From: Oscillospiraceae bacterium
Lineage (GTDB): Bacteria; Bacillota; Clostridia; Oscillospirales; Ruminococcaceae
Reading direction: 5' to 3'
Assembly: GCA_017435045.1 (NCBI GenBank)
Contig: JAFSFT010000031.1
Span: forward strand, 15,274 to 79,273
DNA: 64,000 nucleotides
Part shown: piece after piece, positions 1 to 64,000 of the stretch
How the letters are laid out: each line of letters begins with the position of its first letter
Position numbering within the stretch: the stretch's first letter is position 1
Notes under the pieces: generated by a model
Seen by the model: only the letters and a program-made list of their open reading frames with translations
Told to the model about the DNA's origin: nothing
Database searches by the model: none
Program-made: the position numbers and the translations under genes

Positions 1-820
1 AAAGGTGTACTGTTGCGATAATTTCGCCCTTGTGTTCCACATCAAAGCTGTAAAAACTCTTGTGTTCCTTTCTTACGTTGCGGCCGATATAGTCGCAGCT
101 GTTTTCAATGCCAAATGTGATAACAGGCACATCAAGGCCTTTTATTGTGCTTGTGGTGTTTTCGTCATCACCGTTGATGATAACGCTGTTCTGTGCCAGC
201 TTTGTAAAACGGTAAAAGCTGTTTTTTAAGTTTTCAAAGGTCTTGAAAAATTCAAGATGGTCGTGGTCGATGTTCAGTACCACTGCCATATATGGCAGCA
301 GTTCAAGGAAGGTGTAGCTGTATTCGCAGGCTTCAATAACAATATTCTCGCCGTTGCCGTCCTTGCCGTAGCCGTTAATCAGCGGCAGCTTGCCGCCTAT
401 AACGCAGGCAGGGTCTTTGTCTGCCATAATGAGAATCTGGCTGATAAGGCTGGTTGTGGTGGTCTTGCCGTGTGTACCGCTTACGCAGATACTTTTTGGG
501 AAAAGACGGCATACTTCGCCCAGCATAATGCTGCGTTCAATGCATGGAATGCCCAGTTCCTTTGCTCTTGCCAGTTCGCAGTTGTCCTTGAATATAGCTG
601 CGGAATAAACCACAAGGTCAGCACCCTCAACCGCATCTGCGGCGTGTGGCAATGTAACCTTTATGCCCATGTTGCGTTCGTAGTTTATAATGTCACCCTC
701 GTTTACGTCACTGCCCGTAATGGTGTATCCTTTGCCGTGCAGTATCTGAATAATAGGGAACATACCGCTGCCGCCGCAGCCGATAAAATGTATAACCTTT
801 TTGCCCTCTAAAATACTCAT
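1..820 (-). CDS. murC: UDP-N-acetylmuramate--L-alanine ligase MurC, N-terminal ~273 codons; the 3' end lies beyond the window
   Basis: Reverse translation from the ATG at 820-818 reads MSILEGKKVIHFIGCGGSGMFPIIQILHGKGYTITGSD...CVSGTHGKTTTTSLISQIL...NIDHDHLEFF. This gives the Mur ligase Rossmann N-domain, the GTHGKTTT P-loop and the DHDH motif. It is missing from the ORF track because no stop codon falls inside the window. The + strand ORFs 257-811 and 390-608 are its antisense. Confidence 0.85.
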   Translation of the reverse strand, partial: MSILEGKKVIHFIGCGGSGMFPIIQILHGKGYTITGSDVNEGDIINYERNMGIKVTLPHAADAVEGADLVVYSAAIFKDNCELARAKELGIPCIERSIMLGEVCRLFPKSICVSGTHGKTTTTSLISQILIMADKDPACVIGGKLPLINGYGKDGNGENIVIEACEYSYTFLELLPYMAVVLNIDHDHLEFFKTFENLKNSFYRFTKLAQNSVIINGDDENTTSTIKGLDVPVITFGIENSCDYIGRNVRKEHKSFYSFDVEHKGEIIATVHL

Positions 821-990
821 ATCAAAATCCTCTTTGGGTAATTATTTTTATACTTTTCTAACATTATATTATACGACATTTTGCAGAAGAAATAAACTGA
901 TTTTTTAAAATTACCGCAAAGGAAATAAAAAACACCCGACTTTTTGGGAAGGCCAGGTGTTCTGTGTTTGGTTATATGACGGGATAAGGG

Positions 991-2490
991 CTACTTTACC
1001 ATTGCATTTTTCAGGTTGACAATATTGCCGAAAGGATTGATGTCAACTCCCGTAAAGTAATCCTTGTATATGTATCTTGCACTGTCGGTGCACATAGGCA
1101 CCATCAGTGCCTGTTCAAGAATTATATTCTGTGCCTTTTCCACATACTGTGCAGCGTTGTCTGTACCTGCATAGGCGGAGATCTTTTCGGCACACTCACC
1201 AATTTCGCTGTTATATTTTGCAAATGGTCCGATAATGTTCAGGATGTTGTTTTCAGCAGGAGTAAAATTTGCAAAGGCAATGTCAAAGCTGCCTTCTGCC
1301 ACACGTTTTTCCAGCTGTGCCATAGGCAGGAATTCCAATGTAAGAAAAGCCCCAAGGTTTTTCTGCCAAAGCTGGTTTATGTTTTCTGCAATTACCGAGT
1401 AAGATACATCGGATGGAATAAGTACGGTAAGACTGCCTGTGGACATCTGTCCAAGTTCTGCAAGCCCCTGCTGCAGCATATTTCTTGCATCTTTATCCAT
1501 ATAGGATGGCCTTGCAGGGGAGATAATTTCGTTTACAGCACTATGGCCAATGGTCATGGACCCTGTAAATACAGAATACTGCTGGGTTACTGCTTCAAGG
1601 TTGGCACCGCTGTTTTCCATAGCATAGCTGTAATAGGCAAAGGCACGGCGTACATCTGCGTTCTGCAGTATTGGAGTTTCGGGGTTGAAAACCATATTGA
1701 AAGTGGAGTTTTCGTAGCTGTACACATTGCCCGATGGTACAGCTTTATCGCCGCTGTCGGCAAAAAAGCCGCTTATCTTGTCGTTTTCGTACAGTTCCTT
1801 GTCAGAGGTTTTTCCGTCCGACAGGGAAATTCGGATGCGGTCAATGCCTTTTTCGTTTTCGTCAACACGCACAAGTGTTGCGTAGCTGCCGTCGTCGGCA
1901 AGGTAGTTTATGGTGAAAGGTCCGTTGGAAAGGATATCATTTACCCTCAGCCCATAGGCCCCGTTTGTCTTTTCAAAAAAGTCCTTGTTACAGGGGAAAG
2001 CAGCAGGCATACACAGCTTTGCGAGAAATTCGTTGTCACTTCTGGACAGCTTTATCTCAAGGGTAAGGTCATCAACTGCTTTTATGCTTTCGATATGGCT
2101 GAAACTGTCGTAGTAAGGGGAATGGGTTTTAGGATTAAGCACCCTTTCCAGTCCAAAGGCAAAATCAGCGGCGGTAACAGGTATCTGTTCCTTTTTGTTC
2201 AGATAAAAGCTGCTGTCTTCGTTCAGATAAAAGGTATATGTCAGCCCGTCAGCAGAGATAGTGTAATCTTTGCATACATTGGGCACAATCTGGCCGCCCT
2301 GATATTCAAACAGACCGTCATAGATGTTTGTCAGAACCAGCAGTTCGTTGTCTTCGTCGGCAACCTGCGGGTCAAAGTTTTTTGGCATCTCCGCCATGGA
2401 TATGGTATATGTGGAGATTGTACCTGCACTGCTGCAGCCGCCCAAAAGGGTGCAGATGCCCAGCAGAACAGCTAAAATTCGTTTTTTCAT
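991..2490 (-). CDS. ABC transporter substrate-binding lipoprotein, family 5 (peptide/nickel type); orphan, with no adjacent permease or ATPase
   Basis: The ORF 991-2562 has an internal start MKKRILAVLLGICTLLGGCSS, which is a lipobox. The family-5 SBP signature is present: NFDPQVADEDNELLVLTNIYDGLFEY...YTISADGLTYTFYLNEDSSF. Start moved to 2490. Confidence 0.8.
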   Translation of the reverse strand: MKKRILAVLLGICTLLGGCSSAGTISTYTISMAEMPKNFDPQVADEDNELLVLTNIYDGLFEYQGGQIVPNVCKDYTISADGLTYTFYLNEDSSFYLNKKEQIPVTAADFAFGLERVLNPKTHSPYYDSFSHIESIKAVDDLTLEIKLSRSDNEFLAKLCMPAAFPCNKDFFEKTNGAYGLRVNDILSNGPFTINYLADDGSYATLVRVDENEKGIDRIRISLSDGKTSDKELYENDKISGFFADSGDKAVPSGNVYSYENSTFNMVFNPETPILQNADVRRAFAYYSYAMENSGANLEAVTQQYSVFTGSMTIGHSAVNEIISPARPSYMDKDARNMLQQGLAELGQMSTGSLTVLIPSDVSYSVIAENINQLWQKNLGAFLTLEFLPMAQLEKRVAEGSFDIAFANFTPAENNILNIIGPFAKYNSEIGECAEKISAYAGTDNAAQYVEKAQNIILEQALMVPMCTDSARYIYKDYFTGVDINPFGNIVNLKNAMVK

Positions 2491-2629
2491 GGAATAAGCT
2501 CCGATATATATAAATTTGCATTGGATAATCGTATATAAAGGCTGAAAATCAGCTTTAAACAATTTATATTACCATACAAACGGAAAAATCACAATATTTA
2601 CATAAGATATTACACATTTTTGTAATATC

Positions 2630-2684
2630 GGCAAACAAAAAGGCTTATCTGCAAAACTGCGGATAAGCCTTGTTTTTTCTGTTT
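2630..2684 (-). terminator. Rho-independent terminator, bidirectional in shape, downstream of the aldo/keto reductase gene
   Basis: 13-bp stem AAGGCTTATCTGC / GCGGATAAGCCTT (2640-2652 / 2659-2671), loop AAAACT. T/A runs on both sides: caaacaaaa on the left and gttttttctgtttt on the right. Confidence 0.65.
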
Positions 2685-2734
2685 TGGGCATTGTATGCCG
2701 CCCATAATTATATGTTCTGCTGAATTATGCGGTT

Positions 2735-3841
2735 TTATGCTTTGGTAAGCTCCTCTGCAATACCGTTGAACTTTGCAATTTCATCAGGAATTGCAATTGC
2801 CTGCGGACATTTTGCAGCACATACACCACAGCCGATACATTCGGTTGGCTGCACCTCAACCTCTTTAAGGTAATCCTTAACAATCCACTGGTTTTTAAAG
2901 GTTTCGTACTTGTTGTAGGTTTCAAAAACCTTTGGAATGTTGATGTTCATAGGACAAGGCATGCAGTATTCGCATTTTGTGCAGTCCACAACCTTGAATG
3001 CGTTGATTTCCTTAAGCACATCAGCGATAACCTTTTCTGCCTTTTCGTCCATTGCAACAGGATTGTTGAAGGTGTTGATGTTGTCTTTAACATGTTCCAT
3101 ATTGCTCATACCGCTGAGAACCATAAACACGCCGTCAAGGCTGTTTGCGTAGCTCAGAGCGAGAGCAGCGGATTTGTTTTCGCCGTAGTTTTCCTCGATT
3201 ATTTTCTGTGCATTCGGCACTGTTTTTGCAAGGAAGCCGCCGCGCACAGGCTCCATAATAACAACAGGGATACCCTTGCTCTTTACAAGCTCATACTCTG
3301 CCTTGTAGTCTTCTCTTTCCATATCGTAGTAGTTGAGCTGCAGCTGGATAAATTCCCAGTCGTAATCGCCGATAAAGTCCTGCAAAGTTGCAAGGTCATC
3401 GTGATAGGAAAAACCTATTTTGCCGATTTTGCCAGCCTCTTTCATACGCTTTACAAAGTCGACAGCACCAAATTCACGCACTTTTTTGATTGTGTCCTTG
3501 TTGAGAGCATGGAGCAGATAGTAGTCAAAATAGCCTGCACCTGTTCTTTCAAGCTGAATGTTGAACAGTTTTTCAAGGTCTTCTTCGCTTTCAACCTTCC
3601 ACATAGGCATCTTGTCTGCAAGTATAAAGCTTTCACGCGGGTAGCGGTCAACAAGTGCAATTTTCATTGCACCTTCGCTCTTTTCGCTGTGATAACCAAA
3701 AGCGGTGTCAAAATAGTTAACCTTGTTTTCAATGGCAAGGTCCACCATAGCTTTAACCTGTTCTATATCAATTTCGTTATTTTCCAGCACAGGCAGTCGC
3801 ATACAGCCAAAGCCAAGGCGGTTTGTAATCTGTTTTTCCAT
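2735..3841 (-). CDS. Aldo/keto reductase with a C-terminal 2x[4Fe-4S] ferredoxin-like domain
   Basis: 368 aa. N-terminus MEKQITNRLGFGCMRLP...YFDTAFGYH is typical AKR. C-terminus carries two Cys clusters: CTKCEYCMPCP and CIGCGVCAAKCP. Confidence 0.85.
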   Translation of the reverse strand: MEKQITNRLGFGCMRLPVLENNEIDIEQVKAMVDLAIENKVNYFDTAFGYHSEKSEGAMKIALVDRYPRESFILADKMPMWKVESEEDLEKLFNIQLERTGAGYFDYYLLHALNKDTIKKVREFGAVDFVKRMKEAGKIGKIGFSYHDDLATLQDFIGDYDWEFIQLQLNYYDMEREDYKAEYELVKSKGIPVVIMEPVRGGFLAKTVPNAQKIIEENYGENKSAALALSYANSLDGVFMVLSGMSNMEHVKDNINTFNNPVAMDEKAEKVIADVLKEINAFKVVDCTKCEYCMPCPMNINIPKVFETYNKYETFKNQWIVKDYLKEVEVQPTECIGCGVCAAKCPQAIAIPDEIAKFNGIAEELTKA

Positions 3842-3968
3842 AATCTGCTCCTTTTATGTAAATCTGATTGTATAAAATCTATTATGAAATATATTTTATC
3901 ACATCAACATCACAATTGCCATAGAATATAACAGAATATATGCAGATATTTTGAGAGAGGGGATTTTT

Positions 3969-4529
3969 ATGGTTATAAAAATATTCATCGACCAGGGACA
4001 CAACCCTTCGGGTTTCAATACAGGGGCCGAGGGCAACGGCCTGCGGGAGCAGGACATAACCTATAACGTGGGTATACAGCTGGCACAGCTGCTGCGGCAG
4101 GACGAAAGGTTTGAGGTGCTTACAAGCCGCACCTGTATATCGCAGATTGTGGGATACTCCAACTCCACCAGTCTTGAGGAGAGGGCATGGCGTGCAAACT
4201 GGTGGGGTGCAGATTATTTTCTCAGCATACACTGCAATTCCTCCACAAACCCCACAGCGACGGGCAGTGAGATTTTTGTATACCGCAGCCAGACCCGTGC
4301 CTATTTTATGGCACAGGATATCCTGCAGCAGATAAGCGAGCAGCTGCAGATGAGAAAACGCGGAGTTAAAATCAATCCTGCATATTATGTGCTGCGCAAC
4401 ACAAATATGCCTGCACTGCTTATTGAACTGGCATTTATCACAAATCCGTCCGATGCACAGAAGCTGGAAAACGACCAGGCACTTTTTGCACAGGCTATAT
4501 ACGACGGGCTGGTAGAATATCTGTTCTGA
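3969..4529 (+). CDS. N-acetylmuramoyl-L-alanine amidase (Amidase_3 family)
   Basis: MVIKIFIDQGHNPSGFNTGAEGNGLREQDITYNV...YFLSIHCNS...PALLIELAFITNPSD. ATG at 3969 follows the purine-rich gagagagggga. The track ORF begins at a TTG at 3951. Confidence 0.8.
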   Translation: MVIKIFIDQGHNPSGFNTGAEGNGLREQDITYNVGIQLAQLLRQDERFEVLTSRTCISQIVGYSNSTSLEERAWRANWWGADYFLSIHCNSSTNPTATGSEIFVYRSQTRAYFMAQDILQQISEQLQMRKRGVKINPAYYVLRNTNMPALLIELAFITNPSDAQKLENDQALFAQAIYDGLVEYLF

Positions 4530-4540
4530 TATATGCGTTA

Positions 4541-4588
4541 CAGGGAATGCCGTTCCGCATACAGTGAGGAATGGCATCCTGTTTTTTG
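4541..4588 (+). terminator. Probable Rho-independent terminator after the amidase gene
   Basis: Imperfect ~14-bp stem, cagggaatgccgttcc / ggaatggcatcctg with two bulges, followed by TTTTTT (4582-4587). Confidence 0.5.
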
Positions 4589-4726
4589 GCAAAAATACTG
4601 TAGAAAAGGCAGAGTTTATGGGATAAAAAAGCCTTGATAACTGTCTGCTTTTAGTGTATAGTATTTATGGGAAAAAATAACCCATTATAATGGAATAAAT
4701 ATTTATATATATTTTGGAGAAATCAG

Positions 4727-5443
4727 ATGTTAGAACTTAAAAATATTTGCTACTCCGTTGACACAAAGGACGGCGTAAAAAATATACTCAAAGACGTAAG
4801 TCTCAAAATTGACGACAGATTTGTTGTTATCACAGGCCCTAACGGCTCGGGCAAATCCACCCTTGCAAAGATAATTGCAGGCATTATCCAGCCTACAAGC
4901 GGCCAGATTTTGCTGGATGGTGTGGATATCACAGAAAAGTCCATCACAGAGCGTGCACATCTCGGCGTAAGCTTTGCTTTTCAGCAGCCTGTACGCTTTA
5001 AAGGCATTACAGTGCATGATCTTATCAGCCTTGCAGCAGGCGAAGAACTCAACATCGGCAAGGCATGCGAATATCTGTCCGAAGTTGGTCTGTGTGCAAG
5101 AGACTATATCCACCGCGAAGTTAATGCTTCCCTTTCAGGCGGCGAGCTCAAGCGTATTGAAATTGCAATGATTCTTGCACGCGGCACAAAGCTCTCTCTC
5201 TTTGACGAGCCTGAAGCAGGTATTGACCTGTGGAGCTTCCAGAGTCTTATCAAGGTGTTTGAAAATATGCACCGCACCATCAAGGGAAACATCCTCATAA
5301 TCTCCCATCAGGAAAGAATTCTCAACTTTGCAGACCAGATTGTTCTCCTCTCTGACGGCGAAATCAAGAAAATAGGTACAAAGGACGAGGTTATGCCTCT
5401 TATCCTCAACCCAAATCCTGTCTGCGAACAGATTAAAGTTTAA
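4727..5443 (+). CDS. sufC: SufC-like Fe-S cluster assembly ABC ATPase
   Basis: Walker A GPNGSGKST, signature LSGGELKR, Walker B LSLFDEPEAGIDL, H-loop ISHQ. Followed 18 nt later by a SufB/D-like gene. Confidence 0.75.
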   Translation: MLELKNICYSVDTKDGVKNILKDVSLKIDDRFVVITGPNGSGKSTLAKIIAGIIQPTSGQILLDGVDITEKSITERAHLGVSFAFQQPVRFKGITVHDLISLAAGEELNIGKACEYLSEVGLCARDYIHREVNASLSGGELKRIEIAMILARGTKLSLFDEPEAGIDLWSFQSLIKVFENMHRTIKGNILIISHQERILNFADQIVLLSDGEIKKIGTKDEVMPLILNPNPVCEQIKV

Positions 5444-5461
5444 ACCAAGGAGGAATGTAAA

Positions 5462-6385
5462 ATGGCTATTGATGCAATTCAGAAGGACCTTTTGGAAAAG
5501 ATTGCAGACCTGCATGATGTTCCTCAGGGCGCATACAACATCCGCGCAAACGGCGAAGCTGCAGCACGCAGCACAACAGCAAATATCGATATCGTAACAA
5601 AAACAGATAAACCGGGCATTGATATCATAATCAAGGCAGGCACAAAGAATGAAAGCGTGCACATCCCTGTAGTTATCAGCCAGACAGGCCACACAGAGAT
5701 GGTTTACAACGACTTTTTCATCGGCGAAGATGCTGACGTTACCATCGTTGCAGGCTGCGGCATCCACAACACAGGTGACAGCGAATCCCGTCACGACGGT
5801 ATCCACACATTCTATGTGGGCAAAAATGCAAAAATCCGTTATGTTGAAAAACACTACGGTGCAGGGGACGGAAACGGCCAGAACGTTATGAACCCTACAA
5901 CAGTTATCAATATGGAGGAAGGCAGCTATGTTGAAATGGATACAGTTCAGATCAAAGGTGTTGACTCCACAGACCGTGTAACAAAAGCTGTGCTTGCAAA
6001 GGGCGCAACCCTTATCGTAAGCGAAAAGCTTATGACACACGGCAAACAGAACGCAACAACAAAGTTCGAGGTTGACCTTGACGGCGAAAACAGTGCAACA
6101 CACGTTATCAGCCGTTCTGTTGCAAGGGATAACTCCACACAGCTTTTCCTCTCCAATGTAAACGGCAACAATGCCTGCAACGGCCACACAGAATGTGACG
6201 CTATCGTTATGGACAATGCTGTTGTAAGTGCAATTCCGCAGATTAAGGCAAACCACACAGACGCAAGCCTTATCCACGAAGCTGCAATCGGCAAAATTGC
6301 AGGCGAACAGCTTATCAAGCTGATGACTCTCGGTCTCAGCGAAAAGGAAGCAGAAGAACAGATTATCAACGGCTTCCTCAAATAA
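5462..6385 (+). CDS. SufB/SufD family protein (short form)
   Basis: 307 aa. C-terminal SLIHEAAIGKIAGEQLIKLMTLGLSEKEAEEQIINGFL matches the conserved SufB/D C-terminus. Paired with the SufC-like ATPase. Confidence 0.75.
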   Translation: MAIDAIQKDLLEKIADLHDVPQGAYNIRANGEAAARSTTANIDIVTKTDKPGIDIIIKAGTKNESVHIPVVISQTGHTEMVYNDFFIGEDADVTIVAGCGIHNTGDSESRHDGIHTFYVGKNAKIRYVEKHYGAGDGNGQNVMNPTTVINMEEGSYVEMDTVQIKGVDSTDRVTKAVLAKGATLIVSEKLMTHGKQNATTKFEVDLDGENSATHVISRSVARDNSTQLFLSNVNGNNACNGHTECDAIVMDNAVVSAIPQIKANHTDASLIHEAAIGKIAGEQLIKLMTLGLSEKEAEEQIINGFLK

Positions 6386-6409
6386 GCGGCGTATATAACA
6401 AACTGAAAA

Positions 6410-6431
6410 GGGAGAGATATCTCCCTTTTTT
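6410..6431 (+). terminator. Rho-independent terminator after the suf-like pair
   Basis: GGGAGA-GATA-TCTCCC followed by TTTTTT. Confidence 0.7.
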
Positions 6432-6493
6432 GATACTGTTTTCCTTGTTGCAAAGGTGTATCAGCATTTCTGTTTTGAGTAAAGGAGTACATT

Positions 6494-6862
6494 ATGTACG
6501 GCATAGGTGTGGATATTGTGTCCATTGACAGAATAGAAAAAAGTCTCGGTCGGGAAAGCTTTCTTACAAAGGTGTACGGAGCAAGGGAAATTGCTCTTTT
6601 TGCCGCAGAAGACAGAACAAAGACAAATTCCCTTGCGGCAAACTTTGCGGCAAAAGAGGCCTTTTCCAAGGCGTTGGGTACAGGTGTGCGGGGCTTTGAA
6701 CTGACCGAGGTGGAAATACTCCGTGACGATATGGGAAAACCCTATTTTTACCTTTCGGGAAAGGCAAAGGAAATTGCCGAAAGCAGAAACCTTGTTTTTG
6801 CAGTCTCGCTCTCCCACGAAAAGGACAAGGCTATTGCGTTTGTTGTTGCAGAACAGAAATAG
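6494..6862 (+). CDS. acpS: Holo-[acyl-carrier-protein] synthase
   Basis: 122 aa. MYGIGVDIVSIDRIEKS...FAAKEAFSKALGTG...SLSHEKDKAIAFVV is the canonical AcpS pattern. Confidence 0.9.
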   Translation: MYGIGVDIVSIDRIEKSLGRESFLTKVYGAREIALFAAEDRTKTNSLAANFAAKEAFSKALGTGVRGFELTEVEILRDDMGKPYFYLSGKAKEIAESRNLVFAVSLSHEKDKAIAFVVAEQK

Positions 6863-6932
6863 ATACGCAAAATCCCAAAAATATACCAATGCAGATTTTA
6901 CTGCAGAATTCTACATATCGGAGACAATTAGA

Positions 6933-7595
6933 ATGAAACAACAGATTATCCGTTTTTTCGAGATGCTGCTGGGTATAACCGCAGTATGTGCAGGTGCGGC
7001 ACTGGGTATTATTGCTGCCCTCGGCCAGACAACCTCCACAGGCACAAGCTGGTCCATTGCAGGGGCACTTGGCATCAAGGTGGGGTATGGCCTTATAATT
7101 CTCTACGGCTTCTTTATGCTGCTGCAGATGATTGCCCTTGGCAGAAACTTTAAAATCACAGCGTTTATACAGATAGTTCCTGTGGTGCTTCACGGCTGGA
7201 TTCTCAACTTTTTCAAATACGATTTTCCGCCTTTCCTTGCACTCAACCCACAGACCTACGGCGAAAGATTTTTAATCTATGCCATCGGCGTTGTGCTTAT
7301 AAGCTTTGGCTTTACCTGTACAAAAAACTCCCGTTTTGCCAACTATCCGCCCGAAACCTTCTGTGCACTTATGAGCGAGAGGGCGGGTATACGCTTTGGC
7401 ACAGGCAAGATTATAATGGACTTTTTCTATGTGGCAACAAGCCTTGCACTGTGCTTCCTTTTTAAAATGGATTATGGTGTTGTCCGTGAAGGCACACTGA
7501 TTTTTGCGGTGGCAAACGGCACACTGATAAACCTTTTCCAGCCTTATGTGGAAAAGCTGTTCTGTGCAGTGGAAAAACACTGTGATATAAACTGA
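6933..7595 (+). CDS. Polytopic membrane protein (YczE/YitT-like), function unknown
   Basis: ATG at 6933 (MKQQIIRFFEMLLGITAVCAGAALGII...), in frame within the track ORF 6723-7595, whose 5' part overlaps acpS. Several hydrophobic segments. Confidence 0.6.
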   Translation: MKQQIIRFFEMLLGITAVCAGAALGIIAALGQTTSTGTSWSIAGALGIKVGYGLIILYGFFMLLQMIALGRNFKITAFIQIVPVVLHGWILNFFKYDFPPFLALNPQTYGERFLIYAIGVVLISFGFTCTKNSRFANYPPETFCALMSERAGIRFGTGKIIMDFFYVATSLALCFLFKMDYGVVREGTLIFAVANGTLINLFQPYVEKLFCAVEKHCDIN

Positions 7596-7604
7596 ATATA
7601 AAAC

Positions 7605-7650
7605 AAATGTCATTCTGCTGGAATAATCCCCGTGGAATGACATTTTTGTT
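7605..7650. terminator. Bidirectional terminator between convergent genes
   Basis: 11-bp stem AAATGTCATTC (7605-7615) / GAATGACATTT (7635-7645), followed by ttgtt. Sits between the + gene ending at 7595 and the - gene ending at 7691. Confidence 0.6.
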
Positions 7651-7690
7651 ATATGCATATTGAAGTTTAAGAGTTGTCGGTATCAATACA

Positions 7691-8602
7691 TCAGCATCTG
7701 GCTTTTAAACGAAATTCTTTTGGTGTGCAGCCTTTAATCTTTCTGAAACATCGGGTAAAATAGCTGAAATCCTGAAAACCGCACTTTAAAGCGACTGCAG
7801 ATATCTTTTCGCTGCTTTGTGTCAGCATATCTGCTGCTCTGTGTATGCGGTATTCGATAAGATACTGTATTGGTGTGGTGTTTATGGTGCTGTGGAAGCA
7901 GCGCAGACATTCGCTTTCGCTTACCATTGCTGCTGTGGCAATATCCCTGATAGAGATATCCTCGGCAAAATTGGAGTGTATAAAGGACAGCATGGTTTTG
8001 GTTCTGTCAGCACGGCGCAGAGGCTTAATGCTGGAACTTTCGCCAAGGGCAGGAAGCTGCCGCCATGTATTGAATATAATGTGCGAAAGTTGTTCTCTTA
8101 TCACAAACTCATATCCTTCATTGGCGTTTTTTAAAGCGGAATATACCTCTGCGATGGATTTTGCTGCATCTTTCTGCCAGCCGATACGTCTGTCCAGCAT
8201 AAAACCCGAAAAACTTTTGTTCTCGGTAAATGCACGCAGATATTTCTGCCAGAATATGCTGTCTGTGCTGCCAAGAAGTCTTGGGTGAAACACAACCGAG
8301 CGGAAAAGGCCTCCGTTGCTTCCATCTCCGACAATGCTGTGCAGGGTGCCACAGTTGATGATAAATCCGTTTCCGGCCGTTACTGTGTGTTTTTCACTGT
8401 CCGTCAGCACGGTGGCAGTGCCCGACTCTACAATCATAAACTCAAAGTCGTCATGCCAATGCCATGGAATATATTCACCGGCAAGGTCAGTTTCGTAGCA
8501 GGCTATGGGAAATATGGCGCTGCCATGTTCGGTAAGTTCTCTGCCGTATTTGTCGGTGGCTATGCAGCTGTGTTCATTATGAGTTGTGTTTTGTTCTGTC
8601 AT
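7691..8602 (-). CDS. AraC family transcriptional regulator with an N-terminal cupin sensor domain
   Basis: 303 aa. Cupin-like HWHDDFEFMIVESGTA. C-terminal double HTH: IRDIATAAMVSESECLRCFH...ISAVALKCGFQDFSYFTRCFRK. Confidence 0.85.
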   Translation of the reverse strand: MTEQNTTHNEHSCIATDKYGRELTEHGSAIFPIACYETDLAGEYIPWHWHDDFEFMIVESGTATVLTDSEKHTVTAGNGFIINCGTLHSIVGDGSNGGLFRSVVFHPRLLGSTDSIFWQKYLRAFTENKSFSGFMLDRRIGWQKDAAKSIAEVYSALKNANEGYEFVIREQLSHIIFNTWRQLPALGESSSIKPLRRADRTKTMLSFIHSNFAEDISIRDIATAAMVSESECLRCFHSTINTTPIQYLIEYRIHRAADMLTQSSEKISAVALKCGFQDFSYFTRCFRKIKGCTPKEFRLKARC

Positions 8603-8733
8603 GGAGATTTTATCCTAAAAAAGTGGGAGTTTTATCCTATAAAATAATAATTTTTGCTGATATAATCATATCAAAAGTAAAAGGGAGTTGCAACACTCAG
8701 ATAAGGAAAAATATTTTATACAGGAGCTGTAAG

Positions 8734-9981
8734 ATGCCACATCTTCTTTTGATAATTATTTATATATCTTTTATAAGTCTTGGCCTGCCGGATGCACTGC
8801 TTGGGTCGGCATGGCCTGTTATACATACGCAGTTCGGGGTGGAGGTTTCCACCGCGGGTATAATAACCGCAACAATTTCAGCCTGCACGGTAATCTCAAG
8901 CCTTTTCAGCGAAAGGATAATCTTCCGTTTCGGCACAGGCAGGGTAACAGCCGTAAGTACAGCCATGACCGCTGTGGCACTGCTTGGCTTTTCTGCCAGC
9001 GGCAGCCTTTGGATGATGTGCCTGTGTGCAATACCTCTGGGTCTGGGTGCAGGCAGCATTGACGCAGGCCTCAACAACTACGTTGCGGTGCACTACGCAA
9101 GCCGCCATATGAGCTGGCTGCACTGTATGTGGGCCGTTGGTGCAGCGGCAGGGCCTTACATTATGGGCTTTGTGCTGGCAAAGGGCAAAGGGTGGAATAT
9201 GGGCTATGTTTCTGTAGGTACAGTGCAGATGTTGCTTGCTTTGCTGCTTTTGGCGGCAGTTCCGCTGTGGAGAAAAGTCGGTACAGGCACACCGGTTAAA
9301 GCAGTGTCCGAAACATCCGAAACATCAAAAACATCTGACAATAGCGGCAAAAAAGGGAAATGTGGCAGAAAAACCGCAGACAGCACAGCAAAAACACGCC
9401 CCCTCAAGCTTAAAGAGGTTGTAGCAATAAAAGGGGCAAAACCTGTAATGCTTACATTTTTCAGCTTCTGTCTGGTGGAACAGACAGCCCTTGTATGGGC
9501 GGCAAGCTATTTTGCCCTTGGCCACGGACTGACTGCCGAAAAAGCGGCAGTGTTCGGCGCAGCCTGCATAACAGGGGAGATGCTGGGCAGATTTCTCTGC
9601 GGTTTTATGACATATAAATTCAGCGATGTACAGATGATTCGTCTCGGGCAGGGACTTATTGTGGCAGGTGTGGTTATAATGATGCTGCCATTTGGCAGTG
9701 CAATTGCCGCAGCAGGCATATTTGTGGCAGGCCTCGGCATAGCACCAATTTACCCCTGTCTTATGCATATGACACCGATAAACTTCGGAGAAGATAAATC
9801 ACAGGCAATTATGGGCGTGCAGACAGCATCCGCCTGCCTTGGCAGCTGCCTTGCACCACCTGTCTTCGGTTTTATTGCACAGCATACGGGTATGCTTGTG
9901 CTGCCGGTATTTATGCTCATAGGCACGGTGGTAATGTACCTTGCACATGAAAAGGTTGTCAAAAAGGACAAAAGCCAATAG
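8734..9981 (+). CDS. MFS transporter with a long Ser/Thr/Lys-rich central loop
   Basis: Start moved to the ATG at 8734 (MPHLLLIIIYISFISLGLPDALLGSAWP). The track ORF start at 8584 would overlap the divergent AraC gene. About 12 hydrophobic segments, with loop VSETSETSKTSDNSGKKGKCGRKTADSTAKTRP between the two halves. Confidence 0.8.
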   Translation: MPHLLLIIIYISFISLGLPDALLGSAWPVIHTQFGVEVSTAGIITATISACTVISSLFSERIIFRFGTGRVTAVSTAMTAVALLGFSASGSLWMMCLCAIPLGLGAGSIDAGLNNYVAVHYASRHMSWLHCMWAVGAAAGPYIMGFVLAKGKGWNMGYVSVGTVQMLLALLLLAAVPLWRKVGTGTPVKAVSETSETSKTSDNSGKKGKCGRKTADSTAKTRPLKLKEVVAIKGAKPVMLTFFSFCLVEQTALVWAASYFALGHGLTAEKAAVFGAACITGEMLGRFLCGFMTYKFSDVQMIRLGQGLIVAGVVIMMLPFGSAIAAAGIFVAGLGIAPIYPCLMHMTPINFGEDKSQAIMGVQTASACLGSCLAPPVFGFIAQHTGMLVLPVFMLIGTVVMYLAHEKVVKKDKSQ

Positions 9982-9994
9982 TTTTTAATATAAA

Positions 9995-10041
9995 AGGACA
10001 GCAGCAGGACACATAATGCGTGTTCGGCTGCTGCCTTTTTG
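9995..10041 (+). terminator. Probable terminator after the MFS gene
   Basis: GGaCAGCAGC ... GCTGCTGCC stem with one bulge, followed by TTTTT (10036-10040). Confidence 0.5.
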
Positions 10042-10127
10042 TCTGTATGTTATTTTGTACAAAAAATACACTTGCTTTTTTATTATATAATATGCTATTA
10101 TATTTCAGTATTAATATAAATTCGCTT

Positions 10128-10396
10128 ATCAGGAAAAGTATCTTGTAGCGTTTCTGAAAAAGAGAGCATTTCCGCGGCTGAAAGAAGTGCAGAAGCATAT
10201 AAGAGAAGTTCCCCTGACAGAAGCTTTGCTGAACAGCATCCGCTAATTAGGCATTGCCGTATTCCTTGCGTTAAAAGGTCTTGAGTGTCCGCATTGCTGT
10301 GCGGAAATTTGGGTGGTACCACGGAGTAAAAGTAAACTTCAAATGGAGTTATCGGTGCTTCGTCCCTTAATTATTTTAAGGGGCGAGGCTTTTTTA
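10128..10396 (+). promoter_or_regulatory. T-box leader (tRNA-Phe-responsive riboswitch) upstream of pheS-pheT
   Basis: Conserved T-box sequence AAATTTGGGTGGTACCACGG at 10304-10323. Terminator hairpin tcgtccctt/aaggggcga followed by CTTTTTT at 10358-10396. AGTA and AGAGA elements in the Stem I region. A UUC triplet at 10209-10211 lies on the 3' side of the putative Stem I internal loop. Located 47 nt upstream of pheS. Confidence 0.85.
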
Positions 10397-10442
10397 TTTA
10401 TACACCTTCGTCCCAATACTAAAAAGAAGGAGAAAACACAAA

Positions 10443-11462
10443 ATGAAACAGCAGCTTGAAAACATTCGCCTTTCATCACTTGAACAGATCGAAAAAGCAG
10501 CTACACCTGCAGAAATTGACGAAATCCGTGTTCGTGTTCTGGGCAAAAAAGGCGAAGTAACAGCCATCCTTAAACAGATGGGCAAACTTTCTGCAGAGGA
10601 AAGACCTGTTATGGGTGCTCTTGCAAACGAAGTAAGAGAAACAGTGGAAAACGCACTGGCAGAAAAACTTGTAAAAATCAAAGCAGAACTTATGGAAAAA
10701 CAGCTGGTAGAGGAAGAAATTGACATCACTCTCCCAGGCAACGAATTTGAAATGGGCAAACGTCACCCAATTCAGCTTGTTCTTGACGAACTCAAGGAAA
10801 TCTTCCTTGGCATGGGCTTCTCCATCGCAGCAGGCCCTGAAGTTGAACTGGACAAATACAACTTCGAAATGCTCAATATGCCAAAATCCCATCCGTCCCG
10901 TGACACACAGGACACATTCTATATCACAGAAAACATCGTTCTGCGCACACAGACTTCCCCTGTGCAGGTAAGAACAATGCTTGATCAGAAACCGCCAATC
11001 CGCATCATTGCACCTGGCCGTGTTTACCGTGCAGACGAAGTTGACGCAACACACAGCCCTCTCTTCCATCAGATTGAAGGTCTTGTTATCGACGAAAACA
11101 TCACAATGGCAGACCTTAAAGGTACACTGGAAGCATTTGTTAAGAATATGTTCGGCCCTGAAACAAAGGTTCGTTTCCGTCCACACCACTTTGCATACAC
11201 AGAACCAAGTGCAGAAATGGATATGACCTGCTTTAAATGCGGCGGCAAGGGCTGCCGTCTGTGCAAAGGCGAAGGCTGGATTGAAATTCTGGGCAGCGGT
11301 ATCGTAAACCCTGTTGTTCTGGAAAGCTGCGGCATCGACAGCACAAAATACTCAGGCTTCGCATTCGGTATGGGTCTTGAAAGACTTACAATGATGCGTT
11401 ACGACATTGACGATATGAGACTCATGTACGAAAACGACATGCGTTTCCTGTCACAGTTCTAA
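10443..11462 (+). CDS. pheS: Phenylalanine--tRNA ligase alpha subunit
   Basis: 339 aa. HPSRDTQDTFYI, RTQTSPVQVRTM, FRPHHFAYTEPSAEMD and GFAFGMGLERLTM are class II motifs typical of PheS. Confidence 0.95.
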   Translation: MKQQLENIRLSSLEQIEKAATPAEIDEIRVRVLGKKGEVTAILKQMGKLSAEERPVMGALANEVRETVENALAEKLVKIKAELMEKQLVEEEIDITLPGNEFEMGKRHPIQLVLDELKEIFLGMGFSIAAGPEVELDKYNFEMLNMPKSHPSRDTQDTFYITENIVLRTQTSPVQVRTMLDQKPPIRIIAPGRVYRADEVDATHSPLFHQIEGLVIDENITMADLKGTLEAFVKNMFGPETKVRFRPHHFAYTEPSAEMDMTCFKCGGKGCRLCKGEGWIEILGSGIVNPVVLESCGIDSTKYSGFAFGMGLERLTMMRYDIDDMRLMYENDMRFLSQF

Positions 11463-11476
11463 GGAGGTAATTTACA

Positions 11477-13864
11477 ATGGATGTATCACTTAACTGGTTA
11501 AAAGAATATGCACCTTTCGACTGCGACATAAAAACTTTTGCCGAAGATATGACAATGTCAGGCTCCAAGGTGGAAGTTTATTCAACAGAAAAAGACAAAA
11601 TCAGAAACGTTGTTGTGGGCAAAGTGGTTTCCCTCGACAAACACCCTAATGCAGACAAGCTTACAGTTTGCGGCATCGACATCGGCAGCGAAGAAATCGT
11701 TATCGTTACAGGTGCAAAAAACCTTACAGTTGGCGACCTTGTTCCTGTTGCTCTTGATAACTCTCTGCTTCCTTGCGGCAAGGAAATCCACGCAGGCGAA
11801 CTCCGCGGCGTAATGAGCAACGGTATGCTCTGTTCCCTTGGCGAACTTGGCCTTACAACACACGACTTCCCAAATGCCATCGAAGACGGCATTATGGTAC
11901 TGGACGAAGAATGGCCTCTTGGCACACCAATCGAAAAGGCACTTGGCATGGAAGACTATATGGTGGAATTTGAAATTACACCAAACCGTCCAGACTGCCT
12001 TTCTGTTCTCGGCCTTGCAAGAGAAGCAAGTGCAACTTTCAGTGTTCCATTCAACGAACCAAAGCCACAGATGCCACAGGGCGAAGATGATATCAACAAC
12101 TATCTCTCCGTAAAAATCAGCGACACAGACCACTGTATGCGTTACGCAGCAGCTATGATTAAAAACGTTAGGGTTAAACCATCCCCACGCTGGCTGCGTG
12201 AAAGACTGCGTGTATGCGGTGTTCGTCCAATCAACAACATCGTTGACATCACAAACTATGTAATGCTGCTTTACGGCCACCCAATGCACGCATTTGACCA
12301 CAAATATGTTAAAGGCAACCTCATTGATGTTCGTCTTGCAAAAACAGGCGAAGAAATCATGACACTTGACGGTGTACAGAGAAAGCTCAACGAAAATATG
12401 CTTGTTATCTCCGACAGCGAAGAACCAATTGCCATCGCGGGTGTAATGGGCGGCGAATATTCCGGCGTTTACGAAGACACAAATATGGTTGTTTTTGAAT
12501 CTGCCTGCTTTGACGGCCCTAAAGTAAGATATGCTTCCCGTCAGCTTGGTCTGCGTACAGAAGCTTCCGGCAAGTTTGAAAAAGGCCTCAACCCTGACAA
12601 CTGCTGGCCGGCTCTGGCAAAAGCTATGGAACTTGTTGTTGAACTTGACGCAGGTGATGTTATCGGCGGCGTAATCGACGTTTATCCATCTCCAAGAAGC
12701 GAAAGAAAAGTACCTCTTAACGCTGACAAAATCAACGAAATCCTCGGCACAGAAATTGCAAAGTCCGATATGGAAAAAACACTTGTTTCCCTCGGCTTCA
12801 AGGTGGAAGATGACACAGTTATCGTGCCGACACACCGCTACGATATTGCAAAAGATGCTGTTACACAGTACAACGACCTTGCAGAAGAAATTGCAAGAAT
12901 GTACGGCTACAACAAGTTGCCTTCCACAATTATGAAAGGCACAGCAACAGCACGCCTTACAGAACGTCAGAAATTTACAAAAGATGTTATCGGCTACCTT
13001 CTCGGCCTCGGTTTCTACGAAATCGAAACATTTTCCTTCTACTCTCCAAAGAACTTTGACCTGCTCAACGTTCCTGCAGATTCTTCCCTCAGAAACCCTG
13101 TTGTTATCTCCAACCCTCTTGGCGAAGATACATCTGTTATGAGAACAACAGCAGTTGCTTCCATGATGAACGTTGTACAGAGAAACTACAACAGCCGTAT
13201 CGAAGCTGTTTCCCTCTTTGAAAATGCAACAGAATACCATGTTGTAGAGGGCGAAGAACTTCCAAAGGAAGTTGAAAAATTCATTATGGCAGTTTACGGA
13301 CAGAACAAGGACTTCTTCTTCCTCAAAGGTGCAGTGGAAAAAATCCTCTGGGCACTCAATATAGAAGATGTTAAGTTTGTACGCAACAGGCAGAACACAA
13401 CATATCATTCGGGCCGCTGTGCAGACGTTGTTGTAAACGGTGCTGTTGTGGCTACAATAGGCGAACTTCACCCTGTAGTGCTTAACAACTACGGCATCAA
13501 GACAAAGGTTTGCGTTTGCGACCTCAACGGCGAAGAACTGTTCAAATATGTTGGCGGTGCAAGACAGTACAAACAGCTGGCAAGATTCCCTGCAGTAACA
13601 CGTGACCTTGCATTTGTATGCGACAAAGCTGTTGCAAACGGCGATATCATCGATATCATCAGGGAAAGCTGCGGCGAATACCTTGAAAGCGTAAAACTCT
13701 TTGACGTTTACACAGGCGACAGACTGGAAGCAGGCAAGAAATCCCTTGCATACAGCCTTGTGCTCCGTGACAAAAACGCAACACTTACAGATGCAGTTGC
13801 AGAACAGTGCACAGGTGCAATTTTGGATAATTTGAGAAAAATTGGTGTATTTTTGAGAACATAG
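11477..13864 (+). CDS. pheT: Phenylalanine--tRNA ligase beta subunit
   Basis: 795 aa. N-terminal tRNA-binding domain (VVGKVVSLDKHPNADKLTVCGIDIG), B3/B4, B5 and FDX-ACB C-terminus (FPAVTRDLAFVCDK...LFDVYTG). Follows pheS by 14 nt. Confidence 0.95.
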   Translation: MDVSLNWLKEYAPFDCDIKTFAEDMTMSGSKVEVYSTEKDKIRNVVVGKVVSLDKHPNADKLTVCGIDIGSEEIVIVTGAKNLTVGDLVPVALDNSLLPCGKEIHAGELRGVMSNGMLCSLGELGLTTHDFPNAIEDGIMVLDEEWPLGTPIEKALGMEDYMVEFEITPNRPDCLSVLGLAREASATFSVPFNEPKPQMPQGEDDINNYLSVKISDTDHCMRYAAAMIKNVRVKPSPRWLRERLRVCGVRPINNIVDITNYVMLLYGHPMHAFDHKYVKGNLIDVRLAKTGEEIMTLDGVQRKLNENMLVISDSEEPIAIAGVMGGEYSGVYEDTNMVVFESACFDGPKVRYASRQLGLRTEASGKFEKGLNPDNCWPALAKAMELVVELDAGDVIGGVIDVYPSPRSERKVPLNADKINEILGTEIAKSDMEKTLVSLGFKVEDDTVIVPTHRYDIAKDAVTQYNDLAEEIARMYGYNKLPSTIMKGTATARLTERQKFTKDVIGYLLGLGFYEIETFSFYSPKNFDLLNVPADSSLRNPVVISNPLGEDTSVMRTTAVASMMNVVQRNYNSRIEAVSLFENATEYHVVEGEELPKEVEKFIMAVYGQNKDFFFLKGAVEKILWALNIEDVKFVRNRQNTTYHSGRCADVVVNGAVVATIGELHPVVLNNYGIKTKVCVCDLNGEELFKYVGGARQYKQLARFPAVTRDLAFVCDKAVANGDIIDIIRESCGEYLESVKLFDVYTGDRLEAGKKSLAYSLVLRDKNATLTDAVAEQCTGAILDNLRKIGVFLRT

Positions 13865-13933
13865 GATATTTCTATTGAATTAAAATCCAAAATAATGTAC
13901 AATATAATATAGCAAATAAAGGAGGGATGTAGG

Positions 13934-14176
13934 ATGAACGACGCAACAGCTGTTTTTTCTGTACACAACGAAAAAGAACTTGAAATCAGACAAATTTTAA
14001 AAGAAGTGTATGAGGCTTTGAAGGAAAAAGGCTATAATCCTATCAATCAGATTGTTGGATATATCCTCTCCGAAGATCCAACCTACATCACTACACACCA
14101 GGGTGCAAGAAACAAAATCAGAAAACTTGACCGTGATGATATTCTTCAGTGCGTACTTAAATATTATCTGGCATAA
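13934..14176 (+). CDS. ireB: IreB/UPF0297 family regulatory protein (YrzL-like)
   Basis: 80 aa. EVYEALKEKGYNPINQIVGYILSEDPTYITTHQGARNKIRKLDRDDIL matches the YrzL/IreB core as I recall it. Strong RBS aaaggaggg. Confidence 0.8.
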   Translation: MNDATAVFSVHNEKELEIRQILKEVYEALKEKGYNPINQIVGYILSEDPTYITTHQGARNKIRKLDRDDILQCVLKYYLA

Positions 14177-14218
14177 ATTCTGAATTTTGCGGCACCAGAA
14201 TAAAAGGAGGTAATCCCG

Positions 14219-14497
14219 ATGGACACAAAAGTGACCTATAAAGGACTGCCACTTGTAAGAAACAACAATGAAATTTATTACGGTGACCCGTCAAAAGAAT
14301 ACATTGTGTATCTTAATGTTGTAAGCACTAAACAAGTGGATGGGCAAGAAATTGCCGACAAGGTGCAGGTAGCTCTCATCTCCACCGACACAAGCCTTGA
14401 TTTTATGCAGAGAATTAAAAAACAGGGCGTAAAAAGCGGTTTGTATGACGCACTTGATGTAGGCGGCGTATGGCTCAAAAGCACTTTGAACAATTAA
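14219..14497 (+). CDS. Small hypothetical protein (92 aa)
   Basis: Strong RBS aaaaggagg 7 nt upstream of the ATG. Followed by a clean terminator. I recognise no family. Confidence 0.6.
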   Translation: MDTKVTYKGLPLVRNNNEIYYGDPSKEYIVYLNVVSTKQVDGQEIADKVQVALISTDTSLDFMQRIKKQGVKSGLYDALDVGGVWLKSTLNN

Positions 14498-14507
14498 ACA
14501 AATGCAA

Positions 14508-14540
14508 AAAGGCTGTTCAGACGGACAGCCTTTTTTGTTT
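14508..14540 (+). terminator. Rho-independent terminator
   Basis: GGCTGT (14511-14516) / ACAGCC (14525-14530) followed by TTTTTT. Confidence 0.65.
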
Positions 14541-14561
14541 GCAGTTTCAGACAATTGCACA

Positions 14562-14600
14562 CAAAAGCAAAAAGACAGGGACGGCATTGCCGTCCCTGTC
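14562..14600 (-). terminator. Rho-independent terminator of the malQ operon (minus strand)
   Basis: On the minus strand: GACAGGGACGG-caatg-CCGTCCCTGTC followed by TTTTTGCTTTTG. Confidence 0.7.
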
Positions 14601-14642
14601 TTTCGGTTTAACCCCACAAAAGTAAATTTATGGAGAGGTTTT

Positions 14643-16127
14643 TTATTTTGCCCTGCCGTAAAGCTGGGTTTTGTGCAGCAGTTTCTGTGCCAGAGCACTG
14701 TCAAAGCTGCCTTTCTTTGCACGCCACAGCCAGTTTGTGCCAACGGAAGATGGTGTATTCATCCTTGCCTCGCTGCCCAGTCCCAGCAAATCCTGGAACT
14801 GAATAATGCTTGTATCGGCATTGCTGGTCATAAGTGCACGTATCATGCCCCAGTTATAGCCTTCGGTTTCGTTGAGACCAAGGAACTCTTTTGCAAAAGC
14901 AATATCTTCAGGATAAGCACTTTCAATCCAGCCGCAGGCTGTATCGTTGTCGTGCGTGCCTATGTAGGCAATACTGTTTGCAGGATGCTTCCATGGCAGA
15001 TATTCGTGGCTGTTTTCATCCCTTGTATCAAATGCAAACTGCAATACCTTCATTCCCGGAAAACCGCTGTCGGACAGCAGTTGTTTTACAGTATCTGTCA
15101 GATAGCCAAGGTCTTCGGCAATGATAGGCTGGCGGCCGATGGATTTTTCCACTGCATTGAACAGCTTCATACCCGGGCCCTGCTTCCACACGCCGTTTTT
15201 GGCGGTGGTATCGCCGTAAGGGATTGCATAATAGGTATCAAAGCCACGGAAATGGTCAATTCGCAGCACATCATAAACGCTGCACAGATATTCAATGCGT
15301 TTAATCCACCATTTATAACCTGTCTTTTCGTGATAATCCCAGTCATACAATGGGTTGCCCCAAAGCTGACCGTCGGCAGAAAAGCCGTCAGGCGGACAAC
15401 CCGCAACCTCTTTAGGTGTACGGGTTTCGTCCAGCTGGAACAGTTCAGGATTGCTCCACACGTCAACGCCGTCAAGGGAAACGTAGATTGGCAGGTCGCC
15501 TATAACCTTGATGCCCTTGCTGTTGATGTATCCAAGCAGGCTGTGCCACTGTTTAAAGAAGATGTACTGTACTGTTTTCCAGAAATTTACTTCTTCTGCA
15601 TAGGTTTCGCGGGCGGCATTGAGCGCAGCTTCCTCGCGGTTGCGGATGGCAGGCTGCCAGTTGTACCACGGTGCACCGCCAAGGTTCTTTTTCAAAGCCA
15701 TAAACAGTGCGTAGTCATCCAGCCAGAATGCGTTTTTCCCGCAGAAAGCGTCAAATTCTTTGTCGGGATTCTGCCAGAAGCGTGCTGCCGCTTTTTTAAG
15801 TATAGGATAACGGTTCTGATACAAAGCACCGTAATCCACTTTTTCGGGGTCACTGCCCCAGAACATCTCATCAATCTCTGCCTTTGTCAGCAGACCTTCC
15901 TCGCACAGAGTGTCAAGGTCGATAAAATAAGGGTTACCTGCGTTGGTAGAGTAGGACTGATAAGGGCTGTCGCCATAGCCGGTAGGGCAGATTGGCAGCA
16001 GCTGCCAGTAGCTCTGTCCTGCCAGAGCGAGAAAATCGGCAAATTCACGGGCAGTTTTGCCCATGCTGCCTATTCCGTAAGGAGAAGGTAAAGAGGATAT
16101 GTGCATTAAAATACCATTGCTCCTCAT
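14643..16127 (-). CDS. malQ: 4-alpha-glucanotransferase (amylomaltase, GH77)
   Basis: 494 aa. MRSNGILMHISSLPSPYGIGSMGK..., LRIDHFRGF, IIAEDLG, GTHDNDT are GH77 catalytic blocks. Confidence 0.95.
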   Translation of the reverse strand: MRSNGILMHISSLPSPYGIGSMGKTAREFADFLALAGQSYWQLLPICPTGYGDSPYQSYSTNAGNPYFIDLDTLCEEGLLTKAEIDEMFWGSDPEKVDYGALYQNRYPILKKAAARFWQNPDKEFDAFCGKNAFWLDDYALFMALKKNLGGAPWYNWQPAIRNREEAALNAARETYAEEVNFWKTVQYIFFKQWHSLLGYINSKGIKVIGDLPIYVSLDGVDVWSNPELFQLDETRTPKEVAGCPPDGFSADGQLWGNPLYDWDYHEKTGYKWWIKRIEYLCSVYDVLRIDHFRGFDTYYAIPYGDTTAKNGVWKQGPGMKLFNAVEKSIGRQPIIAEDLGYLTDTVKQLLSDSGFPGMKVLQFAFDTRDENSHEYLPWKHPANSIAYIGTHDNDTACGWIESAYPEDIAFAKEFLGLNETEGYNWGMIRALMTSNADTSIIQFQDLLGLGSEARMNTPSSVGTNWLWRAKKGSFDSALAQKLLHKTQLYGRAK

Positions 16128-16157
16128 AAGATATCACATCCTTTTGATTTGAGATTA

Positions 16158-17252
16158 TTAGTGACAGATAATATTTGTTGTCTCTTTGTCGAACACGTGG
16201 ATTTTGCCTGTGTCGATAGCAAGAGTTACTGTTGTATCTTCGCTGAATTCGTAGCGTGCAGGAATTCTTGCAAGCATTTTCTGACCATAAGCGTCAAGAT
16301 AGAGGTAGTTTTCGCTGCCCATCATTTCCATATGGTTGATAAATGCTGTGTATTCTGCAGGTTCGCCAACGTGTGCAGCACTGTTTGCGTGGATGTCTTC
16401 AGGACGTACGCCCATAACAACTTCCTTGCCGATGTAAGCTTCCAGCTCAGGTTTGTTTACGCTGATGCGGCTGTCGCCGAATACCAGAACCTGACCTTCA
16501 GCAGCTTTTTCCACTGTAACGTTCAAAAAGTTCATCTGTGGAGAGCCGATAAAGCCTGCAACAAACATATTGCATGGGTAGTTGTAAAGGTTCTGTGGTG
16601 TGTCAAACTGCTGTACAAAACCGTCTTTCATAACAACGATTCTGTCGCCCATTGTCATAGCTTCAGTCTGGTCGTGTGTTACGTATACAAATGTTGTTTC
16701 AAGACGTTTGTGCAGTGCAGCAATCTGACTGCGCATTTCTGTTCTCAGTTTTGCGTCAAGGTTGGAAAGTGGTTCGTCCAAAAGGAAAACTGCAGGTTTT
16801 CTAACCATTGCACGGCCCAGAGCAACACGCTGACGCTGACCGCCGGAGAGAGCCTTTGGTTTTCTGTCAAGGTATTTTTCAAGCTCAAGGATTTTTGCAG
16901 CTTCGTTAACCTTTTTGTCAATTTCTTCCTGTGGTTCTTTACGCAGTTTAAGTGCGAAAGCCATGTTGTCGCGAACTGTCATATGTGGATACAAAGCATA
17001 GCTCTGGAAAACCATTGCAATGTCTCTGTCCTTTGGTGGAACAGTGTTAACCACTTTGTCACCGATGATAAGTTCGCCGCTTGATACGTCTTCCAGACCT
17101 GCAATCATACGCAGTGTTGTGGATTTACCACAGCCGGAAGGACCAACAAGCACGATGAATTCCTTGTCCTTGATTTCAAGGTTCAAGTCTGGTACAACGG
17201 TTACGCCGTTGTCATATGTTTTTACCACGTTTTTAAATGTGATACTTGCCAT
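16158..17252 (-). CDS. Sugar ABC transporter ATP-binding protein (MsmX/MalK type)
   Basis: Start moved to [13 protein letters not shown] (cat at 17250-17252, RBS aggagga upstream). [35 protein letters not shown], plus a C-terminal TOBE-like domain. Confidence 0.9.
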
Positions 17253-17268
17253 TTGAATTATCCTCCTG

Positions 17269-18279
17269 TTAGAGTTGTTTTGTACTTTCACCGACAATTA
17301 TACTGAAAGGCACTGTCTCATACACAACGCCTGCACCGTTGTCGATGGTGTCCAGCAGAATTTCTACGCTTCGCTGGGCAATTTTTTCCCTGTTCTGTTT
17401 TATTGTGGTAAGCTTTGGAGAGATAAATTCTCCAAGCTCCAGTCCGTCAAAGCCAACAACCGATATATCTTCCGGCACTTTTCTGCCACTGTCCTTTATG
17501 GCACGTATAGCACCCACTGCCATCACGTCAGACATTGCAAAAACCGCTGTAATCTGCGGCATCTTCTGCAAAAGCTGCTGCATTGCACTGTAGCCGTCTG
17601 ACATTCCGAATAAGGATTCGATATACTGCTTTTCGCTGCTGAAAGGAACATTGTGGCTTTCAAAGGCTTCTTTGCAGCCGATGTATCGTGTATAGGCAAC
17701 CTTGGAGTTTTCTATGTGACCGCCCAGAATGCCGATTTCTCTGTGACCATTTTCAATAAGATGGCTTACAGCGGCTTTTGCGGCCTCGGTGTCGTCTATA
17801 GACACACTGGAAAGATTGGTATACTCCAGGCTCCGTGCGGAGTTGGTTACAAGCACACAGGGAATATGTATAGCCTGAAACCTTTTCTGGAAATAGCTGA
17901 GGTTGCAGCCCAGGAACATAATGCCCACAGGTCTGCGTTCGGTGCATACACGCACAGCAGTTTCAACCTCGTTTTCCATTTCGTTGATATAGTAAATAAG
18001 ACAGGCAAGACCTTTTTCTCTCAGCATACCCTGCATCTGTTCCACAATAGGTGCAAAAAGCATATTCTGGGAACCTTTTACGATGATGGCAATACCGTTT
18101 GAGACCTGCTGTTTTAAGTGTTTTGCATTGCTGTTGAGTTTGAAGTGATGTTTTTCCACCACTTCCATAATCTTTGCACGGGCGGTGTCGGACACATCGG
18201 GATGATTGTTGAGTACGCGGGAGACAGTTCCCACCGCATATCCCGATTCCCGTGCGATATCCTTTATGGTTATTGCCAT
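17269..18279 (-). CDS. LacI family transcriptional regulator
   Basis: [37 protein letters not shown] is a LacI-type HTH, followed by a periplasmic-binding-protein-like sensor fold. Confidence 0.9.
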
Positions 18280-18282
18280 GGA

Positions 18283-19128
18283 TTAGCCTTTAACAGCACC
18301 TGCTGCAACACCCTTGATGATATGTTTCTGACCTGCAAGGTAAACGATAACAATCGGAATAACTGTAAGCATAATACATGCCATCATAGGACCCATTTCA
18401 ACACGGCCGTAACTGCCACGGAAGTACTGAATGAGCATTGGAATTGTTCTGTATTTTTTGATGTCCAGAACAAGTGTAGGAAGCAGGTAGTCGTTCCATA
18501 CCCACATTGCTTCAAGGATACCAACAGAAACCATTGTAGGCTTGAGCATAGGCATAACAATCATAAAGAATGTCTGGATTGGGTTACAGCCATCAATCAT
18601 GGAAGCTTCTTCAACTTCCAGAGGAATAGACTTCATAAAGCCTGCAAACATAAATACTGCAAGGCCTGCACCGAAGCCGAGATAGATAACCCAGATGTTC
18701 CAAGGTGTGTTCAGGTCAAGCATATCAGCTGTCTGGGACAGTGTAAACATAACCATCTGGAAAGGAACAACCATGGAGAATGCAAACAGGAAGTAAAGGC
18801 CCTGTGCAAATTTTGTTTTAACTCTTGTTATGTACCAGGAGCACATTGCGCAGAAGAGAAGAATTGCAGCAACGGAAGTAACTGTGATAAACAAGCTGTA
18901 GCCAAGGCTCTTGAGGAAGCCCTGTGCATTGATAGCGTTTACATAGTTTGCAAGACCTGCAAATGTTTCTGCTGTAGGAAGCTGGAATGCTGTGTTTGTG
19001 CTGATTGCACGTTCATCTTTAAGGGAGTTGAACAGAATCATTACAATTGGGTACATATAAAGGATAGACAAAATACCAAGGATAACAGACCATATAGCAT
19101 TTGATCTTTTTTCTTTTGCTTTTTTCAT
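18283..19128 (-). CDS. Carbohydrate ABC transporter permease (MalG-like)
   Basis: 281 aa, 6 TM. EAA-type loop EEASMIDGCNPIQTFFMIVMPMLKP. Its start overlaps the upstream permease stop by 1 nt. Confidence 0.9.
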   Translation of the reverse strand: MKKAKEKRSNAIWSVILGILSILYMYPIVMILFNSLKDERAISTNTAFQLPTAETFAGLANYVNAINAQGFLKSLGYSLFITVTSVAAILLFCAMCSWYITRVKTKFAQGLYFLFAFSMVVPFQMVMFTLSQTADMLDLNTPWNIWVIYLGFGAGLAVFMFAGFMKSIPLEVEEASMIDGCNPIQTFFMIVMPMLKPTMVSVGILEAMWVWNDYLLPTLVLDIKKYRTIPMLIQYFRGSYGRVEMGPMMACIMLTVIPIVIVYLAGQKHIIKGVAAGAVKG

Positions 19129-19979
19129 TACTGCTGAACCTCCTTGGATCTTGTTGCTTTAAGCTGTGCAAAGCTGATTACAACAACCAGCAGACAGAAC
19201 AGAACAGCTTTTGCCTGACCAAGACCTTTCCACTGCAGGCCTGCGCGTGCGTAGAATGTCTGGTAGATGTTGAGGGCAAGCATTTCTGTAAGGTGGTTTG
19301 GTTCACCGCCTGTAAGAGCAAGGTTCTGGTCGAACAGCTTAAAGGAGTTTGTAAGTGTAAGGAATACACATACTGTGATGGAGGACATAATCATAGGCAA
19401 TTTAACCTTCCAGAATGTCTCCCACTGTGTAGCACCGTCAATCTGTGCTGCTTCAATAAGGTCTTCAGGTACGTTCTGTAAACCTGCGATGTAGATGATC
19501 ATCATATAACCAATCTGCTGCCAGGCTGTGAGGATGATGATGCCCCAGTAGCCTGCCTGACTGTTGAGAGCCAGCAGAGGCTGTCCAACAAGCGCGAGCA
19601 CGCAGTTGATAAGAATCTGCCAGATATAACCCAATACGATGCCGCCGATCAGGTTTGGCATAAAGAATACTGTACGGAAAATGTTTGTGCCTTTGATATT
19701 GCGTGTAAGCAGCAGAGCAAGGCCAAGAGCAATAACGTTGATAAGCACAATTGCCACAACAGCATATTTAACAGTAAAGCCAAAGCTGTGCAGAAAAGCT
19801 TCGTCAGCGAAAACTCTTGTGTAGTTGCTTATGCCCACCCATTTGGCATTTTTAACCGTTGTAAACTGACAGAAGGAAAGATACAATCCTTCAAAGAACG
19901 GAACAATAAAGCCAATTGTAAATGCAAGCAATGTTGGGAGCACAAATATCGGAGAATATTTCTTTACCGCTTTTTCCAT
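19128..19979 (-). CDS. Carbohydrate ABC transporter permease (MalF-like)
   Basis: Start moved to MEKAVKKYSPIFVLP. EAA loop LIEAAQIDGATQWETFWKVKLPM. Confidence 0.9.
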   Translation of the reverse strand: MEKAVKKYSPIFVLPTLLAFTIGFIVPFFEGLYLSFCQFTTVKNAKWVGISNYTRVFADEAFLHSFGFTVKYAVVAIVLINVIALGLALLLTRNIKGTNIFRTVFFMPNLIGGIVLGYIWQILINCVLALVGQPLLALNSQAGYWGIIILTAWQQIGYMMIIYIAGLQNVPEDLIEAAQIDGATQWETFWKVKLPMIMSSITVCVFLTLTNSFKLFDQNLALTGGEPNHLTEMLALNIYQTFYARAGLQWKGLGQAKAVLFCLLVVVISFAQLKATRSKEVQQ

Positions 19980-20009
19980 AAAAACGCTCCTCTCAATGAA
20001 ATTTACTTT

Positions 20010-20051
20010 TATAAAAACAAACAGAGACAGCAAGGTGTCTTGCCGTCTCTG
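20010..20051 (-). terminator. Intra-operon hairpin/attenuating terminator after the SBP gene
   Basis: On the minus strand: CAGAGACGGCAA-gacacc-TTGCTGTCTCTG followed by TTTGTTTTT. Lies between the SBP stop (20113) and the permease start (19979). Confidence 0.6.
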
Positions 20052-20112
20052 CGATTTTTAAATTATTAATTTATTAGTAATTAAATTTGCCAGTAATAAC
20101 TTAATATTTTAA

Positions 20113-21393
20113 TTAGCCGTTAGCAAGTGCATATTCAGCTGCCCAACCGTCAACAAAGTTTTTAACTACTGCTGCCCAGTTGTCATCTGTCTGGTCTGCT
20201 GCGTAAGCTGTCAAAGCAGAACCAACCATGTTTTTCCATTCTTCGGATGGCATTGTTGGGAAGTTCCAGCCAACTGGAGTTTTGCCTGCAGCGATCATTG
20301 CGTTAGCTTCCTGAACAAATTTGTTGTCAGCTTCAAGAGCTTTTGCGAATGGGATTACAAAGCCCATTTCTTTACACATGCCGTTGAGACCTGTTTCGCT
20401 TGTTACGCACCAGTTAAGGAATGCAAGTGTTGCATCGATATCAGCCTGGGAAGCCTGGCTGTTTACGCACCAGTAGTTTTCAGAACCTGTGCAGAGACCC
20501 TGGTTAGCTTCGTCGCCAACGCCGATGTACAATGGGATCATTGTAAGGTCGTCGATGATAGCTGCGAGGTCGCCAGCTGCCCATGTACCGTTCTGGTAGA
20601 ATACAGCTTTGCCTTCAACCATTTCTGTTACAGCATCGTTACCTGTTTTTGCGGAAAGTTCTGCTGGGTCGCATGTGGAGTTGTTGATGTAGAGATCCCA
20701 GATAGCTCTGTAGTTGTCAAGGTATGTGCCTTTAACTGTACCTGGTGTGATACCTTCTGTCTGGTATTCAAATGTAAGTGGAAGGTTTGCAAGGTGTGTT
20801 TTGAATCTCCAGTCGGAAGAACCGTCCATACCTGCGGAAGAGAATGCTGCAAAGCCGAGTTCTGCGCTGCGAGCTGTGATATCTTCTGCAACTGCTTTAA
20901 GATCTGCGAAGGAAGCAATGTCAGCTGTTGTGTAGCCTGCTGCTTCGAGAAGTTTTGTGTTAGCAATGATACCGTATGTTTCTACAACGTAAGCGATACC
21001 GTAAACTTTGCCGTCTTCGATAAGTGCAAAGCTGTCGCCGCTGAGTTCGTTGTAAACATCAGAACCTGCGAAATCGTAGCAGTAGTCTTTCCAGTTAGCA
21101 AGACCTACAGGACCGTTAACCTGGAAGAGTGTTGGAGCTTCATCTTTGCTCATTTCTGCCATAAGTGTTGTTTCGTATTCACCGGAAGCTGCTGTAACAA
21201 CTGTTACAGGAACACCTGTTTCTGTTGTGTATGCTTCAGCAAGTGCCTGCCACTGAGCATCCTGTTCCGGTTTAAAGTTGAGGTAGTAAACAGAACCTGT
21301 TTCTGCTTCTGGAGCTGCTGGTTCGCTGCCGCCGCAAGCTACCATGGAAAGAGCCATTGCGCCAGCAAGAAGCAAAGCCAATAATTTTTTCAT
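20113..21393 (-). CDS. Carbohydrate (maltodextrin-type, inferred from operon context) ABC transporter substrate-binding lipoprotein
   Basis: MKKLLALLLAGAMALSMVACGGS is a lipobox. 426 aa family-1 SBP. Strongly biased codon usage. First gene of the SBP-permease-permease-LacI-ATPase-malQ string. Confidence 0.85.
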   Translation of the reverse strand: MKKLLALLLAGAMALSMVACGGSEPAAPEAETGSVYYLNFKPEQDAQWQALAEAYTTETGVPVTVVTAASGEYETTLMAEMSKDEAPTLFQVNGPVGLANWKDYCYDFAGSDVYNELSGDSFALIEDGKVYGIAYVVETYGIIANTKLLEAAGYTTADIASFADLKAVAEDITARSAELGFAAFSSAGMDGSSDWRFKTHLANLPLTFEYQTEGITPGTVKGTYLDNYRAIWDLYINNSTCDPAELSAKTGNDAVTEMVEGKAVFYQNGTWAAGDLAAIIDDLTMIPLYIGVGDEANQGLCTGSENYWCVNSQASQADIDATLAFLNWCVTSETGLNGMCKEMGFVIPFAKALEADNKFVQEANAMIAAGKTPVGWNFPTMPSEEWKNMVGSALTAYAADQTDDNWAAVVKNFVDGWAAEYALANG

Positions 21394-21433
21394 AATTTTT
21401 CCTCCATATTGGATTTTTTTTGTTTCGGAAACT

Positions 21434-21461
21434 TATATAAAAACGCTGGAAACGTTTCCAA
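21434..21461 (-). promoter_or_regulatory. Putative sigma-A promoter of the sugar operon
   Basis: Minus strand reads TTGGAA - 16 nt - TATATA(AG). The -10 element lies ~40 nt upstream of the SBP start codon. Confidence 0.5.
21447..21460. promoter_or_regulatory. LacI/CcpA-family operator (cre-like perfect palindrome)
   Basis: TGGAAACGTTTCCA is a perfect 14-bp palindrome fitting TGnAAnCGnTTnCA. It overlaps the -35/spacer of the putative promoter. Confidence 0.7.
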
Positions 21462-21732
21462 TTTCCTGTACCTAACATTTTATACTTTTTCGGGCGAATT
21501 TTCAAGCCAATTTTGTGATTTCCTACAAAAATGTGAGAGTTGCTACAACATTTGTCTAATTTTTGTGCAACATTACAACATATGTTACAAAAAAGTTACA
21601 GACGTAAAAGAAAAAGTTGTAATTGAGATGTAAAATGTATCCATAAAACGGCTATTTTACTTGAAAAAAGCACGATGTTTCTTTATACTTTACTTATCAA
21701 TTTAAGTGCTTATTACAAGGAGGTTTACAGCC

Positions 21733-22419
21733 TTGAACAATATTCCCGTAGATATGGAAAAGGCAAAAAAATATGCCTTTACAATGCGTCTGAGAGAGGT
21801 TTTTACCGACGGGTTGCTGACAAATCTTAAATGGAACCTGCTTTTTATATTCACCAGCCTGCCGGTTGTTACCATCGGTGCATCAATGGCGGCTTTGTCC
21901 CATTGTACAAATCTGTTGGTAAAGGATGATATGGTGCAGCATCATGCTGCGAAGATTTATTTTGCTGCATTTAAAGCATCTTTCAAAAGGGCTTTTCCTG
22001 TGGGGCTGGCAATTCTTGTGCTGAATGTTATTTTTGGCACAGGCATCAGCTATTATGTACAGCTTATGGGACAGAATGTTATGTTTGTGCCGCTGGCATC
22101 GGCATCACTGCTTGCAGTTATCGCAGTGTGGGCGGTTATCATTCACCTTATGCCGTCGTTTTTTGAATCAACCGATTTTGACAGCAACACAGTTACTGTA
22201 AGCACAGCATCCACAAGAGAGCTGATTTCTCTGGCAGCACGCACAGTTCTTGTTACAATGAAAAAGACGATTATCACCCTTCTTATCTCCACTTTTATCC
22301 TTGCTGTGCTGGCATTGTATATGCCGGTTACAATTCCAATTGTGCTTACACTCGGCTTTTCCATTCCTGCACAGATATGTGCGTTCAGCCATACCGAGCC
22401 GGAGATACTGGATTATTAA
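21733..22419 (+). CDS. YesL-like (DUF624) membrane protein
   Basis: Start uncertain: TTG at 21733 lies 9 nt after RBS aaggagg, and ATG at 21754 is also in frame. FTDGLLTNLKWNLLFIFTSLPVVTIGASMAAL is typical of DUF624 proteins, which accompany sugar ABC loci. Confidence 0.6.
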   Translation: MNNIPVDMEKAKKYAFTMRLREVFTDGLLTNLKWNLLFIFTSLPVVTIGASMAALSHCTNLLVKDDMVQHHAAKIYFAAFKASFKRAFPVGLAILVLNVIFGTGISYYVQLMGQNVMFVPLASASLLAVIAVWAVIIHLMPSFFESTDFDSNTVTVSTASTRELISLAARTVLVTMKKTIITLLISTFILAVLALYMPVTIPIVLTLGFSIPAQICAFSHTEPEILDY

Positions 22420-22446
22420 ATGTATTGATATAAAGGCGGCAACAGT

Positions 22447-22959
22447 ATGAGAGATGCAATTGTTATTCTTTTTGTAATGTTTGTTCTGCTGTCGGTGCTT
22501 TTTGTTGTAGAGGGGAATTTTTCGAAACTGTTTTTTACTCTCATAACATCCGTTGCGGCGATTTATCAGGTTATAAGCGGGACATACAGTTATATGGGTT
22601 TTCCTGCAAAGGCGGCAGATGCCATTGTAGACTATTCACCGCCCGTGGAGGTGTGGCTGCAGCGGTACAACAGTTTTGTGTTTGCGGCACTGGCGGTGGC
22701 ACTGCTGTTTTTTGTGCTGCACTTTATACTTGTACTGCTGGAGAGAGAAAAGATAATAAAATACAGTGTGTATCTTACAGCAGCACTTGCGGTAGTCCTG
22801 TCACTGGTAATTGCAGCGGGGGCAATTGCGGTCGGACTTGCCAACATGAACAAATATTTTGATTTTGCGTCTCAGGTGCTTGCCATAGCGGTAAGTATAA
22901 GTTCGGTTATCATTCTGTATACGGTAACCTACATCAAATGGCAGCAGGAAAAACTATAG
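22447..22959 (+). CDS. Hypothetical polytopic membrane protein (170 aa)
   Basis: About five hydrophobic segments. I recognise no family. Followed by a strong terminator. Confidence 0.6.
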   Translation: MRDAIVILFVMFVLLSVLFVVEGNFSKLFFTLITSVAAIYQVISGTYSYMGFPAKAADAIVDYSPPVEVWLQRYNSFVFAALAVALLFFVLHFILVLLEREKIIKYSVYLTAALAVVLSLVIAAGAIAVGLANMNKYFDFASQVLAIAVSISSVIILYTVTYIKWQQEKL

Positions 22960-22977
22960 CTTTTACAGATATAATAT

Positions 22978-23025
22978 GACAGATATCCATAAGGGGGTTC
23001 CTTATGGATTATCTGTCTTTTTCTT
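22978..23025 (+). terminator. Rho-independent terminator
   Basis: GACAGATATCCATAAGG-gggtt-CCTTATGGATTATCTGTC followed by TTTTT. Confidence 0.75.
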
Positions 23026-23135
23026 TTGCTGTCAGCCGCCTTGATTTACCCGCCGTAAAATGCTAATATAAATGTATTATAATGGATAATTATGACCATA
23101 TATCAGCATGCTTTGTATGCAGAGGGGATTAATAT

Positions 23136-25316
23136 ATGAAGATAAAAAGTATTTTTCAAAGGTTCAGACACCTGTTTATACTGACGGCAATTGTTATTGC
23201 TGCTGCAGTGTGTATGGCATGGGTGGGATATGATACGGTAAGAGAATCAGTTGGTCTCGGTTATCGGCAGATTGTCAACGATGAATACTCTGTTATCAGC
23301 GATGATATCAGCAACGGCATCGTCCAGCCAATCACCGTCAAGGCAAATACAAATTTCTATGGTGTAAACATCAATCTGCACACCTACAACCGCGTTGTAT
23401 TCGGCAAAATTTTTGTTGAACTCTGGGATGCCGACGGCAATGTTCTTGCTGTGGTACAGGATGATATGACCAACATAAAGGACAACACCTTTATGTGCTT
23501 TGATTTTGACGGTCGGAATTTTAAAAGCGAAGAGGACAAAGAGTATCAGCTGGTTGTGTATACAAGGCCAGAAACACAGGAAGACAAGGTTGCTGTATGG
23601 CAGAGCGCCGAAACTGTGGAAGGATACAAGCCTATGACCTATGGCGGTGAGGAAACAGCAGGAACACTGGCGCTGCAGTACATCGTAAAGTATGTTACAA
23701 AAGCAATCTGGAACTACTACTTTGTTCTCTGTGCACTTATGCTGATTCTTCTTGTGGGGGCATATCTGCTTATATTTGTAAAAAAGGTGAAAGTGTCCAC
23801 GGCATTTGTATTTATAGCAGCGGTACTTGGGATAATCTTCAGCCTTTACACACCTGTAAAGGGTGCACCTGACGAATATATCCATATTACAACTGCATAC
23901 AGCAGAGCAAACAGCTGGCTTGGCTATGATTACGGCGGGTATTACGAAGGCACACTGCTTATGAGGGAAAGTGATGCAATAGACTGGATGAATCCTGTAA
24001 ACTACAATGCTTTTGAACTTCATGACCTGTACGAAAATTTTGAAAAAACGGAAAAAACAGACAATCTGGTTTTTATAAAAGCAGGTAAAGCCAATATGTT
24101 TCCGCCGCTTTACTGGGCACAGGCGGCAGGCATATGTATTGCTAAAATGCTGGGCGTAAGCTTTTCAATGCTTATTGTTATGGGCAGGCTTGCAAACCTT
24201 GCACTTTATATCGGTATGGTATATCTTGCCATAAGAAGAATGCCGTTTTTTAAAACCACAATGGCGGTAATAGCACTTACCCCTGTTCCGCTTCAGCTTG
24301 CGGCATCCTTCAGCTACGATACATTTGTTACAGGGCTGTGTTTCCTTTTTATAGCTTCGGTACTGCAGCTTGTATACAGCAGCGAAAAGGTAACTGTAAA
24401 GGATACGGCAACTCTGGCTTTGCTTGCAGCACTTATTGCTCCTGGCAAAACCATATATATCCTTGTTGTTGCTCTGGTGCTTGCTATTCCTGTAACTAAA
24501 TTCGGCGGGATGAAAAAAGCCGTTATCAACATCTCGGTTATTGCAGTGGCAGCGGTTGTTATGTGGCTCTGCTACAACCAGAATGTAATCGGTTTTGTCA
24601 GGGATAATCTATCTCCGTGGCTTGGTGAGACTCAAAAGGTTGTCGACATTGAGGAAGAGGAAAGAAAACAGCTTATAAAGGACCAGTGGTATCAGACTAT
24701 AGATGCCGATGTTATTGAAATTGAAAGTGAAAGTGATGCTGTGGACAGTGCAGCACAAGAAGAAATCGGCGAAACAGGTATAACAGCAGCCGGCGACAGC
24801 CTGACCTATTACAGCATAGGATATATACTGAACAATATCCCTAAAACTGTAAAGCTGTTTGTGAATACGCTGCAGGAAAATACAGAATTGTATATCCGTC
24901 AGATATTCGGCGGCATATTCGGCGAGGCGATAGTTTCACCTGTCAAGATAAACTGGCTGTATGTATTTGCGGTTATTGCCATAGTATTTATGAGTACGCT
25001 GCTGCCTCAGGGAGAACATCTTGTGTACAGAGGAAAAGAAAAATGGTGGTGCTTTGCTGTTGCGGTAGCAATTGCGGCATTGGTAATAGTGGCGGGAATT
25101 ATGTGGACACCTGTAAATTACACCACAATATTCGGTATTCAGGGCAGATATATAATCCCTGTACTGCCGCTTATAGTTATGTTTTTTGCTAATGAGAATA
25201 TAACCCTTAAAAAGAAAATTGACGATGTACTGCTCTTTGCAATCTGTGCCGTAAACGTGCTTATGCTCCTTGACGGGCTTACAATTATGCTGGCAAACAC
25301 AATCGTATATTATTAA
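23136..25316 (+). CDS. Large polytopic membrane protein, DUF2142/GT-C-like (putative glycosyltransferase)
   Basis: 726 aa. N-terminal TM, then a ~170-aa extracytoplasmic domain, then >10 TM segments. The first loop carries GAPDEYIHITTAY, which matches the PDE..H motif I associate with DUF2142. An acidic insert EEEERKQLIKDQ...ESESDAVDSAAQEE is also present. Confidence 0.55.
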   Translation: MKIKSIFQRFRHLFILTAIVIAAAVCMAWVGYDTVRESVGLGYRQIVNDEYSVISDDISNGIVQPITVKANTNFYGVNINLHTYNRVVFGKIFVELWDADGNVLAVVQDDMTNIKDNTFMCFDFDGRNFKSEEDKEYQLVVYTRPETQEDKVAVWQSAETVEGYKPMTYGGEETAGTLALQYIVKYVTKAIWNYYFVLCALMLILLVGAYLLIFVKKVKVSTAFVFIAAVLGIIFSLYTPVKGAPDEYIHITTAYSRANSWLGYDYGGYYEGTLLMRESDAIDWMNPVNYNAFELHDLYENFEKTEKTDNLVFIKAGKANMFPPLYWAQAAGICIAKMLGVSFSMLIVMGRLANLALYIGMVYLAIRRMPFFKTTMAVIALTPVPLQLAASFSYDTFVTGLCFLFIASVLQLVYSSEKVTVKDTATLALLAALIAPGKTIYILVVALVLAIPVTKFGGMKKAVINISVIAVAAVVMWLCYNQNVIGFVRDNLSPWLGETQKVVDIEEEERKQLIKDQWYQTIDADVIEIESESDAVDSAAQEEIGETGITAAGDSLTYYSIGYILNNIPKTVKLFVNTLQENTELYIRQIFGGIFGEAIVSPVKINWLYVFAVIAIVFMSTLLPQGEHLVYRGKEKWWCFAVAVAIAALVIVAGIMWTPVNYTTIFGIQGRYIIPVLPLIVMFFANENITLKKKIDDVLLFAICAVNVLMLLDGLTIMLANTIVYY

Positions 25317-25324
25317 AAGTTTTT

Positions 25325-25361
25325 ATCCTCTCTGCAGCGACGTTGCGGAGAGGATTTTTTT
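25325..25361 (+). terminator. Rho-independent terminator
   Basis: ATCCTCTCTGC-agcgacgtt-GCGGAGAGGAT followed by TTTTTTT. Confidence 0.75.
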
Positions 25362-25449
25362 GATTGTATTAAATCTGTTGTTTTGTTGACAATACAATTG
25401 CAAAAAGAGTATGATAAATTTATAAATAAAAGCTCAGAGGCGGTGTGTT

Positions 25450-26757
25450 ATGGAAAAGAAGGTTTCAAAGGGACTTACAGAGTTTTTAAACAGCAGTTAT
25501 ACGGCGTTTCATGCTGTTGAAAATATAAAATCAAGGCTGTTGAGCGAGGGCTTTATTCCTCTCTCAGAAGGCGAAAAATGGAAGATTGAAAAGGGCGGCA
25601 GGTATTTTGTCACCCGCAATGACACATCTGTTATAGCCTTTAAAGTGCCGGACAATGACTATATCGGATTTAACATTGTGGCCAGCCACAGCGATTCTCC
25701 CTGCTTTAAAATCAAGGAGAACGCCGAGATAACCCAGGCAGGAAATTATATATGTCTCAATACGGAAAAATATGGCGGTATGATTATGTCCACCTGGTTT
25801 GACCGTCCGCTGTCCGTTGCAGGCAGAATTATAGTTAAAACACAGAAAGGGCTGGAAAGCCGCCTTGTAAATGTGGACAAAGACCTGCTTATAATTCCTA
25901 ACCTTGCAATCCATATGGACCGCACGGTAAATGACGGCAAGGCCATCAATCCGCAGAACGATATGCTGCCGCTTTTTGGCGATTTAAGCAGAAAAGATAT
26001 GTTTATGCAGGTTGTGGCAGAGGCTGCGGATGTGGTGAAAGAGGATATAGTCGCAAAGGATCTGTATCTCTATGTACGCCAGAAGGCAGGCTTTGTCGGT
26101 CTGGATGAAGAATTTGTCACAGGACCAAAGCTGGACGATCTGCAGTGTGCCTATACTTCTATGGAGGGCTTTATTGCCGCAGAAAAATCCGGTTCTGTTG
26201 CGGTGCTTGCAGTGTTTGACAACGAGGAAGCAGGCAGCGGCACAAAGCAGGGGGCACTCTCCACAATGCTTTACGATACCCTTACAAGACTTAACAGGGC
26301 ACTGGGATATGACGAGGAATACTATCTGTGTGCATTGACAAATTCCTTTATGATTTCCGCAGATAATGCACATTCCCTCCATCCGAACTACTCTGCAAAG
26401 GCAGACCCTACCAACCGCCCTGTTATAAATAAAGGTGTGGTTATAAAGCACCACGCAAACCAGCAGTACACTACAGACGCAGTAAGCTGTGCGGTGTTCA
26501 CACAGCTGGCAGAGGCTGTCGGTGCAGAGGTACAGCACTTTGCAAACCGCTCGGATATGGTGGGTGGCTCAACCCTTGGCAACCTGTCCAACCGGCACGT
26601 TTCGCTCAACGCAGTGGATATCGGTCTGCCGCAGTTTGCAATGCATTCCTGTATCGAAACCGCAGGGGTAAAGGATACCGAGGACTTTGCAGCCATCTGT
26701 AAAAAGTTCTACAGCACATCGGTTGTTAAAAAGGACAACTGTTATACACTTGAATAA
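25450..26757 (+). CDS. M18 family aminopeptidase
   Basis: 435 aa. FLNSSYTAFHAVENI...GGRYFVTRNDTSVIAF...ASHSDSPCFKIK...DNEEAGSGTKQGA...ISADNAHSLHPNY are M18 blocks. Confidence 0.85.
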   Translation: MEKKVSKGLTEFLNSSYTAFHAVENIKSRLLSEGFIPLSEGEKWKIEKGGRYFVTRNDTSVIAFKVPDNDYIGFNIVASHSDSPCFKIKENAEITQAGNYICLNTEKYGGMIMSTWFDRPLSVAGRIIVKTQKGLESRLVNVDKDLLIIPNLAIHMDRTVNDGKAINPQNDMLPLFGDLSRKDMFMQVVAEAADVVKEDIVAKDLYLYVRQKAGFVGLDEEFVTGPKLDDLQCAYTSMEGFIAAEKSGSVAVLAVFDNEEAGSGTKQGALSTMLYDTLTRLNRALGYDEEYYLCALTNSFMISADNAHSLHPNYSAKADPTNRPVINKGVVIKHHANQQYTTDAVSCAVFTQLAEAVGAEVQHFANRSDMVGGSTLGNLSNRHVSLNAVDIGLPQFAMHSCIETAGVKDTEDFAAICKKFYSTSVVKKDNCYTLE

Positions 26758-26782
26758 ATAACCTAAAGACAGGAGATATATT

Positions 26783-27559
26783 ATGAAAATAGGTGTTATC
26801 GGCACAGGTGTTATCGCTTCAGCAATGGTTACAGGCTTCTGCGACTGGGAATGCGAGCACGAATTTATCCTCTCTCCAAGAAATGCGGAAAAATCCGCTG
26901 CTCTTGCAGCAAAATATCCAAACTGTACTGTGGCAAAGGACAATCAGGATGTTCTGGACAATTGCGAGGCTGTAATCCTTGCCGTTGTTCCACAGAAAGC
27001 GGAAGAAATCCTTTCTCCGCTCAACTTCCGCAAAGAGCTTAAGGTTATCAGCCTTATTCCTGTTCTCGGCCTTGAGAAAATTGCACAGATTATCGGCGAA
27101 ACAGAAATTCTTGTGGATGTTCTGCCACTGCCTTTTATCCGTCAGCGTATAGGTCCTGTGGTTATCAATCCTCCTTGTCAGGAGATTGAAGACCTTATCA
27201 GACCGCTGGGTACACTTATTGCAGTTGAGGACAAAACCGAGATGGCAGCAATGAGAACCATCACTGCTCTTATGAGTCCGTTCTATGAACTGTGCTATGC
27301 TGTTACTGAATGGGGCATGGAAAACTCCCTCTCCGAGCCTGCCTCCAAAGCATACACCACAAGTTTTTTCGGTGCACTGGCAACAATGGCAAGCCAGACC
27401 GACGAGGGCAAGCTGAAGGAACTGGCCGAAGAAATGACACCGGGCGGCCTTAACTGGCAGGCAACAAACTACCTTAAGGACAACGAGGCTTTCCGCCACT
27501 GGCAGATTGCTCTTGACGCTATTATGGAACGTGTTACAGGGGTTAAAAAACAGAAATAA
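26783..27559 (+). CDS. NAD(P)-binding oxidoreductase, pyrroline-5-carboxylate reductase-like
   Basis: MKIGVIGTGVIASAMVTGF is a Rossmann fingerprint. 258 aa, with ProC-like length and layout. Function not certain. Confidence 0.6.
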   Translation: MKIGVIGTGVIASAMVTGFCDWECEHEFILSPRNAEKSAALAAKYPNCTVAKDNQDVLDNCEAVILAVVPQKAEEILSPLNFRKELKVISLIPVLGLEKIAQIIGETEILVDVLPLPFIRQRIGPVVINPPCQEIEDLIRPLGTLIAVEDKTEMAAMRTITALMSPFYELCYAVTEWGMENSLSEPASKAYTTSFFGALATMASQTDEGKLKELAEEMTPGGLNWQATNYLKDNEAFRHWQIALDAIMERVTGVKKQK

Positions 27560-27678
27560 TTCCAAAAACAAAAATCCTCATCGGTTGATGGGGGTTTTAT
27601 CTCTTGCCGCACACATTTGTGCTGTATAATCATAGGGTTAAAAAAGGCGGATAAATCAATTAAAAGGCAGGCTGTTTT

Positions 27679-28629
27679 ATGTTGAAAACACTTCTTATAG
27701 CTGCGGTGCTGGCTTTTATTGCCGCGGTGATAATTTCGTACATATGCTTTCGCATAGTTTTCTATGTTCCGCAGAAAAACAAGGGTAAAACTATGGCGAT
27801 AAAGGGGGCAGCTTACGACCCGTACCGAGAAACCATGAAAAAAATGGTGCAGGACAGCCGGAAGATACCATATGAGGATTTTTATATAAAATCCTTTGAC
27901 GGACTTACCCTCCACGCAAAGTATTACGAGTGCCGTAAGGGTGCGGACACCGAGATTATGTTTCACGGATATCGCGGCAGTGCCGAAAGGGATTTAAGCG
28001 GAGGCATACAGCGCTGCTTTGCCATAGGCAGAAATGCCCTTGTCGTTGACCAGCGCACAAGCTGCGGCAGCGGGGGCAATGTTATAACTTTTGGTATAAA
28101 TGAACATCGTGACTGCATTGCATGGGCAGAGTTTGCCGCACAGCATTTCGGAAGCGGGGTAAACCTTATCCTCTGCGGCATCTCGATGGGGGCCTCCACC
28201 GTGCTTATGGCAGCGGGCAAGCCGCTTCCGCCAAATGTAAAGGGTGTCCTTGCCGACTGCGGCTTTTCCACCGCCGAGGCAATTATCAAAAAGTGCAGCA
28301 GGGATATGCACCTGCCGACACAGCTTGTTTATCCGTTTATAAAGCTGGGAGCAAGGCTTTATGGTAAATTTGACCTTGAGGAATACTCTGCACTGGAATC
28401 GGTAAAAAACTGCAGACTGCCAGTTATCTTCTTTCACGGTGAAAGCGACGATTTTGTCCCCTGTGATATGAGCAGACAGCTGGCTGAAGCCTGCGCATCG
28501 CCAAACCGCCTTGTTACAATTGCAGGTGCCGGCCACGGAATAGCTTATCTTGTGGACCCCGAAAGATATTTAAAGGAACTTTCACAGTTTTTTACAGAAA
28601 ACGGACTGGAAACAAAGGTAATAAACTAA
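27679..28629 (+). CDS. Alpha/beta hydrolase with an N-terminal membrane anchor
   Basis: N-terminal TM LLIAAVLAFIAAVIISYICF. Nucleophile elbow GISMGAS. HG-type FHGYRGS. C-terminal GAGHG. Confidence 0.8.
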   Translation: MLKTLLIAAVLAFIAAVIISYICFRIVFYVPQKNKGKTMAIKGAAYDPYRETMKKMVQDSRKIPYEDFYIKSFDGLTLHAKYYECRKGADTEIMFHGYRGSAERDLSGGIQRCFAIGRNALVVDQRTSCGSGGNVITFGINEHRDCIAWAEFAAQHFGSGVNLILCGISMGASTVLMAAGKPLPPNVKGVLADCGFSTAEAIIKKCSRDMHLPTQLVYPFIKLGARLYGKFDLEEYSALESVKNCRLPVIFFHGESDDFVPCDMSRQLAEACASPNRLVTIAGAGHGIAYLVDPERYLKELSQFFTENGLETKVIN

Positions 28630-28637
28630 AATACAAC

Positions 28638-28677
28638 AAAACACCGCTGTCAGAAAATTTTCTGACAGCGGTGTTTT
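28638..28677. terminator. Bidirectional Rho-independent terminator
   Basis: Perfect palindrome AAAACACCGCTGTCAGAAAA/TTTTCTGACAGCGGTGTTTT between convergent genes. Confidence 0.8.
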
Positions 28678-28700
28678 GCTTTATAATAAATTGTTCAGGG

Positions 28701-29699
28701 CTATTTTTTCATAACAACACTTTTTGCAATGGCCTCAACAACAGCATAGAATACACCTGCTACAGGCCAGATAATCCAGGTGCGGTGCCATTCCATTGTG
28801 GCAAAACTCCACAGCAGATAAACAGAGATTATGCTGCACCAGTAAACTGTGCTTACAGTTTCAAGTCTGCGTTTTGCCTTTTTTTCGCTTTCGGTATATT
28901 CGCCCTCCTCCAGCAGCTTCTGGTAGCAGCCGTTTATGACACCGCTTCTCACCATAAGAAATACGCCGCAGGCAATAAATATAAGCAGCATTGCCACAAA
29001 ATATACCATTTCAAGGTCACTGGCGGTAAAGGCAGCACCAATCATAATTGGTATAACACCTATTATGCACAGCACTACGCCGCAGGCAATGGAGAATATG
29101 TGTGTTTTGGCATACTGTTCCTTTTTCTTTTCCACAATGCCTTTTATGCCGTATTCAAGGGTGATATCCTTTTTTTCAAGAAATTCCCACCTGTTTGTTT
29201 GCATACCGCACACAATAAGTATTGCCACGCCTATTGCCACAATCAGCAGCAGTATGGCAACACCTATGCCGCCTGCGGCATCCTCGGTCAGAGGGAATGT
29301 GGAGGAAATATCGCTTAAACCGCCAAGCAGAATAAGTGGCACAGGGCAGAGTATACACAGCGTTACGCCAAGGGCTATAAATTTTGCCAGCTTTTCGCAC
29401 AGACTCATATATGTATTTGCATCCTCCACCGTCACAAGAACACTGTCGTCAAAATCGTAGCTTGTGGCAGTGTCGGCAGTTGCGGTTTTTGGCAGCTGTT
29501 CAATATCATCCTTCAAAAGATAATCGGTCGGCACACCGAAAATGTCGCTGAGTTTTAGTATTTTATCAAGGTCTGGTATAGAGGTGCCGCTTTCCCATTT
29601 GGATACGGACTGTCGGCTTACGCCAAGCTGTTCTGCCAGCTGTTCCTGACTCCATCCCTGCTGTTTTCGCATAAGTATAATTTTATCGGCAAGTATCAT
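28701..29699 (-). CDS. XRE-family HTH protein fused to a polytopic membrane domain
   Basis: Start moved to [56 protein letters not shown] (Cro/C1 HTH). About 6 TM segments follow. Confidence 0.8.
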
Positions 29700-29959
29700 A
29701 AGTAGTTCCTTTCGCTGCATAATACAGGTGCAGAATGCTGTTCTGCACAGGCTGTTTTCTATGGTTACAGTATAGCCTTTTGCACCCCGCAAAGCCACCA
29801 ACTGCACTTGGAAATCTGTCAACTTACAGTTGCAGCACCCTTATTATACACTTTACATCGCAAAAAAACAGCTGAAATTCAGATTTGTTTCACAAATTGA
29901 ATATATTTATATGATAAAGTTAATACAAATAAAATAACCGACTTATAAGGAGGATATCA

Positions 29960-30625
29960 ATGGAAAAGAAAAAAATCCCCCAGATTGAAAGCCGATTAAG
30001 ACACAATATCCTTGAGATGCCCAAATCTGCCTACAAGGCATCGGGTATTCTCATCTACGGCAAACGCATAAAAACTCTGGTTTTCACCACCGACATCGCT
30101 ATCATACGCAACTGCGATGCCGATGCCGTACTGGCAGTATACCCGTTTACACCCCAGCAGATTATAGCGGACAGCATAATCAAAGCGGCAGATATGCCTG
30201 TTTTCTGTGGTGTGGGCGGCGGCATAACCAACGGTATGAGAACAGTTAACCTTGCCAAGGATGCCGAGCATTCGGGTGCTATGGGTGTTGTTATGAACGC
30301 ACCGATTTCCAACGATAATATCAAGATGGTTTTTGACGAAATCGACGCACCTATCGTTGTTACCGTTACAAGCGAAAACACCGATATTGCAGCCCGTCTG
30401 GAGGCAGGCGTATCCATCCTCAATGTTGCCTGCGGCAAGGATACCCCAAAGGTTGTACGCAAAATCCGCCAGCAGTTCCCCGATGTGCCGATTATGGCGT
30501 CGGGCGGAAACACCGAGGAGCTTATAGCCGAAACTGTAGAGGCAGGTGCAAACGCCATTACCTACACACCGCCATCAACCTATGACCTGTTCAAAAAGAT
30601 AATGGTCAAATACCGTGACGGCTGA
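29960..30625 (+). CDS. Hypothetical protein, probably a phosphate-binding (beta/alpha)8-barrel
   Basis: 221 aa. Alternating beta/alpha pattern with VFCGVGGG and IMASGGNTEELIAETVEAGANAI. The family is not confidently recognised. Confidence 0.5.
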   Translation: MEKKKIPQIESRLRHNILEMPKSAYKASGILIYGKRIKTLVFTTDIAIIRNCDADAVLAVYPFTPQQIIADSIIKAADMPVFCGVGGGITNGMRTVNLAKDAEHSGAMGVVMNAPISNDNIKMVFDEIDAPIVVTVTSENTDIAARLEAGVSILNVACGKDTPKVVRKIRQQFPDVPIMASGGNTEELIAETVEAGANAITYTPPSTYDLFKKIMVKYRDG

Positions 30626-30653
30626 TACAGTATTGAATGTAATATAATAAAAA

Positions 30654-30688
30654 GACTCTGAAGCACTGTGGTGTTTCAGAGTTTTTTC
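30654..30688. terminator. Terminator between convergent genes
   Basis: GACTCTGAA ... TTCAGAGT followed by TTTTT. Confidence 0.6.
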
Positions 30689-30700
30689 ATATATGCATAT

Positions 30701-32188
30701 TTAAGTAAAGTTCAGTATAAATCTGCTGTGCTTGCCTGTTTCGGCATTCAGAGCCTCAAAGCCCATACTTTCCGCAAGGGTGGGCACATCGGAGAACAGA
30801 TTGGTGCCGAGGGCAAGTCTGTCGCCCTCAATTTCATACCCCATAGCGGCAAGGGTAGTAGGGAATATATCCAGCTGTGTATAGGTACGCATAACAGCTT
30901 TGTCCTGCTTTACGGCACTGTTTACAAAGGTCAGATATGTGGTGCGTTCGTAAGCTGTCATCTCCGCGGGGAAAACTTTGTCCATTCTCGGATGGTCGCC
31001 TGCAACGACGATGGTGGTGTCTTCATAAAAATCCTGCTCTCTGCACCAGCTGATAAATTCAGCAGCCTGACAGTCGGCGCATTTTATAACATTGGCAGAC
31101 GGATTTTCGTATTCATCGCTGCACAGCTGACACAGATATCCTTTTGGAAAATGAGTGTCAACCGTAAGCACCGTAAAGCTGAAAGGCTCATTCTCTGCTG
31201 CCGCAGCGGAAATTTTGTCCTTTGCAATTTCGTACAGCTTTGCGTCCTCAATGCCCCACCACACACGGTAATCCTCTGCAACATAACCTTCGCTTCTTGC
31301 AGTGGAAAGGTCGTAGATTGTCATATCGCCGTGGGATTTGTAATAGTCGCTGCGTCCGCCAAAATAAGCATCCGAGCCGCACAGATAATACTGGCTGTAC
31401 CCATTTTTGTCCAGCACGTCATAAAGGGTGGTTATGTCAGAGGCAAACTCTCCGTCGGCCTGCTTTAAACGGGTGTAATATGGTATGCCTGCAGTAGAGG
31501 AGAACAGTGCACCAGAGGTCCAGCTGCTGCCTGCAGTACTGTGGAATCCTCCAAGCAGTCCGTTTTCGGAAAAGTTGGTTTCTTCCACTGCAAGCTGTGT
31601 AAGATGTGGGATATAGTTATGTTCCTGCTTGCCGCCCGCTTCAATGGAAGCATAGGTGGTTTCCATACTCTCAATGTAAAGGTAGATAAGGTTTCGTTTT
31701 TCGCCTGTTGGGGTTATATCTACGCTGTCGGGGTCAACGTACTGTTCCTCAAAGATAGAGGTTGTCTGTGCCTTGAGGAAAATGTAGTCGGTGGCATGGA
31801 ATATGCTGTCTGCATATACAAGGCCCGCAGCCAAAAGAGCAATCCCGATGCACAGAAAGGTATTGTCAAAAAATCTTTTTGCATTAAAGTTTTTGCCTTT
31901 TGCAGAAAAACGGCGGGAAACTCTGTCAGCAATTTTAAGTCTGGAGTACAGCACTGCAGCGGCAACAAACAGTGCGGAAAGTGAGAATACCGGCACAAAA
32001 CAGGCCCTAAAGCCGTTCTGCACAGCGGTGGTGTCGGTACCCTGCAAAGGAGAGGTAACGGTTATAAAAACCTCCTCAAACTGAGAATAAAAGTTTTCTG
32101 CGTACCAGCCGCACACCACAAGAATAAGTATGCCGCACACCGCAAGTATGCAGGCGGCGTGCAGTTTTGTAAATCTGTGTTTTTTCAT
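30701..32188 (-). CDS. LTA synthase family (LtaS-like) sulfatase/phosphoglycerol transferase
   Basis: Start moved to MKKHRFTKLHAACILAV. Five N-terminal TM segments, then an extracellular sulfatase-type domain (IYLYIESMETTY, HSTAGSSWTSGALFS, VAGDHPRMD). Confidence 0.8.
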   Translation of the reverse strand: MKKHRFTKLHAACILAVCGILILVVCGWYAENFYSQFEEVFITVTSPLQGTDTTAVQNGFRACFVPVFSLSALFVAAAVLYSRLKIADRVSRRFSAKGKNFNAKRFFDNTFLCIGIALLAAGLVYADSIFHATDYIFLKAQTTSIFEEQYVDPDSVDITPTGEKRNLIYLYIESMETTYASIEAGGKQEHNYIPHLTQLAVEETNFSENGLLGGFHSTAGSSWTSGALFSSTAGIPYYTRLKQADGEFASDITTLYDVLDKNGYSQYYLCGSDAYFGGRSDYYKSHGDMTIYDLSTARSEGYVAEDYRVWWGIEDAKLYEIAKDKISAAAAENEPFSFTVLTVDTHFPKGYLCQLCSDEYENPSANVIKCADCQAAEFISWCREQDFYEDTTIVVAGDHPRMDKVFPAEMTAYERTTYLTFVNSAVKQDKAVMRTYTQLDIFPTTLAAMGYEIEGDRLALGTNLFSDVPTLAESMGFEALNAETGKHSRFILNFT

Positions 32189-32392
32189 AGATAAAATATT
32201 GGACGGTATAAAGTCCCGATATGTGTTTAATGTGGTTTTTGAATTTGTAATTATATATTTTATCTTCAAATGTGACAAAAGCAAGTAAATACTGTGAAAT
32301 GTCACCTGAAAATCAGAAAATTGTCCCCAAAGCATAAACGGCCTCTCTGCAAGGCAGAAAAGCCGTGGAAAATATAAAATTACTGTATACTG

Positions 32393-33052
32393 TCAGATAA
32401 TTCTGCAGCTTATCTCTGCATCGGGGCAAAGCACCTTTGCATATCTTTCAATGGTGGACATAACATTGGTGATTTCTTCGTGGGGCATATCTGGCGTGCC
32501 GAAAACGGGATACAGCACACAGCGGCTGTCGGGCTTTGCACTGGTACGCAGGTCGGTACCTGCAATAAGGCTGAAAACTATACCTTTGTCATCTCTGCCG
32601 CACAAATCGTTCGGATAGGTATGCAGTGTTTCCCGCAGTCCGTCAAAATCCTCACGGCAGTCGGAAATATAAAGCATCACATCACCTGCAATGCAACCGG
32701 CATCGTGTGTACCGGACAGGGCAAAGGTGGTAAGTTCTGCAAGGAAAGCAACCTCGGATACGGGATTAAAAGCAGGAAACGGACGTCCTTTCAGCACCGC
32801 AGATTCAAACTGCAGCATTACGGGATAAGTTTTCTTGAATTTTTTAAAATATCGGTAATACGGATTGTCACCCCACATTGCCTTTCGGTCATAGCTTTCG
32901 GCAGGGTATTTTTCTTTAAGTGCGGCAATCTCGCTTTCGGCAAGCCTGCGGAAATCATCCACACAGAGTTTATCGGCAGAAAAACGCACAAGCACAGCAC
33001 CAAAGGGGATGGATTTATTATTCAGTGATGAATGTTTTGAAAACGACAGCAT
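32393..33052 (-). CDS. Stand-alone B3/B4 domain protein (PheT B3/B4-like)
   Basis: 219 aa. YRYFKKFKKTYPVMLQFESAVLKGRPFPAFNPVSEVAFLAELTTFALSGTHD resembles the B3_4 tRNA-binding domain. Confidence 0.65.
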   Translation of the reverse strand: MLSFSKHSSLNNKSIPFGAVLVRFSADKLCVDDFRRLAESEIAALKEKYPAESYDRKAMWGDNPYYRYFKKFKKTYPVMLQFESAVLKGRPFPAFNPVSEVAFLAELTTFALSGTHDAGCIAGDVMLYISDCREDFDGLRETLHTYPNDLCGRDDKGIVFSLIAGTDLRTSAKPDSRCVLYPVFGTPDMPHEEITNVMSTIERYAKVLCPDAEISCRII

Positions 33053-33338
33053 ATCCTGCTCCTTATCTGCAATTACATCGTAAGGCCTATAAATAATGTA
33101 TTATAAATTATACAAATATAATAAATTGATTGCTTTATAAAATCAAGAACAATATAAAAATGCAGGTAAAGGACACCCGCAATCGTATTGTGTCCAATAA
33201 ATTAAAACACATAAAATAACGGGAATATGTTATTTTATTAACAGGAAAATGTATAAAAACTGGCATATTATGGACTTTTTGTGTAAAATATTAACAAAAT
33301 TATTCCCAAAATCTTAACAATATTATATGTCATAGGTG

Positions 33339-33367
33339 TTGAAAAAAATAAAGAAATGGAATATAAT
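33339..33367 (+). promoter_or_regulatory. Near-consensus sigma-A promoter upstream of the giant gene
   Basis: TTGAAA (33339-33344), a 17-nt spacer, then TATAAT (33362-33367). It sits ~185 nt upstream of the ATG at 33551, inside a 498-bp AT-rich intergenic region. Confidence 0.6.
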
Positions 33368-33550
33368 GAAACATATATTGGATAACTGTAAGTTGGGGCA
33401 GTATCGGAACAGGTTGTGAAAGATTTGTGAAAAGCAGTGCTGACCATATATACAGTTTAATGGCCTTGTATATTCTTCATAAATCGATGATTAAAGTTGA
33501 TTTATGTTTAATATAAATATCATATAATAATTTTAAAGAAAGGAAATGTA

Positions 33551-36500
33551 ATGTTTTTGAAAAAGAGAAGATTACTGGCGGCAGTTGTTGCCCTGGCAAT
33601 GGTTGTAAATGCATACACACCTGTATTTGCAGCAATTCCGGACAAAGCAGTAACTGACCCCTACAGCATGACAGAAGGCGAACTTGTTGCACACGCATAC
33701 GACGAACTTTCTGAAGCTGAAAAAAACCTGCTTAAAGACGGCGAAGTAACAGTTGGTAAAACATACCCTATTACAAGACCGGCAAGCAGCGATAATCTGG
33801 TAGCAATCAACCAGGAAGCAAAGACAATCAAAGCAGACAGCTTTGAAAATGGCGAGCTTACATGGGTACCGGTATCTGCAGTTCTCACAGAGGACGGCAG
33901 TGCAACAGAAAATGTTGCTCTTGATGCAGAAGGCAACGGCACATTTGCTTCTACAGCAGACAACTATTCTGTAACTGTAAAGTACGCACTGTCTGTTGAT
34001 GTTGACGAAGCTTTGCAGACATCTATGGTTAAAACACCTGGATATCTTAAAGACGCTGTTGACAACCTTAAAGCTGTTGAAGCTAAAGAAACTGTAATCA
34101 AAGAATTCCAGGAAGAAATTCCAACTTTGTACAGTCTCGCAACAGAAGGCGTTCAGACTCCGCTTTCAAAGGTTAAATTCTTCCAGAAGAACAAACAGCC
34201 AATGCAGGAAATTCTGGACCTTAAAGCAGAATACGATGCAAACGGCGGCAAGCTTGATGTATTTAAAATGCTCCAGGATTACAAAGCTATCGGCACAGAC
34301 ACATCTGCAAAACTGGAATACCTTCTGGCAGGCAACAGAGTTGACAACGCAATGGTTTCACTTTATGAAAAAGTGACTGCATTGCAGGAAAACTTTGATG
34401 GTCTTTATGACCTTATCAAAGATCAGGACCTGATTGAAGATGCAACTGACATGGCTACACTTACAACAGCTCACGATGCATTTGCACTTCTTGTTGAAGC
34501 TCTCAGCCCTGTTGCAACAAAAGGCGAATGGGCAATCTTTACAGAAGACCTTGCTCTTGTTGACAATGTTGACACAGACAAACTTGCTGTTTATGTTGAT
34601 GCACTCGATGCACCTACAGGCGGCAGCGTAACAGTTGCAAAAACAATTGAAGTTGAAACAGTTGATGTTGAAGCTGCAGTTAACCTTGTAAATGTTACAA
34701 TCAAAGTTACAGGTAAAAAAGCAAACGGCGTTGCAGGCAGCAAAGACTTCGCAGCTATGCCTGAATACACAGCTGTTGTAAAAGTTTCCAAAGGCACAGC
34801 AAAAGCTGAATACATTGCAAAAGCTGTAGCAACAGGTAAAGAAGCAGAAGCTGTTGCAGCTTGGGGCATTGATGCAGCACACTTTAACGTTGTAACAAAT
34901 GAAGCTGAACTTCCAGCAGCTACTGTTGAAGGCGAAGACCTCGTTTATACAATCGAATATTCACCAAAAGAATATAAAATCACAGAAGATTGGTCCGGCG
35001 GTAAAGAAGTTGACGTACATTACGGTTACATCTACGAATTCCCAGACCACACAAATCCGGAACAGGCTTACATCTATACAGTAAGCGGTAACAAATACGA
35101 ACAGCACGAAACATACACTGTTGAAGGCGATGTAACTGTTACAAGAGTTGCAGACAAAGCTAAATTGCCATTCGCATGGAACAAAATTGTTTCTGACAGC
35201 GTAAGCAGCCTGTCTGCAAAAGAAAAAGCAATCCTTGCAAGTGATGCTATCGACCACGGCTCTATCAGAGTTAAGGTTCCTGCAGCAGATGCTAACAACC
35301 CACTTGCAACTGCTAATATTACAGAAAAAACTGTAACAGCAAAAACATACGATGCAGGCTACGAAAACAGAGTATGGGTACCGGAAACAGTATATGTTGA
35401 CGGTGTAAAAGCAGGCACATTTGCTGAAGATGGCGATGCTTACAAAGCAACATACACAGGCGATGGTACAAAGATTGAAGTTGGCTATGTTCTCGTAGTT
35501 GAAAATGCTGAAGGCGAAGCTATTGCAAACCTTCCACACACACTTTCTGAAGAAGCAAAAGATCAGAAAGAAGCCCTTGATGACCTTTACGGTTACAAAG
35601 GCACAATCGAAAGCAACGTAACATACCTCTCTATCGTTGACCTTGTTATCAACGGCACAAGCTACAACTTTACACAGTCTGTTAAAGATGCTTATGCAAA
35701 CCTTACAAAATATGGTATGACAGGCAGTGGCGACACAGCTAAGATGAACCTTGCAACAGAACTTGGTTACTACCATGACCAGGGTCTTGCATACTACTAC
35801 ACAGGCGGCGATGAAAAAATCGCATACCAGGTAGAACTTCTTGAAGACTTCTGTGTAGAACTTATTGATGACGGCGCTAACGAAGCTGAACTGGTAAAAG
35901 CTCTTGGCAACTACAGCGGTCTGCTTGATGCACAGGGCATGACAGTTGACGAAGTTGTTGGCAAGTTCGACAGCATCCTCGGCTTCCTTGCAGCTTACAA
36001 CCCACCTGCACCAAATGCAGCAATCGACGCAGACGCTAACGTTGCAGGCCTTGCAGCAGCACTTGTAGCAGAAGGCACAACAAGCAGCGGTCACAATGTA
36101 GAAAGACTCTATCTCTCTGCAAAAGTTGCAGCAGAAGTTGCAGGTAAAGCAACAGTAACATTTATCGAATACACAAATGGTGCAGAAACAGGCAGAGAAA
36201 CATATGTAATCGAAGATGCAACAGTTGCTCTTACACAGGATGATTACAATAAAGCAATGGCTAAATGGAATGTGCTTGAAGCAGACAACGACCCCAAACA
36301 TTACACAATGACTGGCGAAGAAGTTGAAGGCACAGCACTTAAAGTTGGCGAAATCCCAGCAAGCTTTGTTACATATATCAGAAACTGGACACCTGTTTCC
36401 TATACAGTAAAAATTGAAGGCGAAACAGACAAAACATTTGTATTCAACGGCAGCAAATATACAATCAATCTTCCTGGGGCACCAGAAGGCAGTGGATTAC

Positions 36501-39500
36501 AGTACATCTATAATGTACCTGGTAAAGGCGAAATCACAGTTAATGAAGGCGATAGTTCTCCTGTGACATATACTGTTGATGAAATGGATGCAGTTTGTGA
36601 TGCTAACCGTGTGGTTACAATCACAAGAACAGCAAAAGATGTTTCCGTAATAGTATTTGATTCTCTTATCAGCACAATGAACAGCAATATGGCTGCAGCA
36701 GCAAATGGCGGCGAACTTGGTTTTGCATTTATGCCATTTGAAAAAGACGGCGACAATGCTGTTGTAATGCGTGTTGCTTACAAAGACGGCCTTGACGTAA
36801 TGGGCATTATGCAGGCACTTGGTACAGCGTTGGCTACTGGCTACTCCAATGCTGAAATAGGCGGTCACACAGTTTGGGATGGTGAGTTAAGCATTCAGGG
36901 CATGACAAATGCATTTATCGACGCAGGCTTTGGTATGGACAGCGTTGATAAAATCATTGATGACAACGGTAATATCATCAACCTCAAGCTTGATAATTAC
37001 ACATACCTCCTCAATGACGTAGAAAACTACGGCGGTGCTACACTTACAAAGGGCGCTCTTGGCGGCGAACTTATCAAAACAACTCTTACATATACAGATA
37101 AGGGTTATGGTGTAACAGATACAGTTGATTTCTACATCACACTTGCAACAGACAAAAACCTTGCAAAAGTTGACAAGGCACTTAACTGGGCAGCTAACTA
37201 TGCAAATATCAACTCTGTTGACGGTAAAGTTCAGATTGACATGAACATTCCGGAAGAAATCTATGCACTCTATATGACATACATGCTTGCAGAACAGGAA
37301 ATCACACTTGACACATTCAATGATGTTGAGCTGGAAACACTCCTCGGCTATGCAAAAGATGTTGCAGAACCTCTTATTGCAGACCTTGCAGCAGGCGAAA
37401 AATATGATGCAGACAGATTCTTTACAGAACTTGTTATTGAAAATACACTCAAACAGTATATGCCAGGCAACACAACAGACCTGTCCAGCTACGGCTCTGT
37501 TATGAAAAAAGGCGTTAAACTTGTTGACAAAGTTCTCACAGAAGTTAAACGTGACAGCGTAACTTACAATGGCGACTCCTGCTCCGTAACACTTACAGTT
37601 GAAGGTGTTAGAGATATGGTGGCAGGCTATGTTGGTGGAAATGGTGAATTTGTAAAAGACTTTATCGTTGATGAACCACTTACAGTTGACGTTAAACTTA
37701 CACTTGCCAACGTAAACACAGTTTACGAAGCATACGTAGTTGAAATCCCTGCAGATATGAAATCCGCAGAAGATATCAAAAACATTACAAAAGAAGATAT
37801 TAAAGGTCTCCTTAAACTTACAAGCGACCTTGAAGCAACCCTTAAAGCAGCTAAAGGTCCTGCACTTGTAGTATTGCTCGAAGATGCAAAACTTGACGAA
37901 GCTGTAACTCTTAACAGCGAATATATCGTTATCGACCTTAACGGTCACACAATCACAGGCGATATGACAGCAGCAGGCACAGCAATTGTTGTTGATGATA
38001 CACTCTCCACAGCAAATGCAGGCGGCGTTAAAGGCACACTCAGCGGCAACTTCAAACTCTTTGCAGGTAACTACACAAGTGTTGAAGATGCAATGATTCC
38101 GGAAGAGTATGAATTTGAAGACGGTTACGTTTCCAACAAATACTACTACCTCAAATCCACAGAAAACGAAGGTAAACTTGAAGAAGTTACAATCGTTCTC
38201 AAAGACGGCGTATTTGACCTTACAAAAGACGACCTCAAGAAAGGTCTTGTAGACACACTTGTTAGCTGTTCTGTTAACGCAGTTGTAAATGTAGCAGCTA
38301 ACCTTTACGGCTACAACACAGCAGAAGTTAACGGCACATGGCTCTACTCCTTCGGTGACAAGAATGTTATCGATATGGTAAATGTTGCTAAGGGCGGCAA
38401 AAATGCAATTATCAACGAAATTCTCGGTTATGTAAACCCAACAGCAGTTGAAGAAATTGCAAACAGCGTTCTTGCTGCATTTGTTGGCGAAAACGCTATC
38501 GTAAACGCTGCAGCAGCAGATACACTCTACTCCTGCAACCTTACACTCTCTCCTTGGGATATCCTCTACTCCATCGAAGGCGGCACATCTGATGATGCAT
38601 ACTTCAATGTAGCATACGCAGGCGACAAGGATAATCAGGTAAATGTAAAACTCTCCTTTGCTATGGAAGAACAGCTCGATGCTCTCCTTACAGCAATCGG
38701 CGAAGTTGTTACAATCAACGCAGCAAAAGTTGACCTCCCTGATGAACTCACATACAGCGGCGGCAAGTCCCTCTCATCCTTCGGCATCAGCCGTGATGAC
38801 TTCGGCGGCGAAATTGATGTAGTTGTTGACTTTACAAAAGATACAAACTACGCAATCATCCTTGCAGCAGTTCTTGCTAATGCAGGCGACAAAGCAGCAT
38901 ACTCCAGTGCTGTAAACAACCTTATCGACAACGGCTCACAGGCAGAACTTAAGAGCCTTATCGACAAAACAACAGTTGCAGGTCTTATCGATGCTCTCGA
39001 AAAAGCAAACGGCAAGTCCTTCGCAGCAATGCTTGGTGCACTCAACATCAATGATGCAGCAAGAGTTGAAGAAATCAAAACTCTTGAAGCTAAATACTCC
39101 GACATTCTCAAAGCAATCTACCTTGTATTTGATTATGTAGACCTTACAGGTCCTGCTACAAAACTTGGCAGCGTTGAAACAGAATTTGGTGTATACTACA
39201 AAGAAGCTAAGAAATACAACATTGATGGTAAAGCAACAGTTAAACTGTTTACAAACAAAGCAGAAATCGTTTCCGTAACACCTGTTATCGATATGGCAGG
39301 CGATGCATTCTACGGCTTCCAGTTTGACGAAAAAGAAAATCTCCTTATCGTTGACACAGTTGTTGAAGGCATTACAGAAGCAGACCTTAAAGCTCTTGTA
39401 CAGTACACAGTAAACGAAGCAACAACAGACCACAGTCTCACAGTTGCAGCAGAAGACCTCAAAGACGGCAAAGTTATCAACGGTGCTAAACTTACAATCA

Positions 39501-39805
39501 GAGCTTGGAACGACATCAGCGAAGATGAAAGAGAATACACAGTTATTGTTCTTGGCGATACAAACTCCAGCGGTAAGATTGAAGTAGGCGACGCAACAAG
39601 AATTGCAAGACACAAACTTGGCCAGCTTACAACACCAATGACAGACGTTCAGCTTCTTGCAGCTGATACAAACATGGACGGCGACATCAACGTTGGCGAC
39701 CCAGTTAAGATCAGTGTAAAATGGATGTGCGCAACAAGTGATGAATACCTTGTAACATATCCTGACGGTTACAACACAGCACTGACAAACAAAATCATTA
39801 AATAA
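33551..39805 (+). CDS. Giant secreted protein (2084 aa) with a C-terminal dockerin
   Basis: Signal peptide MFLKKRRLLAAVVALAMVVNAYTPVFA. Very strongly biased codon usage. Internal IVIDLNGHTITGD module (~37930-37965). Dockerin at the C-terminus. No LPXTG. Confidence 0.9.
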   Translation: MFLKKRRLLAAVVALAMVVNAYTPVFAAIPDKAVTDPYSMTEGELVAHAYDELSEAEKNLLKDGEVTVGKTYPITRPASSDNLVAINQEAKTIKADSFENGELTWVPVSAVLTEDGSATENVALDAEGNGTFASTADNYSVTVKYALSVDVDEALQTSMVKTPGYLKDAVDNLKAVEAKETVIKEFQEEIPTLYSLATEGVQTPLSKVKFFQKNKQPMQEILDLKAEYDANGGKLDVFKMLQDYKAIGTDTSAKLEYLLAGNRVDNAMVSLYEKVTALQENFDGLYDLIKDQDLIEDATDMATLTTAHDAFALLVEALSPVATKGEWAIFTEDLALVDNVDTDKLAVYVDALDAPTGGSVTVAKTIEVETVDVEAAVNLVNVTIKVTGKKANGVAGSKDFAAMPEYTAVVKVSKGTAKAEYIAKAVATGKEAEAVAAWGIDAAHFNVVTNEAELPAATVEGEDLVYTIEYSPKEYKITEDWSGGKEVDVHYGYIYEFPDHTNPEQAYIYTVSGNKYEQHETYTVEGDVTVTRVADKAKLPFAWNKIVSDSVSSLSAKEKAILASDAIDHGSIRVKVPAADANNPLATANITEKTVTAKTYDAGYENRVWVPETVYVDGVKAGTFAEDGDAYKATYTGDGTKIEVGYVLVVENAEGEAIANLPHTLSEEAKDQKEALDDLYGYKGTIESNVTYLSIVDLVINGTSYNFTQSVKDAYANLTKYGMTGSGDTAKMNLATELGYYHDQGLAYYYTGGDEKIAYQVELLEDFCVELIDDGANEAELVKALGNYSGLLDAQGMTVDEVVGKFDSILGFLAAYNPPAPNAAIDADANVAGLAAALVAEGTTSSGHNVERLYLSAKVAAEVAGKATVTFIEYTNGAETGRETYVIEDATVALTQDDYNKAMAKWNVLEADNDPKHYTMTGEEVEGTALKVGEIPASFVTYIRNWTPVSYTVKIEGETDKTFVFNGSKYTINLPGAPEGSGLQYIYNVPGKGEITVNEGDSSPVTYTVDEMDAVCDANRVVTITRTAKDVSVIVFDSLISTMNSNMAAAANGGELGFAFMPFEKDGDNAVVMRVAYKDGLDVMGIMQALGTALATGYSNAEIGGHTVWDGELSIQGMTNAFIDAGFGMDSVDKIIDDNGNIINLKLDNYTYLLNDVENYGGATLTKGALGGELIKTTLTYTDKGYGVTDTVDFYITLATDKNLAKVDKALNWAANYANINSVDGKVQIDMNIPEEIYALYMTYMLAEQEITLDTFNDVELETLLGYAKDVAEPLIADLAAGEKYDADRFFTELVIENTLKQYMPGNTTDLSSYGSVMKKGVKLVDKVLTEVKRDSVTYNGDSCSVTLTVEGVRDMVAGYVGGNGEFVKDFIVDEPLTVDVKLTLANVNTVYEAYVVEIPADMKSAEDIKNITKEDIKGLLKLTSDLEATLKAAKGPALVVLLEDAKLDEAVTLNSEYIVIDLNGHTITGDMTAAGTAIVVDDTLSTANAGGVKGTLSGNFKLFAGNYTSVEDAMIPEEYEFEDGYVSNKYYYLKSTENEGKLEEVTIVLKDGVFDLTKDDLKKGLVDTLVSCSVNAVVNVAANLYGYNTAEVNGTWLYSFGDKNVIDMVNVAKGGKNAIINEILGYVNPTAVEEIANSVLAAFVGENAIVNAAAADTLYSCNLTLSPWDILYSIEGGTSDDAYFNVAYAGDKDNQVNVKLSFAMEEQLDALLTAIGEVVTINAAKVDLPDELTYSGGKSLSSFGISRDDFGGEIDVVVDFTKDTNYAIILAAVLANAGDKAAYSSAVNNLIDNGSQAELKSLIDKTTVAGLIDALEKANGKSFAAMLGALNINDAARVEEIKTLEAKYSDILKAIYLVFDYVDLTGPATKLGSVETEFGVYYKEAKKYNIDGKATVKLFTNKAEIVSVTPVIDMAGDAFYGFQFDEKENLLIVDTVVEGITEADLKALVQYTVNEATTDHSLTVAAEDLKDGKVINGAKLTIRAWNDISEDEREYTVIVLGDTNSSGKIEVGDATRIARHKLGQLTTPMTDVQLLAADTNMDGDINVGDPVKISVKWMCATSDEYLVTYPDGYNTALTNKIIK
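39554..39728 (+). other. Dockerin module (two EF-hand-like Ca-binding repeats) within the giant protein
   Basis: GDTNSSGKIEVGDATRIARHKLG ... ADTNMDGDINVGDPVKISVKWM. Both loops fit D-x-N-x-[DS]-G-x-[IV]-x-x-x-D followed by a helix. Confidence 0.8.
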
Positions 39806-39823
39806 TTAACAGGCAAAGGAAAA

Positions 39824-39848
39824 GCGCCTTAAAGCTTTTTTAAGGCGC
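39824..39848 (+). other. Stem-loop between the giant gene and the cohesin-like gene (no 3' U-tract)
   Basis: GCGCCTTAA-agctttt-TTAAGGCGC. The downstream sequence is ggctcctgcc, so it is not a canonical terminator. Confidence 0.4.
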
Positions 39849-39890
39849 GGCTCCTGCCAAAACAGTTTTATAGTTTTTGAAAGGATAAGT

Positions 39891-41012
39891 ATGTTTAACA
39901 AATTTAAGAAACTTGCAGCAGTTTGTGCAGCACTTACACTTACATTTGTGTTTGCTGCTACACCTGTTTCTGCTGCTACATCTGAAGTAACTGCTAAACC
40001 TGGCGAAACAGTAACAGTTAAACTGTTCAATGCAAAAGGCGAATTTGGCGTTGAAGGCGAAATCAGCTACGACAACAAAGGTCTTTTCTCCGACGTTTCT
40101 GTAGACTCCAAAGGCGGTCTCGGCGGCGAAATGACATCTGATGCTGTTTTCCTTTACAGCGGCGAAGAAGGCACAGGTAGCGTAAAACTTAAAGTTACAG
40201 TAAAATCCGATGCTCAGGCTGGCGACAAATGTGTTATCACATTCCCATACGAAACAGCAGACAGAGACGGTAACATGGTTGATAGCGGTGTAAACACTAT
40301 CACAGTTAAAGTTGAAAAGAAATCCAGCTCCGACGACAAAGATGATGACGATGACAAAACACCATCCACACCATCAGCAACACCAGCTCCTGTAGTAAAA
40401 TCTGACCTTACAGAAGCTAACCGCCTTATCGCAATGGTAGGCGAACTCAACAAAGCTGACTACACAAGCGACAGCTGGAATGCTCTTATCGCAGCATTGA
40501 ACAAAGTTAAAGCTCTTACAGTTTACACACCACAGGCAGAAGTTGACGCAGCAGTTGCAGCATTGCAGGCAGCTATCGACGGCCTTGTAAAAATTGACTA
40601 CACAGCACTTCGTGCAGCAATCGATGCAGCAGAAGCTCTCAAATCCGACTCCGAATTTGCAGCTCTCTGGAACGAATTGCTCGCAGCACTTGCAAACGCA
40701 ATGGCTAACCTCGAAGGCACATCTCAGGAAGAAGTTGACGCTAGCGCAGCAGCACTTGCTGATATCGTAGCTAGAATCCAGGCTTATCTTGCAGGCCTTA
40801 CAGAAGCTCCAGTAGTTCAGGAACCAACAGAAGAACCAGTTGAAGGTTGTGGCGTTCCATTCCACAAACTCCTCCTCATCCTTCTCGTTATCAGTGCAGC
40901 TCTCAACGTAGTTCTTGGCGGCGTTCTCTACAAAAATATGCAGAACAAAAACAAGAAACTTAAAGACGGCACACCAATGGTGAACTACAAAGCATCAGAA
41001 GACGATAAATAA
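39891..41012 (+). CDS. Membrane-anchored cohesin-like protein with helical FIVAR-like repeats
   Basis: Signal peptide ...FVFAATPVSA. Cohesin-like beta-sandwich AKPGETVTVKLFNAKGEFGVEGEISYDNKGLFSDVSV...AVFLYSGEEGTGSVKLKVTVKSDAQAGDKCVITFPYE. Asp/Pro/Thr linker. Helical repeats DYTSDSWNALIAALNKVKAL. C-terminal TM LLLILLVISAALNVVLGGVLY followed by a basic tail. Confidence 0.7.
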   Translation: MFNKFKKLAAVCAALTLTFVFAATPVSAATSEVTAKPGETVTVKLFNAKGEFGVEGEISYDNKGLFSDVSVDSKGGLGGEMTSDAVFLYSGEEGTGSVKLKVTVKSDAQAGDKCVITFPYETADRDGNMVDSGVNTITVKVEKKSSSDDKDDDDDKTPSTPSATPAPVVKSDLTEANRLIAMVGELNKADYTSDSWNALIAALNKVKALTVYTPQAEVDAAVAALQAAIDGLVKIDYTALRAAIDAAEALKSDSEFAALWNELLAALANAMANLEGTSQEEVDASAAALADIVARIQAYLAGLTEAPVVQEPTEEPVEGCGVPFHKLLLILLVISAALNVVLGGVLYKNMQNKNKKLKDGTPMVNYKASEDDK

Positions 41013-41027
41013 TAAGGAGCTTATTAA

Positions 41028-42485
41028 GTGTCTGAAAAATTTTCAAGAAAAATAAGCTATAACACCTGGGACGAGGCCTTCAGAGGCCTCGCCCCGAAGG
41101 TGCGTCAGGAATCAGTGCGTGTTGCTGAGTATGCACAGGTGTTATATCTGCAGGCAGTAAAAAGTGATTTTTACTCAGAAAATGAACGGTGGCAGAACAG
41201 AATGCAGTCCCAGTATGGCGAGCTTGCCTTTAAATGCGGATTGTATCATCAGTTCGGCAAGGCATTTATGCCAACAGAGCTTCAGCTGTGGAGCAACAAC
41301 AAAACAGAGGAGCAGCAATCTGCGTACAAGCAGTACACAGTTGATGGTCCTGTGCTTGTTGAGCACCTTCACAGAAAAACTGCAAGAGTAAGAACATGGG
41401 GCAGACAGCAGCCAATCGAGGACAAGATAGAAAATATTCCAACCCTTATGATTATGGAAAGCTGTGCCATGCATATGGAGCGTTTTGACGGTACAGGTTA
41501 TCCTGAAGGCCTTTCTCTGTATGATGTAAGCCCTATCGGCTACATAGTTGGTCTTGCAAAGGAGTTTGACCGCCTTGTGTGCAGCACAAAGTCCGAAACT
41601 CCGTTTGAAGATACCTTTGAAACTCTTACAGGCACATTAAATCAGTTTCCGCCAGAGCTTATTGATTGTCTTAAAAAAGTTAAATCCCAATATGAGGAGA
41701 TTTACAAAAAATACATTCAGTATTCCCGCACTTTGCCTGCAACAATTCCGCTTGTAGACAAAAGGGAAGACAGACCAATGGGGCTTACACTTACCCCAAT
41801 GTTAAGCACAAAAACACAGAAACCTGTATATTATATGGCAGATATATGGTTTGGCACCGAAATTATGAAAGTTCAGGAAGACCTGCCAAGCAACAATCTG
41901 GCATCTGTGTTTAAAAGAACAGGCATCTACCCTCAGCTTTGCACATATTTTATGTACGAAGCCTGCGACACAGTGCTCCGCATGGAGAACTGCCAGCTCA
42001 GTACAGAGGGTGTAATTCTCAACATTCTTCCTGAATTTTACTCACTGACCAACCAGATGGAATTGTTCGACAAGCTTTTTGCCGACCAACCGATTGACAA
42101 AAAGCACTTTATGCTTACAGTTCCGGAAAATGCGGTTATAAACGCAACAAAATCCACATTGGAAAACATCAGACGATATATGCGCCACGGCGTAAATATT
42201 GTGCTTAAAGATTATAACCCTGAAAGATTTTCAGTAGAAAAGCTTACCGAAATCGGCTTTAAATATGTAATTCCGTCAAAGGATCTGTACGGCACAGAAT
42301 ATCTTGCCAGAACAATTCCTATGCTGGAACGCCACAACATTAAGCTTATAGCTGCAGGTGTGGACGAAGCCGACAAGGTTGAATGGTTAAAAGAACACAA
42401 CTTTATCTGTTACGGCGGCCCTGCAGCAGGTGTTGCGGTAACAGAAGACAGCTTAATCCGTGAATGTCTTCTCAGCGAAGACTAA
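41028..42485 (+). CDS. Cytoplasmic protein with degenerate HD-GYP and degenerate EAL-like domains (putative c-di-GMP sensor)
   Basis: GTG start 7 nt after aaggag. LYHQFGK occupies the HD position (HQ at 41247-41252). AMHMERFDGTGYPEGL is the HHExxDGxGYP block with the first H changed to M. The C-terminal ~240 aa has EAL-fold spacing but reads KDYNPERFS instead of DDFGTGYS and IAAGVDEAD instead of AEGVE. Confidence 0.65.
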   Translation: MSEKFSRKISYNTWDEAFRGLAPKVRQESVRVAEYAQVLYLQAVKSDFYSENERWQNRMQSQYGELAFKCGLYHQFGKAFMPTELQLWSNNKTEEQQSAYKQYTVDGPVLVEHLHRKTARVRTWGRQQPIEDKIENIPTLMIMESCAMHMERFDGTGYPEGLSLYDVSPIGYIVGLAKEFDRLVCSTKSETPFEDTFETLTGTLNQFPPELIDCLKKVKSQYEEIYKKYIQYSRTLPATIPLVDKREDRPMGLTLTPMLSTKTQKPVYYMADIWFGTEIMKVQEDLPSNNLASVFKRTGIYPQLCTYFMYEACDTVLRMENCQLSTEGVILNILPEFYSLTNQMELFDKLFADQPIDKKHFMLTVPENAVINATKSTLENIRRYMRHGVNIVLKDYNPERFSVEKLTEIGFKYVIPSKDLYGTEYLARTIPMLERHNIKLIAAGVDEADKVEWLKEHNFICYGGPAAGVAVTEDSLIRECLLSED

Positions 42486-42495
42486 ATGAGAAAAG

Positions 42496-43620
42496 ATGAA
42501 AAAGAACAGCGAACCAAACAACACAAAACCCGAAGACAAGCTTAAACAGCAGCGGACACCTTTAAAGAAAAAACGTGCCGGTGTTGTTCTGTCACGCCAT
42601 CAGGTAAAGGAAATTAAAGCGGGGCGTAAAAAGCTTCGTAAAGAGCTTAAGAAGGCGGGCATAAAAAGCAAAAAGGACTTTGAGGTTACAGCGGCAAGCC
42701 TTGGTCTGTATTTTGACAAGCCAAAGGGCAGCCTGTTCTGGCTGCTGCTCAAGGGCAAAGCCCTGTGGGCACTGCTTGGTGCTGCGGCACTGTTTCTGTC
42801 GGTTCTGTTCCTTTTCTCTCTCCTCGAACAGATGAGAGGTCACTTTACCATCAACCTCAGTGAAGAGATGCTTAACAAAGGTTTTATCTTAAGCGAAACC
42901 GAGGATTTCTCAAACCCTGTAACGGTGCTTTACTGCGAGCCAAAAACCAACGTGGCGGCAACCTCCATATCCCATATCCCTACAGATGTTATGGATCATC
43001 AGGGTATGTATGATGACGACACAGTCTTTGCCTACAGCTTCTTTATGAAGTACGAGGGCGAGGAAACAGGCCATTACCGATATGATATAAAGGTTAACTC
43101 TGAATATCTTGACGTAAGCAAGGCCTGCTGGGTAATGGTTTTTGCAGACGGCGAAATGTCCTTCTATGCCGAAGAAGGCGCAGACGGCCTGCCGGAAAGC
43201 ATACCTGCACAGGACGATAACAGCCGCGGTTATCCGGAAGCATATTTTATGGATTATGCAAAAAATCCGGCCGACCAGTATGAAATTATCAAAGAAATCG
43301 GCAACGCAAAATATTATCGTCTTATACCAAAGCCTTTCAATGACGAAAGACGCGTTACAAGACAGGACGGTATGGCCCTTAACGACCAGGAATATCACAA
43401 ATACACAGTGGTAATCTGGCTGGAGGGTGACGACCCTGAATGTGTAAACGATATTATCGGCGGACATCTCGGTTTACAGATGAACTTTGCACTCCTCGGC
43501 GAAGAGGAAGAAGAGGACTTCGGCCTCAGCAACGAGGGCCTGCTTGATAACCTTGGTCAGTACTGGGTTAAATTTATAGAAGACCTTGAAAGTCTGTTTG
43601 GCGGATTGAAATACGACTAA
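42496..43620 (+). CDS. Family member A: type-II-anchored TasA-like-motif protein with a Lys-rich cytoplasmic tail
   Basis: 374 aa. Tail KKKRAGVV..KAGRKKLRKELKKAGIKSKK. TM ALWALLGAAALFLSVLFLFSLL. The ectodomain ends YTVVIWLEGDDPECVNDIIGGHLGLQMNFALLG, followed by EEEEEDFG. Starts 10 nt after the preceding stop. Confidence 0.6.
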   Translation: MKKNSEPNNTKPEDKLKQQRTPLKKKRAGVVLSRHQVKEIKAGRKKLRKELKKAGIKSKKDFEVTAASLGLYFDKPKGSLFWLLLKGKALWALLGAAALFLSVLFLFSLLEQMRGHFTINLSEEMLNKGFILSETEDFSNPVTVLYCEPKTNVAATSISHIPTDVMDHQGMYDDDTVFAYSFFMKYEGEETGHYRYDIKVNSEYLDVSKACWVMVFADGEMSFYAEEGADGLPESIPAQDDNSRGYPEAYFMDYAKNPADQYEIIKEIGNAKYYRLIPKPFNDERRVTRQDGMALNDQEYHKYTVVIWLEGDDPECVNDIIGGHLGLQMNFALLGEEEEEDFGLSNEGLLDNLGQYWVKFIEDLESLFGGLKYD

Positions 43621-43733
43621 ACTTAAACTTGGCATAAATTGTGCTTTGTTACAGCACTCACAGGGAGGGCTGGCACTGCACATTTATAAATAAATTTTTT
43701 AATCTTTAAAAAATAAGAAAGAAGGAGATTGCA

Positions 43734-45806
43734 ATGAACAACAGAAAAAAGCAGCTTAATTCTATTAAGAAAAAGATGATGGCTGCAACATCTATGTTAT
43801 TGGTAGCATCTATTATGATGGTTTCATCCACATACGCTTGGTTTACACTGTCAACTGCACCAGAAGTTACAGGTATTTCCACAACAGTAGGCGCTAACGG
43901 TAACCTTGAAATCGCATTGGCTAACCCACTTGGTGACCCATCCACAGTTACATCAGGCGTTGGCGATTCCACAGCAAGCGGTAAAGTAGTTACAGCTTCC
44001 AACCTTACTTGGGGTAACCTTGTAGACCTTGGCGATGCAAGCTACGGTCTTAAAGACATCGTTCTCCAGCCTGCAGCACTCAGCGCAGAAGAGGATGCAT
44101 TTACACATGCTATGGTAGTTAAATCCAACATCCTTTCCACACCTGAATACGGTGCAGACGGCAGAGTATCCGCTCTTGTAGACAAATCCACAACAGCGTC
44201 CTTTGATGCTCTGACAGGCAAATGGGTAACAGGTACAACAGAAAACCCAGGTTACGGTGTAAGAGCAGTTGGTCTGCTTTCCGGCCAGAGCGAAACAACT
44301 GTTGCATTCCGTGAAGCACGTGCACAGCTTTCTCAGCAGGCACAGAGTGCTAAAAACTCTGCAAGTGCTGCTTTGGTTGCAAACGGCGACACACTTGGTA
44401 ACGTTATCATCAAAAAAGCTCTCGACGGCGACGCAGCAAGCTTTACAGAAGAAGAACTTGATGCTCTTGGCGAAATGATCGGTGGTCTTGAACACACAAT
44501 GACATACATCGACAAAGCTATCCAGTACGGTGCTCTTGGCCGTGCAGCAAGTGCTGAATTTACAGATACTGTAAAATACGAAGCAATCAAAGCTGCAATT
44601 GCATCCACAGAAACACCTGCAACAGCAGAAAGCATCCTCAAAATCTTCTACGGCACAGTAGCTAATGATGCAGTTACACCTGCAGCTTCTGTTCCAACAG
44701 ATAAAACAGGCGATGTACTTATCGACACATACAACAAATACCTTGCAACAGTAGCTGCTATTGACGTAGCTAACGGTAAATACGAAACAGCTTCAGAAGC
44801 AGGCAACTACTCCTGGGAAGCTATTTCCCCAGTTCTCAACGCACTTGTTGTTTACAACAATGTAACAGTTAACGGCCTTACAGTTGACGATGTTAAAGCT
44901 AACATCAGCGCACTTGTAAACTCTGCTCTTAAAGGCGGTATCAAAGTTACAATGCCAACAGGCTCCGGTGTTATCGCTGACGTTGCTGACCTTGCAGGCG
45001 ACTACTCTGCAGGTATCACACTCAGAAACATCGAATATGCAGGTGCAACTGTAGAAGAACTTCCAGCTACAATGAACACAGCATCCACAGTTGACCCAGA
45101 ACACATCGAAAAAGTTTCTCAGTTCATCCTTTCCAAAGGTGCTATGACTTCCGGTACAGAAGGCGGCGACACATCTACATTTACAGATGCTTACGCTTAC
45201 ATCATCGACCTGTTCTTCAGAACAAACGTTGCAGGCTCTAACCTCCTGCTCCAGACAGAAGCTGTAGACCGTGTATACTCTGACCAGACAGAAGGTGCAA
45301 CACAGGGTAAAGGCAGCTCCATGATTTTCACAACAGAAAATACAGAAGCATTCTCTGTTCCACAGATGAAACAGCTTATGAACTGCATCAAACTTGTATT
45401 TGTTGACGAAGACAATGCAATCCTTGCAAAAGGTATGCTCGACGTTGCTTCCGCAACAGACACAGTTGAAGGCACAACAGGTACTGTTGAAGCAAAAATC
45501 AACCTTTACACAGAAACAACAGTTGACAATGTAACAACTGTAACAAAACTTGAAGGTACAGATGCTAAACTTGCAGCTCTTACACAGAACGAAGCTAAGA
45601 TGGTTTCTGTAATTGTTTACCTCGACGGTGCAAACGTTGACAACTCCATGGTTGCTAACGCTGCAACATCCATGACAGGTATGCTCAACCTCCAGTTTGC
45701 AAGCGATGCACAGCTTGTTCCAATGGAAAACAGCCAGATCAGAGACCTTCCTACAGGTGAAGAAGCAGGCGACAACACAACAGAAGGCGAAGGCGCAGGT
45801 GCATAA
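43734..45806 (+). CDS. Family member B (690 aa): candidate major fibre subunit with a TasA/SipW-type signal motif
   Basis: N-terminus KKKMMAATSMLLVASIMMVSSTYAWFTLSTAPEVTGISTTVGANGNLEIAL (TYAWF at 43830-43844). C-terminal VIVYLDGANVDNSMVANAATSMTGMLNLQFASDAQ. Codon usage is as biased as pheST and the SBP gene. RBS aaggag. Confidence 0.7.
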   Translation: MNNRKKQLNSIKKKMMAATSMLLVASIMMVSSTYAWFTLSTAPEVTGISTTVGANGNLEIALANPLGDPSTVTSGVGDSTASGKVVTASNLTWGNLVDLGDASYGLKDIVLQPAALSAEEDAFTHAMVVKSNILSTPEYGADGRVSALVDKSTTASFDALTGKWVTGTTENPGYGVRAVGLLSGQSETTVAFREARAQLSQQAQSAKNSASAALVANGDTLGNVIIKKALDGDAASFTEEELDALGEMIGGLEHTMTYIDKAIQYGALGRAASAEFTDTVKYEAIKAAIASTETPATAESILKIFYGTVANDAVTPAASVPTDKTGDVLIDTYNKYLATVAAIDVANGKYETASEAGNYSWEAISPVLNALVVYNNVTVNGLTVDDVKANISALVNSALKGGIKVTMPTGSGVIADVADLAGDYSAGITLRNIEYAGATVEELPATMNTASTVDPEHIEKVSQFILSKGAMTSGTEGGDTSTFTDAYAYIIDLFFRTNVAGSNLLLQTEAVDRVYSDQTEGATQGKGSSMIFTTENTEAFSVPQMKQLMNCIKLVFVDEDNAILAKGMLDVASATDTVEGTTGTVEAKINLYTETTVDNVTTVTKLEGTDAKLAALTQNEAKMVSVIVYLDGANVDNSMVANAATSMTGMLNLQFASDAQLVPMENSQIRDLPTGEEAGDNTTEGEGAGA

Positions 45807-45864
45807 TCGTCTAACTGTTTAAGTGCGATTTTGTTATCAATAACAAAAACTTACATATCTTATA

Positions 45865-45888
45865 TCGGGGCAGTGCCAACTGCCCCGA
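45865..45888 (+). other. GC-rich stem-loop after member B (no U-tract)
   Basis: TCGGGGCAG-tgccaa-CTGCCCCGA followed by ctaagataaaaaaa. Confidence 0.45.
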
Positions 45889-45928
45889 CTAAGATAAAAA
45901 AATTTAATAACGGGAGGAAATGTAAACA

Positions 45929-46915
45929 TTGAAAGTTTCACAGTATAAAAACAAAAAACGCTTTCAGATTGTTAAAGTTTTATATGTGACAATTGTCCTT
46001 CTTGCATTGACTACCGTTGCAACTTATACCTGGTTCAATTTAAGTACAAGACCATCCATCAACGATATGTCCATCTATATCAACAGCGGTGTCGGTCTGG
46101 AACTTTCCCTCGATAAAAACAGCGAGGAATGGTCATCCCAGATAGATTTCCGCGAACTGGAGATGGAAAACACCCCACTCGTACCAATCACTTATTCCCA
46201 GGCAGACAACAGCTTTTACACAGTTGTCCACGGTGCAGACGGCAGAATTGCAAGTGTAGACTATAAAATTCAGCCATCGCCAATACCAAAAAGTCTGGAA
46301 AATAACGGTTATTACCTCAAGGTTTCCTTTTTTGGCAGAACAGACGAGGATATAAAGGTTTATCTCTCTCCTGCAGTGGAACTGGAAAGAGGCACAGTTG
46401 GGGCGGGCACATGGCTTATCGGTGCACCTACATGGGATGGCGAAACTGTCAGCCACAAAAACGGCGGCGGCGGTGCCGAATACGCAATGCGTGTTGGCAT
46501 CAACATTACCTATCTTAACGAACTGGGCAACAGTACAGGCAATTCTGTCTTTTATATGTACGAGCCTAACTACGACGGACATCTTGACGGCTCCACAGGC
46601 TATGTTGAGACAAAGTCTGTAAACGGAGACCCGCTTATAAACGAGCAGTTTCTTATAAAACAGACCAAATCCACCTGGCGTGATGCCGACCTTGTGCAGA
46701 AAAATGTTATTATCAGCGACCTTGGCACCTTTGACAAGGAACCGTTGCTCTTTGAAATTGACGAGGGCGAAATGGTGCAGATAGAGCTTTATTTCTGGCT
46801 GGAAGGTCAGGATATCGACTGCGGCAACCTGCTTAACGAACAGTGTATGATTATGTCAAACATTCAGTTCCGTGCAGAAACAGAGGGCAGCAGCGAACTG
46901 CGTCCTATCTATTGA
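45929..46915 (+). CDS. Family member C (328 aa), TasA/SipW-type signal motif
   Basis: TTG start after gggagg. VLYVTIVLLALTTVATYTWFNLSTRPSINDMSIYINSGVGLELSL. HGADGRIASV parallels YGADGRVSAL of member B. C-terminal IELYFWLEGQDIDCGNLLNEQCMIMSNIQFRAE. Confidence 0.65.
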   Translation: MKVSQYKNKKRFQIVKVLYVTIVLLALTTVATYTWFNLSTRPSINDMSIYINSGVGLELSLDKNSEEWSSQIDFRELEMENTPLVPITYSQADNSFYTVVHGADGRIASVDYKIQPSPIPKSLENNGYYLKVSFFGRTDEDIKVYLSPAVELERGTVGAGTWLIGAPTWDGETVSHKNGGGGAEYAMRVGINITYLNELGNSTGNSVFYMYEPNYDGHLDGSTGYVETKSVNGDPLINEQFLIKQTKSTWRDADLVQKNVIISDLGTFDKEPLLFEIDEGEMVQIELYFWLEGQDIDCGNLLNEQCMIMSNIQFRAETEGSSELRPIY

Positions 46916-46965
46916 TGTTGCTGCTTTTACAGCAGACAGATTGTTATGTAATTTTTATAAATTGC

Positions 46966-47011
46966 ATACCAATCAAAGAACATAAAGCTTTTTGTGTTCT
47001 TTGATTGGTAT
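46966..47011 (+). other. Strong 17-bp stem-loop upstream of the first SipW gene
   Basis: ATACCAATCAAAGAACA (46966-46982) / TGTTCTTTGATTGGTAT (46995-47011). The T-run lies in the loop, not 3' of the stem. TATAAT follows immediately at 47011-47016. Confidence 0.5.
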
Positions 47012-47047
47012 ATAATGACCAAAAATATGTTTTCTTAGGAGGCGCTA

Positions 47048-47935
47048 ATGAAACTGAATAAATTTAACAAAAAAGAAAAACAACAGTTGCGGCAGGCTGC
47101 AGCGGGCGGCAATGTTGCAGAAAATGCCAACGGCGAAGTTATTGTTGTTGAAGAAGAAAAAGGAAGTATCTTAAACACAATTGTTAACGTCTTCCTTGTA
47201 GTTGCTATTGTAATAGCAGTTGTATGTACATATGTGTCATTTGTATCTACATCGGGCAGTGGTGTGCCAAGTATCCTTGGTATAAGACCATTCTCCATCC
47301 AGACAGAATCCATGTATCCTACATTCCTGCCTGGCGACCTTATCATCGATACAGCAGTTGACGACACAAGCGAGCTTGAGGTTGGCGATATCATCACATA
47401 CTGGACAATCATCAACGGCGAACGTGTACTCAACACCCATAGAATTTCAGCTATATATGACGGCGGCGGATACCTCATCTTTGCCACACAGGGTGATAAC
47501 AACCAGTCTGCCGACGCACTTACCGTTCACGAATCGGAGGTTGTAGGTAAGTATAAATTCAGGATACAGGGGTTAGGTAAAGTCTTTGACTATCTGCAGA
47601 CAAGCACAGGCTTCCTTATCGTTGTAGTTGTTCCTGTATTTATCTTCTTTATCTTCCACCTTATCAAGTTCTTCCAGGTGCTCTTTGAATATCAGAACAT
47701 CAAGAACAGAATCGTTTACGAACAGGAAAGAGGCAATGCAGAGGAACTTATTGCTGAACAGAAACGTCAGCAGGAAGAACTTAACCGTCTGCGTGAAGAA
47801 CAGAAAAACAAAGAAAAACAGGAGCTGGAAGAAAAACTGCGTGCTCAGCTTAAAGCTGAAATCCTCGCAGATATGCTCAAGGAAAAAGAAGCTGCTGCAC
47901 CTGCAGAAGCTGCACAAAACGTTGAGGAAGTATAA
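47048..47935 (+). CDS. Signal peptidase I, archaeal/ER (SipW) type, copy 1, with a C-terminal TM and coiled-coil tail
   Basis: 295 aa. Catalytic blocks FSIQTESMYPTFLPGDLII, NTHRISAI and ATQGDNN; compare B. subtilis SipW SGSMEP / THRI / TKGDNN (from memory). Second TM FLIVVVVPVFIFFIFHLIKFF, then EQKRQQEELNRLREEQKNKEKQELEEKLRAQLKAE. Confidence 0.8.
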   Translation: MKLNKFNKKEKQQLRQAAAGGNVAENANGEVIVVEEEKGSILNTIVNVFLVVAIVIAVVCTYVSFVSTSGSGVPSILGIRPFSIQTESMYPTFLPGDLIIDTAVDDTSELEVGDIITYWTIINGERVLNTHRISAIYDGGGYLIFATQGDNNQSADALTVHESEVVGKYKFRIQGLGKVFDYLQTSTGFLIVVVVPVFIFFIFHLIKFFQVLFEYQNIKNRIVYEQERGNAEELIAEQKRQQEELNRLREEQKNKEKQELEEKLRAQLKAEILADMLKEKEAAAPAEAAQNVEEV

Positions 47936-49557
47936 TGGAAGGGTTTTTCAGATATTTCTATCAGGATATTGGCAGAGTGTTCAAGGCATTTCTGGATATG
48001 ATAATGTCCTTTTTCACATTCCTTAACTATCTGCTCAATTTCCCTATGCGAATGGAGATAATCGAAAGCTACTCCGAAGACTTTTCCACAAAAGAATGGA
48101 TAATGCTTTTGATTGCCAACATTCTTTTGGTAGTAATCATCGTAGGCGTGCTTATTCTTATAGGAAAAATCTTTAAAAAGATTTTCCGTTTCCGTGTTCC
48201 GGTTAAAAAATACGACGAGCTTGTAAAGCAGGTTAAGGTGCTGCAGACAGACCTTATCCGTGCCAACTACGAAAAGGATAAGCTGCTTGCCATGAAGGTT
48301 GCCGAGCTGGGTCTTGACCCTGACAAGGAAACAACCGACAAGCTGCTTGAAAGCCTTTACGGTCAGGACGGCAATCTTGCCGAAGGCGTAGAAGAAAACG
48401 GAGAAGAAAAGACAGAGGAAAATCAGGTTTTCGAAACAAACCGCAACACCTTCAATTCTCCTGTTGTTGATCCGTCTACAAGCCGTTTCTTCCGTCTTAC
48501 CGAGGTTGACAACTACTACAAAACACAGTATGTTGCACCGGAATACGAGGAGATGGATCTGGAAGAATTCTGTAACCGCTTCCGTCTCTTTGCAGCAAGC
48601 AAGCTTAAGCTTTACTACGATATTTCTATCATCAGATTCTTTGTTGCATCCATGGGTGCAGCAAGAATTATCATCCTGCAGGGTATTTCCGGTACAGGTA
48701 AAACAAGTTTGCCTTACGCATTCGGTAAATTTGTACAGAAGGACACAACAGTTGTTTCCGTACAGCCTGCATGGAGAGAAAGAACCGAGCTTTACGGTTA
48801 TTTCAACGAATTTACAAAAAGATATACAGAAACAGACTTTTTGAAAGCAGTTTACGAAAGTAACTTCTACAAGGATCCGCATATTATAATCCTGGACGAA
48901 ATGAACATCGCCCGTGTTGAATACTACTTTGCGGAAATGCTTTCAATTCTGGAAATGCCGCTTCAGTCCGAATGGAATATCGACATTGTTACAGCGGTAT
49001 GGGATAACGACCCATGTCTTATCGACCAGGGTAAGGTACGCATCAACAACAACCTCTGGTTTGTTGGTACAATCAACAACGACGACTCCACATTTGCTGT
49101 AGCCGACAAAGTTTACGACCGTGCTATCCCTATCGACCTTGACAGCCGTGCCGAAGCATTTGAGTGCGAAGAATGTGACCCTGTACACGTTAACGTGGAG
49201 ATGCTCAACCGCCTCTTTGACGAAGCAAAGGCAAAATATCCTGTAAGTCAGGATATTCTTGACAAGCTGGACGAAGTTAACGCCTATCTTATCAGCGTAT
49301 TCCGTCTTGCTTTCGGTAACCGTATTATGAAACAGATACGCGACTATGTGCCTTGCTACATTGCCTGCGGCGGCACAGAAATTGAAGCTGTCGACTTTAT
49401 CGTTGCCAAAAAGGTTTTGCGTAAGTTTGAATCCTTAAGCCTTGGCTTTATGAAGGATGACCTTACAAAATTCTCTGCATACCTTGACAAGGTATTCGGC
49501 AAAAACCAGATGAAAATCTGTAAAGAATATATAGAATTACTCAAGAAAAATAACTAA
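47935..49557 (+). CDS. Membrane-anchored McrB-family (AAA_5) AAA+ NTPase
   Basis: The ATG overlaps the SipW stop (TAATG, 47933-47937). TM WIMLLIANILLVVIIVGVLILIG. Walker A GISGTGKTS. Walker B/McrB block IIILDEMNIARVEYYFAEMLSILE. FVGTINNDDSTFAVADKVYDRAIPIDL parallels the McrB GTMNTADRS...D.ALRRRF block. Confidence 0.7.
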   Translation: MEGFFRYFYQDIGRVFKAFLDMIMSFFTFLNYLLNFPMRMEIIESYSEDFSTKEWIMLLIANILLVVIIVGVLILIGKIFKKIFRFRVPVKKYDELVKQVKVLQTDLIRANYEKDKLLAMKVAELGLDPDKETTDKLLESLYGQDGNLAEGVEENGEEKTEENQVFETNRNTFNSPVVDPSTSRFFRLTEVDNYYKTQYVAPEYEEMDLEEFCNRFRLFAASKLKLYYDISIIRFFVASMGAARIIILQGISGTGKTSLPYAFGKFVQKDTTVVSVQPAWRERTELYGYFNEFTKRYTETDFLKAVYESNFYKDPHIIILDEMNIARVEYYFAEMLSILEMPLQSEWNIDIVTAVWDNDPCLIDQGKVRINNNLWFVGTINNDDSTFAVADKVYDRAIPIDLDSRAEAFECEECDPVHVNVEMLNRLFDEAKAKYPVSQDILDKLDEVNAYLISVFRLAFGNRIMKQIRDYVPCYIACGGTEIEAVDFIVAKKVLRKFESLSLGFMKDDLTKFSAYLDKVFGKNQMKICKEYIELLKKNN

Positions 49558-49571
49558 GGTGTAAAAGGACT

Positions 49572-51323
49572 ATGGCAGAAAAGCAGATAAAAAAGAATAC
49601 TACTAAAAAAAGTAGAAAAAACCTTTCTACCATAGACCCTATATACCGTAAATTTTCTAAAAATGTTGTGCGCACACTTATGAGCACAGATTTTTACGAA
49701 TATTTTATGGATGCCATCGCTTCCAGCAAAAGGCAGATGCAGTTTTCCAACAAAAAGGTGGAAAAAATCATCGACCTGCGCTGGATAGAGGCTCTGGAAG
49801 CCTCGCTGGATCCTTTCCAGAACATCATCACCAACCCTCGTAATATTATCCGCGAAGAAGAAATTATCGTTAACGTTGCGCACGCAAAAAAAGGCGGCTC
49901 CGACGTTGTAAGACACCTGGCACAGCATTCCTCCTATGTAGAGGATTTCAACTACGAAACAGGGGATGTAAGGCCATCCAAGCTTATGCAGAAAATCCGA
50001 GACGACAGCTCGGTTCTGTACGAAAACAGAATTGTTTACACAACTCTGGAGGCTGCATACCACTTTGTAACCATCCGATATGACGCTCTTATGGCAAATA
50101 TGAGCGAGGAGATGGGTGCAAAGCTCAAGATGGAAACCGACATACAGTTTGCCAAGGAAAATGTTCATTTTGATATGTTTATGCATATCAAAGAAAATGA
50201 CGACCCGCTTACAACAGACGCAAAAAACAGGGAAACCTTTGAGAGAATTGCAAGAATTCAGCGTCTGCTGGCATACTATATGTCCATGCCTGCGGCACAG
50301 ATGTGGTCCCGCGAACAGCGTGTAAGAGGTGTAATCAACAAGACAAACGTCCTTAAAAAACACCCGGACTACAAAAAAATTGTTGCTTTGTACGAATTTC
50401 TGCGTCTGTATGACGAGGTTGGCTATGTAATCAAAATCAAGGAACAGAACCCTGAAATCAACGAAACCTTCGAGAATGATATCTATCACAATTTAATGTT
50501 CAACTACATTATTCTGAAAGGCTATCTCGAAGACGAGGAAGACAGGGAAATTCCTGTAAAAGGCAAAAACAGAAAAAGAACCCTCAAGCCAAAGTTTATT
50601 CACCAAATTATCGAGGAGATTGTGGAAGACTACAATCTTCCTGATGTGGAAGTGCGTAAAATCCTTATAGAAGAGCTTACAAAAGAACAGCTTAAATATG
50701 AGGAGGAACAGGAAAGACAGCACATTATAGAAGAAACTGAACGGGCACGCAAAAAAGCCGAAGAAGAGCTTATGTTGGAAAAAGCCCGTAAAAAGGCAGA
50801 GGCAAAACGTCAGCGTGAAGCAGAACTTAAACGCAGACGTGAAGAAAAAGAAGCCTTTGAAACAAAGAAAAAGCAGGAAAAACTGCTCCAGATGGCAGAG
50901 GACAGAAGAAGAACAAAGCCAATTCTGGACGAATACGAAAATTTTATGTCCAATCTGCTTGAAAAAACTGTTCTCAGAAGACAGATTCAGGAAGAGATAG
51001 ACAAACGTCAGCCTCAGCAGGATTACGAAGACTTTGTAAGACTTATTGAGGAAGAAGAACAGAGAAAGTTTGAAGAACAGGAAAGACTGGCAAGAGAGCG
51101 TTACGAGGCAAAGCAGCGAAAGGCAGAAGAAAAAAGACTTCAGCTTCAGCAGCAGCGTCTTGAAGAAAAACGCAGACAGATGGAGGCAGATGCACTTGTT
51201 GTGGCACCTATCAGAGAGGAACTTGCCGCCTTTATGCAGTTCTGTAAGCTTCAGATAGAAAAAAGAGGATATGGTGTTCCTGCGGAAGACCAATCCGAGG
51301 GAGACAACTCTCCACAGCAGTAA
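49572..51323 (+). CDS. Partner of the AAA+ NTPase: ~330-aa globular domain followed by ~250 aa of highly charged coiled coil
   Basis: 583 aa. Starts 14 nt after the ATPase stop. C-terminal half reads EELTKEQLKYEEEQERQHIIEETERARKKAEEELMLEKARKKAEAKRQREAELKRRREEKEAFETKKKQEK...ERLARERYEAKQRKAEEKRLQLQQQRLEEKRRQ. No TM, no signal peptide, and no nuclease motif that I can see. Confidence 0.6.
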   Translation: MAEKQIKKNTTKKSRKNLSTIDPIYRKFSKNVVRTLMSTDFYEYFMDAIASSKRQMQFSNKKVEKIIDLRWIEALEASLDPFQNIITNPRNIIREEEIIVNVAHAKKGGSDVVRHLAQHSSYVEDFNYETGDVRPSKLMQKIRDDSSVLYENRIVYTTLEAAYHFVTIRYDALMANMSEEMGAKLKMETDIQFAKENVHFDMFMHIKENDDPLTTDAKNRETFERIARIQRLLAYYMSMPAAQMWSREQRVRGVINKTNVLKKHPDYKKIVALYEFLRLYDEVGYVIKIKEQNPEINETFENDIYHNLMFNYIILKGYLEDEEDREIPVKGKNRKRTLKPKFIHQIIEEIVEDYNLPDVEVRKILIEELTKEQLKYEEEQERQHIIEETERARKKAEEELMLEKARKKAEAKRQREAELKRRREEKEAFETKKKQEKLLQMAEDRRRTKPILDEYENFMSNLLEKTVLRRQIQEEIDKRQPQQDYEDFVRLIEEEEQRKFEEQERLARERYEAKQRKAEEKRLQLQQQRLEEKRRQMEADALVVAPIREELAAFMQFCKLQIEKRGYGVPAEDQSEGDNSPQQ

Positions 51324-51385
51324 AAGCAGTGTGCAGCAAATGCAGAGGCACTGTTTAAAAGAGATTTTTAAGGAGATATTCAACT

Positions 51386-52771
51386 ATGACAGGACCAGCG
51401 GCAAAGCTCATATCCATAGGGATAATGTTGGTTGTTTCACTGTGTCTTGTTACAGTAACCTCCTACGCATGGCTGACAATGTCAGACAACCCTGTGGCAA
51501 CAGGCATTCAGGTTTCGGTTGGCGGCAGTAACACAATAAAGCTGGCGGCTGACATATCAACTGTTACTGAAGACGGCCAGGTGCTGCACTATCCTGCATT
51601 TTTCAGCGAAACACTCACCCTTAATGAAGAAGCAGACTATCTTCCTTTAAGCCCTGTATCTACAGCAGACGGCGTAAACTGGTATTTTCCAAAGGAAATA
51701 AAAAAGGAAAATGCAGCATATACCCCGGGTATTGAAATCCGCGAAGAAAGCTCTCTCCAGAAAGACGAATTCGTGCACGATGACAAGCTGGAATATGCAA
51801 ATATAGATGCCGGTCAGGACACTGAAGTTAAAGGAAGCTATATGTATTTTGATTTCTGGGTGGTTTCACCGCAGGAAAACTGCGAGCTCAGGGTAAGTGT
51901 TGGTCAGGACGGCAGCGGCAGCTATGTGATAAATCTTCCTACTGTAGTAAAAACAGAAGATTCCTATCAGCTGGACATCTCAAACAACGAACCATCCACA
52001 TATGCAAGGGTTGGTTTCCTTGTAAACTCTGATGTGCAGACAAATGACTCAATGAACGAATATGTACAGCAGCCTCAGTATATGGATATATACAAAAAGC
52101 TGCGTGGCATATATCAGGAAAAAGGCGAAAGTGCCTCACAGTACAACCGCCTTACAAGCTATACAATATACGAACCTAACGGCGACAGCCATCCGTCAGC
52201 CGCAAGCTCTGATGTATATACAAACATCGGGCTTAAAAATATGGCTCTTAAAGATGGCGAATATGTTATCACCAGCCCTATTTCCAAGGTTAACGGTGCT
52301 CATATAGCAACAGAGGCACAAAGCTACCTTGCTGTGCAGAAAACAAGCCGCTGGGCAATGAGCGACGAAAGCGAAAGCTTTTTGCAGCAGCACTTTGAAG
52401 CATTTTTGCTTCAGCTTGGGGATAAAGCTGACAAGTACACAGAAGAAGAACTTATGAACCGTTTTTACGAAAACTGGATTCAGCAGAACTGTGCATACTA
52501 CCTTAATCTTGGTCAGTTTATACCTAATTCTTCACTGCTTTACAGTCAGGCAAAGGGAGATCTGGGTATTTACAGATATGTAAAGGAAGAATCTCTTGCA
52601 AAGCTTGGCACAAGCGGTGCAACAGACGATGCGGTGATAGCATATCTTGAAAAAAACGTTCCTCAGAGAATAAGAATGTATGTTTACCTTGAGGGACAGG
52701 ATGTGGATTGCATAAGCAATGCAGATGTTAACAGTCTTATTGTTCATCTGGAACTTGCGGGGAGCAACTAA
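51386..52771 (+). CDS. Family member D (461 aa), TasA/SipW-type signal motif
   Basis: KLISIGIMLVVSLCLVTVTSYAWLTMSDNPVATGIQVSVGGSNTIKLA. YTIYEPNGDSH parallels FYMYEPNYDGH of member C. C-terminal IRMYVYLEGQDVDCISNADVNSLIVHLELAGSN. Confidence 0.65.
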   Translation: MTGPAAKLISIGIMLVVSLCLVTVTSYAWLTMSDNPVATGIQVSVGGSNTIKLAADISTVTEDGQVLHYPAFFSETLTLNEEADYLPLSPVSTADGVNWYFPKEIKKENAAYTPGIEIREESSLQKDEFVHDDKLEYANIDAGQDTEVKGSYMYFDFWVVSPQENCELRVSVGQDGSGSYVINLPTVVKTEDSYQLDISNNEPSTYARVGFLVNSDVQTNDSMNEYVQQPQYMDIYKKLRGIYQEKGESASQYNRLTSYTIYEPNGDSHPSAASSDVYTNIGLKNMALKDGEYVITSPISKVNGAHIATEAQSYLAVQKTSRWAMSDESESFLQQHFEAFLLQLGDKADKYTEEELMNRFYENWIQQNCAYYLNLGQFIPNSSLLYSQAKGDLGIYRYVKEESLAKLGTSGATDDAVIAYLEKNVPQRIRMYVYLEGQDVDCISNADVNSLIVHLELAGSN

Positions 52772-52776
52772 AAACA

Positions 52777-53487
52777 ATGACAAAGAAAAAAAACACAAAT
52801 AAATCAATTTCCGGCAAAGCGGTTTCGGTAATGTTTGTTGTTTCTTTTCTGCTTTGTATAACCATAGTGGTGCAGGTACTGTTTAAAGGTTATGCCAGCT
52901 TGGGCGGTTACAGCCTGTTCAGAGTTGTAACCGGCTCTATGGAACCGACAATACCTACAGGCGCATTGCTGTTGTGTGACTCTATGGATATAGAGGATAT
53001 AGTTGAAGGTGACATTGTGTGCTTCCGTTCACCGGAAAGATATATGAAAGGAAGCGTAATTACACACCGTGTATACGATGTGAAAAAGGAAAGCAACGGC
53101 GATATACACCTTTACACCAAGGGAGATGCCAATATTTCCATAGATGGTTATATAGTAAAAGAAGAACACTTTATCGGCAGAGTAAGCTGGTATACAAGAA
53201 AAGACGGATTTTTTATCAACTTTATAGGTCTGCTTTCAAGCAGATACGGCTTTTTGTCCTGTATAGTATTTCCTGTACTTATTGTCAGCAGTATCATTAT
53301 AAGGGATTGCACAAAGAGTATTATGAAGGACCTTGAGCAAGCAAATGCAGAGCTTGATGAAAGAGAAAAGGAATATGTTCCGCAGCAGGATATTTCTGCA
53401 GAGGAATATAAGGAAATGTATGACAGAATCAAAGCCGAATTGTTAGGAGAATTGGCAAGTGAACACAATAGCAAGCTGGAAAAATAG
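52777..53487 (+). CDS. Signal peptidase I, archaeal/ER (SipW) type, copy 2
   Basis: 236 aa. FRVVTGSMEPTIPTGALLL, ITHRVYDV, YTKGDANISIDG. Second TM FLSCIVFPVLIVSSIIIRD, then the charged tail EQANAELDEREKEYVPQQDISAEEYKEMYDRIKAEL. Confidence 0.85.
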   Translation: MTKKKNTNKSISGKAVSVMFVVSFLLCITIVVQVLFKGYASLGGYSLFRVVTGSMEPTIPTGALLLCDSMDIEDIVEGDIVCFRSPERYMKGSVITHRVYDVKKESNGDIHLYTKGDANISIDGYIVKEEHFIGRVSWYTRKDGFFINFIGLLSSRYGFLSCIVFPVLIVSSIIIRDCTKSIMKDLEQANAELDEREKEYVPQQDISAEEYKEMYDRIKAELLGELASEHNSKLEK

Positions 53488-55024
53488 AATAACAGACCGA
53501 TTCAATGGCCTTTCCGATATACAGAAAAAGCTGTATGTCAAAGGTCTCTTTGTGCTGTTTGTGTTTTTCCTTACAATTGTGCTGATTTTTGCTGCAACTG
53601 CTGCATGGTACAACAATATAGCACAGGTTGAAGAACTTGCTTTTGAAATTGATGCCTGGGGTGTAGACAGCACAATAACAATTGAAGACCAGTCTGTTGA
53701 AAAGGCTGCTCCGGGGGATATCGGTACAATTCCGTACAAAATTGACAACGAGGCAGACAGTCTTGTAAATGTTCAGATAAAAGCTGCCAAAAAATATCTG
53801 CCTGAATTTATGCAGAAAAGAATATATTTTTATGTTGACAAAAAGGTAGAAGTTAACGGCGAAACCCTTGAAAAGGCATACATACACGATGACAATGCAT
53901 ACTCCCACGTGCTTCTGGGCGGCCAGAATGTAGATAACACAGGCGATGTTGCATCGGACGGCAAAATCAAGTGGGAATGGGTATATGACCTGCTGGGCTA
54001 TTATGTTGTTATCGAAACAGACGATGATGACATCAGTAAGGAAACAGCATATATCCGACCTGTGCAGTACACCTACGAAGATGCTAAATATGACAACGAC
54101 ACAGGTGCACTTACAAGCATAAAAATAGACGGCAAAGAGGTTACAGCAGAGGACTATATCAAAAACCTGCTTGATACCGACGGCTTTGAAACAGAAGAGT
54201 TCAAAGAGCTGGAAGAAATCAAAACAATACTCAAATTCAAGGATATTTCCGAAGAAATAACAGAAAAGACATACTACGAGGTTTATACCGAAGATGATTA
54301 CGGTGTATACCTGTACATCTGCGATTTCCAGGAAATTGCCGTGAACAATCGTGTTGATACAGACATAGGCAACAAGGAGGAAGCATACCTCCTCGGTGAC
54401 GAAAACTATACAGTTATCCAGATAAGCTGCGGTCAGGCACATGAATATGTGGTTGAAATGGCAGATGCTGCCCAGCTTTATTCAATTATGTCTGATAAAG
54501 AGGCGTATACAAAGTTCCTCACAGACAATGAGCTGGAAGATGTAAAAAGCAATGTTATTTTCCAGCTTACACAGGATATGAATCTGAACACAGTTACAAT
54601 GTTTGACGGTGCAGACTTCATAATCGACCTTAATGGATTTACCCTTTCCTGTGCAGGCCCTGCAAGTGCAGAGCAGGCACAGCACGCAATGTTTACATTG
54701 AAGGAAAAATCCTCACTCAGAATTTACAACGGTAACATTCATCCGGGCAATTACACCCCGTTTGCGGTTACAAACAGCACACTGGTGGCAAAGGAAATCA
54801 CCTTTGACCACAAGACATCAACAGTAAGGGCAGACAATACTGACCAGAAACGCGGCAGCAACATACAGCTTGTGCGCTGTGTATGGGCAGAAGATATGCC
54901 ACAGGATGTTGTGACAATAGAGGAAATAAATGACGAGGGCGAAACAGTCCAGTCCTTTATATGTATAAAAGAAGCAGAATCACAGACAGAAACACAGGCA
55001 GATGAGGATACATCTGCAGAATAG
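53459..55024 (+). CDS. Family member E (521 aa), TasA-like motif AAWYNN; contains an IDLNGxT module
   Basis: GTG start 8 nt after aggagaa, overlapping the SipW-2 3' end by 29 nt. LFVLFVFFLTIVLIFAATAAWYNNIAQVEELAFEIDAWGVD. IIDLNGFTLSCAG...LRIYNGNIHPGNY parallels the giant protein. KRGSNIQLVRCVWAED, then an acidic tail. Confidence 0.6.
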   Translation: MNTIASWKNRITDRFNGLSDIQKKLYVKGLFVLFVFFLTIVLIFAATAAWYNNIAQVEELAFEIDAWGVDSTITIEDQSVEKAAPGDIGTIPYKIDNEADSLVNVQIKAAKKYLPEFMQKRIYFYVDKKVEVNGETLEKAYIHDDNAYSHVLLGGQNVDNTGDVASDGKIKWEWVYDLLGYYVVIETDDDDISKETAYIRPVQYTYEDAKYDNDTGALTSIKIDGKEVTAEDYIKNLLDTDGFETEEFKELEEIKTILKFKDISEEITEKTYYEVYTEDDYGVYLYICDFQEIAVNNRVDTDIGNKEEAYLLGDENYTVIQISCGQAHEYVVEMADAAQLYSIMSDKEAYTKFLTDNELEDVKSNVIFQLTQDMNLNTVTMFDGADFIIDLNGFTLSCAGPASAEQAQHAMFTLKEKSSLRIYNGNIHPGNYTPFAVTNSTLVAKEITFDHKTSTVRADNTDQKRGSNIQLVRCVWAEDMPQDVVTIEEINDEGETVQSFICIKEAESQTETQADEDTSAE

Positions 55025-55032
55025 TAGAAAAG

Positions 55033-55779
55033 ATGAAAAATAGCAGGATAATCAGAAGAAACTTGTTATCTTTGATTGGTGTTTTCATTATGGTTCTCAC
55101 AATGCTCGCCGTTATGGGCGTTGCATGGGCAAGATTCAGCGAAGAAGACAAAAAGATAATGAGAATAGAGACATACCACGACAGACAGTGGTATATCTAC
55201 GGCGGCGACTACAGTGCAGGCGACGCCGATGAAATTCTGCCCGAAACGGTAATTGCCAACGAGGTATTACCGGGCGTTATCGAATGGAACGACAACGAAA
55301 GAAGAATTCGTTTCCATGTTACCAATGGCAAAAAGGCAGACAGCTACGGTAAAGAAGATTTCAGCTACTCAATTTGGGTGCTGGTTACAAATACATTAAA
55401 GCCTACCGACCTTACACTGATGCTGCAGTACTATGAGGGCGACACGGTCAAATCCATCACAGCGGAGCCGGAAAGGATAACCGAGGACAGCCAGCTGTAC
55501 AAGAGCATCGGGGATGGCTGGATTTACAAGTTCTATGTTGATGCCACAGTTACAGACACAACACAGAACAACACCCAAACCCAGACAGAGGTTACAGAGG
55601 GTACAGGCGACACAGGCACAGGCGATACTGCTCAGGGTACAACAACACCGGCAAGAGCAGAGTTTGTGGACACACTCAAGGGCGGACAGCTCTCTATGAA
55701 CACATACGATTTAAGTATCATCGGTCAGGCAGAGGCAGGCTTGCTTGAAATTGAAATTATAGAATATACACAGGAGTAA
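55033..55779 (+). CDS. Family member F (248 aa), TasA-like motif AWARF
   Basis: LLSLIGVFIMVLTMLAVMGVAWARFSEEDKK. Thr/Gly/Asp-rich stretch TQTQTEVTEGTGDTGTGDTAQGTTTP. C-terminal KGGQLSMNTYDLSIIGQAE. Confidence 0.6.
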   Translation: MKNSRIIRRNLLSLIGVFIMVLTMLAVMGVAWARFSEEDKKIMRIETYHDRQWYIYGGDYSAGDADEILPETVIANEVLPGVIEWNDNERRIRFHVTNGKKADSYGKEDFSYSIWVLVTNTLKPTDLTLMLQYYEGDTVKSITAEPERITEDSQLYKSIGDGWIYKFYVDATVTDTTQNNTQTQTEVTEGTGDTGTGDTAQGTTTPARAEFVDTLKGGQLSMNTYDLSIIGQAEAGLLEIEIIEYTQE

Positions 55780-55794
55780 AAGGGGGGAAAAGAA

Positions 55795-57801
55795 GTGCAT
55801 AAAAGAAAAATACATAGTATATATCTGTGCGTACTGTCTTTGGTTACAGCATTTATGATGTGTTATTTTTCTGTAGGCACTTCATACGCCCACTATACAT
55901 ATACAAGAGAAAAACAGATTATCATAAACGGCGACGGAAAGCTGGAATCCAATATCTTTTTTGAGGAAGGCTGTCAGGTTATCCTTAAGGACTGGGACCT
56001 TTCAAAGACCATTCCGCCGCAAAAGGTTACAGCACAGTTTACAGGCAGTGCAAAGGGCAGGCTTGAATATACCGTGCAGGGTGAATATGCACAGTATTTT
56101 ACAGTTTCCGTTAAATATGCAGAAAGCGGAAGTGCTGTGGGCACAAATATAATTGATATCTCTGCAGAAACACCAATCAATATTGAAATTGCACCTGTTA
56201 CACCTGCACTAAGCACACTTGCGGACGATATTTCTCCTGTGGTTGAGTTTAAACTGACAACCTACAATCAGGACGGTACAGCAGGCCGTGTGCTGCAGGG
56301 CAGCTTTGTGTGGAATATCCTTGCTGCCGATGCAGGCAGTTATGCAATAAATGCTGCAAATATGCTTGTGGCATCACGTGCAGTGCCTGTACGGCCAAAA
56401 ATAATGCAGCTTACCCTTGTACAGCAGGACGAACAGAATACTGATGCACCTGCAGAGGGCGGCGCTGAAGGCGACACAAACCCTGACGGTACAGAGGGCG
56501 ATACAGGCTCGGACAACACTACAGGTTCCGAGGGCAATACGGGTACAGGCGATACCACGGGTTCTGATGGTAATACCGGCACAGGTGATACCACAGGCTC
56601 TGACAATACAGGCGACAATACAACTTCGGGTGACGCAGGCACAGACGACACCACAGGCGGCAATACCGATGGTTCCGGCGATACTACAGGCGGCACCACC
56701 GAAACTCCTGAAGGCTCTGATGGCACAGGCGATTCTTCCGGCGAAGGTACAGAAGGCGAAGACGACAAGGATGACGAGGAAGAAGAGGAAACAGGCGATA
56801 ACGTTATAGAGGTTATTCCTGCACAGACAGACGTAGACATTATCCTTTGCAATGTGGAGGATGTGTTTGGCGTTGACGGTAAAATTACCTACACAAACAA
56901 AGGCCTTTTCTCCCGGATTACAGCGGACAACGGTGCAGGCTTCGGCGGCGGCTCCATTACAGAGGATATAGTTTTTATCTACGACAGCAAGGCCAGAAGC
57001 GGCGAAGCAGGCTTAAATGTTGATATTTCACCGGAAGCACAGATGGGGGACGAATGTATAATCACATTCCGTTACCAGACATCTGATATGCAGGGTGTTA
57101 TGTCTGAATATATTGAAGAAAAGATTACCGTAAGGGTAATCACCTCTGAACTTCCAACACTTGAAAATGTTGTGGTTACAGATGGCGAAAAGGTTACAAT
57201 CTACGCCACAGTAAACTATGTTCAGGGCACAAAAAACGGCAAAATCAGCGTAACAGGCGGCCTTGAACCTTATACAAAGGTTGTTACAGGCGACAAGATA
57301 TACATTCTGCCGTACGGCGGCAGCTTCCTGCATCCGCTGCCAACAAGGGATGCACAGACCGTTACATATATGGTGGAATATCCAAAGGATACAATTCCAT
57401 CGGAAGTAACAGTAGAAGCAACAAGCTGCTTCTCGGGCAGCTCGGGCGTAAAGGGCAAACAGACAACAGAGGTTAAGGATATGTCCAACACCACCTTTGC
57501 AGGCACCCAGCCACACACGATTATATTGTCATCCGACAATGCAATAGATTTTGATATTATACCAACCATAACAGAAGCAGGCCCTGTGGTTTCCTACACA
57601 GTGGAATACTACAATGGCGAAAGCTATGTTCCTGTTGATGCAGCAGCATTTAAAGGTGTGATATCACAGGACACAACAAAGCTCAGCCTGTCTACAGGCA
57701 CAAAATACCCAAGAGCGGGTGTTTACAGAATGTGTCTGCAGATGCAGCAGGGCAACAATTTATCAATCGCATACAAAACATTTTTCGTAAACTATAGATA
57801 G
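55795..57801 (+). CDS. Family member G (668 aa): TasA-like termini flanking a G/T/D-rich linker and a cohesin-like module
   Basis: GTG start. LCVLSLVTAFMMCYFSVGTSYAHYTYTREKQ. Low-complexity segment at 56440-56800. The module VFGVDGKITYTNKGLFSRITADNGAGFGGGSITEDIVFIYDSKARSGEAGLNVDISPEAQMGDECIITFRYQ is paralogous to the 39891 protein. C-terminal QQGNNLSIAYKTFFVNYR. Confidence 0.65.
   Translation: MHKRKIHSIYLCVLSLVTAFMMCYFSVGTSYAHYTYTREKQIIINGDGKLESNIFFEEGCQVILKDWDLSKTIPPQKVTAQFTGSAKGRLEYTVQGEYAQYFTVSVKYAESGSAVGTNIIDISAETPINIEIAPVTPALSTLADDISPVVEFKLTTYNQDGTAGRVLQGSFVWNILAADAGSYAINAANMLVASRAVPVRPKIMQLTLVQQDEQNTDAPAEGGAEGDTNPDGTEGDTGSDNTTGSEGNTGTGDTTGSDGNTGTGDTTGSDNTGDNTTSGDAGTDDTTGGNTDGSGDTTGGTTETPEGSDGTGDSSGEGTEGEDDKDDEEEEETGDNVIEVIPAQTDVDIILCNVEDVFGVDGKITYTNKGLFSRITADNGAGFGGGSITEDIVFIYDSKARSGEAGLNVDISPEAQMGDECIITFRYQTSDMQGVMSEYIEEKITVRVITSELPTLENVVVTDGEKVTIYATVNYVQGTKNGKISVTGGLEPYTKVVTGDKIYILPYGGSFLHPLPTRDAQTVTYMVEYPKDTIPSEVTVEATSCFSGSSGVKGKQTTEVKDMSNTTFAGTQPHTIILSSDNAIDFDIIPTITEAGPVVSYTVEYYNGESYVPVDAAAFKGVISQDTTKLSLSTGTKYPRAGVYRMCLQMQQGNNLSIAYKTFFVNYR
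56440..56800 (+). repeat. Low-complexity Gly/Thr/Asp/Glu-coding segment with imperfect tandem repeats
   Basis: Encodes DAPAEGGAEGDTNPDGTEGDTGSDNTTGSEGNTGTGDTTGSDGNTGTGDTTGSDNTGDNTTSGDAGTDDTTGGNTDGSGDTTGG...EGEDDKDDEEEEETGD. The unit GNTGTGDTTGSD appears twice in tandem. Confidence 0.8.
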
Positions 57802-57819
57802 GAGGCTTTCAGCAGAATC

Positions 57820-60800
57820 ATGACTGATACACAAAAGTATATTCAGGCGTATAAAGCTGCTCTGCCACGGCTCAGAGAAAAGGTCGCGGCAGCGGTTATG
57901 ATGCTTGTAATATCGGCAATTATGGCAACTTCTGCAACATTTGCGTGGGTTTCCCTCTCTGTTAACCCTGAGGTTTCAAACATTCAGACAACAGTAACAG
58001 CAAACGGCAACCTTGAAATTGCCCTTTCGGATGTTGATGGCCTCGAGCCAGAAAAATCCCAGGTAGGGGACAGCGGCAAAGACCTTGTGGTAAAGAACGT
58101 TACATGGGGTAACCTTGTAAACCTTTCCGACCCTCTTTACGGTCTTGGCAAGCTTACACTACGCCCTGCAGAACTTAACACAACAGGCGACCTGCTTACA
58201 GCACCGCTTAAGGTTGTTACATACGGCAAGGACGGCCGTGTTGACAAGTTCTCCAGCAGCCTGCTTTACACAAAATATGACGAGGCATCAGGCGAATATC
58301 TTGTGCCTGACGACGACGGATTTGGTGTAAAGATTATTTCGGCTGTTGAATACAAAAACGTAACAGGTGCAAACGATTACCAGAATATGCTTGCAGAAGC
58401 CGAAACCAACTGGTCAGCAGCAAACAGCATCTATCAGGGGCTTATCTCAAACCAGAACAACCTTGATGCACTTTCCGGTCTTATCGGTGCTTTCGTTGAC
58501 AACAAGCTCAACGGCGGTTCTCCGGACGTTTCTGTATATGTTCCAAAGCTGTACAGTATGATGCTGGAATTCCAGGATTTTGTGGATGCAACAGACGGTG
58601 TTCTCTGCAACCTGGCTGTTATACACCAGTATCCTCATATGGCAGAAGAAGAAATTATCTACCACGATATTGAAGAGCTTCTGGCAGCAACAGATGCAGA
58701 GCGTGAGGCACGTCACGTAAAAATTGACGGTCTTGCAACCTATAAGAGTGACAGAACAAAGCTTAAACAGTACATTGCAGAACTTAAATCTTTTAGCGAT
58801 AAGGTTACAGTTAACGGCGGTACAGTTACATGGCAGGAAATCTCCCATATTATGAACTTTATGGTTGATATTCCGTCCACAACAATCAACGGCATTGCAG
58901 CAAAAGACGTTGGCATGAGCGAAGCTGCAGGTATGATTTTTGGCACACAGAAGGCAGTTATCCATAAGGGTGCCATCTACAACATGGAAAAAATGTCCGG
59001 TTCCCGTATGTATGTGCCAAAAGTTTCAATCAGTGCAACAGTTAAAGGTATGTCTGCTTCTGTTAAAGCTTCTGTAGAAACAAGCGTAACAGAGCCTTAC
59101 TACATCAAAGAGGCTGTTAACGACGCCCGCAGCTACGGCGGCGAATTTGCAGGCGGCGACGCAGTTGCAACAGACACATACGGCCTTGCAATGGACCTGT
59201 GGCTGCGTACCAACGCAACAAATGCATATCTCGTGCTGGAAGGCAGCCCGATTATCGAACAGGTTGAACAGGTTGACGAAGACGGCAACGTTGTAACAGA
59301 CGAAAACGACGAGCCGATTATGATTGACGCTGTTACAGGCTACGACGGTGCAAACAGAATCTGGAACGATGGTGCATCAGGCCCTAACAGTACAACACAG
59401 GGCAACGGCAGCTGCTATATCTTCTATGCAGACGACCCTATCATCCAGCAGAAAGCACTGGAAGTTATGGGTGCAATGAAGGTTGCATTTGTGGATGCAG
59501 CAGGCAGAGCAATTGCCTATGCAGACATGGACGTTGCACACGCATATCAGGAAACAGGTAAAATCACCATTCCTCTGGTACTCAACGGCAGAAGCACAGA
59601 AATTCTCGATGCCGAAGGCAATCCTGTAAAGGACCTTGTAACAGGCGAAAGCTACTATGCGGTTAAAAAGCTGGAAAAGAACACAGCAGAACGCATAACA
59701 GCAATTCTTTATATTGACGGTACACAGGTAACAAATACCGATGTTCTGGCAGATGCTGACATTCAGGGTCAGCTTAACCTGCAGTTCGGCATCAATGAAC
59801 AGATGGCACCTGCAGACGACGAAGACCTCAAGTTTGAGGAAGTTCTTATTACAGGTGAACTTTCCAAAGACGAGTTCGACTTTGATACAGAAACAGACTT
59901 CTCAACCCTTGTAACACTTACAGTTGACGGCATTGAACCTGAAAGGGTAACAGCAAACTTTATCCGTGCAATCAACGAAACACAGGGTACAAGAGAAAAA
60001 GAAATTACATTTGAAATGCAGAGCAACAACATCAAGTGGACCTCCACAATGGACTTTGACGCTCCTGGTAACTACATCCTCAGAAGTGTATTCCTCGATG
60101 GTGTTGAATACGACCTTGAAGAACCACTTGTAGCAACAGTTAAGGGCTACGGCATCAAGTCCCTGTCCTGTGACAAGGTATTTGGCGGTTCATCCGCAAC
60201 ATATATGACAGCGGACAACTACCTTGATGCAAGCTACACACTGGTAATGGCTTCCTCTGCACGCAAACCTGCAAAAATCCAGGGTGTTCTCTCCAACGAA
60301 CACGGCCAGCAGATTATCACCGACTTTAAGGCAGGCACAGACTTCTACAAAGCCAACGTAAGGTTTGAAACTTCCGGTACTTACAAGATGACACATCTTA
60401 TCATCGACGGCGAATGGTACGAAGTTCCTGCTGCAGTAACAAAAGTGCTGCATCTCTACCTTGGTATGACCACAAAGGTTATGCTGTCTGAAACAGACTT
60501 TATCCTCGAAGAACCACGCACAGTTGAGGTTTACGCCGAGGTTTATAACGACAAGGACGAAGAGATGGAAGGTCTTACAGACACAAAAATCCGCTTCAGC
60601 CACAAGACAAACGGCCTTACTGTTCTTGACAGCGATATGACATGGAACGAAGATACAGGCAGATACGAGGGTAACTTCCTTGTACAGCGTGCAGGTGTTT
60701 ACAACTTTGCATTCTTCCGTGCAGGCGAAAGCACAATCAGACAGGGTGAGTCTCCATCCATCAGAGCAAGCTCGCCTGAACCACCAAAATATGTAGGTCT

Positions 60801-62136
60801 TGCAGTGGAAGAATTCCAGTTCAGACCAGACAACGATGCTGCATTTGGCGTACAGATAAGCAACTCTGAAACACTGGCAGAGGCAGTTTACAATGCCGAA
60901 ACAGGCGAACTGGTAACACCTGGCGACCTTGTTGCAACAATCCGCTACCGCGGTGTTGACAACACAGTTACAAACGGTACTGAAATTCAGGTTTATGGCG
61001 AAGCAGTTTCCACTGTTGGCGATGTTACAACATGGCACTTTACACCATACGGCACAGCAGCCGACGGCACAAAGATTACACCGGACGGCACACAGCAGGG
61101 CTACTGGGAACTTGTTGATGTAACAATGACCTACCTTGGTATAAATGAAAACTTTGAAGAAGAACAGATTACTGAAAAATACATTATTGCAGAGGTAATC
61201 AAGGACGGCGAAACTGCAGTTACACAGGTATCTACAGATATCTCCAAAAACGTTCAGGCTACCATTACAGGTGCAAGCAGGAACTTTACAGACCCAATGC
61301 TTACAGACCACTATGTAACTGACCTTGTTGTAACCATCACAGATATCAAGGGCAACCCTGTAGAAGGCATTACAGATGTTAAGTTTACATATAACTATAC
61401 ACCTGACAGAAGTGTGTTCAACACAGGCAGCAGCTTGCCGGGCGAAGGTGACCCAAGAGCAATTGATGCAGAAAAAGTTGTAACAGGTACAGCAGAGGAT
61501 GGCACAGATATCTTAAGCGAAACACAGTATAAGATGGTAGATTATGAGGACGATACTAAGGATATGAACCTTGTATACTGTGGTACCTACATAACAGGCA
61601 TTCAGTTTACAATGAATGGTGTAACATACACAGGTACAACAGGCACACCAACAGCATCCCAGATTCAGCTTAAAGGCACAGTGCCAACATATACTGTAAA
61701 ATGGAATCAGCCATCTGTAACAGTTGTTTCCACAAACCCTGCTGCAGGCACATCATTTACTGGTGTAGCATCTTCAAGTAACTATGGTGCATCTGTTAAA
61801 AATGCTGTAGACACAGAAAATAATAAGATGACAGCTTACTTTAAATCCAGCAAGAGACTGTGGTATTACAATTTGTCTGTATCTACAGGTACATTCAGAC
61901 TCAGCGGTGCAGGCGATAACTTTACATCAGCTACACTGAGAATTGGCGAGGTAGACTTTACATTTAAATCCAACACAACAGCTTCCGGTAATATCGGTAA
62001 GGTTACATCCAAGACATTGGCAACTGACGAAAGAACATCGGCAAGCGGTACATACAGTACAATCAGTATTACAGGCAAGGATGGCATTACATATACAGTA
62101 ACAATCACAAAACCTGTAGTTATTGTAAACCCATAA
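57820..62136 (+). CDS. Family member H (1438 aa): TasA-like module (~650 aa, paralogous to member B) plus a ~780-aa C-terminal extension of repeated beta-sandwich-like modules; candidate adhesin
   Basis: AAAVMMLVISAIMATSATFAWVSLSVNPEVSNIQTTVTANGNLEIAL. Colinear with member B: TWGNLVNLSDPLYGL/TWGNLVDLGDASYGL, YGKDGRVDKF/YGADGRVSAL and ILYIDGTQVTNTDVLADADIQGQLNLQFGI/VIVYLDGANVDNSMVANAATSMTGMLNLQFAS. The extension carries recurring G-x-Y-x4-6 strand motifs. Confidence 0.7.
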   Translation: MTDTQKYIQAYKAALPRLREKVAAAVMMLVISAIMATSATFAWVSLSVNPEVSNIQTTVTANGNLEIALSDVDGLEPEKSQVGDSGKDLVVKNVTWGNLVNLSDPLYGLGKLTLRPAELNTTGDLLTAPLKVVTYGKDGRVDKFSSSLLYTKYDEASGEYLVPDDDGFGVKIISAVEYKNVTGANDYQNMLAEAETNWSAANSIYQGLISNQNNLDALSGLIGAFVDNKLNGGSPDVSVYVPKLYSMMLEFQDFVDATDGVLCNLAVIHQYPHMAEEEIIYHDIEELLAATDAEREARHVKIDGLATYKSDRTKLKQYIAELKSFSDKVTVNGGTVTWQEISHIMNFMVDIPSTTINGIAAKDVGMSEAAGMIFGTQKAVIHKGAIYNMEKMSGSRMYVPKVSISATVKGMSASVKASVETSVTEPYYIKEAVNDARSYGGEFAGGDAVATDTYGLAMDLWLRTNATNAYLVLEGSPIIEQVEQVDEDGNVVTDENDEPIMIDAVTGYDGANRIWNDGASGPNSTTQGNGSCYIFYADDPIIQQKALEVMGAMKVAFVDAAGRAIAYADMDVAHAYQETGKITIPLVLNGRSTEILDAEGNPVKDLVTGESYYAVKKLEKNTAERITAILYIDGTQVTNTDVLADADIQGQLNLQFGINEQMAPADDEDLKFEEVLITGELSKDEFDFDTETDFSTLVTLTVDGIEPERVTANFIRAINETQGTREKEITFEMQSNNIKWTSTMDFDAPGNYILRSVFLDGVEYDLEEPLVATVKGYGIKSLSCDKVFGGSSATYMTADNYLDASYTLVMASSARKPAKIQGVLSNEHGQQIITDFKAGTDFYKANVRFETSGTYKMTHLIIDGEWYEVPAAVTKVLHLYLGMTTKVMLSETDFILEEPRTVEVYAEVYNDKDEEMEGLTDTKIRFSHKTNGLTVLDSDMTWNEDTGRYEGNFLVQRAGVYNFAFFRAGESTIRQGESPSIRASSPEPPKYVGLAVEEFQFRPDNDAAFGVQISNSETLAEAVYNAETGELVTPGDLVATIRYRGVDNTVTNGTEIQVYGEAVSTVGDVTTWHFTPYGTAADGTKITPDGTQQGYWELVDVTMTYLGINENFEEEQITEKYIIAEVIKDGETAVTQVSTDISKNVQATITGASRNFTDPMLTDHYVTDLVVTITDIKGNPVEGITDVKFTYNYTPDRSVFNTGSSLPGEGDPRAIDAEKVVTGTAEDGTDILSETQYKMVDYEDDTKDMNLVYCGTYITGIQFTMNGVTYTGTTGTPTASQIQLKGTVPTYTVKWNQPSVTVVSTNPAAGTSFTGVASSSNYGASVKNAVDTENNKMTAYFKSSKRLWYYNLSVSTGTFRLSGAGDNFTSATLRIGEVDFTFKSNTTASGNIGKVTSKTLATDERTSASGTYSTISITGKDGITYTVTITKPVVIVNP

Positions 62137-62148
62137 TTCAAGCAATAT

Positions 62149-62178
62149 GGCATAAGCCCTCACAGCAGGGCTTATGCC
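62149..62178 (+). other. Stem-loop after member H (no U-tract)
   Basis: GGCATAAGCCCT-cacagc-AGGGCTTATGCC followed by aagccttaaaacc. Confidence 0.5.
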
Positions 62179-62215
62179 AAGCCTTAAAACCAATTGATGA
62201 CAAAAGGGAAACATT

Positions 62216-63916
62216 ATGAAAAAGATTTTTAACGTTAAAAAGTTAATAAAAATGCTGTCCCTTACAGCACTTCTGTTTGCTTTTGTCTGTCAGGGAAATG
62301 TTGTGTACGCCGCAGATAATTCCTGCGGTGACAACGCAACCTATATTCTGGAAAACAACACCCTAACAATCGAGGGCAGCGGCAAAATGACCGACTTTGG
62401 GGATACATTGGATATCCCGTGGTTTGACAGCCGTGACCTTATCGAAAAGGTGGTAATTTCCGACGGCATAACAAATGTGGGCGGTGCGGCATTTTACGGC
62501 TGCAGCAACCTGCTTACAGTGCAGATTCCGTCCTCGGTAAAGGAAATTGGCGACTACGCATTTTCAAACTGCGAAAAGCTCACAGCGGTTGTGCTTCCGC
62601 AAAAGCTGGAAACCATCGGTGCAAACGCATTTGAAAACTGCACAGCACTTTCTTCCATTACAATTCCGGACAAAACAAAATCCATCGGCTCCTCTGCGTT
62701 CTATCGCTGCGAAAACATCACAGCGGTTACAATCCCAAAATCCGTAAAGAGCATGGGCCCGTCAATGTTTGCATACTGCTACAATCTTTTAAAGGTGGAT
62801 TTTAAATGCAGTATAGACAAACTGCCTGTATGGACTTTTTACGGCTGTACCTCCCTTAAAGAGGTTACCTTTGCAAACAATGTGGACACTGTGGGCGAAT
62901 ATGCATACTTTGGCTGTAACAATCTCAGCACAGTAAGCTACAAAGGCAAGGACCAGGACGTTGACGATATCAAGGAAAACTCAAAATCCGAGGGCACACT
63001 GGAAACTGCCCCATCCACAGGTACTCCGTCAACGGGCACTCCATCCACAGGCACACCGTCTGCAACGGATAAAAATGTAGAAACCAACAAGGGTTCCATA
63101 ACAACCACAACCCAAAGCGGCGGCAACACCACAGTTGACATTGTCATCAACAACGACAAAGGCAACAAGGAAACTGCCGACAGGCTGGAGGATATCACAG
63201 GCGGCGACACAACTGTAAACATTCAGCTTAAGGGCGAAAATGTTGTGGATAAGGACATTCTGGAAAGTGTGGCAGGCAAGGACATAGACTTTAACGTAAC
63301 CTCCACAAACGGCAGCAGATGGAACATCAACTGCGACACAATAGGCGAAACACAGGTTGTTGATATGAACCTGTCCTTTACAATTGTGCCAAAAACCCAG
63401 TTTACAGAGGCAGAAACAGCCTTCTTTGGCGATGTAAAATGCTATGACCTCACCTTTGAAAGCCCATTCTATTACGACGCAGCGGTAAAACTGCCTTTAA
63501 GCATGCAGTACGCAAGAGAATATGCAACACTGTATATTCTTGTAAACGGCGAATATAAAAATCTGGGCAGCGTGCTTATCGACAACGACGGCAGGGCAGA
63601 CTTTGCCTTTGGTGCAGGCAGCGTGGCAGAAGGATATGTTATCGCAGTAAACGTGCCAAACCAGAACGTTGTTCAGGACGCATACATCCCGGAAAATATG
63701 ATGGGTGAATACACAGGTCTTATGGACGAATACGGCACAAGATATGTGGTTACAGGCACCAAATCCTCGCTGGGCATCGGCATAGGCGAATTTACAAGAT
63801 ACGTTGTAGTTGGCATGATTGCAATAGTTATCGTTGTGGGTGCTGTTGTGGCAGTAATTTCCCGACAGAAGTTTATAAAAGAAACCTATAAAAACAACAC
63901 TCCAAAACAGCAGTAA
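62216..63916 (+). CDS. BspA-type leucine-rich-repeat surface protein with a C-terminal TM anchor
   Basis: Signal peptide. LRR_5-type repeats: ISDGITNVGGAAFYGCSNLLTVQIPSSVKEIGDYAFSNCEKLTAVVLPQKLETIGANAFENCTALSSITIP. PSTGTPSTGTPSTGTPS linker. C-terminal TM VVVGMIAIVIVVGAVVAVI. Confidence 0.8.
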   Translation: MKKIFNVKKLIKMLSLTALLFAFVCQGNVVYAADNSCGDNATYILENNTLTIEGSGKMTDFGDTLDIPWFDSRDLIEKVVISDGITNVGGAAFYGCSNLLTVQIPSSVKEIGDYAFSNCEKLTAVVLPQKLETIGANAFENCTALSSITIPDKTKSIGSSAFYRCENITAVTIPKSVKSMGPSMFAYCYNLLKVDFKCSIDKLPVWTFYGCTSLKEVTFANNVDTVGEYAYFGCNNLSTVSYKGKDQDVDDIKENSKSEGTLETAPSTGTPSTGTPSTGTPSATDKNVETNKGSITTTTQSGGNTTVDIVINNDKGNKETADRLEDITGGDTTVNIQLKGENVVDKDILESVAGKDIDFNVTSTNGSRWNINCDTIGETQVVDMNLSFTIVPKTQFTEAETAFFGDVKCYDLTFESPFYYDAAVKLPLSMQYAREYATLYILVNGEYKNLGSVLIDNDGRADFAFGAGSVAEGYVIAVNVPNQNVVQDAYIPENMMGEYTGLMDEYGTRYVVTGTKSSLGIGIGEFTRYVVVGMIAIVIVVGAVVAVISRQKFIKETYKNNTPKQQ

Positions 63917-64000
63917 AAAAGCTTAAAGACAGGGATTGTGCATAGCAACCTTTGATTATGGAAAGCTTTTAATCTGCAGATATAAATAAACACAATACAG

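Follow-up and report, generated by a model that had tools for sequence, protein, structure and literature searches.

A dockerin-bearing giant protein and an adjacent membrane-anchored cohesin-like protein as a probable plug-and-socket surface tether in an Oscillospiraceae bacterium

Adjacent genes in a 64,000-nt stretch of DNA from an Oscillospiraceae bacterium (hereafter the window) encode a giant secreted protein that ends in a dockerin and a membrane-anchored protein tipped by a cohesin-like domain, which makes a plug-and-socket surface tether the most likely arrangement. We consider it probable that the two proteins work as an integral plug and socket by which the giant protein is kept at the cell surface without the participation of any enzyme. 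The giant protein would be exported by Sec, bearing an internally symmetric C-terminal dockerin, and the adjacent gene would give rise to a type I membrane protein with a miniature, highly divergent cohesin at its extracellular end. A flexible linker (acidic/Pro-Thr) and a stalk of two FIVAR-like bundles would hold this tip off the membrane. Ca-dependent binding between dockerin and cohesin would then tether the giant protein to the cell non-covalently, resulting in a one-to-one pair of anchoring scaffoldin and non-enzymatic cargo. We observed domain identities, topology features, synteny and a presence/absence correlation that bear on this proposal. The coordinates of the features are given in Table 1.

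Table 1. Features of the gene pair and of the second cohesin-like module, with positions counted from the first nucleotide of the window.
Feature	Position	Strand	Basis and remarks
Giant secreted protein	33551-39805	+	2084 aa; ORF list; Dockerin_1 the only Pfam domain
Dockerin, residues 2001-2060	39551-39730	+	Two Ca-loop + helix repeats; Pfam, A6 profile, repeat symmetry over 8 orthologues
Tail after dockerin, 24 residues	39731-39802	+	Y..SL.N..IK with conserved Tyr; invariant Y76 in alignment A6
10-bp perfect hairpin, GCGCCTTAAA-gcttt-TTTAAGGCGC	39824-39848		In 85-nt spacer
Membrane-anchored cohesin-like protein, 373 aa	39891-41012	+	Predicted type I topology
Signal peptide, residues 1-28	39891-39974	+	Cleavage VSA/A read from sequence; hydrophobic window residues 8-26
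Divergent cohesin-like beta-sandwich head, residues 29-143	39975-40319	+	AF2, Foldseek, A4 profile, hhalign
Acidic/Pro-Thr (Asp/Pro/Thr) linker, residues 144-172	40320-40406	+	Sequence; AF2 pLDDT <50 at 146-166
Helical stalk, two FIVAR-like three-helix bundles, residues 173-304	40407-40802	+	Pfam, AF2
Juxtamembrane motif EP....C(N/G)(I/V)..H	40821-40865	+	C320 and H325 invariant in A1 and A9
Transmembrane helix, residues 327-347	40869-40931	+	Hydropathy; AF2 helix 324-356; conserved L331, S335, L338, N339
Cytoplasmic tail	40932-41009	+	Lys-rich stretch, then acidic D.TP(L/M)V(D/N)Y.I.DD; A9 invariants D192, P195, V197, Y199, D204
Second cohesin-like module, residues 342-448 of the 668-aa product of ORF 55795-57801	56818-57138	+	Family HMM E 8.7e-25

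The dockerin identity of the giant protein's C-terminus is solid as far as sequence can tell. Dockerins consist of two tandem repeats of ~22 residues, each with a 12-residue EF-hand-like Ca loop (D-x-N/D-x-D/N/S-G-x-I/V-x-x-x-D) followed by a helix. Both repeats are present in the giant protein, with loop 1 (DTNSSGKIEVGD, D2003-D2014) and loop 2 (DTNMDGDINVGD, D2039-D2050) lying 36 residues apart and conserved in 8 orthologues. The single giant sequence matched Pfam Dockerin_1 (PF00404) with an E-value of 1.2e-4 and 22.7 bits, 0.2 short of the cut-off of 22.9. At the profile level the similarity to established dockerins was clear, as an alignment of four orthologous giant C-termini (A6) matched ~30 solved dockerins in the PDB with E-values from 4.9e-9 to 1e-3, the top matches being R. 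bromii Amy16 (4.9e-9) and the C. thermocellum Xyn10B dockerin (2ccl_B, 2.4e-8). These matches bear out the two-repeat dockerin that a preliminary description of this DNA had placed at the end of the giant protein. Searches by HMM and by regex found no other dockerin within the 64-kb window.

Both loops of the giant's dockerin carry V-G at positions 10-11, the recognition positions of type I dockerins. The residues at these positions match between the two repeats in 7 of 8 orthologues yet vary among orthologues (VG, SG, VG, SG, AR, VA and SN). Dual-binding-mode dockerins of type I show such repeat symmetry, and the window dockerin resembles them in this respect. The symmetric covariation is consistent with selection on a partner-binding surface. 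The N-terminus of the giant protein is a Sec-type signal peptide (residues 1-27, cleavage VFA/A). The Pfam search revealed no GH, CBM or any other domain besides the C-terminal dockerin, in agreement with the earlier statement that the pair is without a glycoside hydrolase, and comparisons with NCBIfam, PHROGs and PDB sequences gave zero matches apart from the dockerin. In loci L001, L002, L004, L013 and L018 the corresponding place is taken by orthologues of the giant protein, 2078-3144 aa in length. The function that we infer for the giant protein is that of a tethered, non-enzymatic cargo.

The giant gene, including its stop codon, runs to 39805 and the following gene starts with an ATG at 39891, so that the spacer is exactly 85 nt, the distance originally given. 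Within it we identified a perfect hairpin that is not followed by a T-run on the + strand, and the RBS of the anchor gene (AAAGGA) at 39880-39885. The signal peptide, linker, FIVAR-like repeats and transmembrane (TM) helix that had been described for the product of this gene were all located, in that order. An N-out, C-in topology is indicated by the signal peptide together with the basic residues behind the C-terminal TM helix. Hydropathy and the AF2 helix also agree with the proposal that the protein has a TM anchor rather than an SLH or sortase signal, and neither Pfam nor NCBIfam reported an SLH domain or LPXTG anchor in the 373-aa protein. Anchoring scaffoldins are secreted cohesin proteins with an envelope anchor (SLH, sortase signal or TM), and here the anchor is a TM helix, which puts the cohesin at or within the Gram-positive wall. 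This weighs somewhat against surface tethering, as display at the surface would require the ~160 residues of linker and stalk to extend that far. AF2 placed the stalk helices at residues 174-184, 193-207, 215-230, 238-251, 254-274 and 279-304. The window stalk scored 27.4 bits against Pfam FIVAR (PF07554; cut-off 29.2), and FIVAR was matched in 76 of 110 family members (E up to 0.01), with a best E-value of 7.5e-30. Pfam CATASP, matched in 39 of the 110, was rejected as helical similarity to the FIVAR-like bundles; the two matches checked individually corresponded to the helical stalk, with 17-18 bits against a cut-off of 29. A scan of genome contigs with a single protein as query was uninformative about the family, since all the matches, in unrelated Lachnospiraceae, Bacteroidales and Oceanobacillus, were to FIVAR alone.

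Known C-terminal sorting signals have a three-part layout and end right after the basic residues. The same layout is seen in the anchor protein, where the invariant C320 and H325 border the TM helix on its outer side and a basic cluster follows it. These elements could alternatively act as an exosortase- or MYXO-CTERM-type sorting signal that undergoes processing, whereupon the cohesin protein would be released or moved to another attachment. We hold this to be highly improbable, as a conserved 20-residue acidic tail (TPLVDY.I.DD) extends beyond the basic cluster, which is atypical of sorting signals, and the locus showed no gene for a sortase, an exosortase or a rhombosortase.

The similarity of the head to cohesins is weak at the level of single sequences. 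Pfam Cohesin (PF00963) matched the head alone with an E-value of 0.02 and 15.5 bits, below the cut-off of 24.1 (profile positions 7-130 of 139), gave no match to the full-length 373-aa protein at E up to 1, and weakly matched only 5 of 71 family members. AF2 modelled the head as a beta-sandwich of ~115 residues with 7-8 strands (pLDDT ~80), ~25 residues below the length of canonical cohesins, which are nine-stranded flattened jelly-roll beta-sandwiches of ~140 residues. When this model was compared with known structures using Foldseek, the best match was a cohesin (5nrm_A, E 7.6e-6, probability 1.0), and the cohesins matched (5nrm_A, 3ul4_A, 2xdh, 5lxv, 2zf9 and 4uyp) represented types I and III and the archaeal type. 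TM-scores to cohesins, on the target, were just 0.5-0.59, and generic beta-sandwiches (the GH123 N-domain and Caf1M) were likewise among the matches. These moderate scores, the missed Pfam cut-off and the weak matches of some family members to Big_9 and other Ig-like domains would fit an alternative that we regard as distinctly improbable, namely that the head belongs to the generic Ig-like or beta-sandwich domains and does not bind dockerins, that the dockerin has its partner elsewhere in the genome or serves only as a Ca-binding stabiliser, and that the adjacency reflects a shared operon. Many non-cellulosomal dockerins reportedly have no known partner. However, cohesins predominate among both the fold and the profile matches. 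A profile of the 71-member head family (A4) had as its best PDB match the R. flavefaciens ScaE cohesin (8ajy_A and 4iu2_A, E 4.6e-4 and 5.3e-4, near full length), and 11 of the 21 PDB matches listed were cohesins. Alignment of A4 with four real cohesin sequences by hhalign gave a probability of 90.9% and an E-value of 1.1e-6 over 100 columns, and the four motifs earlier quoted as a cohesin strand pattern proved to be the segments that hhalign aligns with CipA cohesin strands. Profile methods thus detect remote homology to solved cohesins, and the symmetric covariation of the dockerin repeats also argues against a head of generic function. The assignment made in the preliminary description holds for fold and profile, but not at the Pfam cut-off, and the head is most likely a very divergent miniature cohesin, belonging to a family of at least 231 representatives at 50% identity. 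Large proteins matched by the head profile in multiple stretches (P0079, P0142, P0154 and P0155) were rejected as scaffoldins. The four scanned are bacterial cadherin/Big_9 repeat proteins in which just a 30-residue hairpin aligned, and they therefore provide no sequence bridge from the head to cohesins.

The gene pair is syntenic in all related loci examined, indicating that the adjacency is not due to chance. Our neighbourhood sample comprised only 12 distinct loci, which are phylogenetically related. The upstream gene ends in a dockerin in 9/9 of the loci with a cohesin-like head (the window, L001, L002, L004, L009, L010, L011, L013 and L018) and in 0/3 of those in which the stalk/TM protein has another head or none (Fisher one-sided P = 1/220 = 0.0045, uncorrected for phylogeny). 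In the latter, where the locus has no dockerin, the stalk/TM/tail protein has either an SH3_3 head (L016 and L020) or no head (L021/L022). This perfect correlation, with SH3_3 replacing the cohesin-like head when the dockerin protein is absent, is difficult to reconcile with a generic domain that merely shares an operon with the giant gene, and the gene neighbourhood supports a functional link between the dockerin protein and the head. In L010 the dockerin/anchor pair is present in the absence of the SipW locus discussed below, so that the pair behaves as a two-gene module.

The anchor proteins share a constant stalk/TM/tail scaffold on which the head is swapped, being cohesin-like, SH3_3 or missing, and the juxtamembrane Cys-x4-His and cytoplasmic TPLVDY.I.DD are invariant. 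A search with the stalk/TM/tail profile (A9) returned at least 23 matches, from which head-type frequencies are anecdotal.

A further cohesin-like module, within a 668-aa protein, is encoded in the operon that includes the anchor gene and shares 43% identity with the anchor head (E 5e-22). Given this paralogous module in ORF 55795-57801, the earlier view that dockerin and cohesin form a self-contained pair does not strictly hold. The host protein has a SipW-type N-terminus (GTSYAHYTYT), as do six other proteins of the locus, and the module is conserved in an orthologue with the same neighbours (P0057 in L012). It would offer a second docking site, and the giant protein may accordingly be exposed on the membrane stalk or, alternatively, on an extracellular structure built by the SipW locus. 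We infer physical binding, its Ca dependence and which of the two cohesins is used. It is possible, though unlikely, that the second module is the functional partner of the dockerin, mounting the giant protein on the SipW-locus structure, and that the anchor head is a staging site or non-partner. The identity between the modules, their common operon, the conservation in L012 and the shared SipW-type N-terminus are compatible with this, but the close adjacency and the head/dockerin correlation involve the anchor gene and not that of the 668-aa protein, and the pair in L010 occurs without a SipW locus. Moreover, the part of L013 that was visible contained no detectable second module, and internal-module versions are rare, with 2/150 among the family representatives listed.

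The locus had been labelled TasA/SipW. Its two SipW-type peptidases (ORFs 47048-47935 and 52777-53487) were confirmed by TIGR02228 (88.8 and 86.5 bits, cut-off 51.85), but the TasA part of the label was not. With respect to a TasA/camelysin-fold subunit, the locus proteins gave no Pfam or NCBIfam match, and the one paralogue modelled, a SipW-type protein of 328 aa (AF2 pLDDT 81, pTM 0.79), had a best PDB fold match of E 0.027 with no TasA in the top 50. The locus proteins resemble SipW substrates only by the N-terminal motif, e.g., ..TYAWF..GNLEIAL. The gene after the anchor encodes a cytoplasmic HD_5/EAL protein in 9/11 distinct loci that extend past the anchor, the exceptions being L010 and L021/L022. 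The anchor may double as a transmembrane sensor, with head occupancy or load relayed via the tail to the phosphodiesterase, although we think this rather unlikely. Under such a scheme the signal from the head would reach a c-di-GMP-type phosphodiesterase and control the SipW secretion or fibre locus, and the second cohesin on the SipW-type protein would receive the giant protein for fibre display.

TM-anchored monovalent cohesins were predicted earlier in Ruminococcus and other Clostridia (R. difficilis, HUN007, JE7B6 and zg921/924; Lachnoclostridium MSJ-17, H. luporum and C. cibarium) (PMC13463774; PMC11557425), and for many ruminococcal cohesins divergence left AF2-based methods as the only ones to detect them (PMC13463774). 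As in our protein, one cohesin is combined with a C-terminal TM segment that is presumed to be a direct membrane anchor for dockerin proteins, and the Ruminococcus examples are from the same family (Oscillospiraceae/Ruminococcaceae). There, however, the anchor is a node in genome-wide cellulosome or amylosome networks with many dockerin proteins, some of them enzymes, whereas here a single giant, non-enzymatic cargo is paired with the cohesin in a fixed two-gene module. A FIVAR-like stalk, a conserved cytoplasmic tail and an operon with SipW-type peptidases further distinguish it. Cellulosomes and amylosomes carry carbohydrate-active enzymes that are attached through dockerins to cohesin scaffoldins, and we did not find this arrangement within the 64-kb window.

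Among solved systems, the type III cohesin of R. flavefaciens ScaE (4iu2, 2zf9 and 8ajy; partners CttA/ScaH (X)dockerin) was the best profile match of the head family (E 5e-4) and is likewise a monovalent cohesin anchoring at the cell surface, although it comprises ~190-200 residues vs. ~115 for the window head. In that system a sortase fixes ScaE to the wall, an X-dockerin serves as the partner, and the cargo, CttA, is an adhesin rather than an enzyme. The type I pairs of C. thermocellum (CipA Coh2/Xyn10B Doc, 1ohz/2ccl; OlpA/Doc918, 3ul4) are represented both by 2ccl_B, matched by the dockerin profile as stated above, and by 3ul4_A, the second-best Foldseek match of the head. OlpA is a monovalent anchoring cohesin, and C. 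thermocellum uses SLH-domain anchoring, enzymatic cargo and Ser-Thr recognition residues, as opposed to Val-Gly in the window dockerin. The third-best Foldseek match was the Archaeoglobus fulgidus cohesin 2xdh, and, as proposed here, non-cellulosomal cohesin and dockerin modules interact outside polysaccharide degradation. Toxin complexes of C. perfringens reportedly contain a FIVAR-dockerin/X82-cohesin pair (PDB 2ozn/2jnk). Both partners are said to be secreted glycoside hydrolases with FIVAR beside the dockerin, whereas here the FIVAR-like stalk is on the cohesin protein and the cargo is enzyme-free.

Taken at the strength given above, these findings would take cohesin-dockerin pairs beyond the scaffolding of enzymes, to an operon-encoded plug and socket dedicated to one giant protein in uncultured gut/rumen Oscillospiraceae. 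The miniature-cohesin family is unseen by Pfam (at least 231 clusters at 50% identity), and sequence-based cellulosome surveys would overlook its members. One-to-one cognate pairs with naturally varied recognition residues would be directly usable as orthogonal binding pairs in specificity studies and in synthetic biology, while the head swaps and the second cohesin lead to testable hypotheses on how the SipW-associated locus may be assembled at the cell surface.

The ORF coordinates place the gene for a 373-aa protein, hereafter the anchor, exactly 85 nt downstream of that for a giant 2084-aa protein, as the preliminary description had stated. This spacer contains a perfect 10-bp GC-rich hairpin with no U-run after it on the sense strand; the hairpin may stabilise the mRNA or, as a partial attenuator, set the giant-to-anchor ratio. 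The signal peptide, linker, FIVAR-like helices and TM anchor first assigned to the downstream gene are all present in its product, and given this layout the anchor is predicted to be a type I membrane protein with its head outside the cell. The FIVAR score of the anchor is slightly under the 29.2-bit cut-off, and FIVAR was matched in 76 of 110 family members (best E 7.5e-30). Two conserved motifs, an invariant Cys320-x4-His325 at the outer end of the TM helix and D.TP(L/M)V(D/N)Y.I.DD in the cytoplasmic tail, could be processing, metal or signalling sites.

Features of the giant-anchor locus (positions in the window unless given as residues)
Feature	Position	Strand	Details
pheT	11477-13864
Giant	33551-39805	+	ORF; 2084 aa; Sec-type signal peptide
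Conserved tail after dockerin	39731-39802
Spacer hairpin	39824-39848
Anchor	39891-41012	+	ORF; 373 aa
Anchor signal peptide	residues 1-28
Anchor beta-sandwich head	residues 29-143
Anchor Asp/Pro/Thr linker			after head, before helical bundles
Anchor two three-helix bundles			after linker; FIVAR 27.4 bits
Anchor Cys/His motif	40848-40865
Anchor TM helix	residues 327-347
Anchor C-terminus			after TM helix; Lys-rich stretch, then acidic cytoplasmic tail (residues 348-373)
Anchor tail motif	40965-41003
HD_5 + EAL protein	41028-42485
Archaeal-type (SipW-like) signal peptidase I, first	47048-47935		TIGR02228 88.8 bits
Archaeal-type (SipW-like) signal peptidase I, second	52777-53487		TIGR02228 86.5 bits
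Seven SipW-substrate-like proteins	42496-62136		ORF starts 43734, 45929, 51386, 53459, 55033, 55795, 57820
Second cohesin-like module	56818-57138		residues 342-448 of 668-aa product, ORF 55795-57801; family HMM E 8.7e-25
BspA-type protein	62216-63916		LRR_5, E 7.5e-65

The head had been read as a cohesin. The full-length anchor gave no match to the Pfam cohesin family, and the head alone, aligned over profile positions 7-130 of 139 (E 0.02), did not reach the curated threshold (15.5 vs 24.1 bits). Comparisons of fold and of family profiles, however, agree with the cohesin reading. When an AF2 model of the anchor, built from a 9-sequence MSA (head pLDDT about 80), was searched against the PDB with Foldseek, cohesins took ranks 1-4 and made up about half of the best 50 matches; A. 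cellulolyticus ScaB Coh6 (5nrm_A) was matched with E 7.6e-6 and a TM-score of 0.59 on the target, and other cohesins matched were C. thermocellum OlpA (3ul4_A), A. fulgidus 2xdh and R. flavefaciens ScaC, ScaE and ScaG. An exhaustive HMMER search gave a head family of 231 representatives at 50% identity. The best PDB sequence match of a 71-member profile of this family was the R. flavefaciens ScaE cohesin (8ajy_A, 4iu2_A; E about 5e-4, over almost the whole length), and nine more cohesin entries were found within 21 weak matches. Aligned by hhalign with four real cohesin sequences taken from the PDB search results, the profile scored a probability of 90.9% (E 1.1e-6, 100 columns), and the strand motifs on which the cohesin reading had been based are exactly those paired in this alignment. 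Three independent approaches (Foldseek, the PDB profile search and hhalign) thus say that the head is a remote cohesin homologue. With the missed Pfam threshold on one side and these matches on the other, we regard a generic beta-sandwich without dockerin binding as decidedly unlikely. Because the cohesin-like head is small (~115 residues vs ~140 for cohesins), with 7-8 modelled strands, we call it a divergent mini-cohesin and not a canonical member. It fits a pattern reported in a 2026 study (PMC13463774), in which many ruminococcal cohesins could be detected by AF2 alone.

The sole recognisable domain of the giant is a C-terminal dockerin, which scored marginally under the Pfam Dockerin_1 cut-off (E 1.2e-4; 22.7 vs 22.9 bits). 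Its earlier assignment was confirmed when the aligned C-termini of four orthologous giants, used as a query against solved structures, matched ~30 bona fide dockerins, among them those of R. bromii Amy16 (4.9e-9), C. thermocellum Xyn10B (2ccl_B, 2.4e-8), CelS and ScaH. Both 12-residue loops carry the Ca-ligand pattern D-x-N-x-S/D-G-x-I-x-x-x-D, and HMM and regex searches of the 64-kb window found no further dockerins. Loop positions 10-11 are the recognition positions of type I dockerins, and repeat symmetry there is a signature of dual-binding-mode dockerins. Within 7 of 8 orthologues these positions are the same in both repeats, yet they vary among orthologues (VG, SG, VG, AG/VG, SG, AR, VA, SN), a sequence pattern which implies that the partner interface is probably under selection. 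The dockerin is directly followed by a ~24-residue conserved tail with an invariant Tyr, which might fold back on it by analogy with the intramolecular clasp described for the R. flavefaciens ScaA dockerin (PMC3821032).

Giant and anchor are syntenic in every examined locus with a cohesin-like head; by their annotation, the homologues stem from MAGs of Oscillospiraceae, Ruminococcaceae or Clostridia. There are nine distinct loci of this kind, and in each of them (the window, L001, L002/L003, L004, L009, L010, L011, L013/14/15 and L018), the gene directly upstream of the anchor ends in a two-repeat dockerin, the second repeat alone being visible in L011. Since the L010 pair lies among unrelated genes and without a SipW locus, giant and anchor behave as a two-gene module. 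Stalk/TM/tail orthologues of the anchor bear an SH3_3 head in L016 (2124-3122) and L020 (2636-3565) and are headless in L021/L022 (L021 10001-10720). The FIVAR-like stalk, Cys/His motif, TM helix and TPLVDY tail are retained in L016, L020 and L021. No dockerin or cohesin-like domain was detectable in L016, L020 or L021/L022, for L020-L022 not even with the threshold relaxed to E 1. The occurrence of an upstream dockerin in 9/9 vs 0/3 loci corresponds to a one-sided Fisher P = 1/220 = 0.0045, relatedness being ignored.

The anchor head has a counterpart in the same locus, a second cohesin-like module (43% identity, E 5e-22) within a 668-aa protein that combines a long Gly/Thr/Asp-rich low-complexity linker with a SipW-type N-terminus (GTSYAHYTYT) resembling six other locus proteins. 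Because of this module the locus comprises one plug, the dockerin, and two sockets, and the self-contained pair originally proposed has to be amended in this respect. The second module is kept, among the same neighbours, in a ~40%-identical orthologue (P0057, in L012). We consider it rather unlikely that this fibre-borne module, and not the head encoded beside the dockerin, is the true partner.

The locus had also been described as of TasA/SipW type. Two SipW-like peptidases are indeed encoded in one operon, the first with a long coiled, charged C-terminal extension, but the TasA label was not confirmed: a good AF2 model of a 328-aa paralogue (pLDDT 81, pTM 0.79) matched no PDB fold significantly and gave no TasA match. 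Seven proteins, this paralogue among them, have SipW-substrate-like N-termini, in which a TM segment is followed by a TYAWF, TYTWF, SYAWL, ATFAW or SYAHY-like motif, and none could be assigned to a family in Pfam or NCBIfam. A C-terminal motif, (W/Y)L(E/D)G.(D/N)(V/I/P)(D/E), is common to those starting at 43734, 45929 and 51386 and to ORF 42496-43620. The operon also encodes a TM AAA_5 ATPase, many family-less proteins and, at its 3′ end, a surface protein with BspA-type leucine-rich repeats, which has a signal peptide of its own and is anchored by a C-terminal TM segment. Directly after the anchor lies the gene for a cytoplasmic, c-di-GMP phosphodiesterase-like HD_5 + EAL protein, which occupies this position whatever the head type (window, L001, L002, L004, L009, L013, L016, L018 and L020), including downstream of the SH3_3-headed orthologues of L016 and L020, and is absent there from L010 and L021/L022. 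In the window, which carries pheT and is chromosomal, the operon lies downstream of a sulfatase-family gene. On one metagenomic contig (L001, 1-3035) the same operon begins directly after Rep3, ParB and ParA genes, a hint of possible mobility.

Cohesin-dockerin pairs outside cellulosomes are known from the A. fulgidus cohesin 2xdh and C. perfringens toxin complexes, and monovalent anchoring cohesins from OlpA and from ScaE with the non-enzymatic CttA. TM-anchored single cohesins, which resemble the anchor in joining a monovalent cohesin to a TM anchor, have already been predicted in Ruminococcus, Lachnoclostridium, H. luporum and C. cibarium (PMC13463774, PMC11557425). A full-text literature search combining cohesin, dockerin and SipW yielded nothing but a general review. 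We found no description of a conserved two-gene module in which a giant non-enzymatic dockerin protein is paired with a mini-cohesin of its own, borne by a FIVAR-like stalk, of such a module inside a locus with SipW-type peptidases, of a cohesin paralogue within a protein whose N-terminus is of SipW type, or of heads swapped on a constant stalk/TM/tail scaffold.

Binding itself, its dependence on Ca, exposure at the surface across the wall and the function of the giant are inferred. That the C-terminus of the 373-aa protein is a processed sorting signal and not an anchor seems to us highly improbable. We think it likely that the giant would be secreted and that its dockerin would plug, in a Ca-dependent manner, into the cohesin on the anchor's membrane stalk, which would keep the giant at the surface of the cell. 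The second cohesin would offer an alternative or later docking site on a SipW-dependent structure.

What the first reader, a model, noticed from the sequence alone, without database searches (positions are those of the whole stretch)
41028..42485. Doubly degenerate HD-GYP + EAL protein at the head of the fibre genes: likely c-di-GMP receptor rather than enzyme
The N-domain keeps the GYP block (AMHMERFDGTGYPEGL, 41469-41504). However, it reads H-Q where the metal-binding H-D pair should be (LYHQFGK, 41247-41252), and M replaces the first His of HHE.

The C-terminal ~240 aa has EAL-domain spacing, but the catalytic positions are replaced:
- no E-A-L/E-x-L after the QKPVYYMAD strand
- KDYNPERFS instead of DDFGTGYS
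- IAAGVDEAD instead of AEGVE

Degenerate EAL or HD-GYP domains elsewhere, such as LapD and FimX, act as c-di-GMP sensors controlling adhesin display or pili. This gene sits 15 nt after the cohesin-like anchor gene and 10 nt before the Lys-rich-tailed anchored family member A. That suggests second-messenger control of fibre or adhesin display.
Basis: partly seen in the sequence, partly recalled or inferred. Interest (0 to 1): 0.65.

Follow-up and report, generated by a model that had tools for sequence, protein, structure and literature searches.

The report
Dead HD-GYP–EAL protein in fibre operon
This gene encodes a protein built from two c-di-GMP-degrading enzyme domains that have both lost their catalytic residues yet are strongly conserved, and it sits at a fixed place in an uncharacterised surface-fibre gene cluster of gut Oscillospiraceae, so it is probably a signal sensor or adaptor rather than an enzyme.

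Summary
ORF 41028-42485 (+, 485 aa) scores above Pfam threshold for HD_5 (HD-GYP) and EAL, and its C-terminal half models as an EAL barrel.

- **HD-GYP domain:** only 2 of the 8 PmGH metal ligands remain. The changes are H→E28, D→Q75, H→Y103, H→M150 and D→K178. The GYP motif is kept.
- **EAL domain:** only 3 of the 10 canonical residues remain.
- **Conservation:** the HD-GYP replacements are fixed across at least 138 homologues and 142 species genomes. dN/dS is 0.02-0.17 in both domains, so this is a maintained pseudo-enzyme, not decay.
- **Ancestry:** relatives about 25% identical keep an intact HD-GYP site and sit in the same operon, so catalysis was lost inside the system.
- **Context:** the gene is always followed by a membrane protein with a conserved cytoplasmic domain, and in most loci the two genes lie 3-4 nt apart or overlap. 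Next come SipW-type secreted proteins, a SipW-like peptidase and a McrB-like ATPase.
- **Expression:** bovine metatranscriptome contigs span both gene junctions.

c-di-GMP binding is plausible but unproven. DvhD is a proven receptor with a degenerate HD-GYP domain. If binding occurs, the HD-GYP pocket is the likelier site, because the EAL site has lost the ExLxR arginine.

I rate this a new variant of a known kind.

The parts
41028..42485 (+). Gene for the 485-aa doubly degenerate HD-GYP + EAL protein (GTG start, GGAG 9 nt upstream)
41067..41723 (+). N-terminal HD-GYP-like all-helical domain (about residues 14-232)
   Evidence: Pfam HD_5. Profile hits to V-cGAP3 at 1e-19, PA4781 at 3e-16, PmGH at 2e-11 and DvhD 9rbz. 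Helical in the model.
41109..41111 (+). E28, at the position of metal ligand H189 of PmGH (Q in 33 of 45 family members, H in the intact-HD-GYP relatives)
41247..41252 (+). H74-Q75 in place of the HD pair (Q in 43 of 45); K78 of HDxGK is kept
41334..41336 (+). Y103, at the position of metal ligand H250 of PmGH (Y in 45 of 45; H in the intact relatives)
41472..41504 (+). H149-M150-E151-R-F-D-G-T-G-Y158-P159: HHE has become HME (second His lost; M in 42 of 45) and the GYP motif is intact
41559..41570 (+). K178-E-F-D181: metal ligand D305 replaced by Lys (K in 41 and R in 4 of 45); structural D308 kept as D181
41778..42479 (+). C-terminal EAL-fold domain (about residues 251-484), catalytically degenerate
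   Evidence: Pfam EAL; Foldseek TM 0.75-0.81 to TBD1265, MorA, MucR and FimX
41835..41849 (+). M270-A271-D272-I273-W274 at the E-A-L-x-R position (family consensus E-A-x-P-W)
   Evidence: strand 266-275 in the model
42207..42233 (+). K394-D395-Y-N-P-E-R-F-S in place of DDFG(T/A)GYS (loop 6)
42270..42272 (+). I415 at the catalytic Lys position (Arg in 38 of 45 family members)
42351..42365 (+). A442-A443-G444-V445-D446 in place of A-E-G-V-E
42496..43620 (+). g374, the invariable downstream partner. It has a small conserved cytoplasmic domain (residues about 21-75), a TM helix (88-113), an RGHFTINLS motif, an extracellular beta-sandwich and a C-terminal helix.
43734..45806 (+). g690, a secreted protein whose signal peptide ends in ...STYAWFTLS (SipW-cognate-like)
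45929..46915 (+). g328, a secreted family member (...ATYTWFNLS)
47048..47935 (+). SipW-like type I signal peptidase
   Evidence: NCBIfam TIGR02228 at 88.8 bits against a cut-off of 51.85; present in 55 of 57 loci
47935..49557 (+). Membrane-anchored McrB-like AAA+ protein
49572..51323 (+). g583; its homologues carry a weak DUF2357 match (one search aligns it to the L094 homologue)
33551..39805 (+). 2084-aa surface protein with a C-terminal dockerin-like match just below Pfam's cut-off; first gene of the transcription unit
39891..41012 (+).
33339..33367 (+). Best sigma-70-like promoter match (TTGAAA-17-TATAAT) upstream of the unit
   Evidence: consensus match only; RNA contigs begin near 33500

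Best explanation
The gene encodes a soluble cytoplasmic pseudo-phosphodiesterase. It descends from an HD-GYP c-di-GMP phosphodiesterase with a C-terminal EAL-like domain that was already part of this fibre operon. In the window's clade the HD-GYP metal centre was replaced by a fixed set of polar residues (Q/E28, Q75, Y103, M150, K178) and the EAL site decayed further, so it cannot hydrolyse c-di-GMP.

**Shown here**
- Both catalytic sites are dead.
- Both domains are under strong purifying selection.
- The gene has a fixed place in the operon.
- It is transcribed together with its neighbours.
- Its ancestry traces to forms with an intact HD-GYP site in the same operon.

**Inferred**
- It still works as the cytoplasmic sensor or adaptor of the machine.
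- It most likely binds c-di-GMP without metal in the remodelled HD-GYP pocket. The GYP tyrosine Y158, K78, K188 and the newly introduced K178 could take over phosphate contacts, as in DvhD.
- It passes the signal to the conserved cytoplasmic N-terminal domain of the membrane-anchored protein encoded immediately downstream (g374). That would gate assembly or anchoring of the SipW-processed surface proteins.
For: **Catalytic loss**
- Only H74 and H149 remain of the 8 PmGH metal ligands. Ala at H189, H221, D222, H250, H276 or H277 abolishes PmGH activity (PMC4159591).
- Only N332, E367 and D395 remain of the 10 canonical EAL residues.

**Maintained function**
- The HD-GYP replacements are invariant or nearly so in 45 aligned homologues.
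- dN/dS is 0.02-0.17 in each domain.
- The N-domain is more conserved than the C-domain (71% against 58% mean column identity).

**Operon membership**
- g374 follows in 78 of 78 loci, g690 in 63 of 63, SipW in 55 of 57 and the AAA+ protein in 53 of 55.
- In most of 78 loci the g374 start lies 3-4 nt after the stop or overlaps it.
- RNA contigs span 33536-41341 and 41339-42802.

**Link to c-di-GMP**
- Relatives with an intact HD-GYP site sit in the same operon.
- A canonical EAL gene lies three genes upstream in L091 and L092.

**Precedent and partner**
- DvhD's degenerate HD-GYP domain (SQ / MNE / GYP) binds c-di-GMP without metal and controls adhesins (PMC13090378).
- The g374 cytoplasmic motif is conserved in both clades and is modelled with high confidence.
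Against: - No binding test was possible.
- The RPY loop (R314 in PmGH; R650 and Y652 in DvhD by my own numbering) is absent. The family reads ..ETKSE.PF there.
- The claw residue F92, conserved in the family, is Lys in the window protein.
- The EAL site lacks the ExLxR Arg and is about as degenerate as YdiV, which does not bind c-di-GMP (PMC3510510).
- No GGDEF gene or c-di-GMP riboswitch lies in the 64-kb window.
- The interaction with g374 rests on gene order and tight spacing only.
- The fibre (TasA-like) nature of the downstream proteins is inferred from SipW and the signal-peptide motif. The fold search on g374 was inconclusive.
Confidence: 0.5

Rival explanations
1. Nucleotide-blind adaptor or assembly factor. 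Both pockets have lost ligand binding, and the protein works purely through protein-protein contacts with g374, the AAA+ ATPase or a GGDEF protein via the GYP loop. YdiV/RflP, BluF and HnoD work this way.
For: - 7 of the 10 EAL residues are lost, including the ExLxR Arg.
- A-A-G-V-D resembles the AGGID of YdiV.
- The RPY loop is absent.
- YdiV lost 8 of 10 and does not bind c-di-GMP (PMC3510510).
- HnoD and RpfG act through protein contacts (bioRxiv 2021.11.05.467447; PMC4159591).
Against: - The replaced pocket residues (Q27/Q28, Q75, Y103, M150, K178) are themselves invariant. That suggests the pocket is still used.
- The N-domain is the most conserved part.
- DvhD shows that such a pocket can bind c-di-GMP.
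Confidence: 0.3
2. Sensor of a different ligand, such as pGpG, 3'3'-cGAMP, c-di-AMP or another nucleotide or phosphorylated metabolite, bound in the remodelled HD-GYP or EAL pocket.
For: - The best solved-structure match is the cGAMP phosphodiesterase V-cGAP3, which itself has a degenerate first HD-GYP domain.
- The YdiV groove holds phosphate and glycerol.
- The pocket is remodelled rather than simply decayed.
Against: - The only nucleotide-signalling gene seen in any related operon is a c-di-GMP-type EAL protein.
- No evidence for other dinucleotide cyclases was found.
Confidence: 0.12
3. It is still a phosphodiesterase that uses a non-canonical mechanism.
For: - H74, H149, E151 and D181 are retained in the HD-GYP domain.
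- N332, E367 and D395 are retained in the EAL domain.
Against: - Four of the six HD-GYP ligands whose Ala substitution abolishes PmGH activity are replaced.
- The EAL domain lacks the catalytic Lys, the first Glu of EGVE, loop 6 and the EAL Glu.
- DvhD, with similar changes, is inactive.
Confidence: 0.05
4. It is a decaying relic with no function.
For: Both catalytic sites are lost.
Against: - dN/dS is 0.02-0.17.
- Full-length homologues occur in 142 species genomes.
- Its operon position is invariant.
- It is transcribed.
Confidence: 0.02

Closest known systems
DvhD of Desulfovibrio vulgaris (degenerate HD-GYP c-di-GMP receptor; PDB 9rbz/9rc0; PMC13090378)
   Same: - The HD-GYP domain has lost its metal ligands but kept GYP: HD→SQ against HQ here, and HH→MN against HM here.
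- It is linked to control of giant surface adhesins.
- It is catalytically inactive.
   Different: - DvhD is a transmembrane dCache-PAS-HD-GYP protein of a Gram-negative Lap-like system that acts on a periplasmic protease.
- It keeps the RPY loop and has no EAL domain.
- The window protein is soluble, carries an EAL-like domain, lacks RPY, and sits in a Gram-positive SipW-type operon.
- Sequence similarity is weak (E 0.008).
LapD and FimX (degenerate EAL c-di-GMP receptors)
   Same: - They have an EAL fold without catalytic residues and control adhesin display or pili.
- The FimX EAL domain is a structural match (TM 0.66-0.71).
   Different: - They are GGDEF-EAL proteins.
- They retain the c-di-GMP contact residues of the EAL site (my own knowledge).
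- Here the ExLxR Arg is Trp and only 3 of the 10 canonical residues remain.
YdiV/RflP of E. coli (degenerate EAL, anti-FlhDC factor; PMC3510510)
   Same: - It has an EAL fold with 8 of 10 conserved residues lost.
- EGVE is replaced by AGGID (AAGVD here).
- It acts by protein-protein contact.
   Different: - It is a stand-alone EAL domain that does not bind c-di-GMP and targets a transcription factor.
- It has no HD-GYP domain and no operon link to a secretion system.
V-cGAP3 (PDB 5z7c), PA4781 (4r8z) and PmGH (4mcw): HD-GYP phosphodiesterases
   Same: - These are the best sequence matches of the N-domain (E 1e-19, 3e-16 and 2e-11).
- V-cGAP3 also has a degenerate regulatory HD-GYP domain fused to another phosphodiesterase domain.
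   Different: They are active enzymes with intact metal ligands in at least one domain, and they have no EAL domain.
B. subtilis tapA-sipW-tasA and C. perfringens sipW-bsaABCRSD matrix-fibre operons (PMC7395162)
   Same: They pair a dedicated SipW-type peptidase with secreted proteins that carry the cognate signal-peptide motif.
   Different: - Those operons have no HD-GYP/EAL protein, no AAA+/DUF2357 pair and no giant dockerin protein.
- No sequence or confident fold match to TasA was found here.

Membership tests
HD-GYP domain (Pfam HD_5, PF13487) | Profile match above the curated threshold and an all-helical HD fold | tested here: met
   42.6 bits against a cut-off of 27.2; profile hits to solved HD-GYP structures; helical in the model
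HD-GYP domain (active phosphodiesterase) | Metal-ligand set E185, H189, H221, D222, H250, H276, H277, D305 (PmGH numbering) | tested here: not met
   K24, E28, H74, Q75, Y103, H149, M150, K178: only 2 of 8 are kept
HD-GYP domain | HHExxDGxGYP loop with the GYP tyrosine | tested here: met
   H-M-E-R-F-D-G-T-G-Y158-P; G and P are invariant, and Tyr is Y in 37, F in 6 and W in 2 of 45. The second His is lost.
HD-GYP domain | RPY(K/R) substrate-binding loop (R314 and K317 in PmGH) | tested here: not met
   The family reads ETKSExPF with a 2-residue deletion. Only the K317 equivalent (K188) is kept. The loop is also absent in the intact-HD-GYP relatives.
EAL domain (PF00563) | Profile match above threshold and a TIM-like EAL barrel | tested here: met
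   51.4 bits against a cut-off of 31.3; TM 0.75-0.81 to TBD1265, MorA and MucR
EAL domain (active phosphodiesterase) | The ten conserved catalytic or binding residues: E and R of EALxR, E, N, E, DD, K, E of EGVE, Q | tested here: not met
   M270, W274, K296/R297, N332, E367, K394, D395, I415, A443, G463: 3 of 10 are kept
EAL domain (active phosphodiesterase) | Loop 6, DFG(T/A)GYSS | tested here: not met
   DYNPERFS
Degenerate-EAL c-di-GMP receptors (LapD/FimX type) | Measured c-di-GMP binding at the EAL site | not testable with these tools
   No ligand docking or assay was available. The loss of the ExLxR Arg argues against the canonical binding mode.
Degenerate-HD-GYP c-di-GMP receptors (DvhD type) | Metal-independent c-di-GMP binding in the HD-GYP pocket | not testable with these tools
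   The pattern of ligand loss is similar: D→Q, a His→Met, GYP kept. Binding was not measured.
SipW-dependent matrix-fibre operon (TasA type) | Dedicated SipW-class signal peptidase in the operon | tested here: met
   TIGR02228 at 88.8 bits against a cut-off of 51.85; conserved in 55 of 57 loci
SipW-dependent matrix-fibre operon (TasA type) | Substrates with a TasA/camelysin fold | tested here: inconclusive
   No Pfam, NCBIfam or PDB sequence hit. The g374 beta-sandwich gives only weak fold hits, with AbpA 7ueg at rank 13 and E 6e-3.

The most novel reading that the evidence does not exclude
A soluble, doubly dead HD-GYP-EAL pseudo-enzyme is the dedicated cytoplasmic second-messenger receptor of a previously undescribed Gram-positive surface-fibre or adhesin assembly machine. 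That machine would comprise SipW-processed subunits, a membrane-anchored family member with a conserved cytoplasmic docking domain, and a membrane-bound McrB-like AAA+ protein with a DUF2357 partner. Signalling would be inside-out through the docking domain. Within this one operon family there are both enzyme-competent and receptor-only versions, which would offer a natural series of a phosphodiesterase turning into a receptor.
Probability: 0.3. Interest if true: 0.8.

Novelty: new variant of a known kind. Interest (0 to 1): 0.6.

Why it matters
Degenerate GGDEF, EAL and, since 2026, HD-GYP domains are known c-di-GMP receptors, almost all studied in Proteobacteria.

- **Unusual architecture.** An N-terminal HD-GYP domain is fused to a C-terminal EAL domain and both are dead. 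The fusion does not appear in the text of the HD-GYP domain survey I read.
- **Fixed operon position.** The protein is locked into a large, uncharacterised surface-protein operon found in at least 142 species-level genomes of uncultured gut and rumen Oscillospiraceae.
- **A natural contrast.** Relatives with an intact HD-GYP site occupy the same operon position, which gives a ready-made comparison for asking how a phosphodiesterase becomes a receptor.
- **What it would explain.** If confirmed, it would show how abundant gut Clostridia couple second-messenger levels to display of giant dockerin-bearing surface proteins or fibres.

Tried and rejected
- **Riboswitch search.** Rfam at gathering threshold over the whole window, and at E ≤ 1 over 32000-43800, found only a T-box leader at 10116-10370.
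- **GGDEF search.** Pfam scans of the window ORFs I judged likely genes found none. tblastn with the L091 GGDEF-EAL protein hit only L091 and L092.
- **hhalign of the EAL sub-alignment against E. coli PdeH and YdiV.** The alignments were partial and low-probability. I used them only as consistency checks.
- **Metagenome locus search with the intact-clade alignment.** I replaced it with a protein search and contig look-ups.
- **Fold search on g374 to test a TasA-like fold.** Inconclusive. The PDB profile search and PHROGs gave nothing.
- **PADLOC.** There was no hit for the HD-GYP-EAL protein. The AAA+ protein matched PDC-M26A.
- **Mapping DvhD residue numbers onto the alignment.** This needed an inferred offset of 490. 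I treat that mapping as my own inference.
- **Pseudogene or relic reading.** Rejected on dN/dS and conservation.
- **Published descriptions.** None of my literature searches turned up a description of this operon.
Full report
**1. The observation**

The ORF is at 41028-42485 on the + strand. It is 485 aa long and starts with GTG, with GGAG 9 nt upstream. It begins 15 nt after the stop of the 39891-41012 gene and ends 10 nt before the ATG at 42496.

Both Pfam matches clear their curated thresholds:
- HD_5, the HD-GYP model: residues 67-186, E 6.8e-11.
- EAL: residues 286-461, model positions 45-227 of 236, E 1.2e-13.

An AlphaFold2 model built on 45 homologues has mean pLDDT 88.4 and pTM 0.77. 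Its C-terminal half superposes on solved EAL domains (TBD1265, MorA, MucR, BifA, FimX) with target-normalised TM 0.66-0.81.

The quoted motifs are at the stated places. One detail is wrong. Against PA4781 and PmGH, HHE aligns to H149-M150-E151, so the second His is the one replaced.

**2. How degenerate is each domain?**

*HD-GYP domain.* PmGH binds its iron centre through E185, H189, H221, D222, H250, H276, H277 and D305. Alanine at H189, H221, D222, H250, H276 or H277 abolishes activity (PMC4159591).

| PmGH ligand | Window protein |
|---|---|
| E185 | K24 |
| H189 | E28 |
| H221 | H74 (kept) |
| D222 | Q75 |
| H250 | Y103 |
| H276 | H149 (kept) |
| H277 | M150 |
| D305 | K178 |

Two of the eight ligands survive, and four of the six essential ones are gone. 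Four features are kept:
- K78, the Lys of HDxGK.
- D181, equivalent to D308.
- The DGxGYP loop with Y158, the tyrosine that hydrogen-bonds a c-di-GMP phosphate in PmGH.
- K188, equivalent to K317.

The RPY loop that supplies R314 is absent.

*EAL domain.* I used HMMER alignments to MorA, the strand positions in the model and the ten residues held to be essential for catalysis and binding (PMC3510510).

| Canonical EAL residue | Window protein |
|---|---|
| E of EAL | M270 |
| R of EALxR | W274 |
| E of the AE motif | K296/R297 |
| N | N332 (kept) |
| E of ExxE | E367 (kept) |
| DD | K394, D395 (second kept) |
| Catalytic K | I415 |
| First E of EGVE | A443 |
| Q | G463 |

Three of the ten remain. 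Loop 6 (DFGTGYS) reads DYNPERFS.

**3. It is a maintained family, not decay**

- A protein search returned 138 full-length homologues of about 485 aa. The precomputed Pfam annotation lists HD_5 for all 120 shown and EAL for most of them. The few named ones come from Oscillospiraceae, Clostridia or Lachnospiraceae MAGs.
- A scan of GTDB species representatives found 142 genomes with a relative. Nearly all are labelled as gut or rumen Clostridia MAGs, including Faecousia, Vescimonas, Avispirillum, Acutalibacteraceae and CAG:413.
- In a 45-sequence alignment the replacement residues are themselves conserved:
  - Q27: 45 of 45
  - Q/E28: 44 of 45
  - Q75: 43 of 45
  - Y103: 45 of 45
  - M150: 42 of 45
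  - K/R178: 45 of 45
- The EAL consensus is Y-E-A-x-P-W-F. E is present in 37 of 45, but W replaces the Arg in 42 of 45. The consensus also has D(D)YHP for loop 6, R for the catalytic Lys, and GGxAD for EGVE. The window's own subclade is the most eroded (M270, K394, I415).
- Pairwise dN/dS between closer homologues is 0.02-0.17 overall and similar in each domain.
- The N-domain is more conserved than the C-domain, at 71% against 58% mean column identity.

**4. Ancestry**

An HMM search of 1.84 billion representative proteins gave 95 clusters at E ≤ 1e-30. Beyond the core clade (E < 1e-149) lie full-length relatives about 20-29% identical to the query.

Most of these relatives have the canonical HD-GYP residues: H28, H74-D75, H103, H149-H150-E151, D178 and D181. 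They also carry a degenerate but less eroded EAL-like domain, with E-A kept, Arg kept in some, K→R, and ADGxE for AEGVE.

Three of these relatives could be placed on contigs (L091-L094). Each is followed by homologues of the same downstream genes:
- g374
- g690-like and g328/g461-like proteins
- the SipW-like peptidase (50-57% identity)
- the AAA+ protein (58%) and g583, wherever the contig reaches that far (L091, L094)

In L091 and L092, a gene with a canonical EAL domain (EML..R, N, EITE, DDYGSGY, K, EGVQ, QG) and a degenerate GGDEF motif lies three genes upstream on the same strand.

The protein was therefore already part of this machine when its HD-GYP domain looked active. Catalysis was lost in the window's clade while the gene stayed under selection.

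**5. Context**

tblastn of the window's operon proteins against 84 related loci shows a fixed gene order:

| Gene after the HD-GYP-EAL gene | Loci with it, of those long enough |
|---|---|
| g374 | 78 of 78 |
| g690 | 63 of 63 |
| g328 | 57 of 59 |
| SipW-like peptidase | 55 of 57 (median 73% identity) |
| McrB-like AAA+ | 53 of 55 (median 67% identity) |
| g583 | 52 of 55 |

A giant surface protein usually lies upstream (43 of 54 loci), and the 373-aa anchor less often (29 of 70).

In most loci the g374 start lies 3-4 nt after the HD-GYP-EAL stop or overlaps it by 4 or 8 nt. That spacing suggests translational coupling.

g374 has 992 homologues and no Pfam domain. Its N-terminus carries a conserved cytoplasmic motif, FKKRRAGxVLTxxEVxEIKxGRKxLRKExKxxGIKSKKxFELTASSLGLYFDK. 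This is not merely a Lys-rich tail, and it is kept in the intact-clade partners. The g374 model (pLDDT 84.5) has these parts:
- a small, confidently modelled domain at residues 21-70
- a TM helix at 88-113
- a beta-sandwich at 117-333
- a C-terminal helix

g690 and g328 have signal peptides ending in ..TYAWFTLS and ..TYTWFNLS, and g374 has RGHFTINLS after its TM helix. From my own knowledge these resemble the SipW-cognate signal-peptide motif.

The fibre or TasA-like fold itself was not confirmed. The fold search on g374 gave only weak beta-sandwich hits, with archaeal bundling pilin 7ueg at rank 13 and E 6e-3.

**6. Expression**

Assembled contigs from two bovine metatranscriptomes, 95-99% identical to the window, cover 33536-41341. 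That span runs through the giant gene and the anchor gene into the HD-GYP-EAL gene. Further contigs cover 41339-42802, running from the HD-GYP-EAL gene into g374.

This is consistent with one transcript. The tool warns that contig depth is a poor measure of expression and that DNA can be present in such runs.

The best promoter-like site is at 33339-33367, and the simple consensus scan listed no convincing + strand terminator inside the unit. The gene heads the conserved core but is the third gene of the unit.

**7. Is it a c-di-GMP receptor?**

For:
- It descends from a c-di-GMP-type phosphodiesterase within the same machine.
- A canonical EAL phosphodiesterase sits in one sister operon.
- The pocket replacements are invariant, and the pocket-bearing domain is the best-conserved part of the protein.
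- The GYP tyrosine is retained. A Lys has been introduced where a metal-binding Asp was. I infer that this Lys could supply the positive charge of the lost metal.
- DvhD is a direct precedent. Its HD-GYP domain reads SQ for HD and MN for HH, keeps GYP, binds c-di-GMP without metal, is inactive, and controls giant adhesins (PMC13090378). It aligns to the family.

Against:
- The RPY loop used by PmGH and, by my numbering, by DvhD is missing.
- F92, conserved in the family at the position aligned with a DvhD residue that clamps a guanine base (by the same numbering), is Lys in the window protein.
- The EAL site has lost the ExLxR arginine and seven of ten residues. That is comparable to YdiV, which does not bind c-di-GMP.
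- No GGDEF gene or c-di-GMP riboswitch lies in the window.

I conclude that 'not an enzyme' is very likely (about 0.9). 'Sensor or adaptor of the fibre machine that acts on g374' is the best reading. c-di-GMP as the ligand is about even odds. If it does bind, the HD-GYP pocket is the likelier site, not the EAL site that the LapD/FimX analogy implies.

**8. Novelty**

Degenerate EAL and HD-GYP receptors are known. Four things are new here:
- the N-terminal HD-GYP plus C-terminal EAL fusion with both sites dead
- its fixed place in an uncharacterised SipW-type operon of uncultured gut Clostridia
- relatives with an intact HD-GYP site in the same operon position
- the conserved partner with a cytoplasmic docking domain

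None of my literature searches turned up a description of this operon. The HD-GYP-EAL fusion does not appear in the text of the HD-GYP domain survey. I file this as a new variant of a known kind, with interest 0.6.

Noticed in passing
window 47935-51323: The two most conserved genes of the operon are an AAA+ protein and the gene after it. The AAA+ protein has N-terminal TM segments and resembles McrB (Pfam AAA_5; PDB 6hz4 at E 0.005; PADLOC PDC-M26A at 1e-41). Homologues of the 583-aa protein that follows carry a weak DUF2357 match. DUF2357 proteins, as far as I recall, pair with McrB-like ATPases in restriction systems; that link was not tested here. This pair always follows the SipW-like peptidase. 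Its role in a surface-protein operon is unexplained.
   Followed up: partly
window 42496-42720 (g374 residues 1-75): The 'Lys-rich tail' is a conserved, confidently modelled small cytoplasmic domain (beta-hairpin plus two helices; motif ...RAGxVLTxxEVxEIKxGRKxLRKE...FELTASSLGLYFDK). It has no match in Pfam, NCBIfam or PHROGs and no credible PDB sequence match. The family has 992 homologues.
   Followed up: partly
window 51386-62136: A second module lies downstream. It holds another family member (g461), a second S26 signal peptidase (52777-53487), three ORFs with no Pfam match (521, 248 and 668 aa), and a 1438-aa protein whose N-terminus is homologous to g690. A BspA-type LRR protein follows at 62216-63916.
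   Followed up: partly
window 39824-39848: A perfect 10-bp palindromic stem-loop (GCGCCTTAAA...TTTAAGGCGC) sits in the 85-nt gap between the giant gene and the anchor gene. RNA contigs read through it, so it may be an attenuator or a processing or stability element.
   Followed up: no
L091 5717-7510 and L092 690-2483: In one lineage with an intact HD-GYP-EAL protein, a membrane-anchored protein lies three genes upstream in the same orientation, followed by two small ORFs. It has a degenerate GGDEF motif (SASEF) and a canonical EAL domain.
   Followed up: partly
window 10116-10370: A T-box leader (104.7 bits) lies upstream of pheS/pheT (10443-13864). This is ordinary.
   Followed up: yes
L017 and L088: These are the only two loci with 10 kb of downstream sequence in which g328, SipW and the AAA+ protein were not found. 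A g1438-like hit lies at about +6 kb, so the operon may be expanded or rearranged there.
   Followed up: no
window 43624-46279: The metatranscriptome contigs at 95% identity or more leave g690 and most of g328 almost uncovered, while the flanking genes are covered. This could reflect strain divergence of the exposed subunits or lower RNA abundance; I could not tell which.
   Followed up: no

Follow-up and report, generated by a model that had tools for sequence, protein, structure and literature searches.

The locus analysed here encodes a multi-gene SipW system in which peptidases, substrates, an anchor, a GTPase pair and an HD-GYP protein are inherited together, with their order kept, across Clostridia. 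With a probability of roughly 0.55, we read it as a SipW-processed, donor-strand-type surface fibre with an anchor, a tip adhesin, cohesin-like docking, GTPase-gated or GTPase-driven assembly and HD-GYP control. The fibre, the cleavage site and the GTPase activity of the members found here are predictions from the genes.

Gene layout and conservation of the locus

The window (the whole stretch of 64,000 nucleotides that was analysed) contains 16 ORFs between 33551 and 63916, all on the + strand. The features discussed below are:

33339..33367, +: promoter-like site TTGAAA-17-TATAAT upstream of o1 (11/12 consensus match alone)
33551..39805, +: o1, 2084-aa secreted giant with a Sec-type signal peptide and a C-terminal type I dockerin (Dockerin_1)
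39891..41012, +: o2, secreted protein with a cohesin-like module, FIVAR and a C-terminal membrane anchor
41028..42485, +: o3, HD-GYP and EAL domains (HD_5 E 6.8e-11, EAL E 1.2e-13)
42496..43620, +: o4, bitopic substrate paralogue; TM segment at aa 83-113, o6-like domain outside the cell
43734..45806, +: o5, 690-aa substrate; signal anchor ends TYAWF (nt 43830-43844)
45857..45895, +: GC-rich stem-loop just after o5 (z = -5.9 versus shuffles)
45929..46915, +: o6, 328-aa substrate; TYTWF (nt 46022-46036)
46966..47011, +: 21-bp perfect stem-loop after o6 (z = -6.0)
47048..47935, +: o7, SipW-type (S26B) signal peptidase 1 (TIGR02228, 88.8 bits)
47935..49557, +: o8, predicted membrane-anchored McrB-like GTPase, NxD clade (PDB profile match, AAA_5, motifs)
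49572..51323, +: o9, McrC-like partner (DUF2357 N-domain and coiled coil)
51386..52771, +: o10, 461-aa substrate and full-length o6 paralogue; SYAWL
52777..53487, +: o11, SipW-type signal peptidase 2 (TIGR02228, 86.5 bits)
53459..55024, +: o12, 521-aa protein of its own family; signal anchor ends T-A-A-W-Y (AAWYNN)
55033..55779, +: o13, 248-aa protein; signal anchor ends V-A-W-A-R-F
55795..57801, +: o14, 668-aa protein; SYAHY, low-complexity T/G/D linker, cohesin-like module
57820..62136, +: o15, 1438-aa o5 paralogue; TFAWV, about 760 extra C-terminal residues
62149..62178, unstranded: GC-rich palindromic hairpin (12 bp) directly after the o15 stop

Junctions between the ORFs are short: 15 nt (o2/o3), 10 nt (o3/o4), 14 nt (o8/o9), 5 nt (o10/o11), 8 nt (o12/o13), 15 nt (o13/o14) and 18 nt (o14/o15). 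The start of o8 lies on the stop of o7 with a one-base TAATG overlap at 47935, and o11 and o12 overlap by 29 nt. A previous, sequence-only reading of this DNA had described the same co-directional layout, and all of its junction and overlap values were found again. It had placed the core of the locus at 42496-62136; we set the start earlier, at the conserved HD-GYP protein o3 (41028), and o1 and o2 probably also belong to the core. Judging from its sequence, the promoter-like site may mark where the transcription unit starts, and the hairpin after o15, which has no T-run on the + strand, may mark its end. A BspA-type LRR surface protein adjoins the locus, and the surroundings are of a chromosomal housekeeping nature (pheT, transporters, a T-box leader). 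Profile searches found no sortase, prepilin peptidase, PilB/PilT or usher domains in any of the 16 products, and LPXTG is absent from the products of the locus, in agreement with what had been noticed before.

Conservation was assessed on 55 species-level loci having at least 5 kb of flanking sequence on both sides. The McrC-like partner and SipW are each present in 54 loci, an o4-like anchor and a motif-family substrate each in 53, o6 in 47, o11 in 44, o10 in 27, o12 in 24 and o13 in 14. An o3-type gene occurs in 34/55, and compact variants retain the HD-GYP part alone. The gene order is kept as well: o9 immediately follows o8 in 53/55 loci, o7 directly precedes o8 in 42/55, and the GTPase pair and SipW are adjacent in 54/55, spread over several Bacillota families. 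The minimal conserved system consists of the anchor, one small subunit, a peptidase and the GTPase pair, with neither cohesin nor dockerin. It had been suggested to look in relatives for the order of SipW, AAA+ protein, partner and substrates; that order is conserved, with partner, SipW, anchor and substrate each present in 53-54/55 loci, and this co-conservation bears out the claim that the NTPase pair is part of one multi-gene SipW system.

Of 32 related loci, 88% have a stable structure at the o5/o6 junction, with a median z of -6.2, and the stem-loop at 45857..45895 is a candidate attenuator or mRNA stabiliser. Its frequency is also a clue to o5 as the major subunit. The stem-loop after o6 is not kept in relatives, as z falls below -3 in 7% of the loci.

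Peptidases, GTPase pair, cargo and substrates

Both o7 and o11 score above the cut-off (51.85) of the archaeal-type signal peptidase I model TIGR02228, which confirms that two SipW-like (ER/archaeal-type) peptidases are encoded. Of the two TM segments of o7 (aa 38-71 and 181-215), the second is followed by a charged cytoplasmic tail of 80 aa, and o11 likewise has a charged cytoplasmic tail. The serine motif SMxP, the histidine motif THR and GDNN of o7 are kept across 56 homologues and the catalytic motifs of o11 across 61 sequences. With Ser, His and GDxN conserved, both enzymes look catalytically intact and active. In B. subtilis, SipW also has a separate function in signalling, which lies in its cytoplasmic C-terminal tail (PMC8767453).

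In o8 a TM segment (approximately aa 50-86) is followed by a conserved helical segment and the AAA+ domain. When the family profile is compared with the PDB, McrB is the sole NTPase matched (E 4.4e-5), and Pfam AAA_5 is detected in 30/31 family members. Walker A, Walker B and NNDDST show no variation across 79 homologues, and the signature was confirmed in the NxD register. Close homologues number at least 8000, thousands of them with about 70% identity across 540 aa, and at least 564 GTDB species carry a GTPase of this type. Among cultured bacteria, Lachnospiraceae bacterium 10-1, Anaerosporobacter faecicola KCTC 15857 and Ruminococcus albus KH2T6 are candidate carriers of the system. The partner o9 combines a DUF2357 N-domain (approximately aa 1-330) with a 250-aa coiled coil. 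Of 35 family members, 19 contain DUF2357 (best E 6e-13); the other matches are coiled-coil families, and no nuclease domain is seen among these 35. The proposal of a McrB-family AAA+ protein with a coiled-coil partner is upheld: by its sequence, the pair is a McrBC derivative consisting of a GTPase on a membrane anchor and a nuclease-less McrC-like partner.

At the upstream end, Dockerin_1 matches o1 with 26.3 bits as a segment (cut-off 22.9; 22.7 bits for the whole protein). Many related loci have o1-like genes upstream, and o1 is a probable docked cargo. In o2, FIVAR is matched with E 5.5e-6 and a C-terminal hydrophobic segment covers aa 316-348. A module of about 105 aa is common to o2 and o14 (BLASTP 43% identity over 107 aa, E 1e-22); it spans positions 7-130 of 139 of the Pfam Cohesin model, but at 15.5 bits it stays below the cut-off of 24.1. 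The cohesin cargo that had been suggested gains little support from this score, the module being at most cohesin-like, although o1 does have a dockerin. The HD dyad of o3 reads HQ here, its HxERxDGxGYP motif is conserved, and the protein is presumed to be a c-di-GMP-linked regulator of the locus.

The seven aromatic-Ala-aromatic motifs reported earlier (TYAWF, TYTWF, SYAWL, AAWYNN, VAWARF, SYAHY, TFAWV) all lie directly after the sole N-terminal hydrophobic segment of o5, o6, o10 and o12-o15, and the reported size range of 248-1438 aa is correct. In 80 related loci the strict motif T[YFW]A[WYF][FLVM] follows a hydrophobic 15-mer in 84 of the 969 ORFs on the operon strand but in 2 of the 503 on the other strand, so the motif is commoner than chance. 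As to the strand said to follow the motif, o5 and o15 have G-N-L-E-I-A-L exactly, o6 approximately and o10 in a loose form; o15 has the same N-terminal extension as o5 (TFAWVSLSVNPEV...GNLEIAL).

Profile alignments with hhalign relate o4 to o6 (98.6% over 231 columns), o6 to o10 (100%), o5 to o15 (100% over 601 columns) and o5 to o6 (99.1%, N-terminal region). By these alignments o4, o5, o6, o10 and o15 form a superfamily of five paralogous surface proteins, with o12-o14 as three further proteins. All eight but o4 end their signal anchor in a TasA-like [TS]-x-[AT]-x-[FLVY]. The o12 family keeps [ST]xAW[YF] and o12 shows no relationship to o6 past the N-terminus; the o13 family motif is G[TV][AT][YFW][AG]RY. 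In o4, 'MRGHFTINLS' occupies the position of the T-x-A-x-F motif, and the basic cytoplasmic N-domain is conserved. The anchored relative that had looked uncleaved is thus a real o6 paralogue lacking the motif, and we propose it as membrane anchor or terminator.

The smallest and most widely conserved subunit is o6, which also occurs in the compact variants. In its family alignment W35, F36, E212-P213-N214, W290 and E292-G293-x-D295 are near-invariant, and its AF2 model has pLDDT 85 and pTM 0.81. The o5 model (pLDDT 85) shows a beta-rich body with a long helical insertion. In the o5 family, 20 of the 63 invariant columns fall within aa 34-61, and the overlapping aa 33-55 are modelled as disordered (pLDDT < 50 against about 85 overall). 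We propose o5 as the major subunit and o15 as tip or adhesin subunit; giant terminal genes occupy the position of o15 in two compact loci (L041, L058).

Proposed mechanism and alternative explanations

In the fibre reading, Sec would insert the precursors as signal-anchored proteins, and SipW would cut after T-x-A, leaving a new N-terminus W-F-x-L-S-x-x-P-x-V... The exposed N-terminal segment would then act as a donor strand completing the beta-sandwich of the next subunit; the segment after the motif is the most conserved part of the substrates and is disordered in the monomer model. The fibre would grow from the membrane with o5 as major subunit, o6 and o10 as minor or adaptor subunits, o15 as tip adhesin and the uncleavable o4 as terminal membrane anchor, while the cohesin-like module of o14 (and o2) would dock the dockerin-bearing o1. 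On the cytoplasmic face, a McrB-like hexamer would hold the McrC-like shaft in its pore and be tethered beside the peptidases via coiled coils (peptidase tails, o8, o9). GTP would be spent to gate or drive subunit processing and extrusion, and the HD-GYP protein would place the system under c-di-GMP-type control. Comparison of the substrates with known structures gave no match to a pilin or to TasA, and polymerisation is therefore argued solely from N-terminal conservation plus disorder and from analogy. The role given to the GTPase is a guess, since TasA, chaperone-usher pili and similar donor-strand fibres do without a cytoplasmic NTPase.

An unlikely competitor is an export and maturation pathway for a non-filamentous, cellulosome-like adhesin complex. 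Here SipW would release or mature wall proteins, o4 would anchor them, cohesin-dockerin contacts would assemble the complex, and the GTPase pair would be a regulator or quality control rather than a motor. The dockerin of o1, the cohesin-like module of o2 and o14, the nearby BspA-type protein, the lack of a structural match to a known fibre subunit and the large, diverse substrates (248-1438 aa) all agree with this. However, five paralogues sharing one invariant N-terminal extension that is disordered as a monomer are typical of strand-exchange subunits, one paralogue (o4) is specifically uncleavable, and the minimal system does without cohesin and dockerin.

It is rather improbable that the locus makes a very divergent TasA/camelysin matrix fibre, that is, an oversized tapA-sipW-tasA with an NTPase add-on. 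The T-x-A-x-F end of the substrate signals is indeed TasA-like, as had been claimed, and identical to that of TasA-family proteins, whose real signals end GGGTYAYFSD; the TasA sequence given in the earlier reading is 99% identical to a metagenome copy. The o6 family gives two matches to the model TIGR04088 and one to TIGR04087 among 45 members, and the non-significant Foldseek matches include AbpA (7ueg) along with further jelly-roll or donor-strand proteins. Moreover, the homology of AbpA and TasA itself required the most sensitive methods (PMC9245690). Against this, Peptidase_M73 (PF12389) matches neither the proteins of the window nor the 45 o6-family members, and TIGR04088 matches none of 60 members of the o5, o10, o12 and o13 families. 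Alignment to the real TasA family by hhalign is not significant for any of seven families; the highest probability, 32%, concerns o6 and covers the TasA signal and first strands only. A PDB sequence search with the substrate family profile returned no matches, and for both models (pLDDT 85) Foldseek found nothing at E < 0.001, with TasA outside the top 50. The TasA-type substrates of the sequence-only reading are therefore not sustained: by sequence and model comparison only the signal motif resembles TasA, and the proteins are not demonstrably TasA or camelysin.

A CoCoNuT-lineage system for conflict or defence, with the GTPase as sensor or transducer and the SipW-processed proteins as effectors or decoys (e.g. 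phage receptors shed or remodelled on attack), seems more doubtful still. The GTPase has its closest relatives in predicted conflict systems (CoCoNuTs and the PADLOC candidate PDC-M26A, which o8 matches strongly with E 1.4e-41), and other members of its NxD clade are predicted restriction or RNA-targeting systems. Nevertheless, the locus contains neither a nuclease nor another toxic effector, o9 consisting of DUF2357 and a coiled coil, and PADLOC searches with o9, the peptidases, o4 and o3 gave no matches. The housekeeping surroundings also argue against defence, as do the high GTPase identity and stable synteny, unlike fast-turnover defence islands; the HD-GYP regulator and adhesin-type cargo suggest surface biology.

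McrBC relatives are mobile and often found in islands, but chance insertion of a McrBC-like pair into a SipW locus is effectively refuted by the co-conservation; the o7/o8 overlap and the replacement of the DNA-binding domain by a membrane anchor next to a nuclease-less partner also speak against it.

Comparison with known systems

The tapA-sipW-tasA (B. subtilis), sipW-tasA-calY (B. cereus) and sipW-bsaABC (C. perfringens) operons resemble the present locus in encoding a dedicated ER/archaeal-type peptidase together with its substrates, in the T-x-A-x-F signal ends, in an accessory anchor or nucleator and in the absence of sortase. The conserved N-terminal segment, the donor strand in TasA and BsaA, likewise has a counterpart here. 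For BsaA, donor-strand exchange between signal-anchored subunits followed by SipW cleavage has been proposed, and type IV pilus proteins are reported to contribute to the export of bsa-operon proteins, most clearly BsaC (PMC11580942). Differences lie in the gene number (3-4 against 13-16 here) and in the substrates, which in TasA-type operons are 200-260 aa with PF12389 and here 248-1438 aa, unclassified and without significant TasA sequence or fold match. TasA-type operons have no NTPase, and here there are two peptidases with long cytoplasmic tails.

Type IV pili, Tad and Com systems share membrane-anchored precursors carrying a hydrophobic helix at the N-terminus, a peptidase devoted to these, a hexameric NTPase in the cytoplasm, a large tip protein besides several minor subunits, and frequent c-di-GMP control. 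Their aspartic prepilin peptidase cuts before the hydrophobic segment, whereas the S26B serine peptidase would cut after it; the locus has a McrB-type GTPase rather than a PilB/PilT-type ATPase, and it lacks a PilC-like platform and the G|F-x-x-x-E signature. Chaperone-usher and type V pili resemble the locus in the proposed N-terminal extension completing a neighbour's beta-sandwich, in a dedicated terminator or anchor subunit (cf. PapH) and in the hairpin that follows the gene of the major subunit. The present host is Gram-positive, chaperone and usher are missing and a cytoplasmic NTPase is present; strand exposure in type V pili is similarly proteolytic but by a different enzyme.

The GTPase pair shares with E. 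coli McrBC the AAA+ GTPase core, Walker A, Walker B, the N-x(x)-D signature and a partner with DUF2357; in McrC this domain enters the McrB ring, stimulating GTP hydrolysis. Here a membrane anchor replaces the DNA-binding N-domain, a coiled coil replaces the PD-(D/E)xK nuclease, the signature is NxD instead of NxxD, and the neighbours are surface protein genes.

The energy-coupling component had been called undescribed, but the association of McrB-like GTPase, McrC-like protein and signal peptidase was already named CoCoPALM by Bell et al. (eLife 2024, PMC11090510), who suggested pilus assembly in one paragraph and deferred the analysis. The class agrees with our locus in its McrB-like GTPase of the NxD clade, which has a membrane and helical module at the N-terminus, its coiled-coil DUF2357 McrC homologue, its tight association with signal-peptidase-family genes and its occurrence in Bacillota. 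The 'FtsB-like' label of the anchor was not reproduced with Pfam; at the sequence level, nothing contradicts membership in CoCoPALM. Beyond that paper, the present analysis adds the families of substrates and their T-x-A-x-F signal, the uncleaved anchor, the pair of peptidase paralogues, the gene for the HD-GYP protein and the cohesin-dockerin cargo.

Layout of the locus and its assignment to CoCoPALM

All 16 ORFs between positions 33551 and 63916 of the window lie on the + strand, and the tight junctions listed in the sequence-only reading are confirmed throughout: gaps of 10, 14, 5, 8, 15 and 18 nt, a TAATG overlap between o7 and o8, and a 29-nt overlap between o11 and o12. As an observation that reading is sound. 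Its interpretation is partly right: the genes do form one conserved system, whereas TasA membership of the substrates and an undescribed energy component are not borne out. The surroundings are ordinary chromosome: upstream are genes for solute-binding proteins, for an M18 aminopeptidase and for a protein of the sulfatase family, besides pheT, which is preceded by a T-box leader; the T-box at pheS/pheT is ordinary housekeeping regulation. A hairpin further along (28635-28680) resembles a terminator acting in both directions, placed between genes that converge or adjoin. Only metagenome assemblies contain exact copies of o6, so the host is uncultured.

Features of the locus and its surroundings (window positions)
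10116-10370, + strand: T-box leader upstream of pheS/pheT, 104.7 bits
28635-28680: perfect palindromic hairpin of 20 bp with T-runs on both sides
39551-39694, + strand: type I dockerin (26.3 bits) at the C-terminus of o1, a giant protein of 2084 aa
39999-40313, + strand: cohesin-like 105-aa module of o2 (aa 37-141)
41028-42485, + strand: o3, HD-GYP protein with conserved HxERxDGxGYP motif
45857-45895: GC-rich stem-loop 3' of o5, z -5.9
46966-47011: perfect 21-bp stem-loop in the gap from o6 to the first sipW gene, z -6.0
47048-47935, + strand: o7, SipW-type signal peptidase, TIGR02228 88.8 bits
47935-49557, + strand: o8, McrB-like GTPase, Pfam AAA_5
49572-51323, + strand: o9, McrC-like partner with a conserved 330-aa N-domain, the remainder coiled coil
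52777-53487, + strand: o11, SipW-type signal peptidase, TIGR02228 86.5 bits
56818-57138, + strand: module of o14 (aa 342-448), a putative substrate, common with o2
62216-63916, + strand: o16, surface protein with BspA-type leucine-rich repeats (LRR_5 E 7.5e-65), membrane-anchored at its C-terminus

A combination of this kind has been named before. Bell et al. (eLife 2024, PMC11090510) mention a McrB-like GTPase whose N-terminus carries a fused FtsB-like domain (transmembrane plus coiled coil), in association with an McrC-like protein and a signal peptidase. Coiled coils occur on the McrB and McrC homologues alike; the systems are called CoCoPALM, and their analysis is deferred to a later paper. 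We found no literature follow-up to this paragraph, and the text supplements of Bell et al. are silent on CoCoPALM. The window fits three of the four features, namely the NxD GTPase, the DUF2357 coiled-coil McrC homologue and the signal-peptidase association; the fourth, the 'FtsB-like' label, was not reproduced with Pfam for the o8 anchor. It is very likely that the locus belongs to CoCoPALM. With the McrB-like association already in print, the claim that the energy component had not been described is wrong.

In the text of Bell et al. there is no description of substrates, anchor, regulator or paired peptidases. Their class has been named without characterisation, and this locus belongs to it at full size. 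Our additions are the families of substrates and their TasA-like signal motif, an anchor that lacks the cleavage motif, a regulator, docking modules, and a probable identity for the major subunit and the tip. Specialists would be surprised by a GTPase of restriction origin tied to a SipW fibre; the association is already published, and every step of the mechanism is what we infer.

Signal peptidases, putative substrates and the comparison with TasA

Both signal peptidases are of the S26B SipW type. They clear the 51.85-bit cut-off of TIGR02228, the archaeal/ER-type signal peptidase I model, and the Ser of SMxP, the His of THR and the GD[NA]N motif are kept in 56 sequences for o7 and 61 for o11. 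These residues are equated by motif, rather than by structural alignment, with the catalytic triad Ser47/His87/Asp106 of B. subtilis SipW (PMC8767453). Scores against NF046067, the Bacillus SipW equivalog model, are 90.4 bits (o7) and 72.1 bits (o11), far under its 190-bit cut-off; judged by these scores, the two are of the same type as Bacillus SipW yet not its orthologues. In each, a charged tail of 60-80 aa extends into the cytoplasm after a second membrane segment, and the short cytoplasmic tail of B. subtilis SipW is known to have a signalling role apart from catalysis (PMC8767453).

Seven products have a single N-terminal hydrophobic segment closing on a [TS]-x-[AT]-x-[FLVY]-type motif: TYAWF in o5, TYTWF in o6, SYAWL in o10, TAAWY in o12, VAWARF in o13, SYAHY in o14 and TFAWV in o15. 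This signal end is kept across species within each family, and in 80 related loci its strict form occurs in 84 of 969 ORFs on the operon strand against 2 of 503 on the opposite strand. Pfam and NCBIfam hold no family for any of the substrates, as searched with the window products and, at relaxed thresholds, with 45 and 60 family members; one weak match each to 'bindosome BasC' and 'fimbrial BcfA' was set aside.

Profile-profile comparison shows that the paralogy of o4, o6 and o10 extends over their full length (98.6% and 100%), that o5 and o15 are paralogous across about 600 columns (100%), and that o5 and o6 have a common region in their first 109 residues (99.1%); o12, o13 and o14 are separate families. 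In o4 a conserved basic cytoplasmic N-domain leads into a membrane segment and then into MRGHFTINLS, at the place where the other paralogues have T-x-A-W-F-x-L-S. This is the anchored relative that had looked uncleaved. Low-complexity linkers rich in T/G/D/S (GDTTGS-type repeats) are present in o14 (aa ~205-335, 56400-56800) and in o13 (55600-55640), and may be glycosylation or spacer regions.

The region directly past the predicted cut stands out in the o5 family, where residues 34-61 hold 20 of the 63 invariant columns. In the AlphaFold monomer model residues 33-55 have a pLDDT below 50, the rest being confident, and o15 bears nearly the same N-terminal segment. Invariant yet apparently unstructured in the modelled monomer, o5 aa 34-61 would be what a donor strand looks like. 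That the product is an extracellular polymer we rate slightly better than an even chance. A surface complex that forms no filament is an unlikely alternative explanation of the same parts: the disordered N-extension is common to the subunits, and the minimal core of the system consists of an anchor plus a subunit, both of which argue against it.

The sequence-only reading likened the substrates to TasA. The resemblance of the signal ends is real: plasmid-borne Bacillus 'TasA family' proteins have signals ending GGGTYAYFSD...GTLDL, the substrate motif is the same in form as their TYAYF, and the B. subtilis TasA sequence used for the comparison is 99% identical to a metagenome copy. For a SipW-cognate signal the outcome is divided. 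The motif is found in seven proteins and is enriched in relatives, whereas TIGR04088 ('SipW-dependent-type signal peptide') matches only 2 proteins of the o6 family out of 45 (best E 0.0058) and none of 60 from the o5, o10, o12 and o13 families.

Searches with whole proteins gave no further link. Pfam PF12389 (Peptidase_M73, camelysin/TasA) has no match in any window protein, nor in the 45 o6-family members at E up to 5. The o6-family profile found no match among PDB sequences, and direct substrate searches of the PDB likewise gave nothing useful. With hhalign the substrates reach a non-significant 32% at most against a TasA-family alignment, covering the signal and first strands only; since that alignment has little depth, its 14 sequences being taken from plasmids of Bacillus and from metagenome loci and belonging mostly to the Bacillus cereus group, the negative is not the last word. 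A jelly-roll of TasA/AbpA type was not recognised either. The AlphaFold models of o6 (pLDDT 85, pTM 0.81; an N-terminal helix and an all-beta body) and o5 (pLDDT 85; a beta body with inserted helices of 30-48 residues) gave nothing at E < 0.001 in Foldseek against the PDB. For o6 the top match is concanavalin A (E 0.01, TM 0.16), AbpA takes rank 25 (E 0.12) and TasA is missing from the top 50; matches of o5 to HopQ, AcrA and a hook-junction protein are due only to its long helices. Given the lack of M73 and fold matches and the weak hhalign result, the likeness to TasA systems is one of layout and signal type, and family membership is at present without support. The relationship between AbpA and TasA is itself visible only with the most sensitive methods (PMC9245690), which leaves room for a very remote link; a true but very divergent TasA system keeps a small share of the probability.

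GTPase, McrC-like partner and conservation of the system

The sole NTPase in the PDB matched by the o8 family profile is E. coli McrB (E 4.4e-5), and the motifs GISGTGKTS, xILDEMNI and GT[IA]NNDDST are invariant in 79 homologues. When aligned with its coiled-coil-fused relatives, o8 has an invariant N and D two positions apart, followed by D, E or Q. This signature agrees with the NxD variant, which defines one branch of the McrB GTPases (Bell et al. 2024, PMC11090510). Residues 50-86 are hydrophobic and run into a strongly basic stretch, so that the GTPase domain would be cytoplasmic; a conserved helical motif, NYEKDK[IL]LAMKV, comes next. Pfam FtsL, FtsL_2 and DivIC each match 2 of 31 family members weakly (E 0.02-0.16). 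In the o9 family DUF2357, the McrC N-terminal domain, is found in 19 of 35 members (best E 6e-13) next to many coiled-coil family matches, with no nuclease family among them. The DNA-binding N-domain of McrB and the PD-(D/E)xK nuclease of McrC, as in canonical McrBC, are absent, the o8 N-terminus being a membrane segment and the o9 family having DUF2357 and coiled coil only. On sequence grounds the pair is a McrBC derivative. In a metagenome assembly of the same organism (ENA ERZ28654771; L096 5007-6643) the GTPase gene is called as two ORFs, of 322 and 218 aa, which reflects a frameshift variant or else faulty assembly.

The GTPase lineage, and a match of o8 to the PADLOC candidate defence family PDC-M26A (E 1.4e-41), might indicate a conflict system of the CoCoNuT type. 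PADLOC, however, matches the GTPase alone, with nothing for o9, both peptidases, o4 or o3. There is no effector, the synteny is stable and the context is that of housekeeping genes, and we consider a conflict system improbable.

Close homologues of o8 number at least 8000, typically about 70% identical over the full length; 741 clusters (50% identity) match o8 at E <=1e-30, and relatives occur in at least 564 GTDB species. Co-conservation was counted over the 55 species-level loci whose flanks reach 5 kb or more on each side. The McrC-like gene is present in 54 (directly downstream of the GTPase in 53), SipW in 54 with one copy or more (two in the window), an o4-like anchor in 53, a motif-family substrate likewise in 53, and the HD-GYP gene in 34. 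The order o3-o4-o5-o6-o7-o8-o9-o10-o11-o12-(o13)-o15 recurs in about 40 species of Oscillospiraceae, Lachnospiraceae and other Clostridia. Gene order in relatives had been put forward as a check, and SipW, partner and substrates are each found in 53-54 of the 55 loci. The locus is one system, and a widespread one; chance adjacency of two modules is refuted by this co-conservation. The span of gut and rumen Bacillota species, with GTPase identity at this level over thousands of sequences, indicates that it is probably a major, unstudied surface organelle of Oscillospiraceae, Lachnospiraceae and Ruminococcus, groups that matter for fibre degradation and host colonisation.

A compact form is seen in Lachnospiraceae bacterium 10-1 and Anaerosporobacter faecicola, with the order HD-GYP, anchor, one subunit, (SipW), GTPase, McrC-like gene, SipW, two to three small proteins with the motif, and lastly a giant of about 1800-2000 aa. 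Variants are also found in Ruminococcus albus, Bacilli and Mycoplasmatota MAGs. Those of the Ruminococcus type (L060, L065, L068, L069, L071, L076, L077, L078) have the o4-like anchor gene doubled in tandem and a McrC-like partner that, at 700-990 aa, is much longer; in R. albus KH2T6 one motif-bearing subunit lies on the opposite strand. In the window o16 comes after a hairpin that sits 3' of o15, and LRR giants of about 1830 aa stand at the locus end in two Bacilli MAGs (L047, L054).

The HD-GYP protein, compared over o3 of the window and its homologues in L001-L079, differs between the forms. Large variants have degenerate HD and HHE motifs (HQ, HME) and an appended EAL domain, compact ones canonical HD and HHE and no EAL. 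At the o5/o6 junction a stable structure is present in 88% of 32 related loci (L001-L040; median z -6.2), the remaining operon junctions being unstructured. A conserved hairpin at this place is the pattern expected 3' of a highly expressed major-subunit gene, and it may govern how much major subunit is made relative to the machinery. Relatives do not keep the stem-loop that separates o6 from the first sipW, and its Rfam miRNA match is sub-threshold and spurious. Apart from this and the T-box elsewhere, no c-di-GMP riboswitch or other Rfam element was found in the leaders and junctions. The module common to o2 and o14 (43% identity, E 1e-22) scores 15.5 bits against Pfam Cohesin, under threshold, yet spans the whole model; a cohesin-dockerin link may join the giant o1 to the SipW-processed set.

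Proposed assembly and relation to known filament systems

The proposal builds on what is shown here: a parts list, the paralogy of the surface proteins, the catalytic and nucleotide-binding motifs, the inferred topology and co-inheritance across species. Precursors would sit in the membrane as signal-anchored proteins, to be cleaved by SipW after T-x-A. In TasA the SipW cut falls after GTWA. The freed W-F-x-L-S-x-x-P-x-V segment might then enter the next, still-anchored subunit, so that the fibre grows from its base, a scheme also proposed for BsaA in C. perfringens (PMC11580942). The uncleavable o4 would terminate and anchor the fibre, o15 would be a version of the major subunit o5 that serves as tip or adhesin, and o14 would dock o1. 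Under the membrane a McrB-like ring with a McrC-like shaft would lie beside the peptidases, tied to them by coiled coils, and the ring would use GTP to gate or drive processing and extrusion. The HD-GYP protein would couple the system to c-di-GMP.

That the GTPase drives or gates assembly is a tentative suggestion, which we hold at somewhat less than even odds. In C. perfringens type IV pilus proteins contribute to the export of bsa-operon proteins, most clearly BsaC (PMC11580942), and this may serve as a partial precedent for an energy-coupled step; the mention of 'McrB' in that preprint is a mere E. coli genotype. In its complete form our reading is that CoCoPALM may be an unrecognised mechanistic class of Gram-positive surface filament, in which subunits of a new fold family are signal-anchored, trimmed by SipW to expose a donor strand and polymerised from the membrane, with the McrB/McrC GTPase (hexameric ring, central shaft) as cytoplasmic motor or gate. 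We put its probability at roughly one in three. Testable components are named (an anchor, a major subunit and a tip, besides the two peptidases, the motor and the regulator), as are cultured hosts.

Differences from the established systems are clear. The 16 products contain no prepilin peptidase, PilB/PilT-type ATPase or PilC platform domain, and neither a sortase domain nor an LPxTG-like motif. The hydrophobic segment stands before the conserved motif, not after it as in the class III signals of type IV pilus, Tad and Com systems. If the proposed reading is true, envelope biogenesis has taken over a McrBC GTPase of defence type, fibres that depend on SipW reach well past the small TasA family, and such a filament class is widespread in gut and rumen Clostridia. 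It would give Gram-positive bacteria a route that couples cytoplasmic nucleotide hydrolysis to a sortase-independent, non-type-IV filament, and would join type IV and conjugative pili as a third kind of pilus machine coupled to an NTPase.
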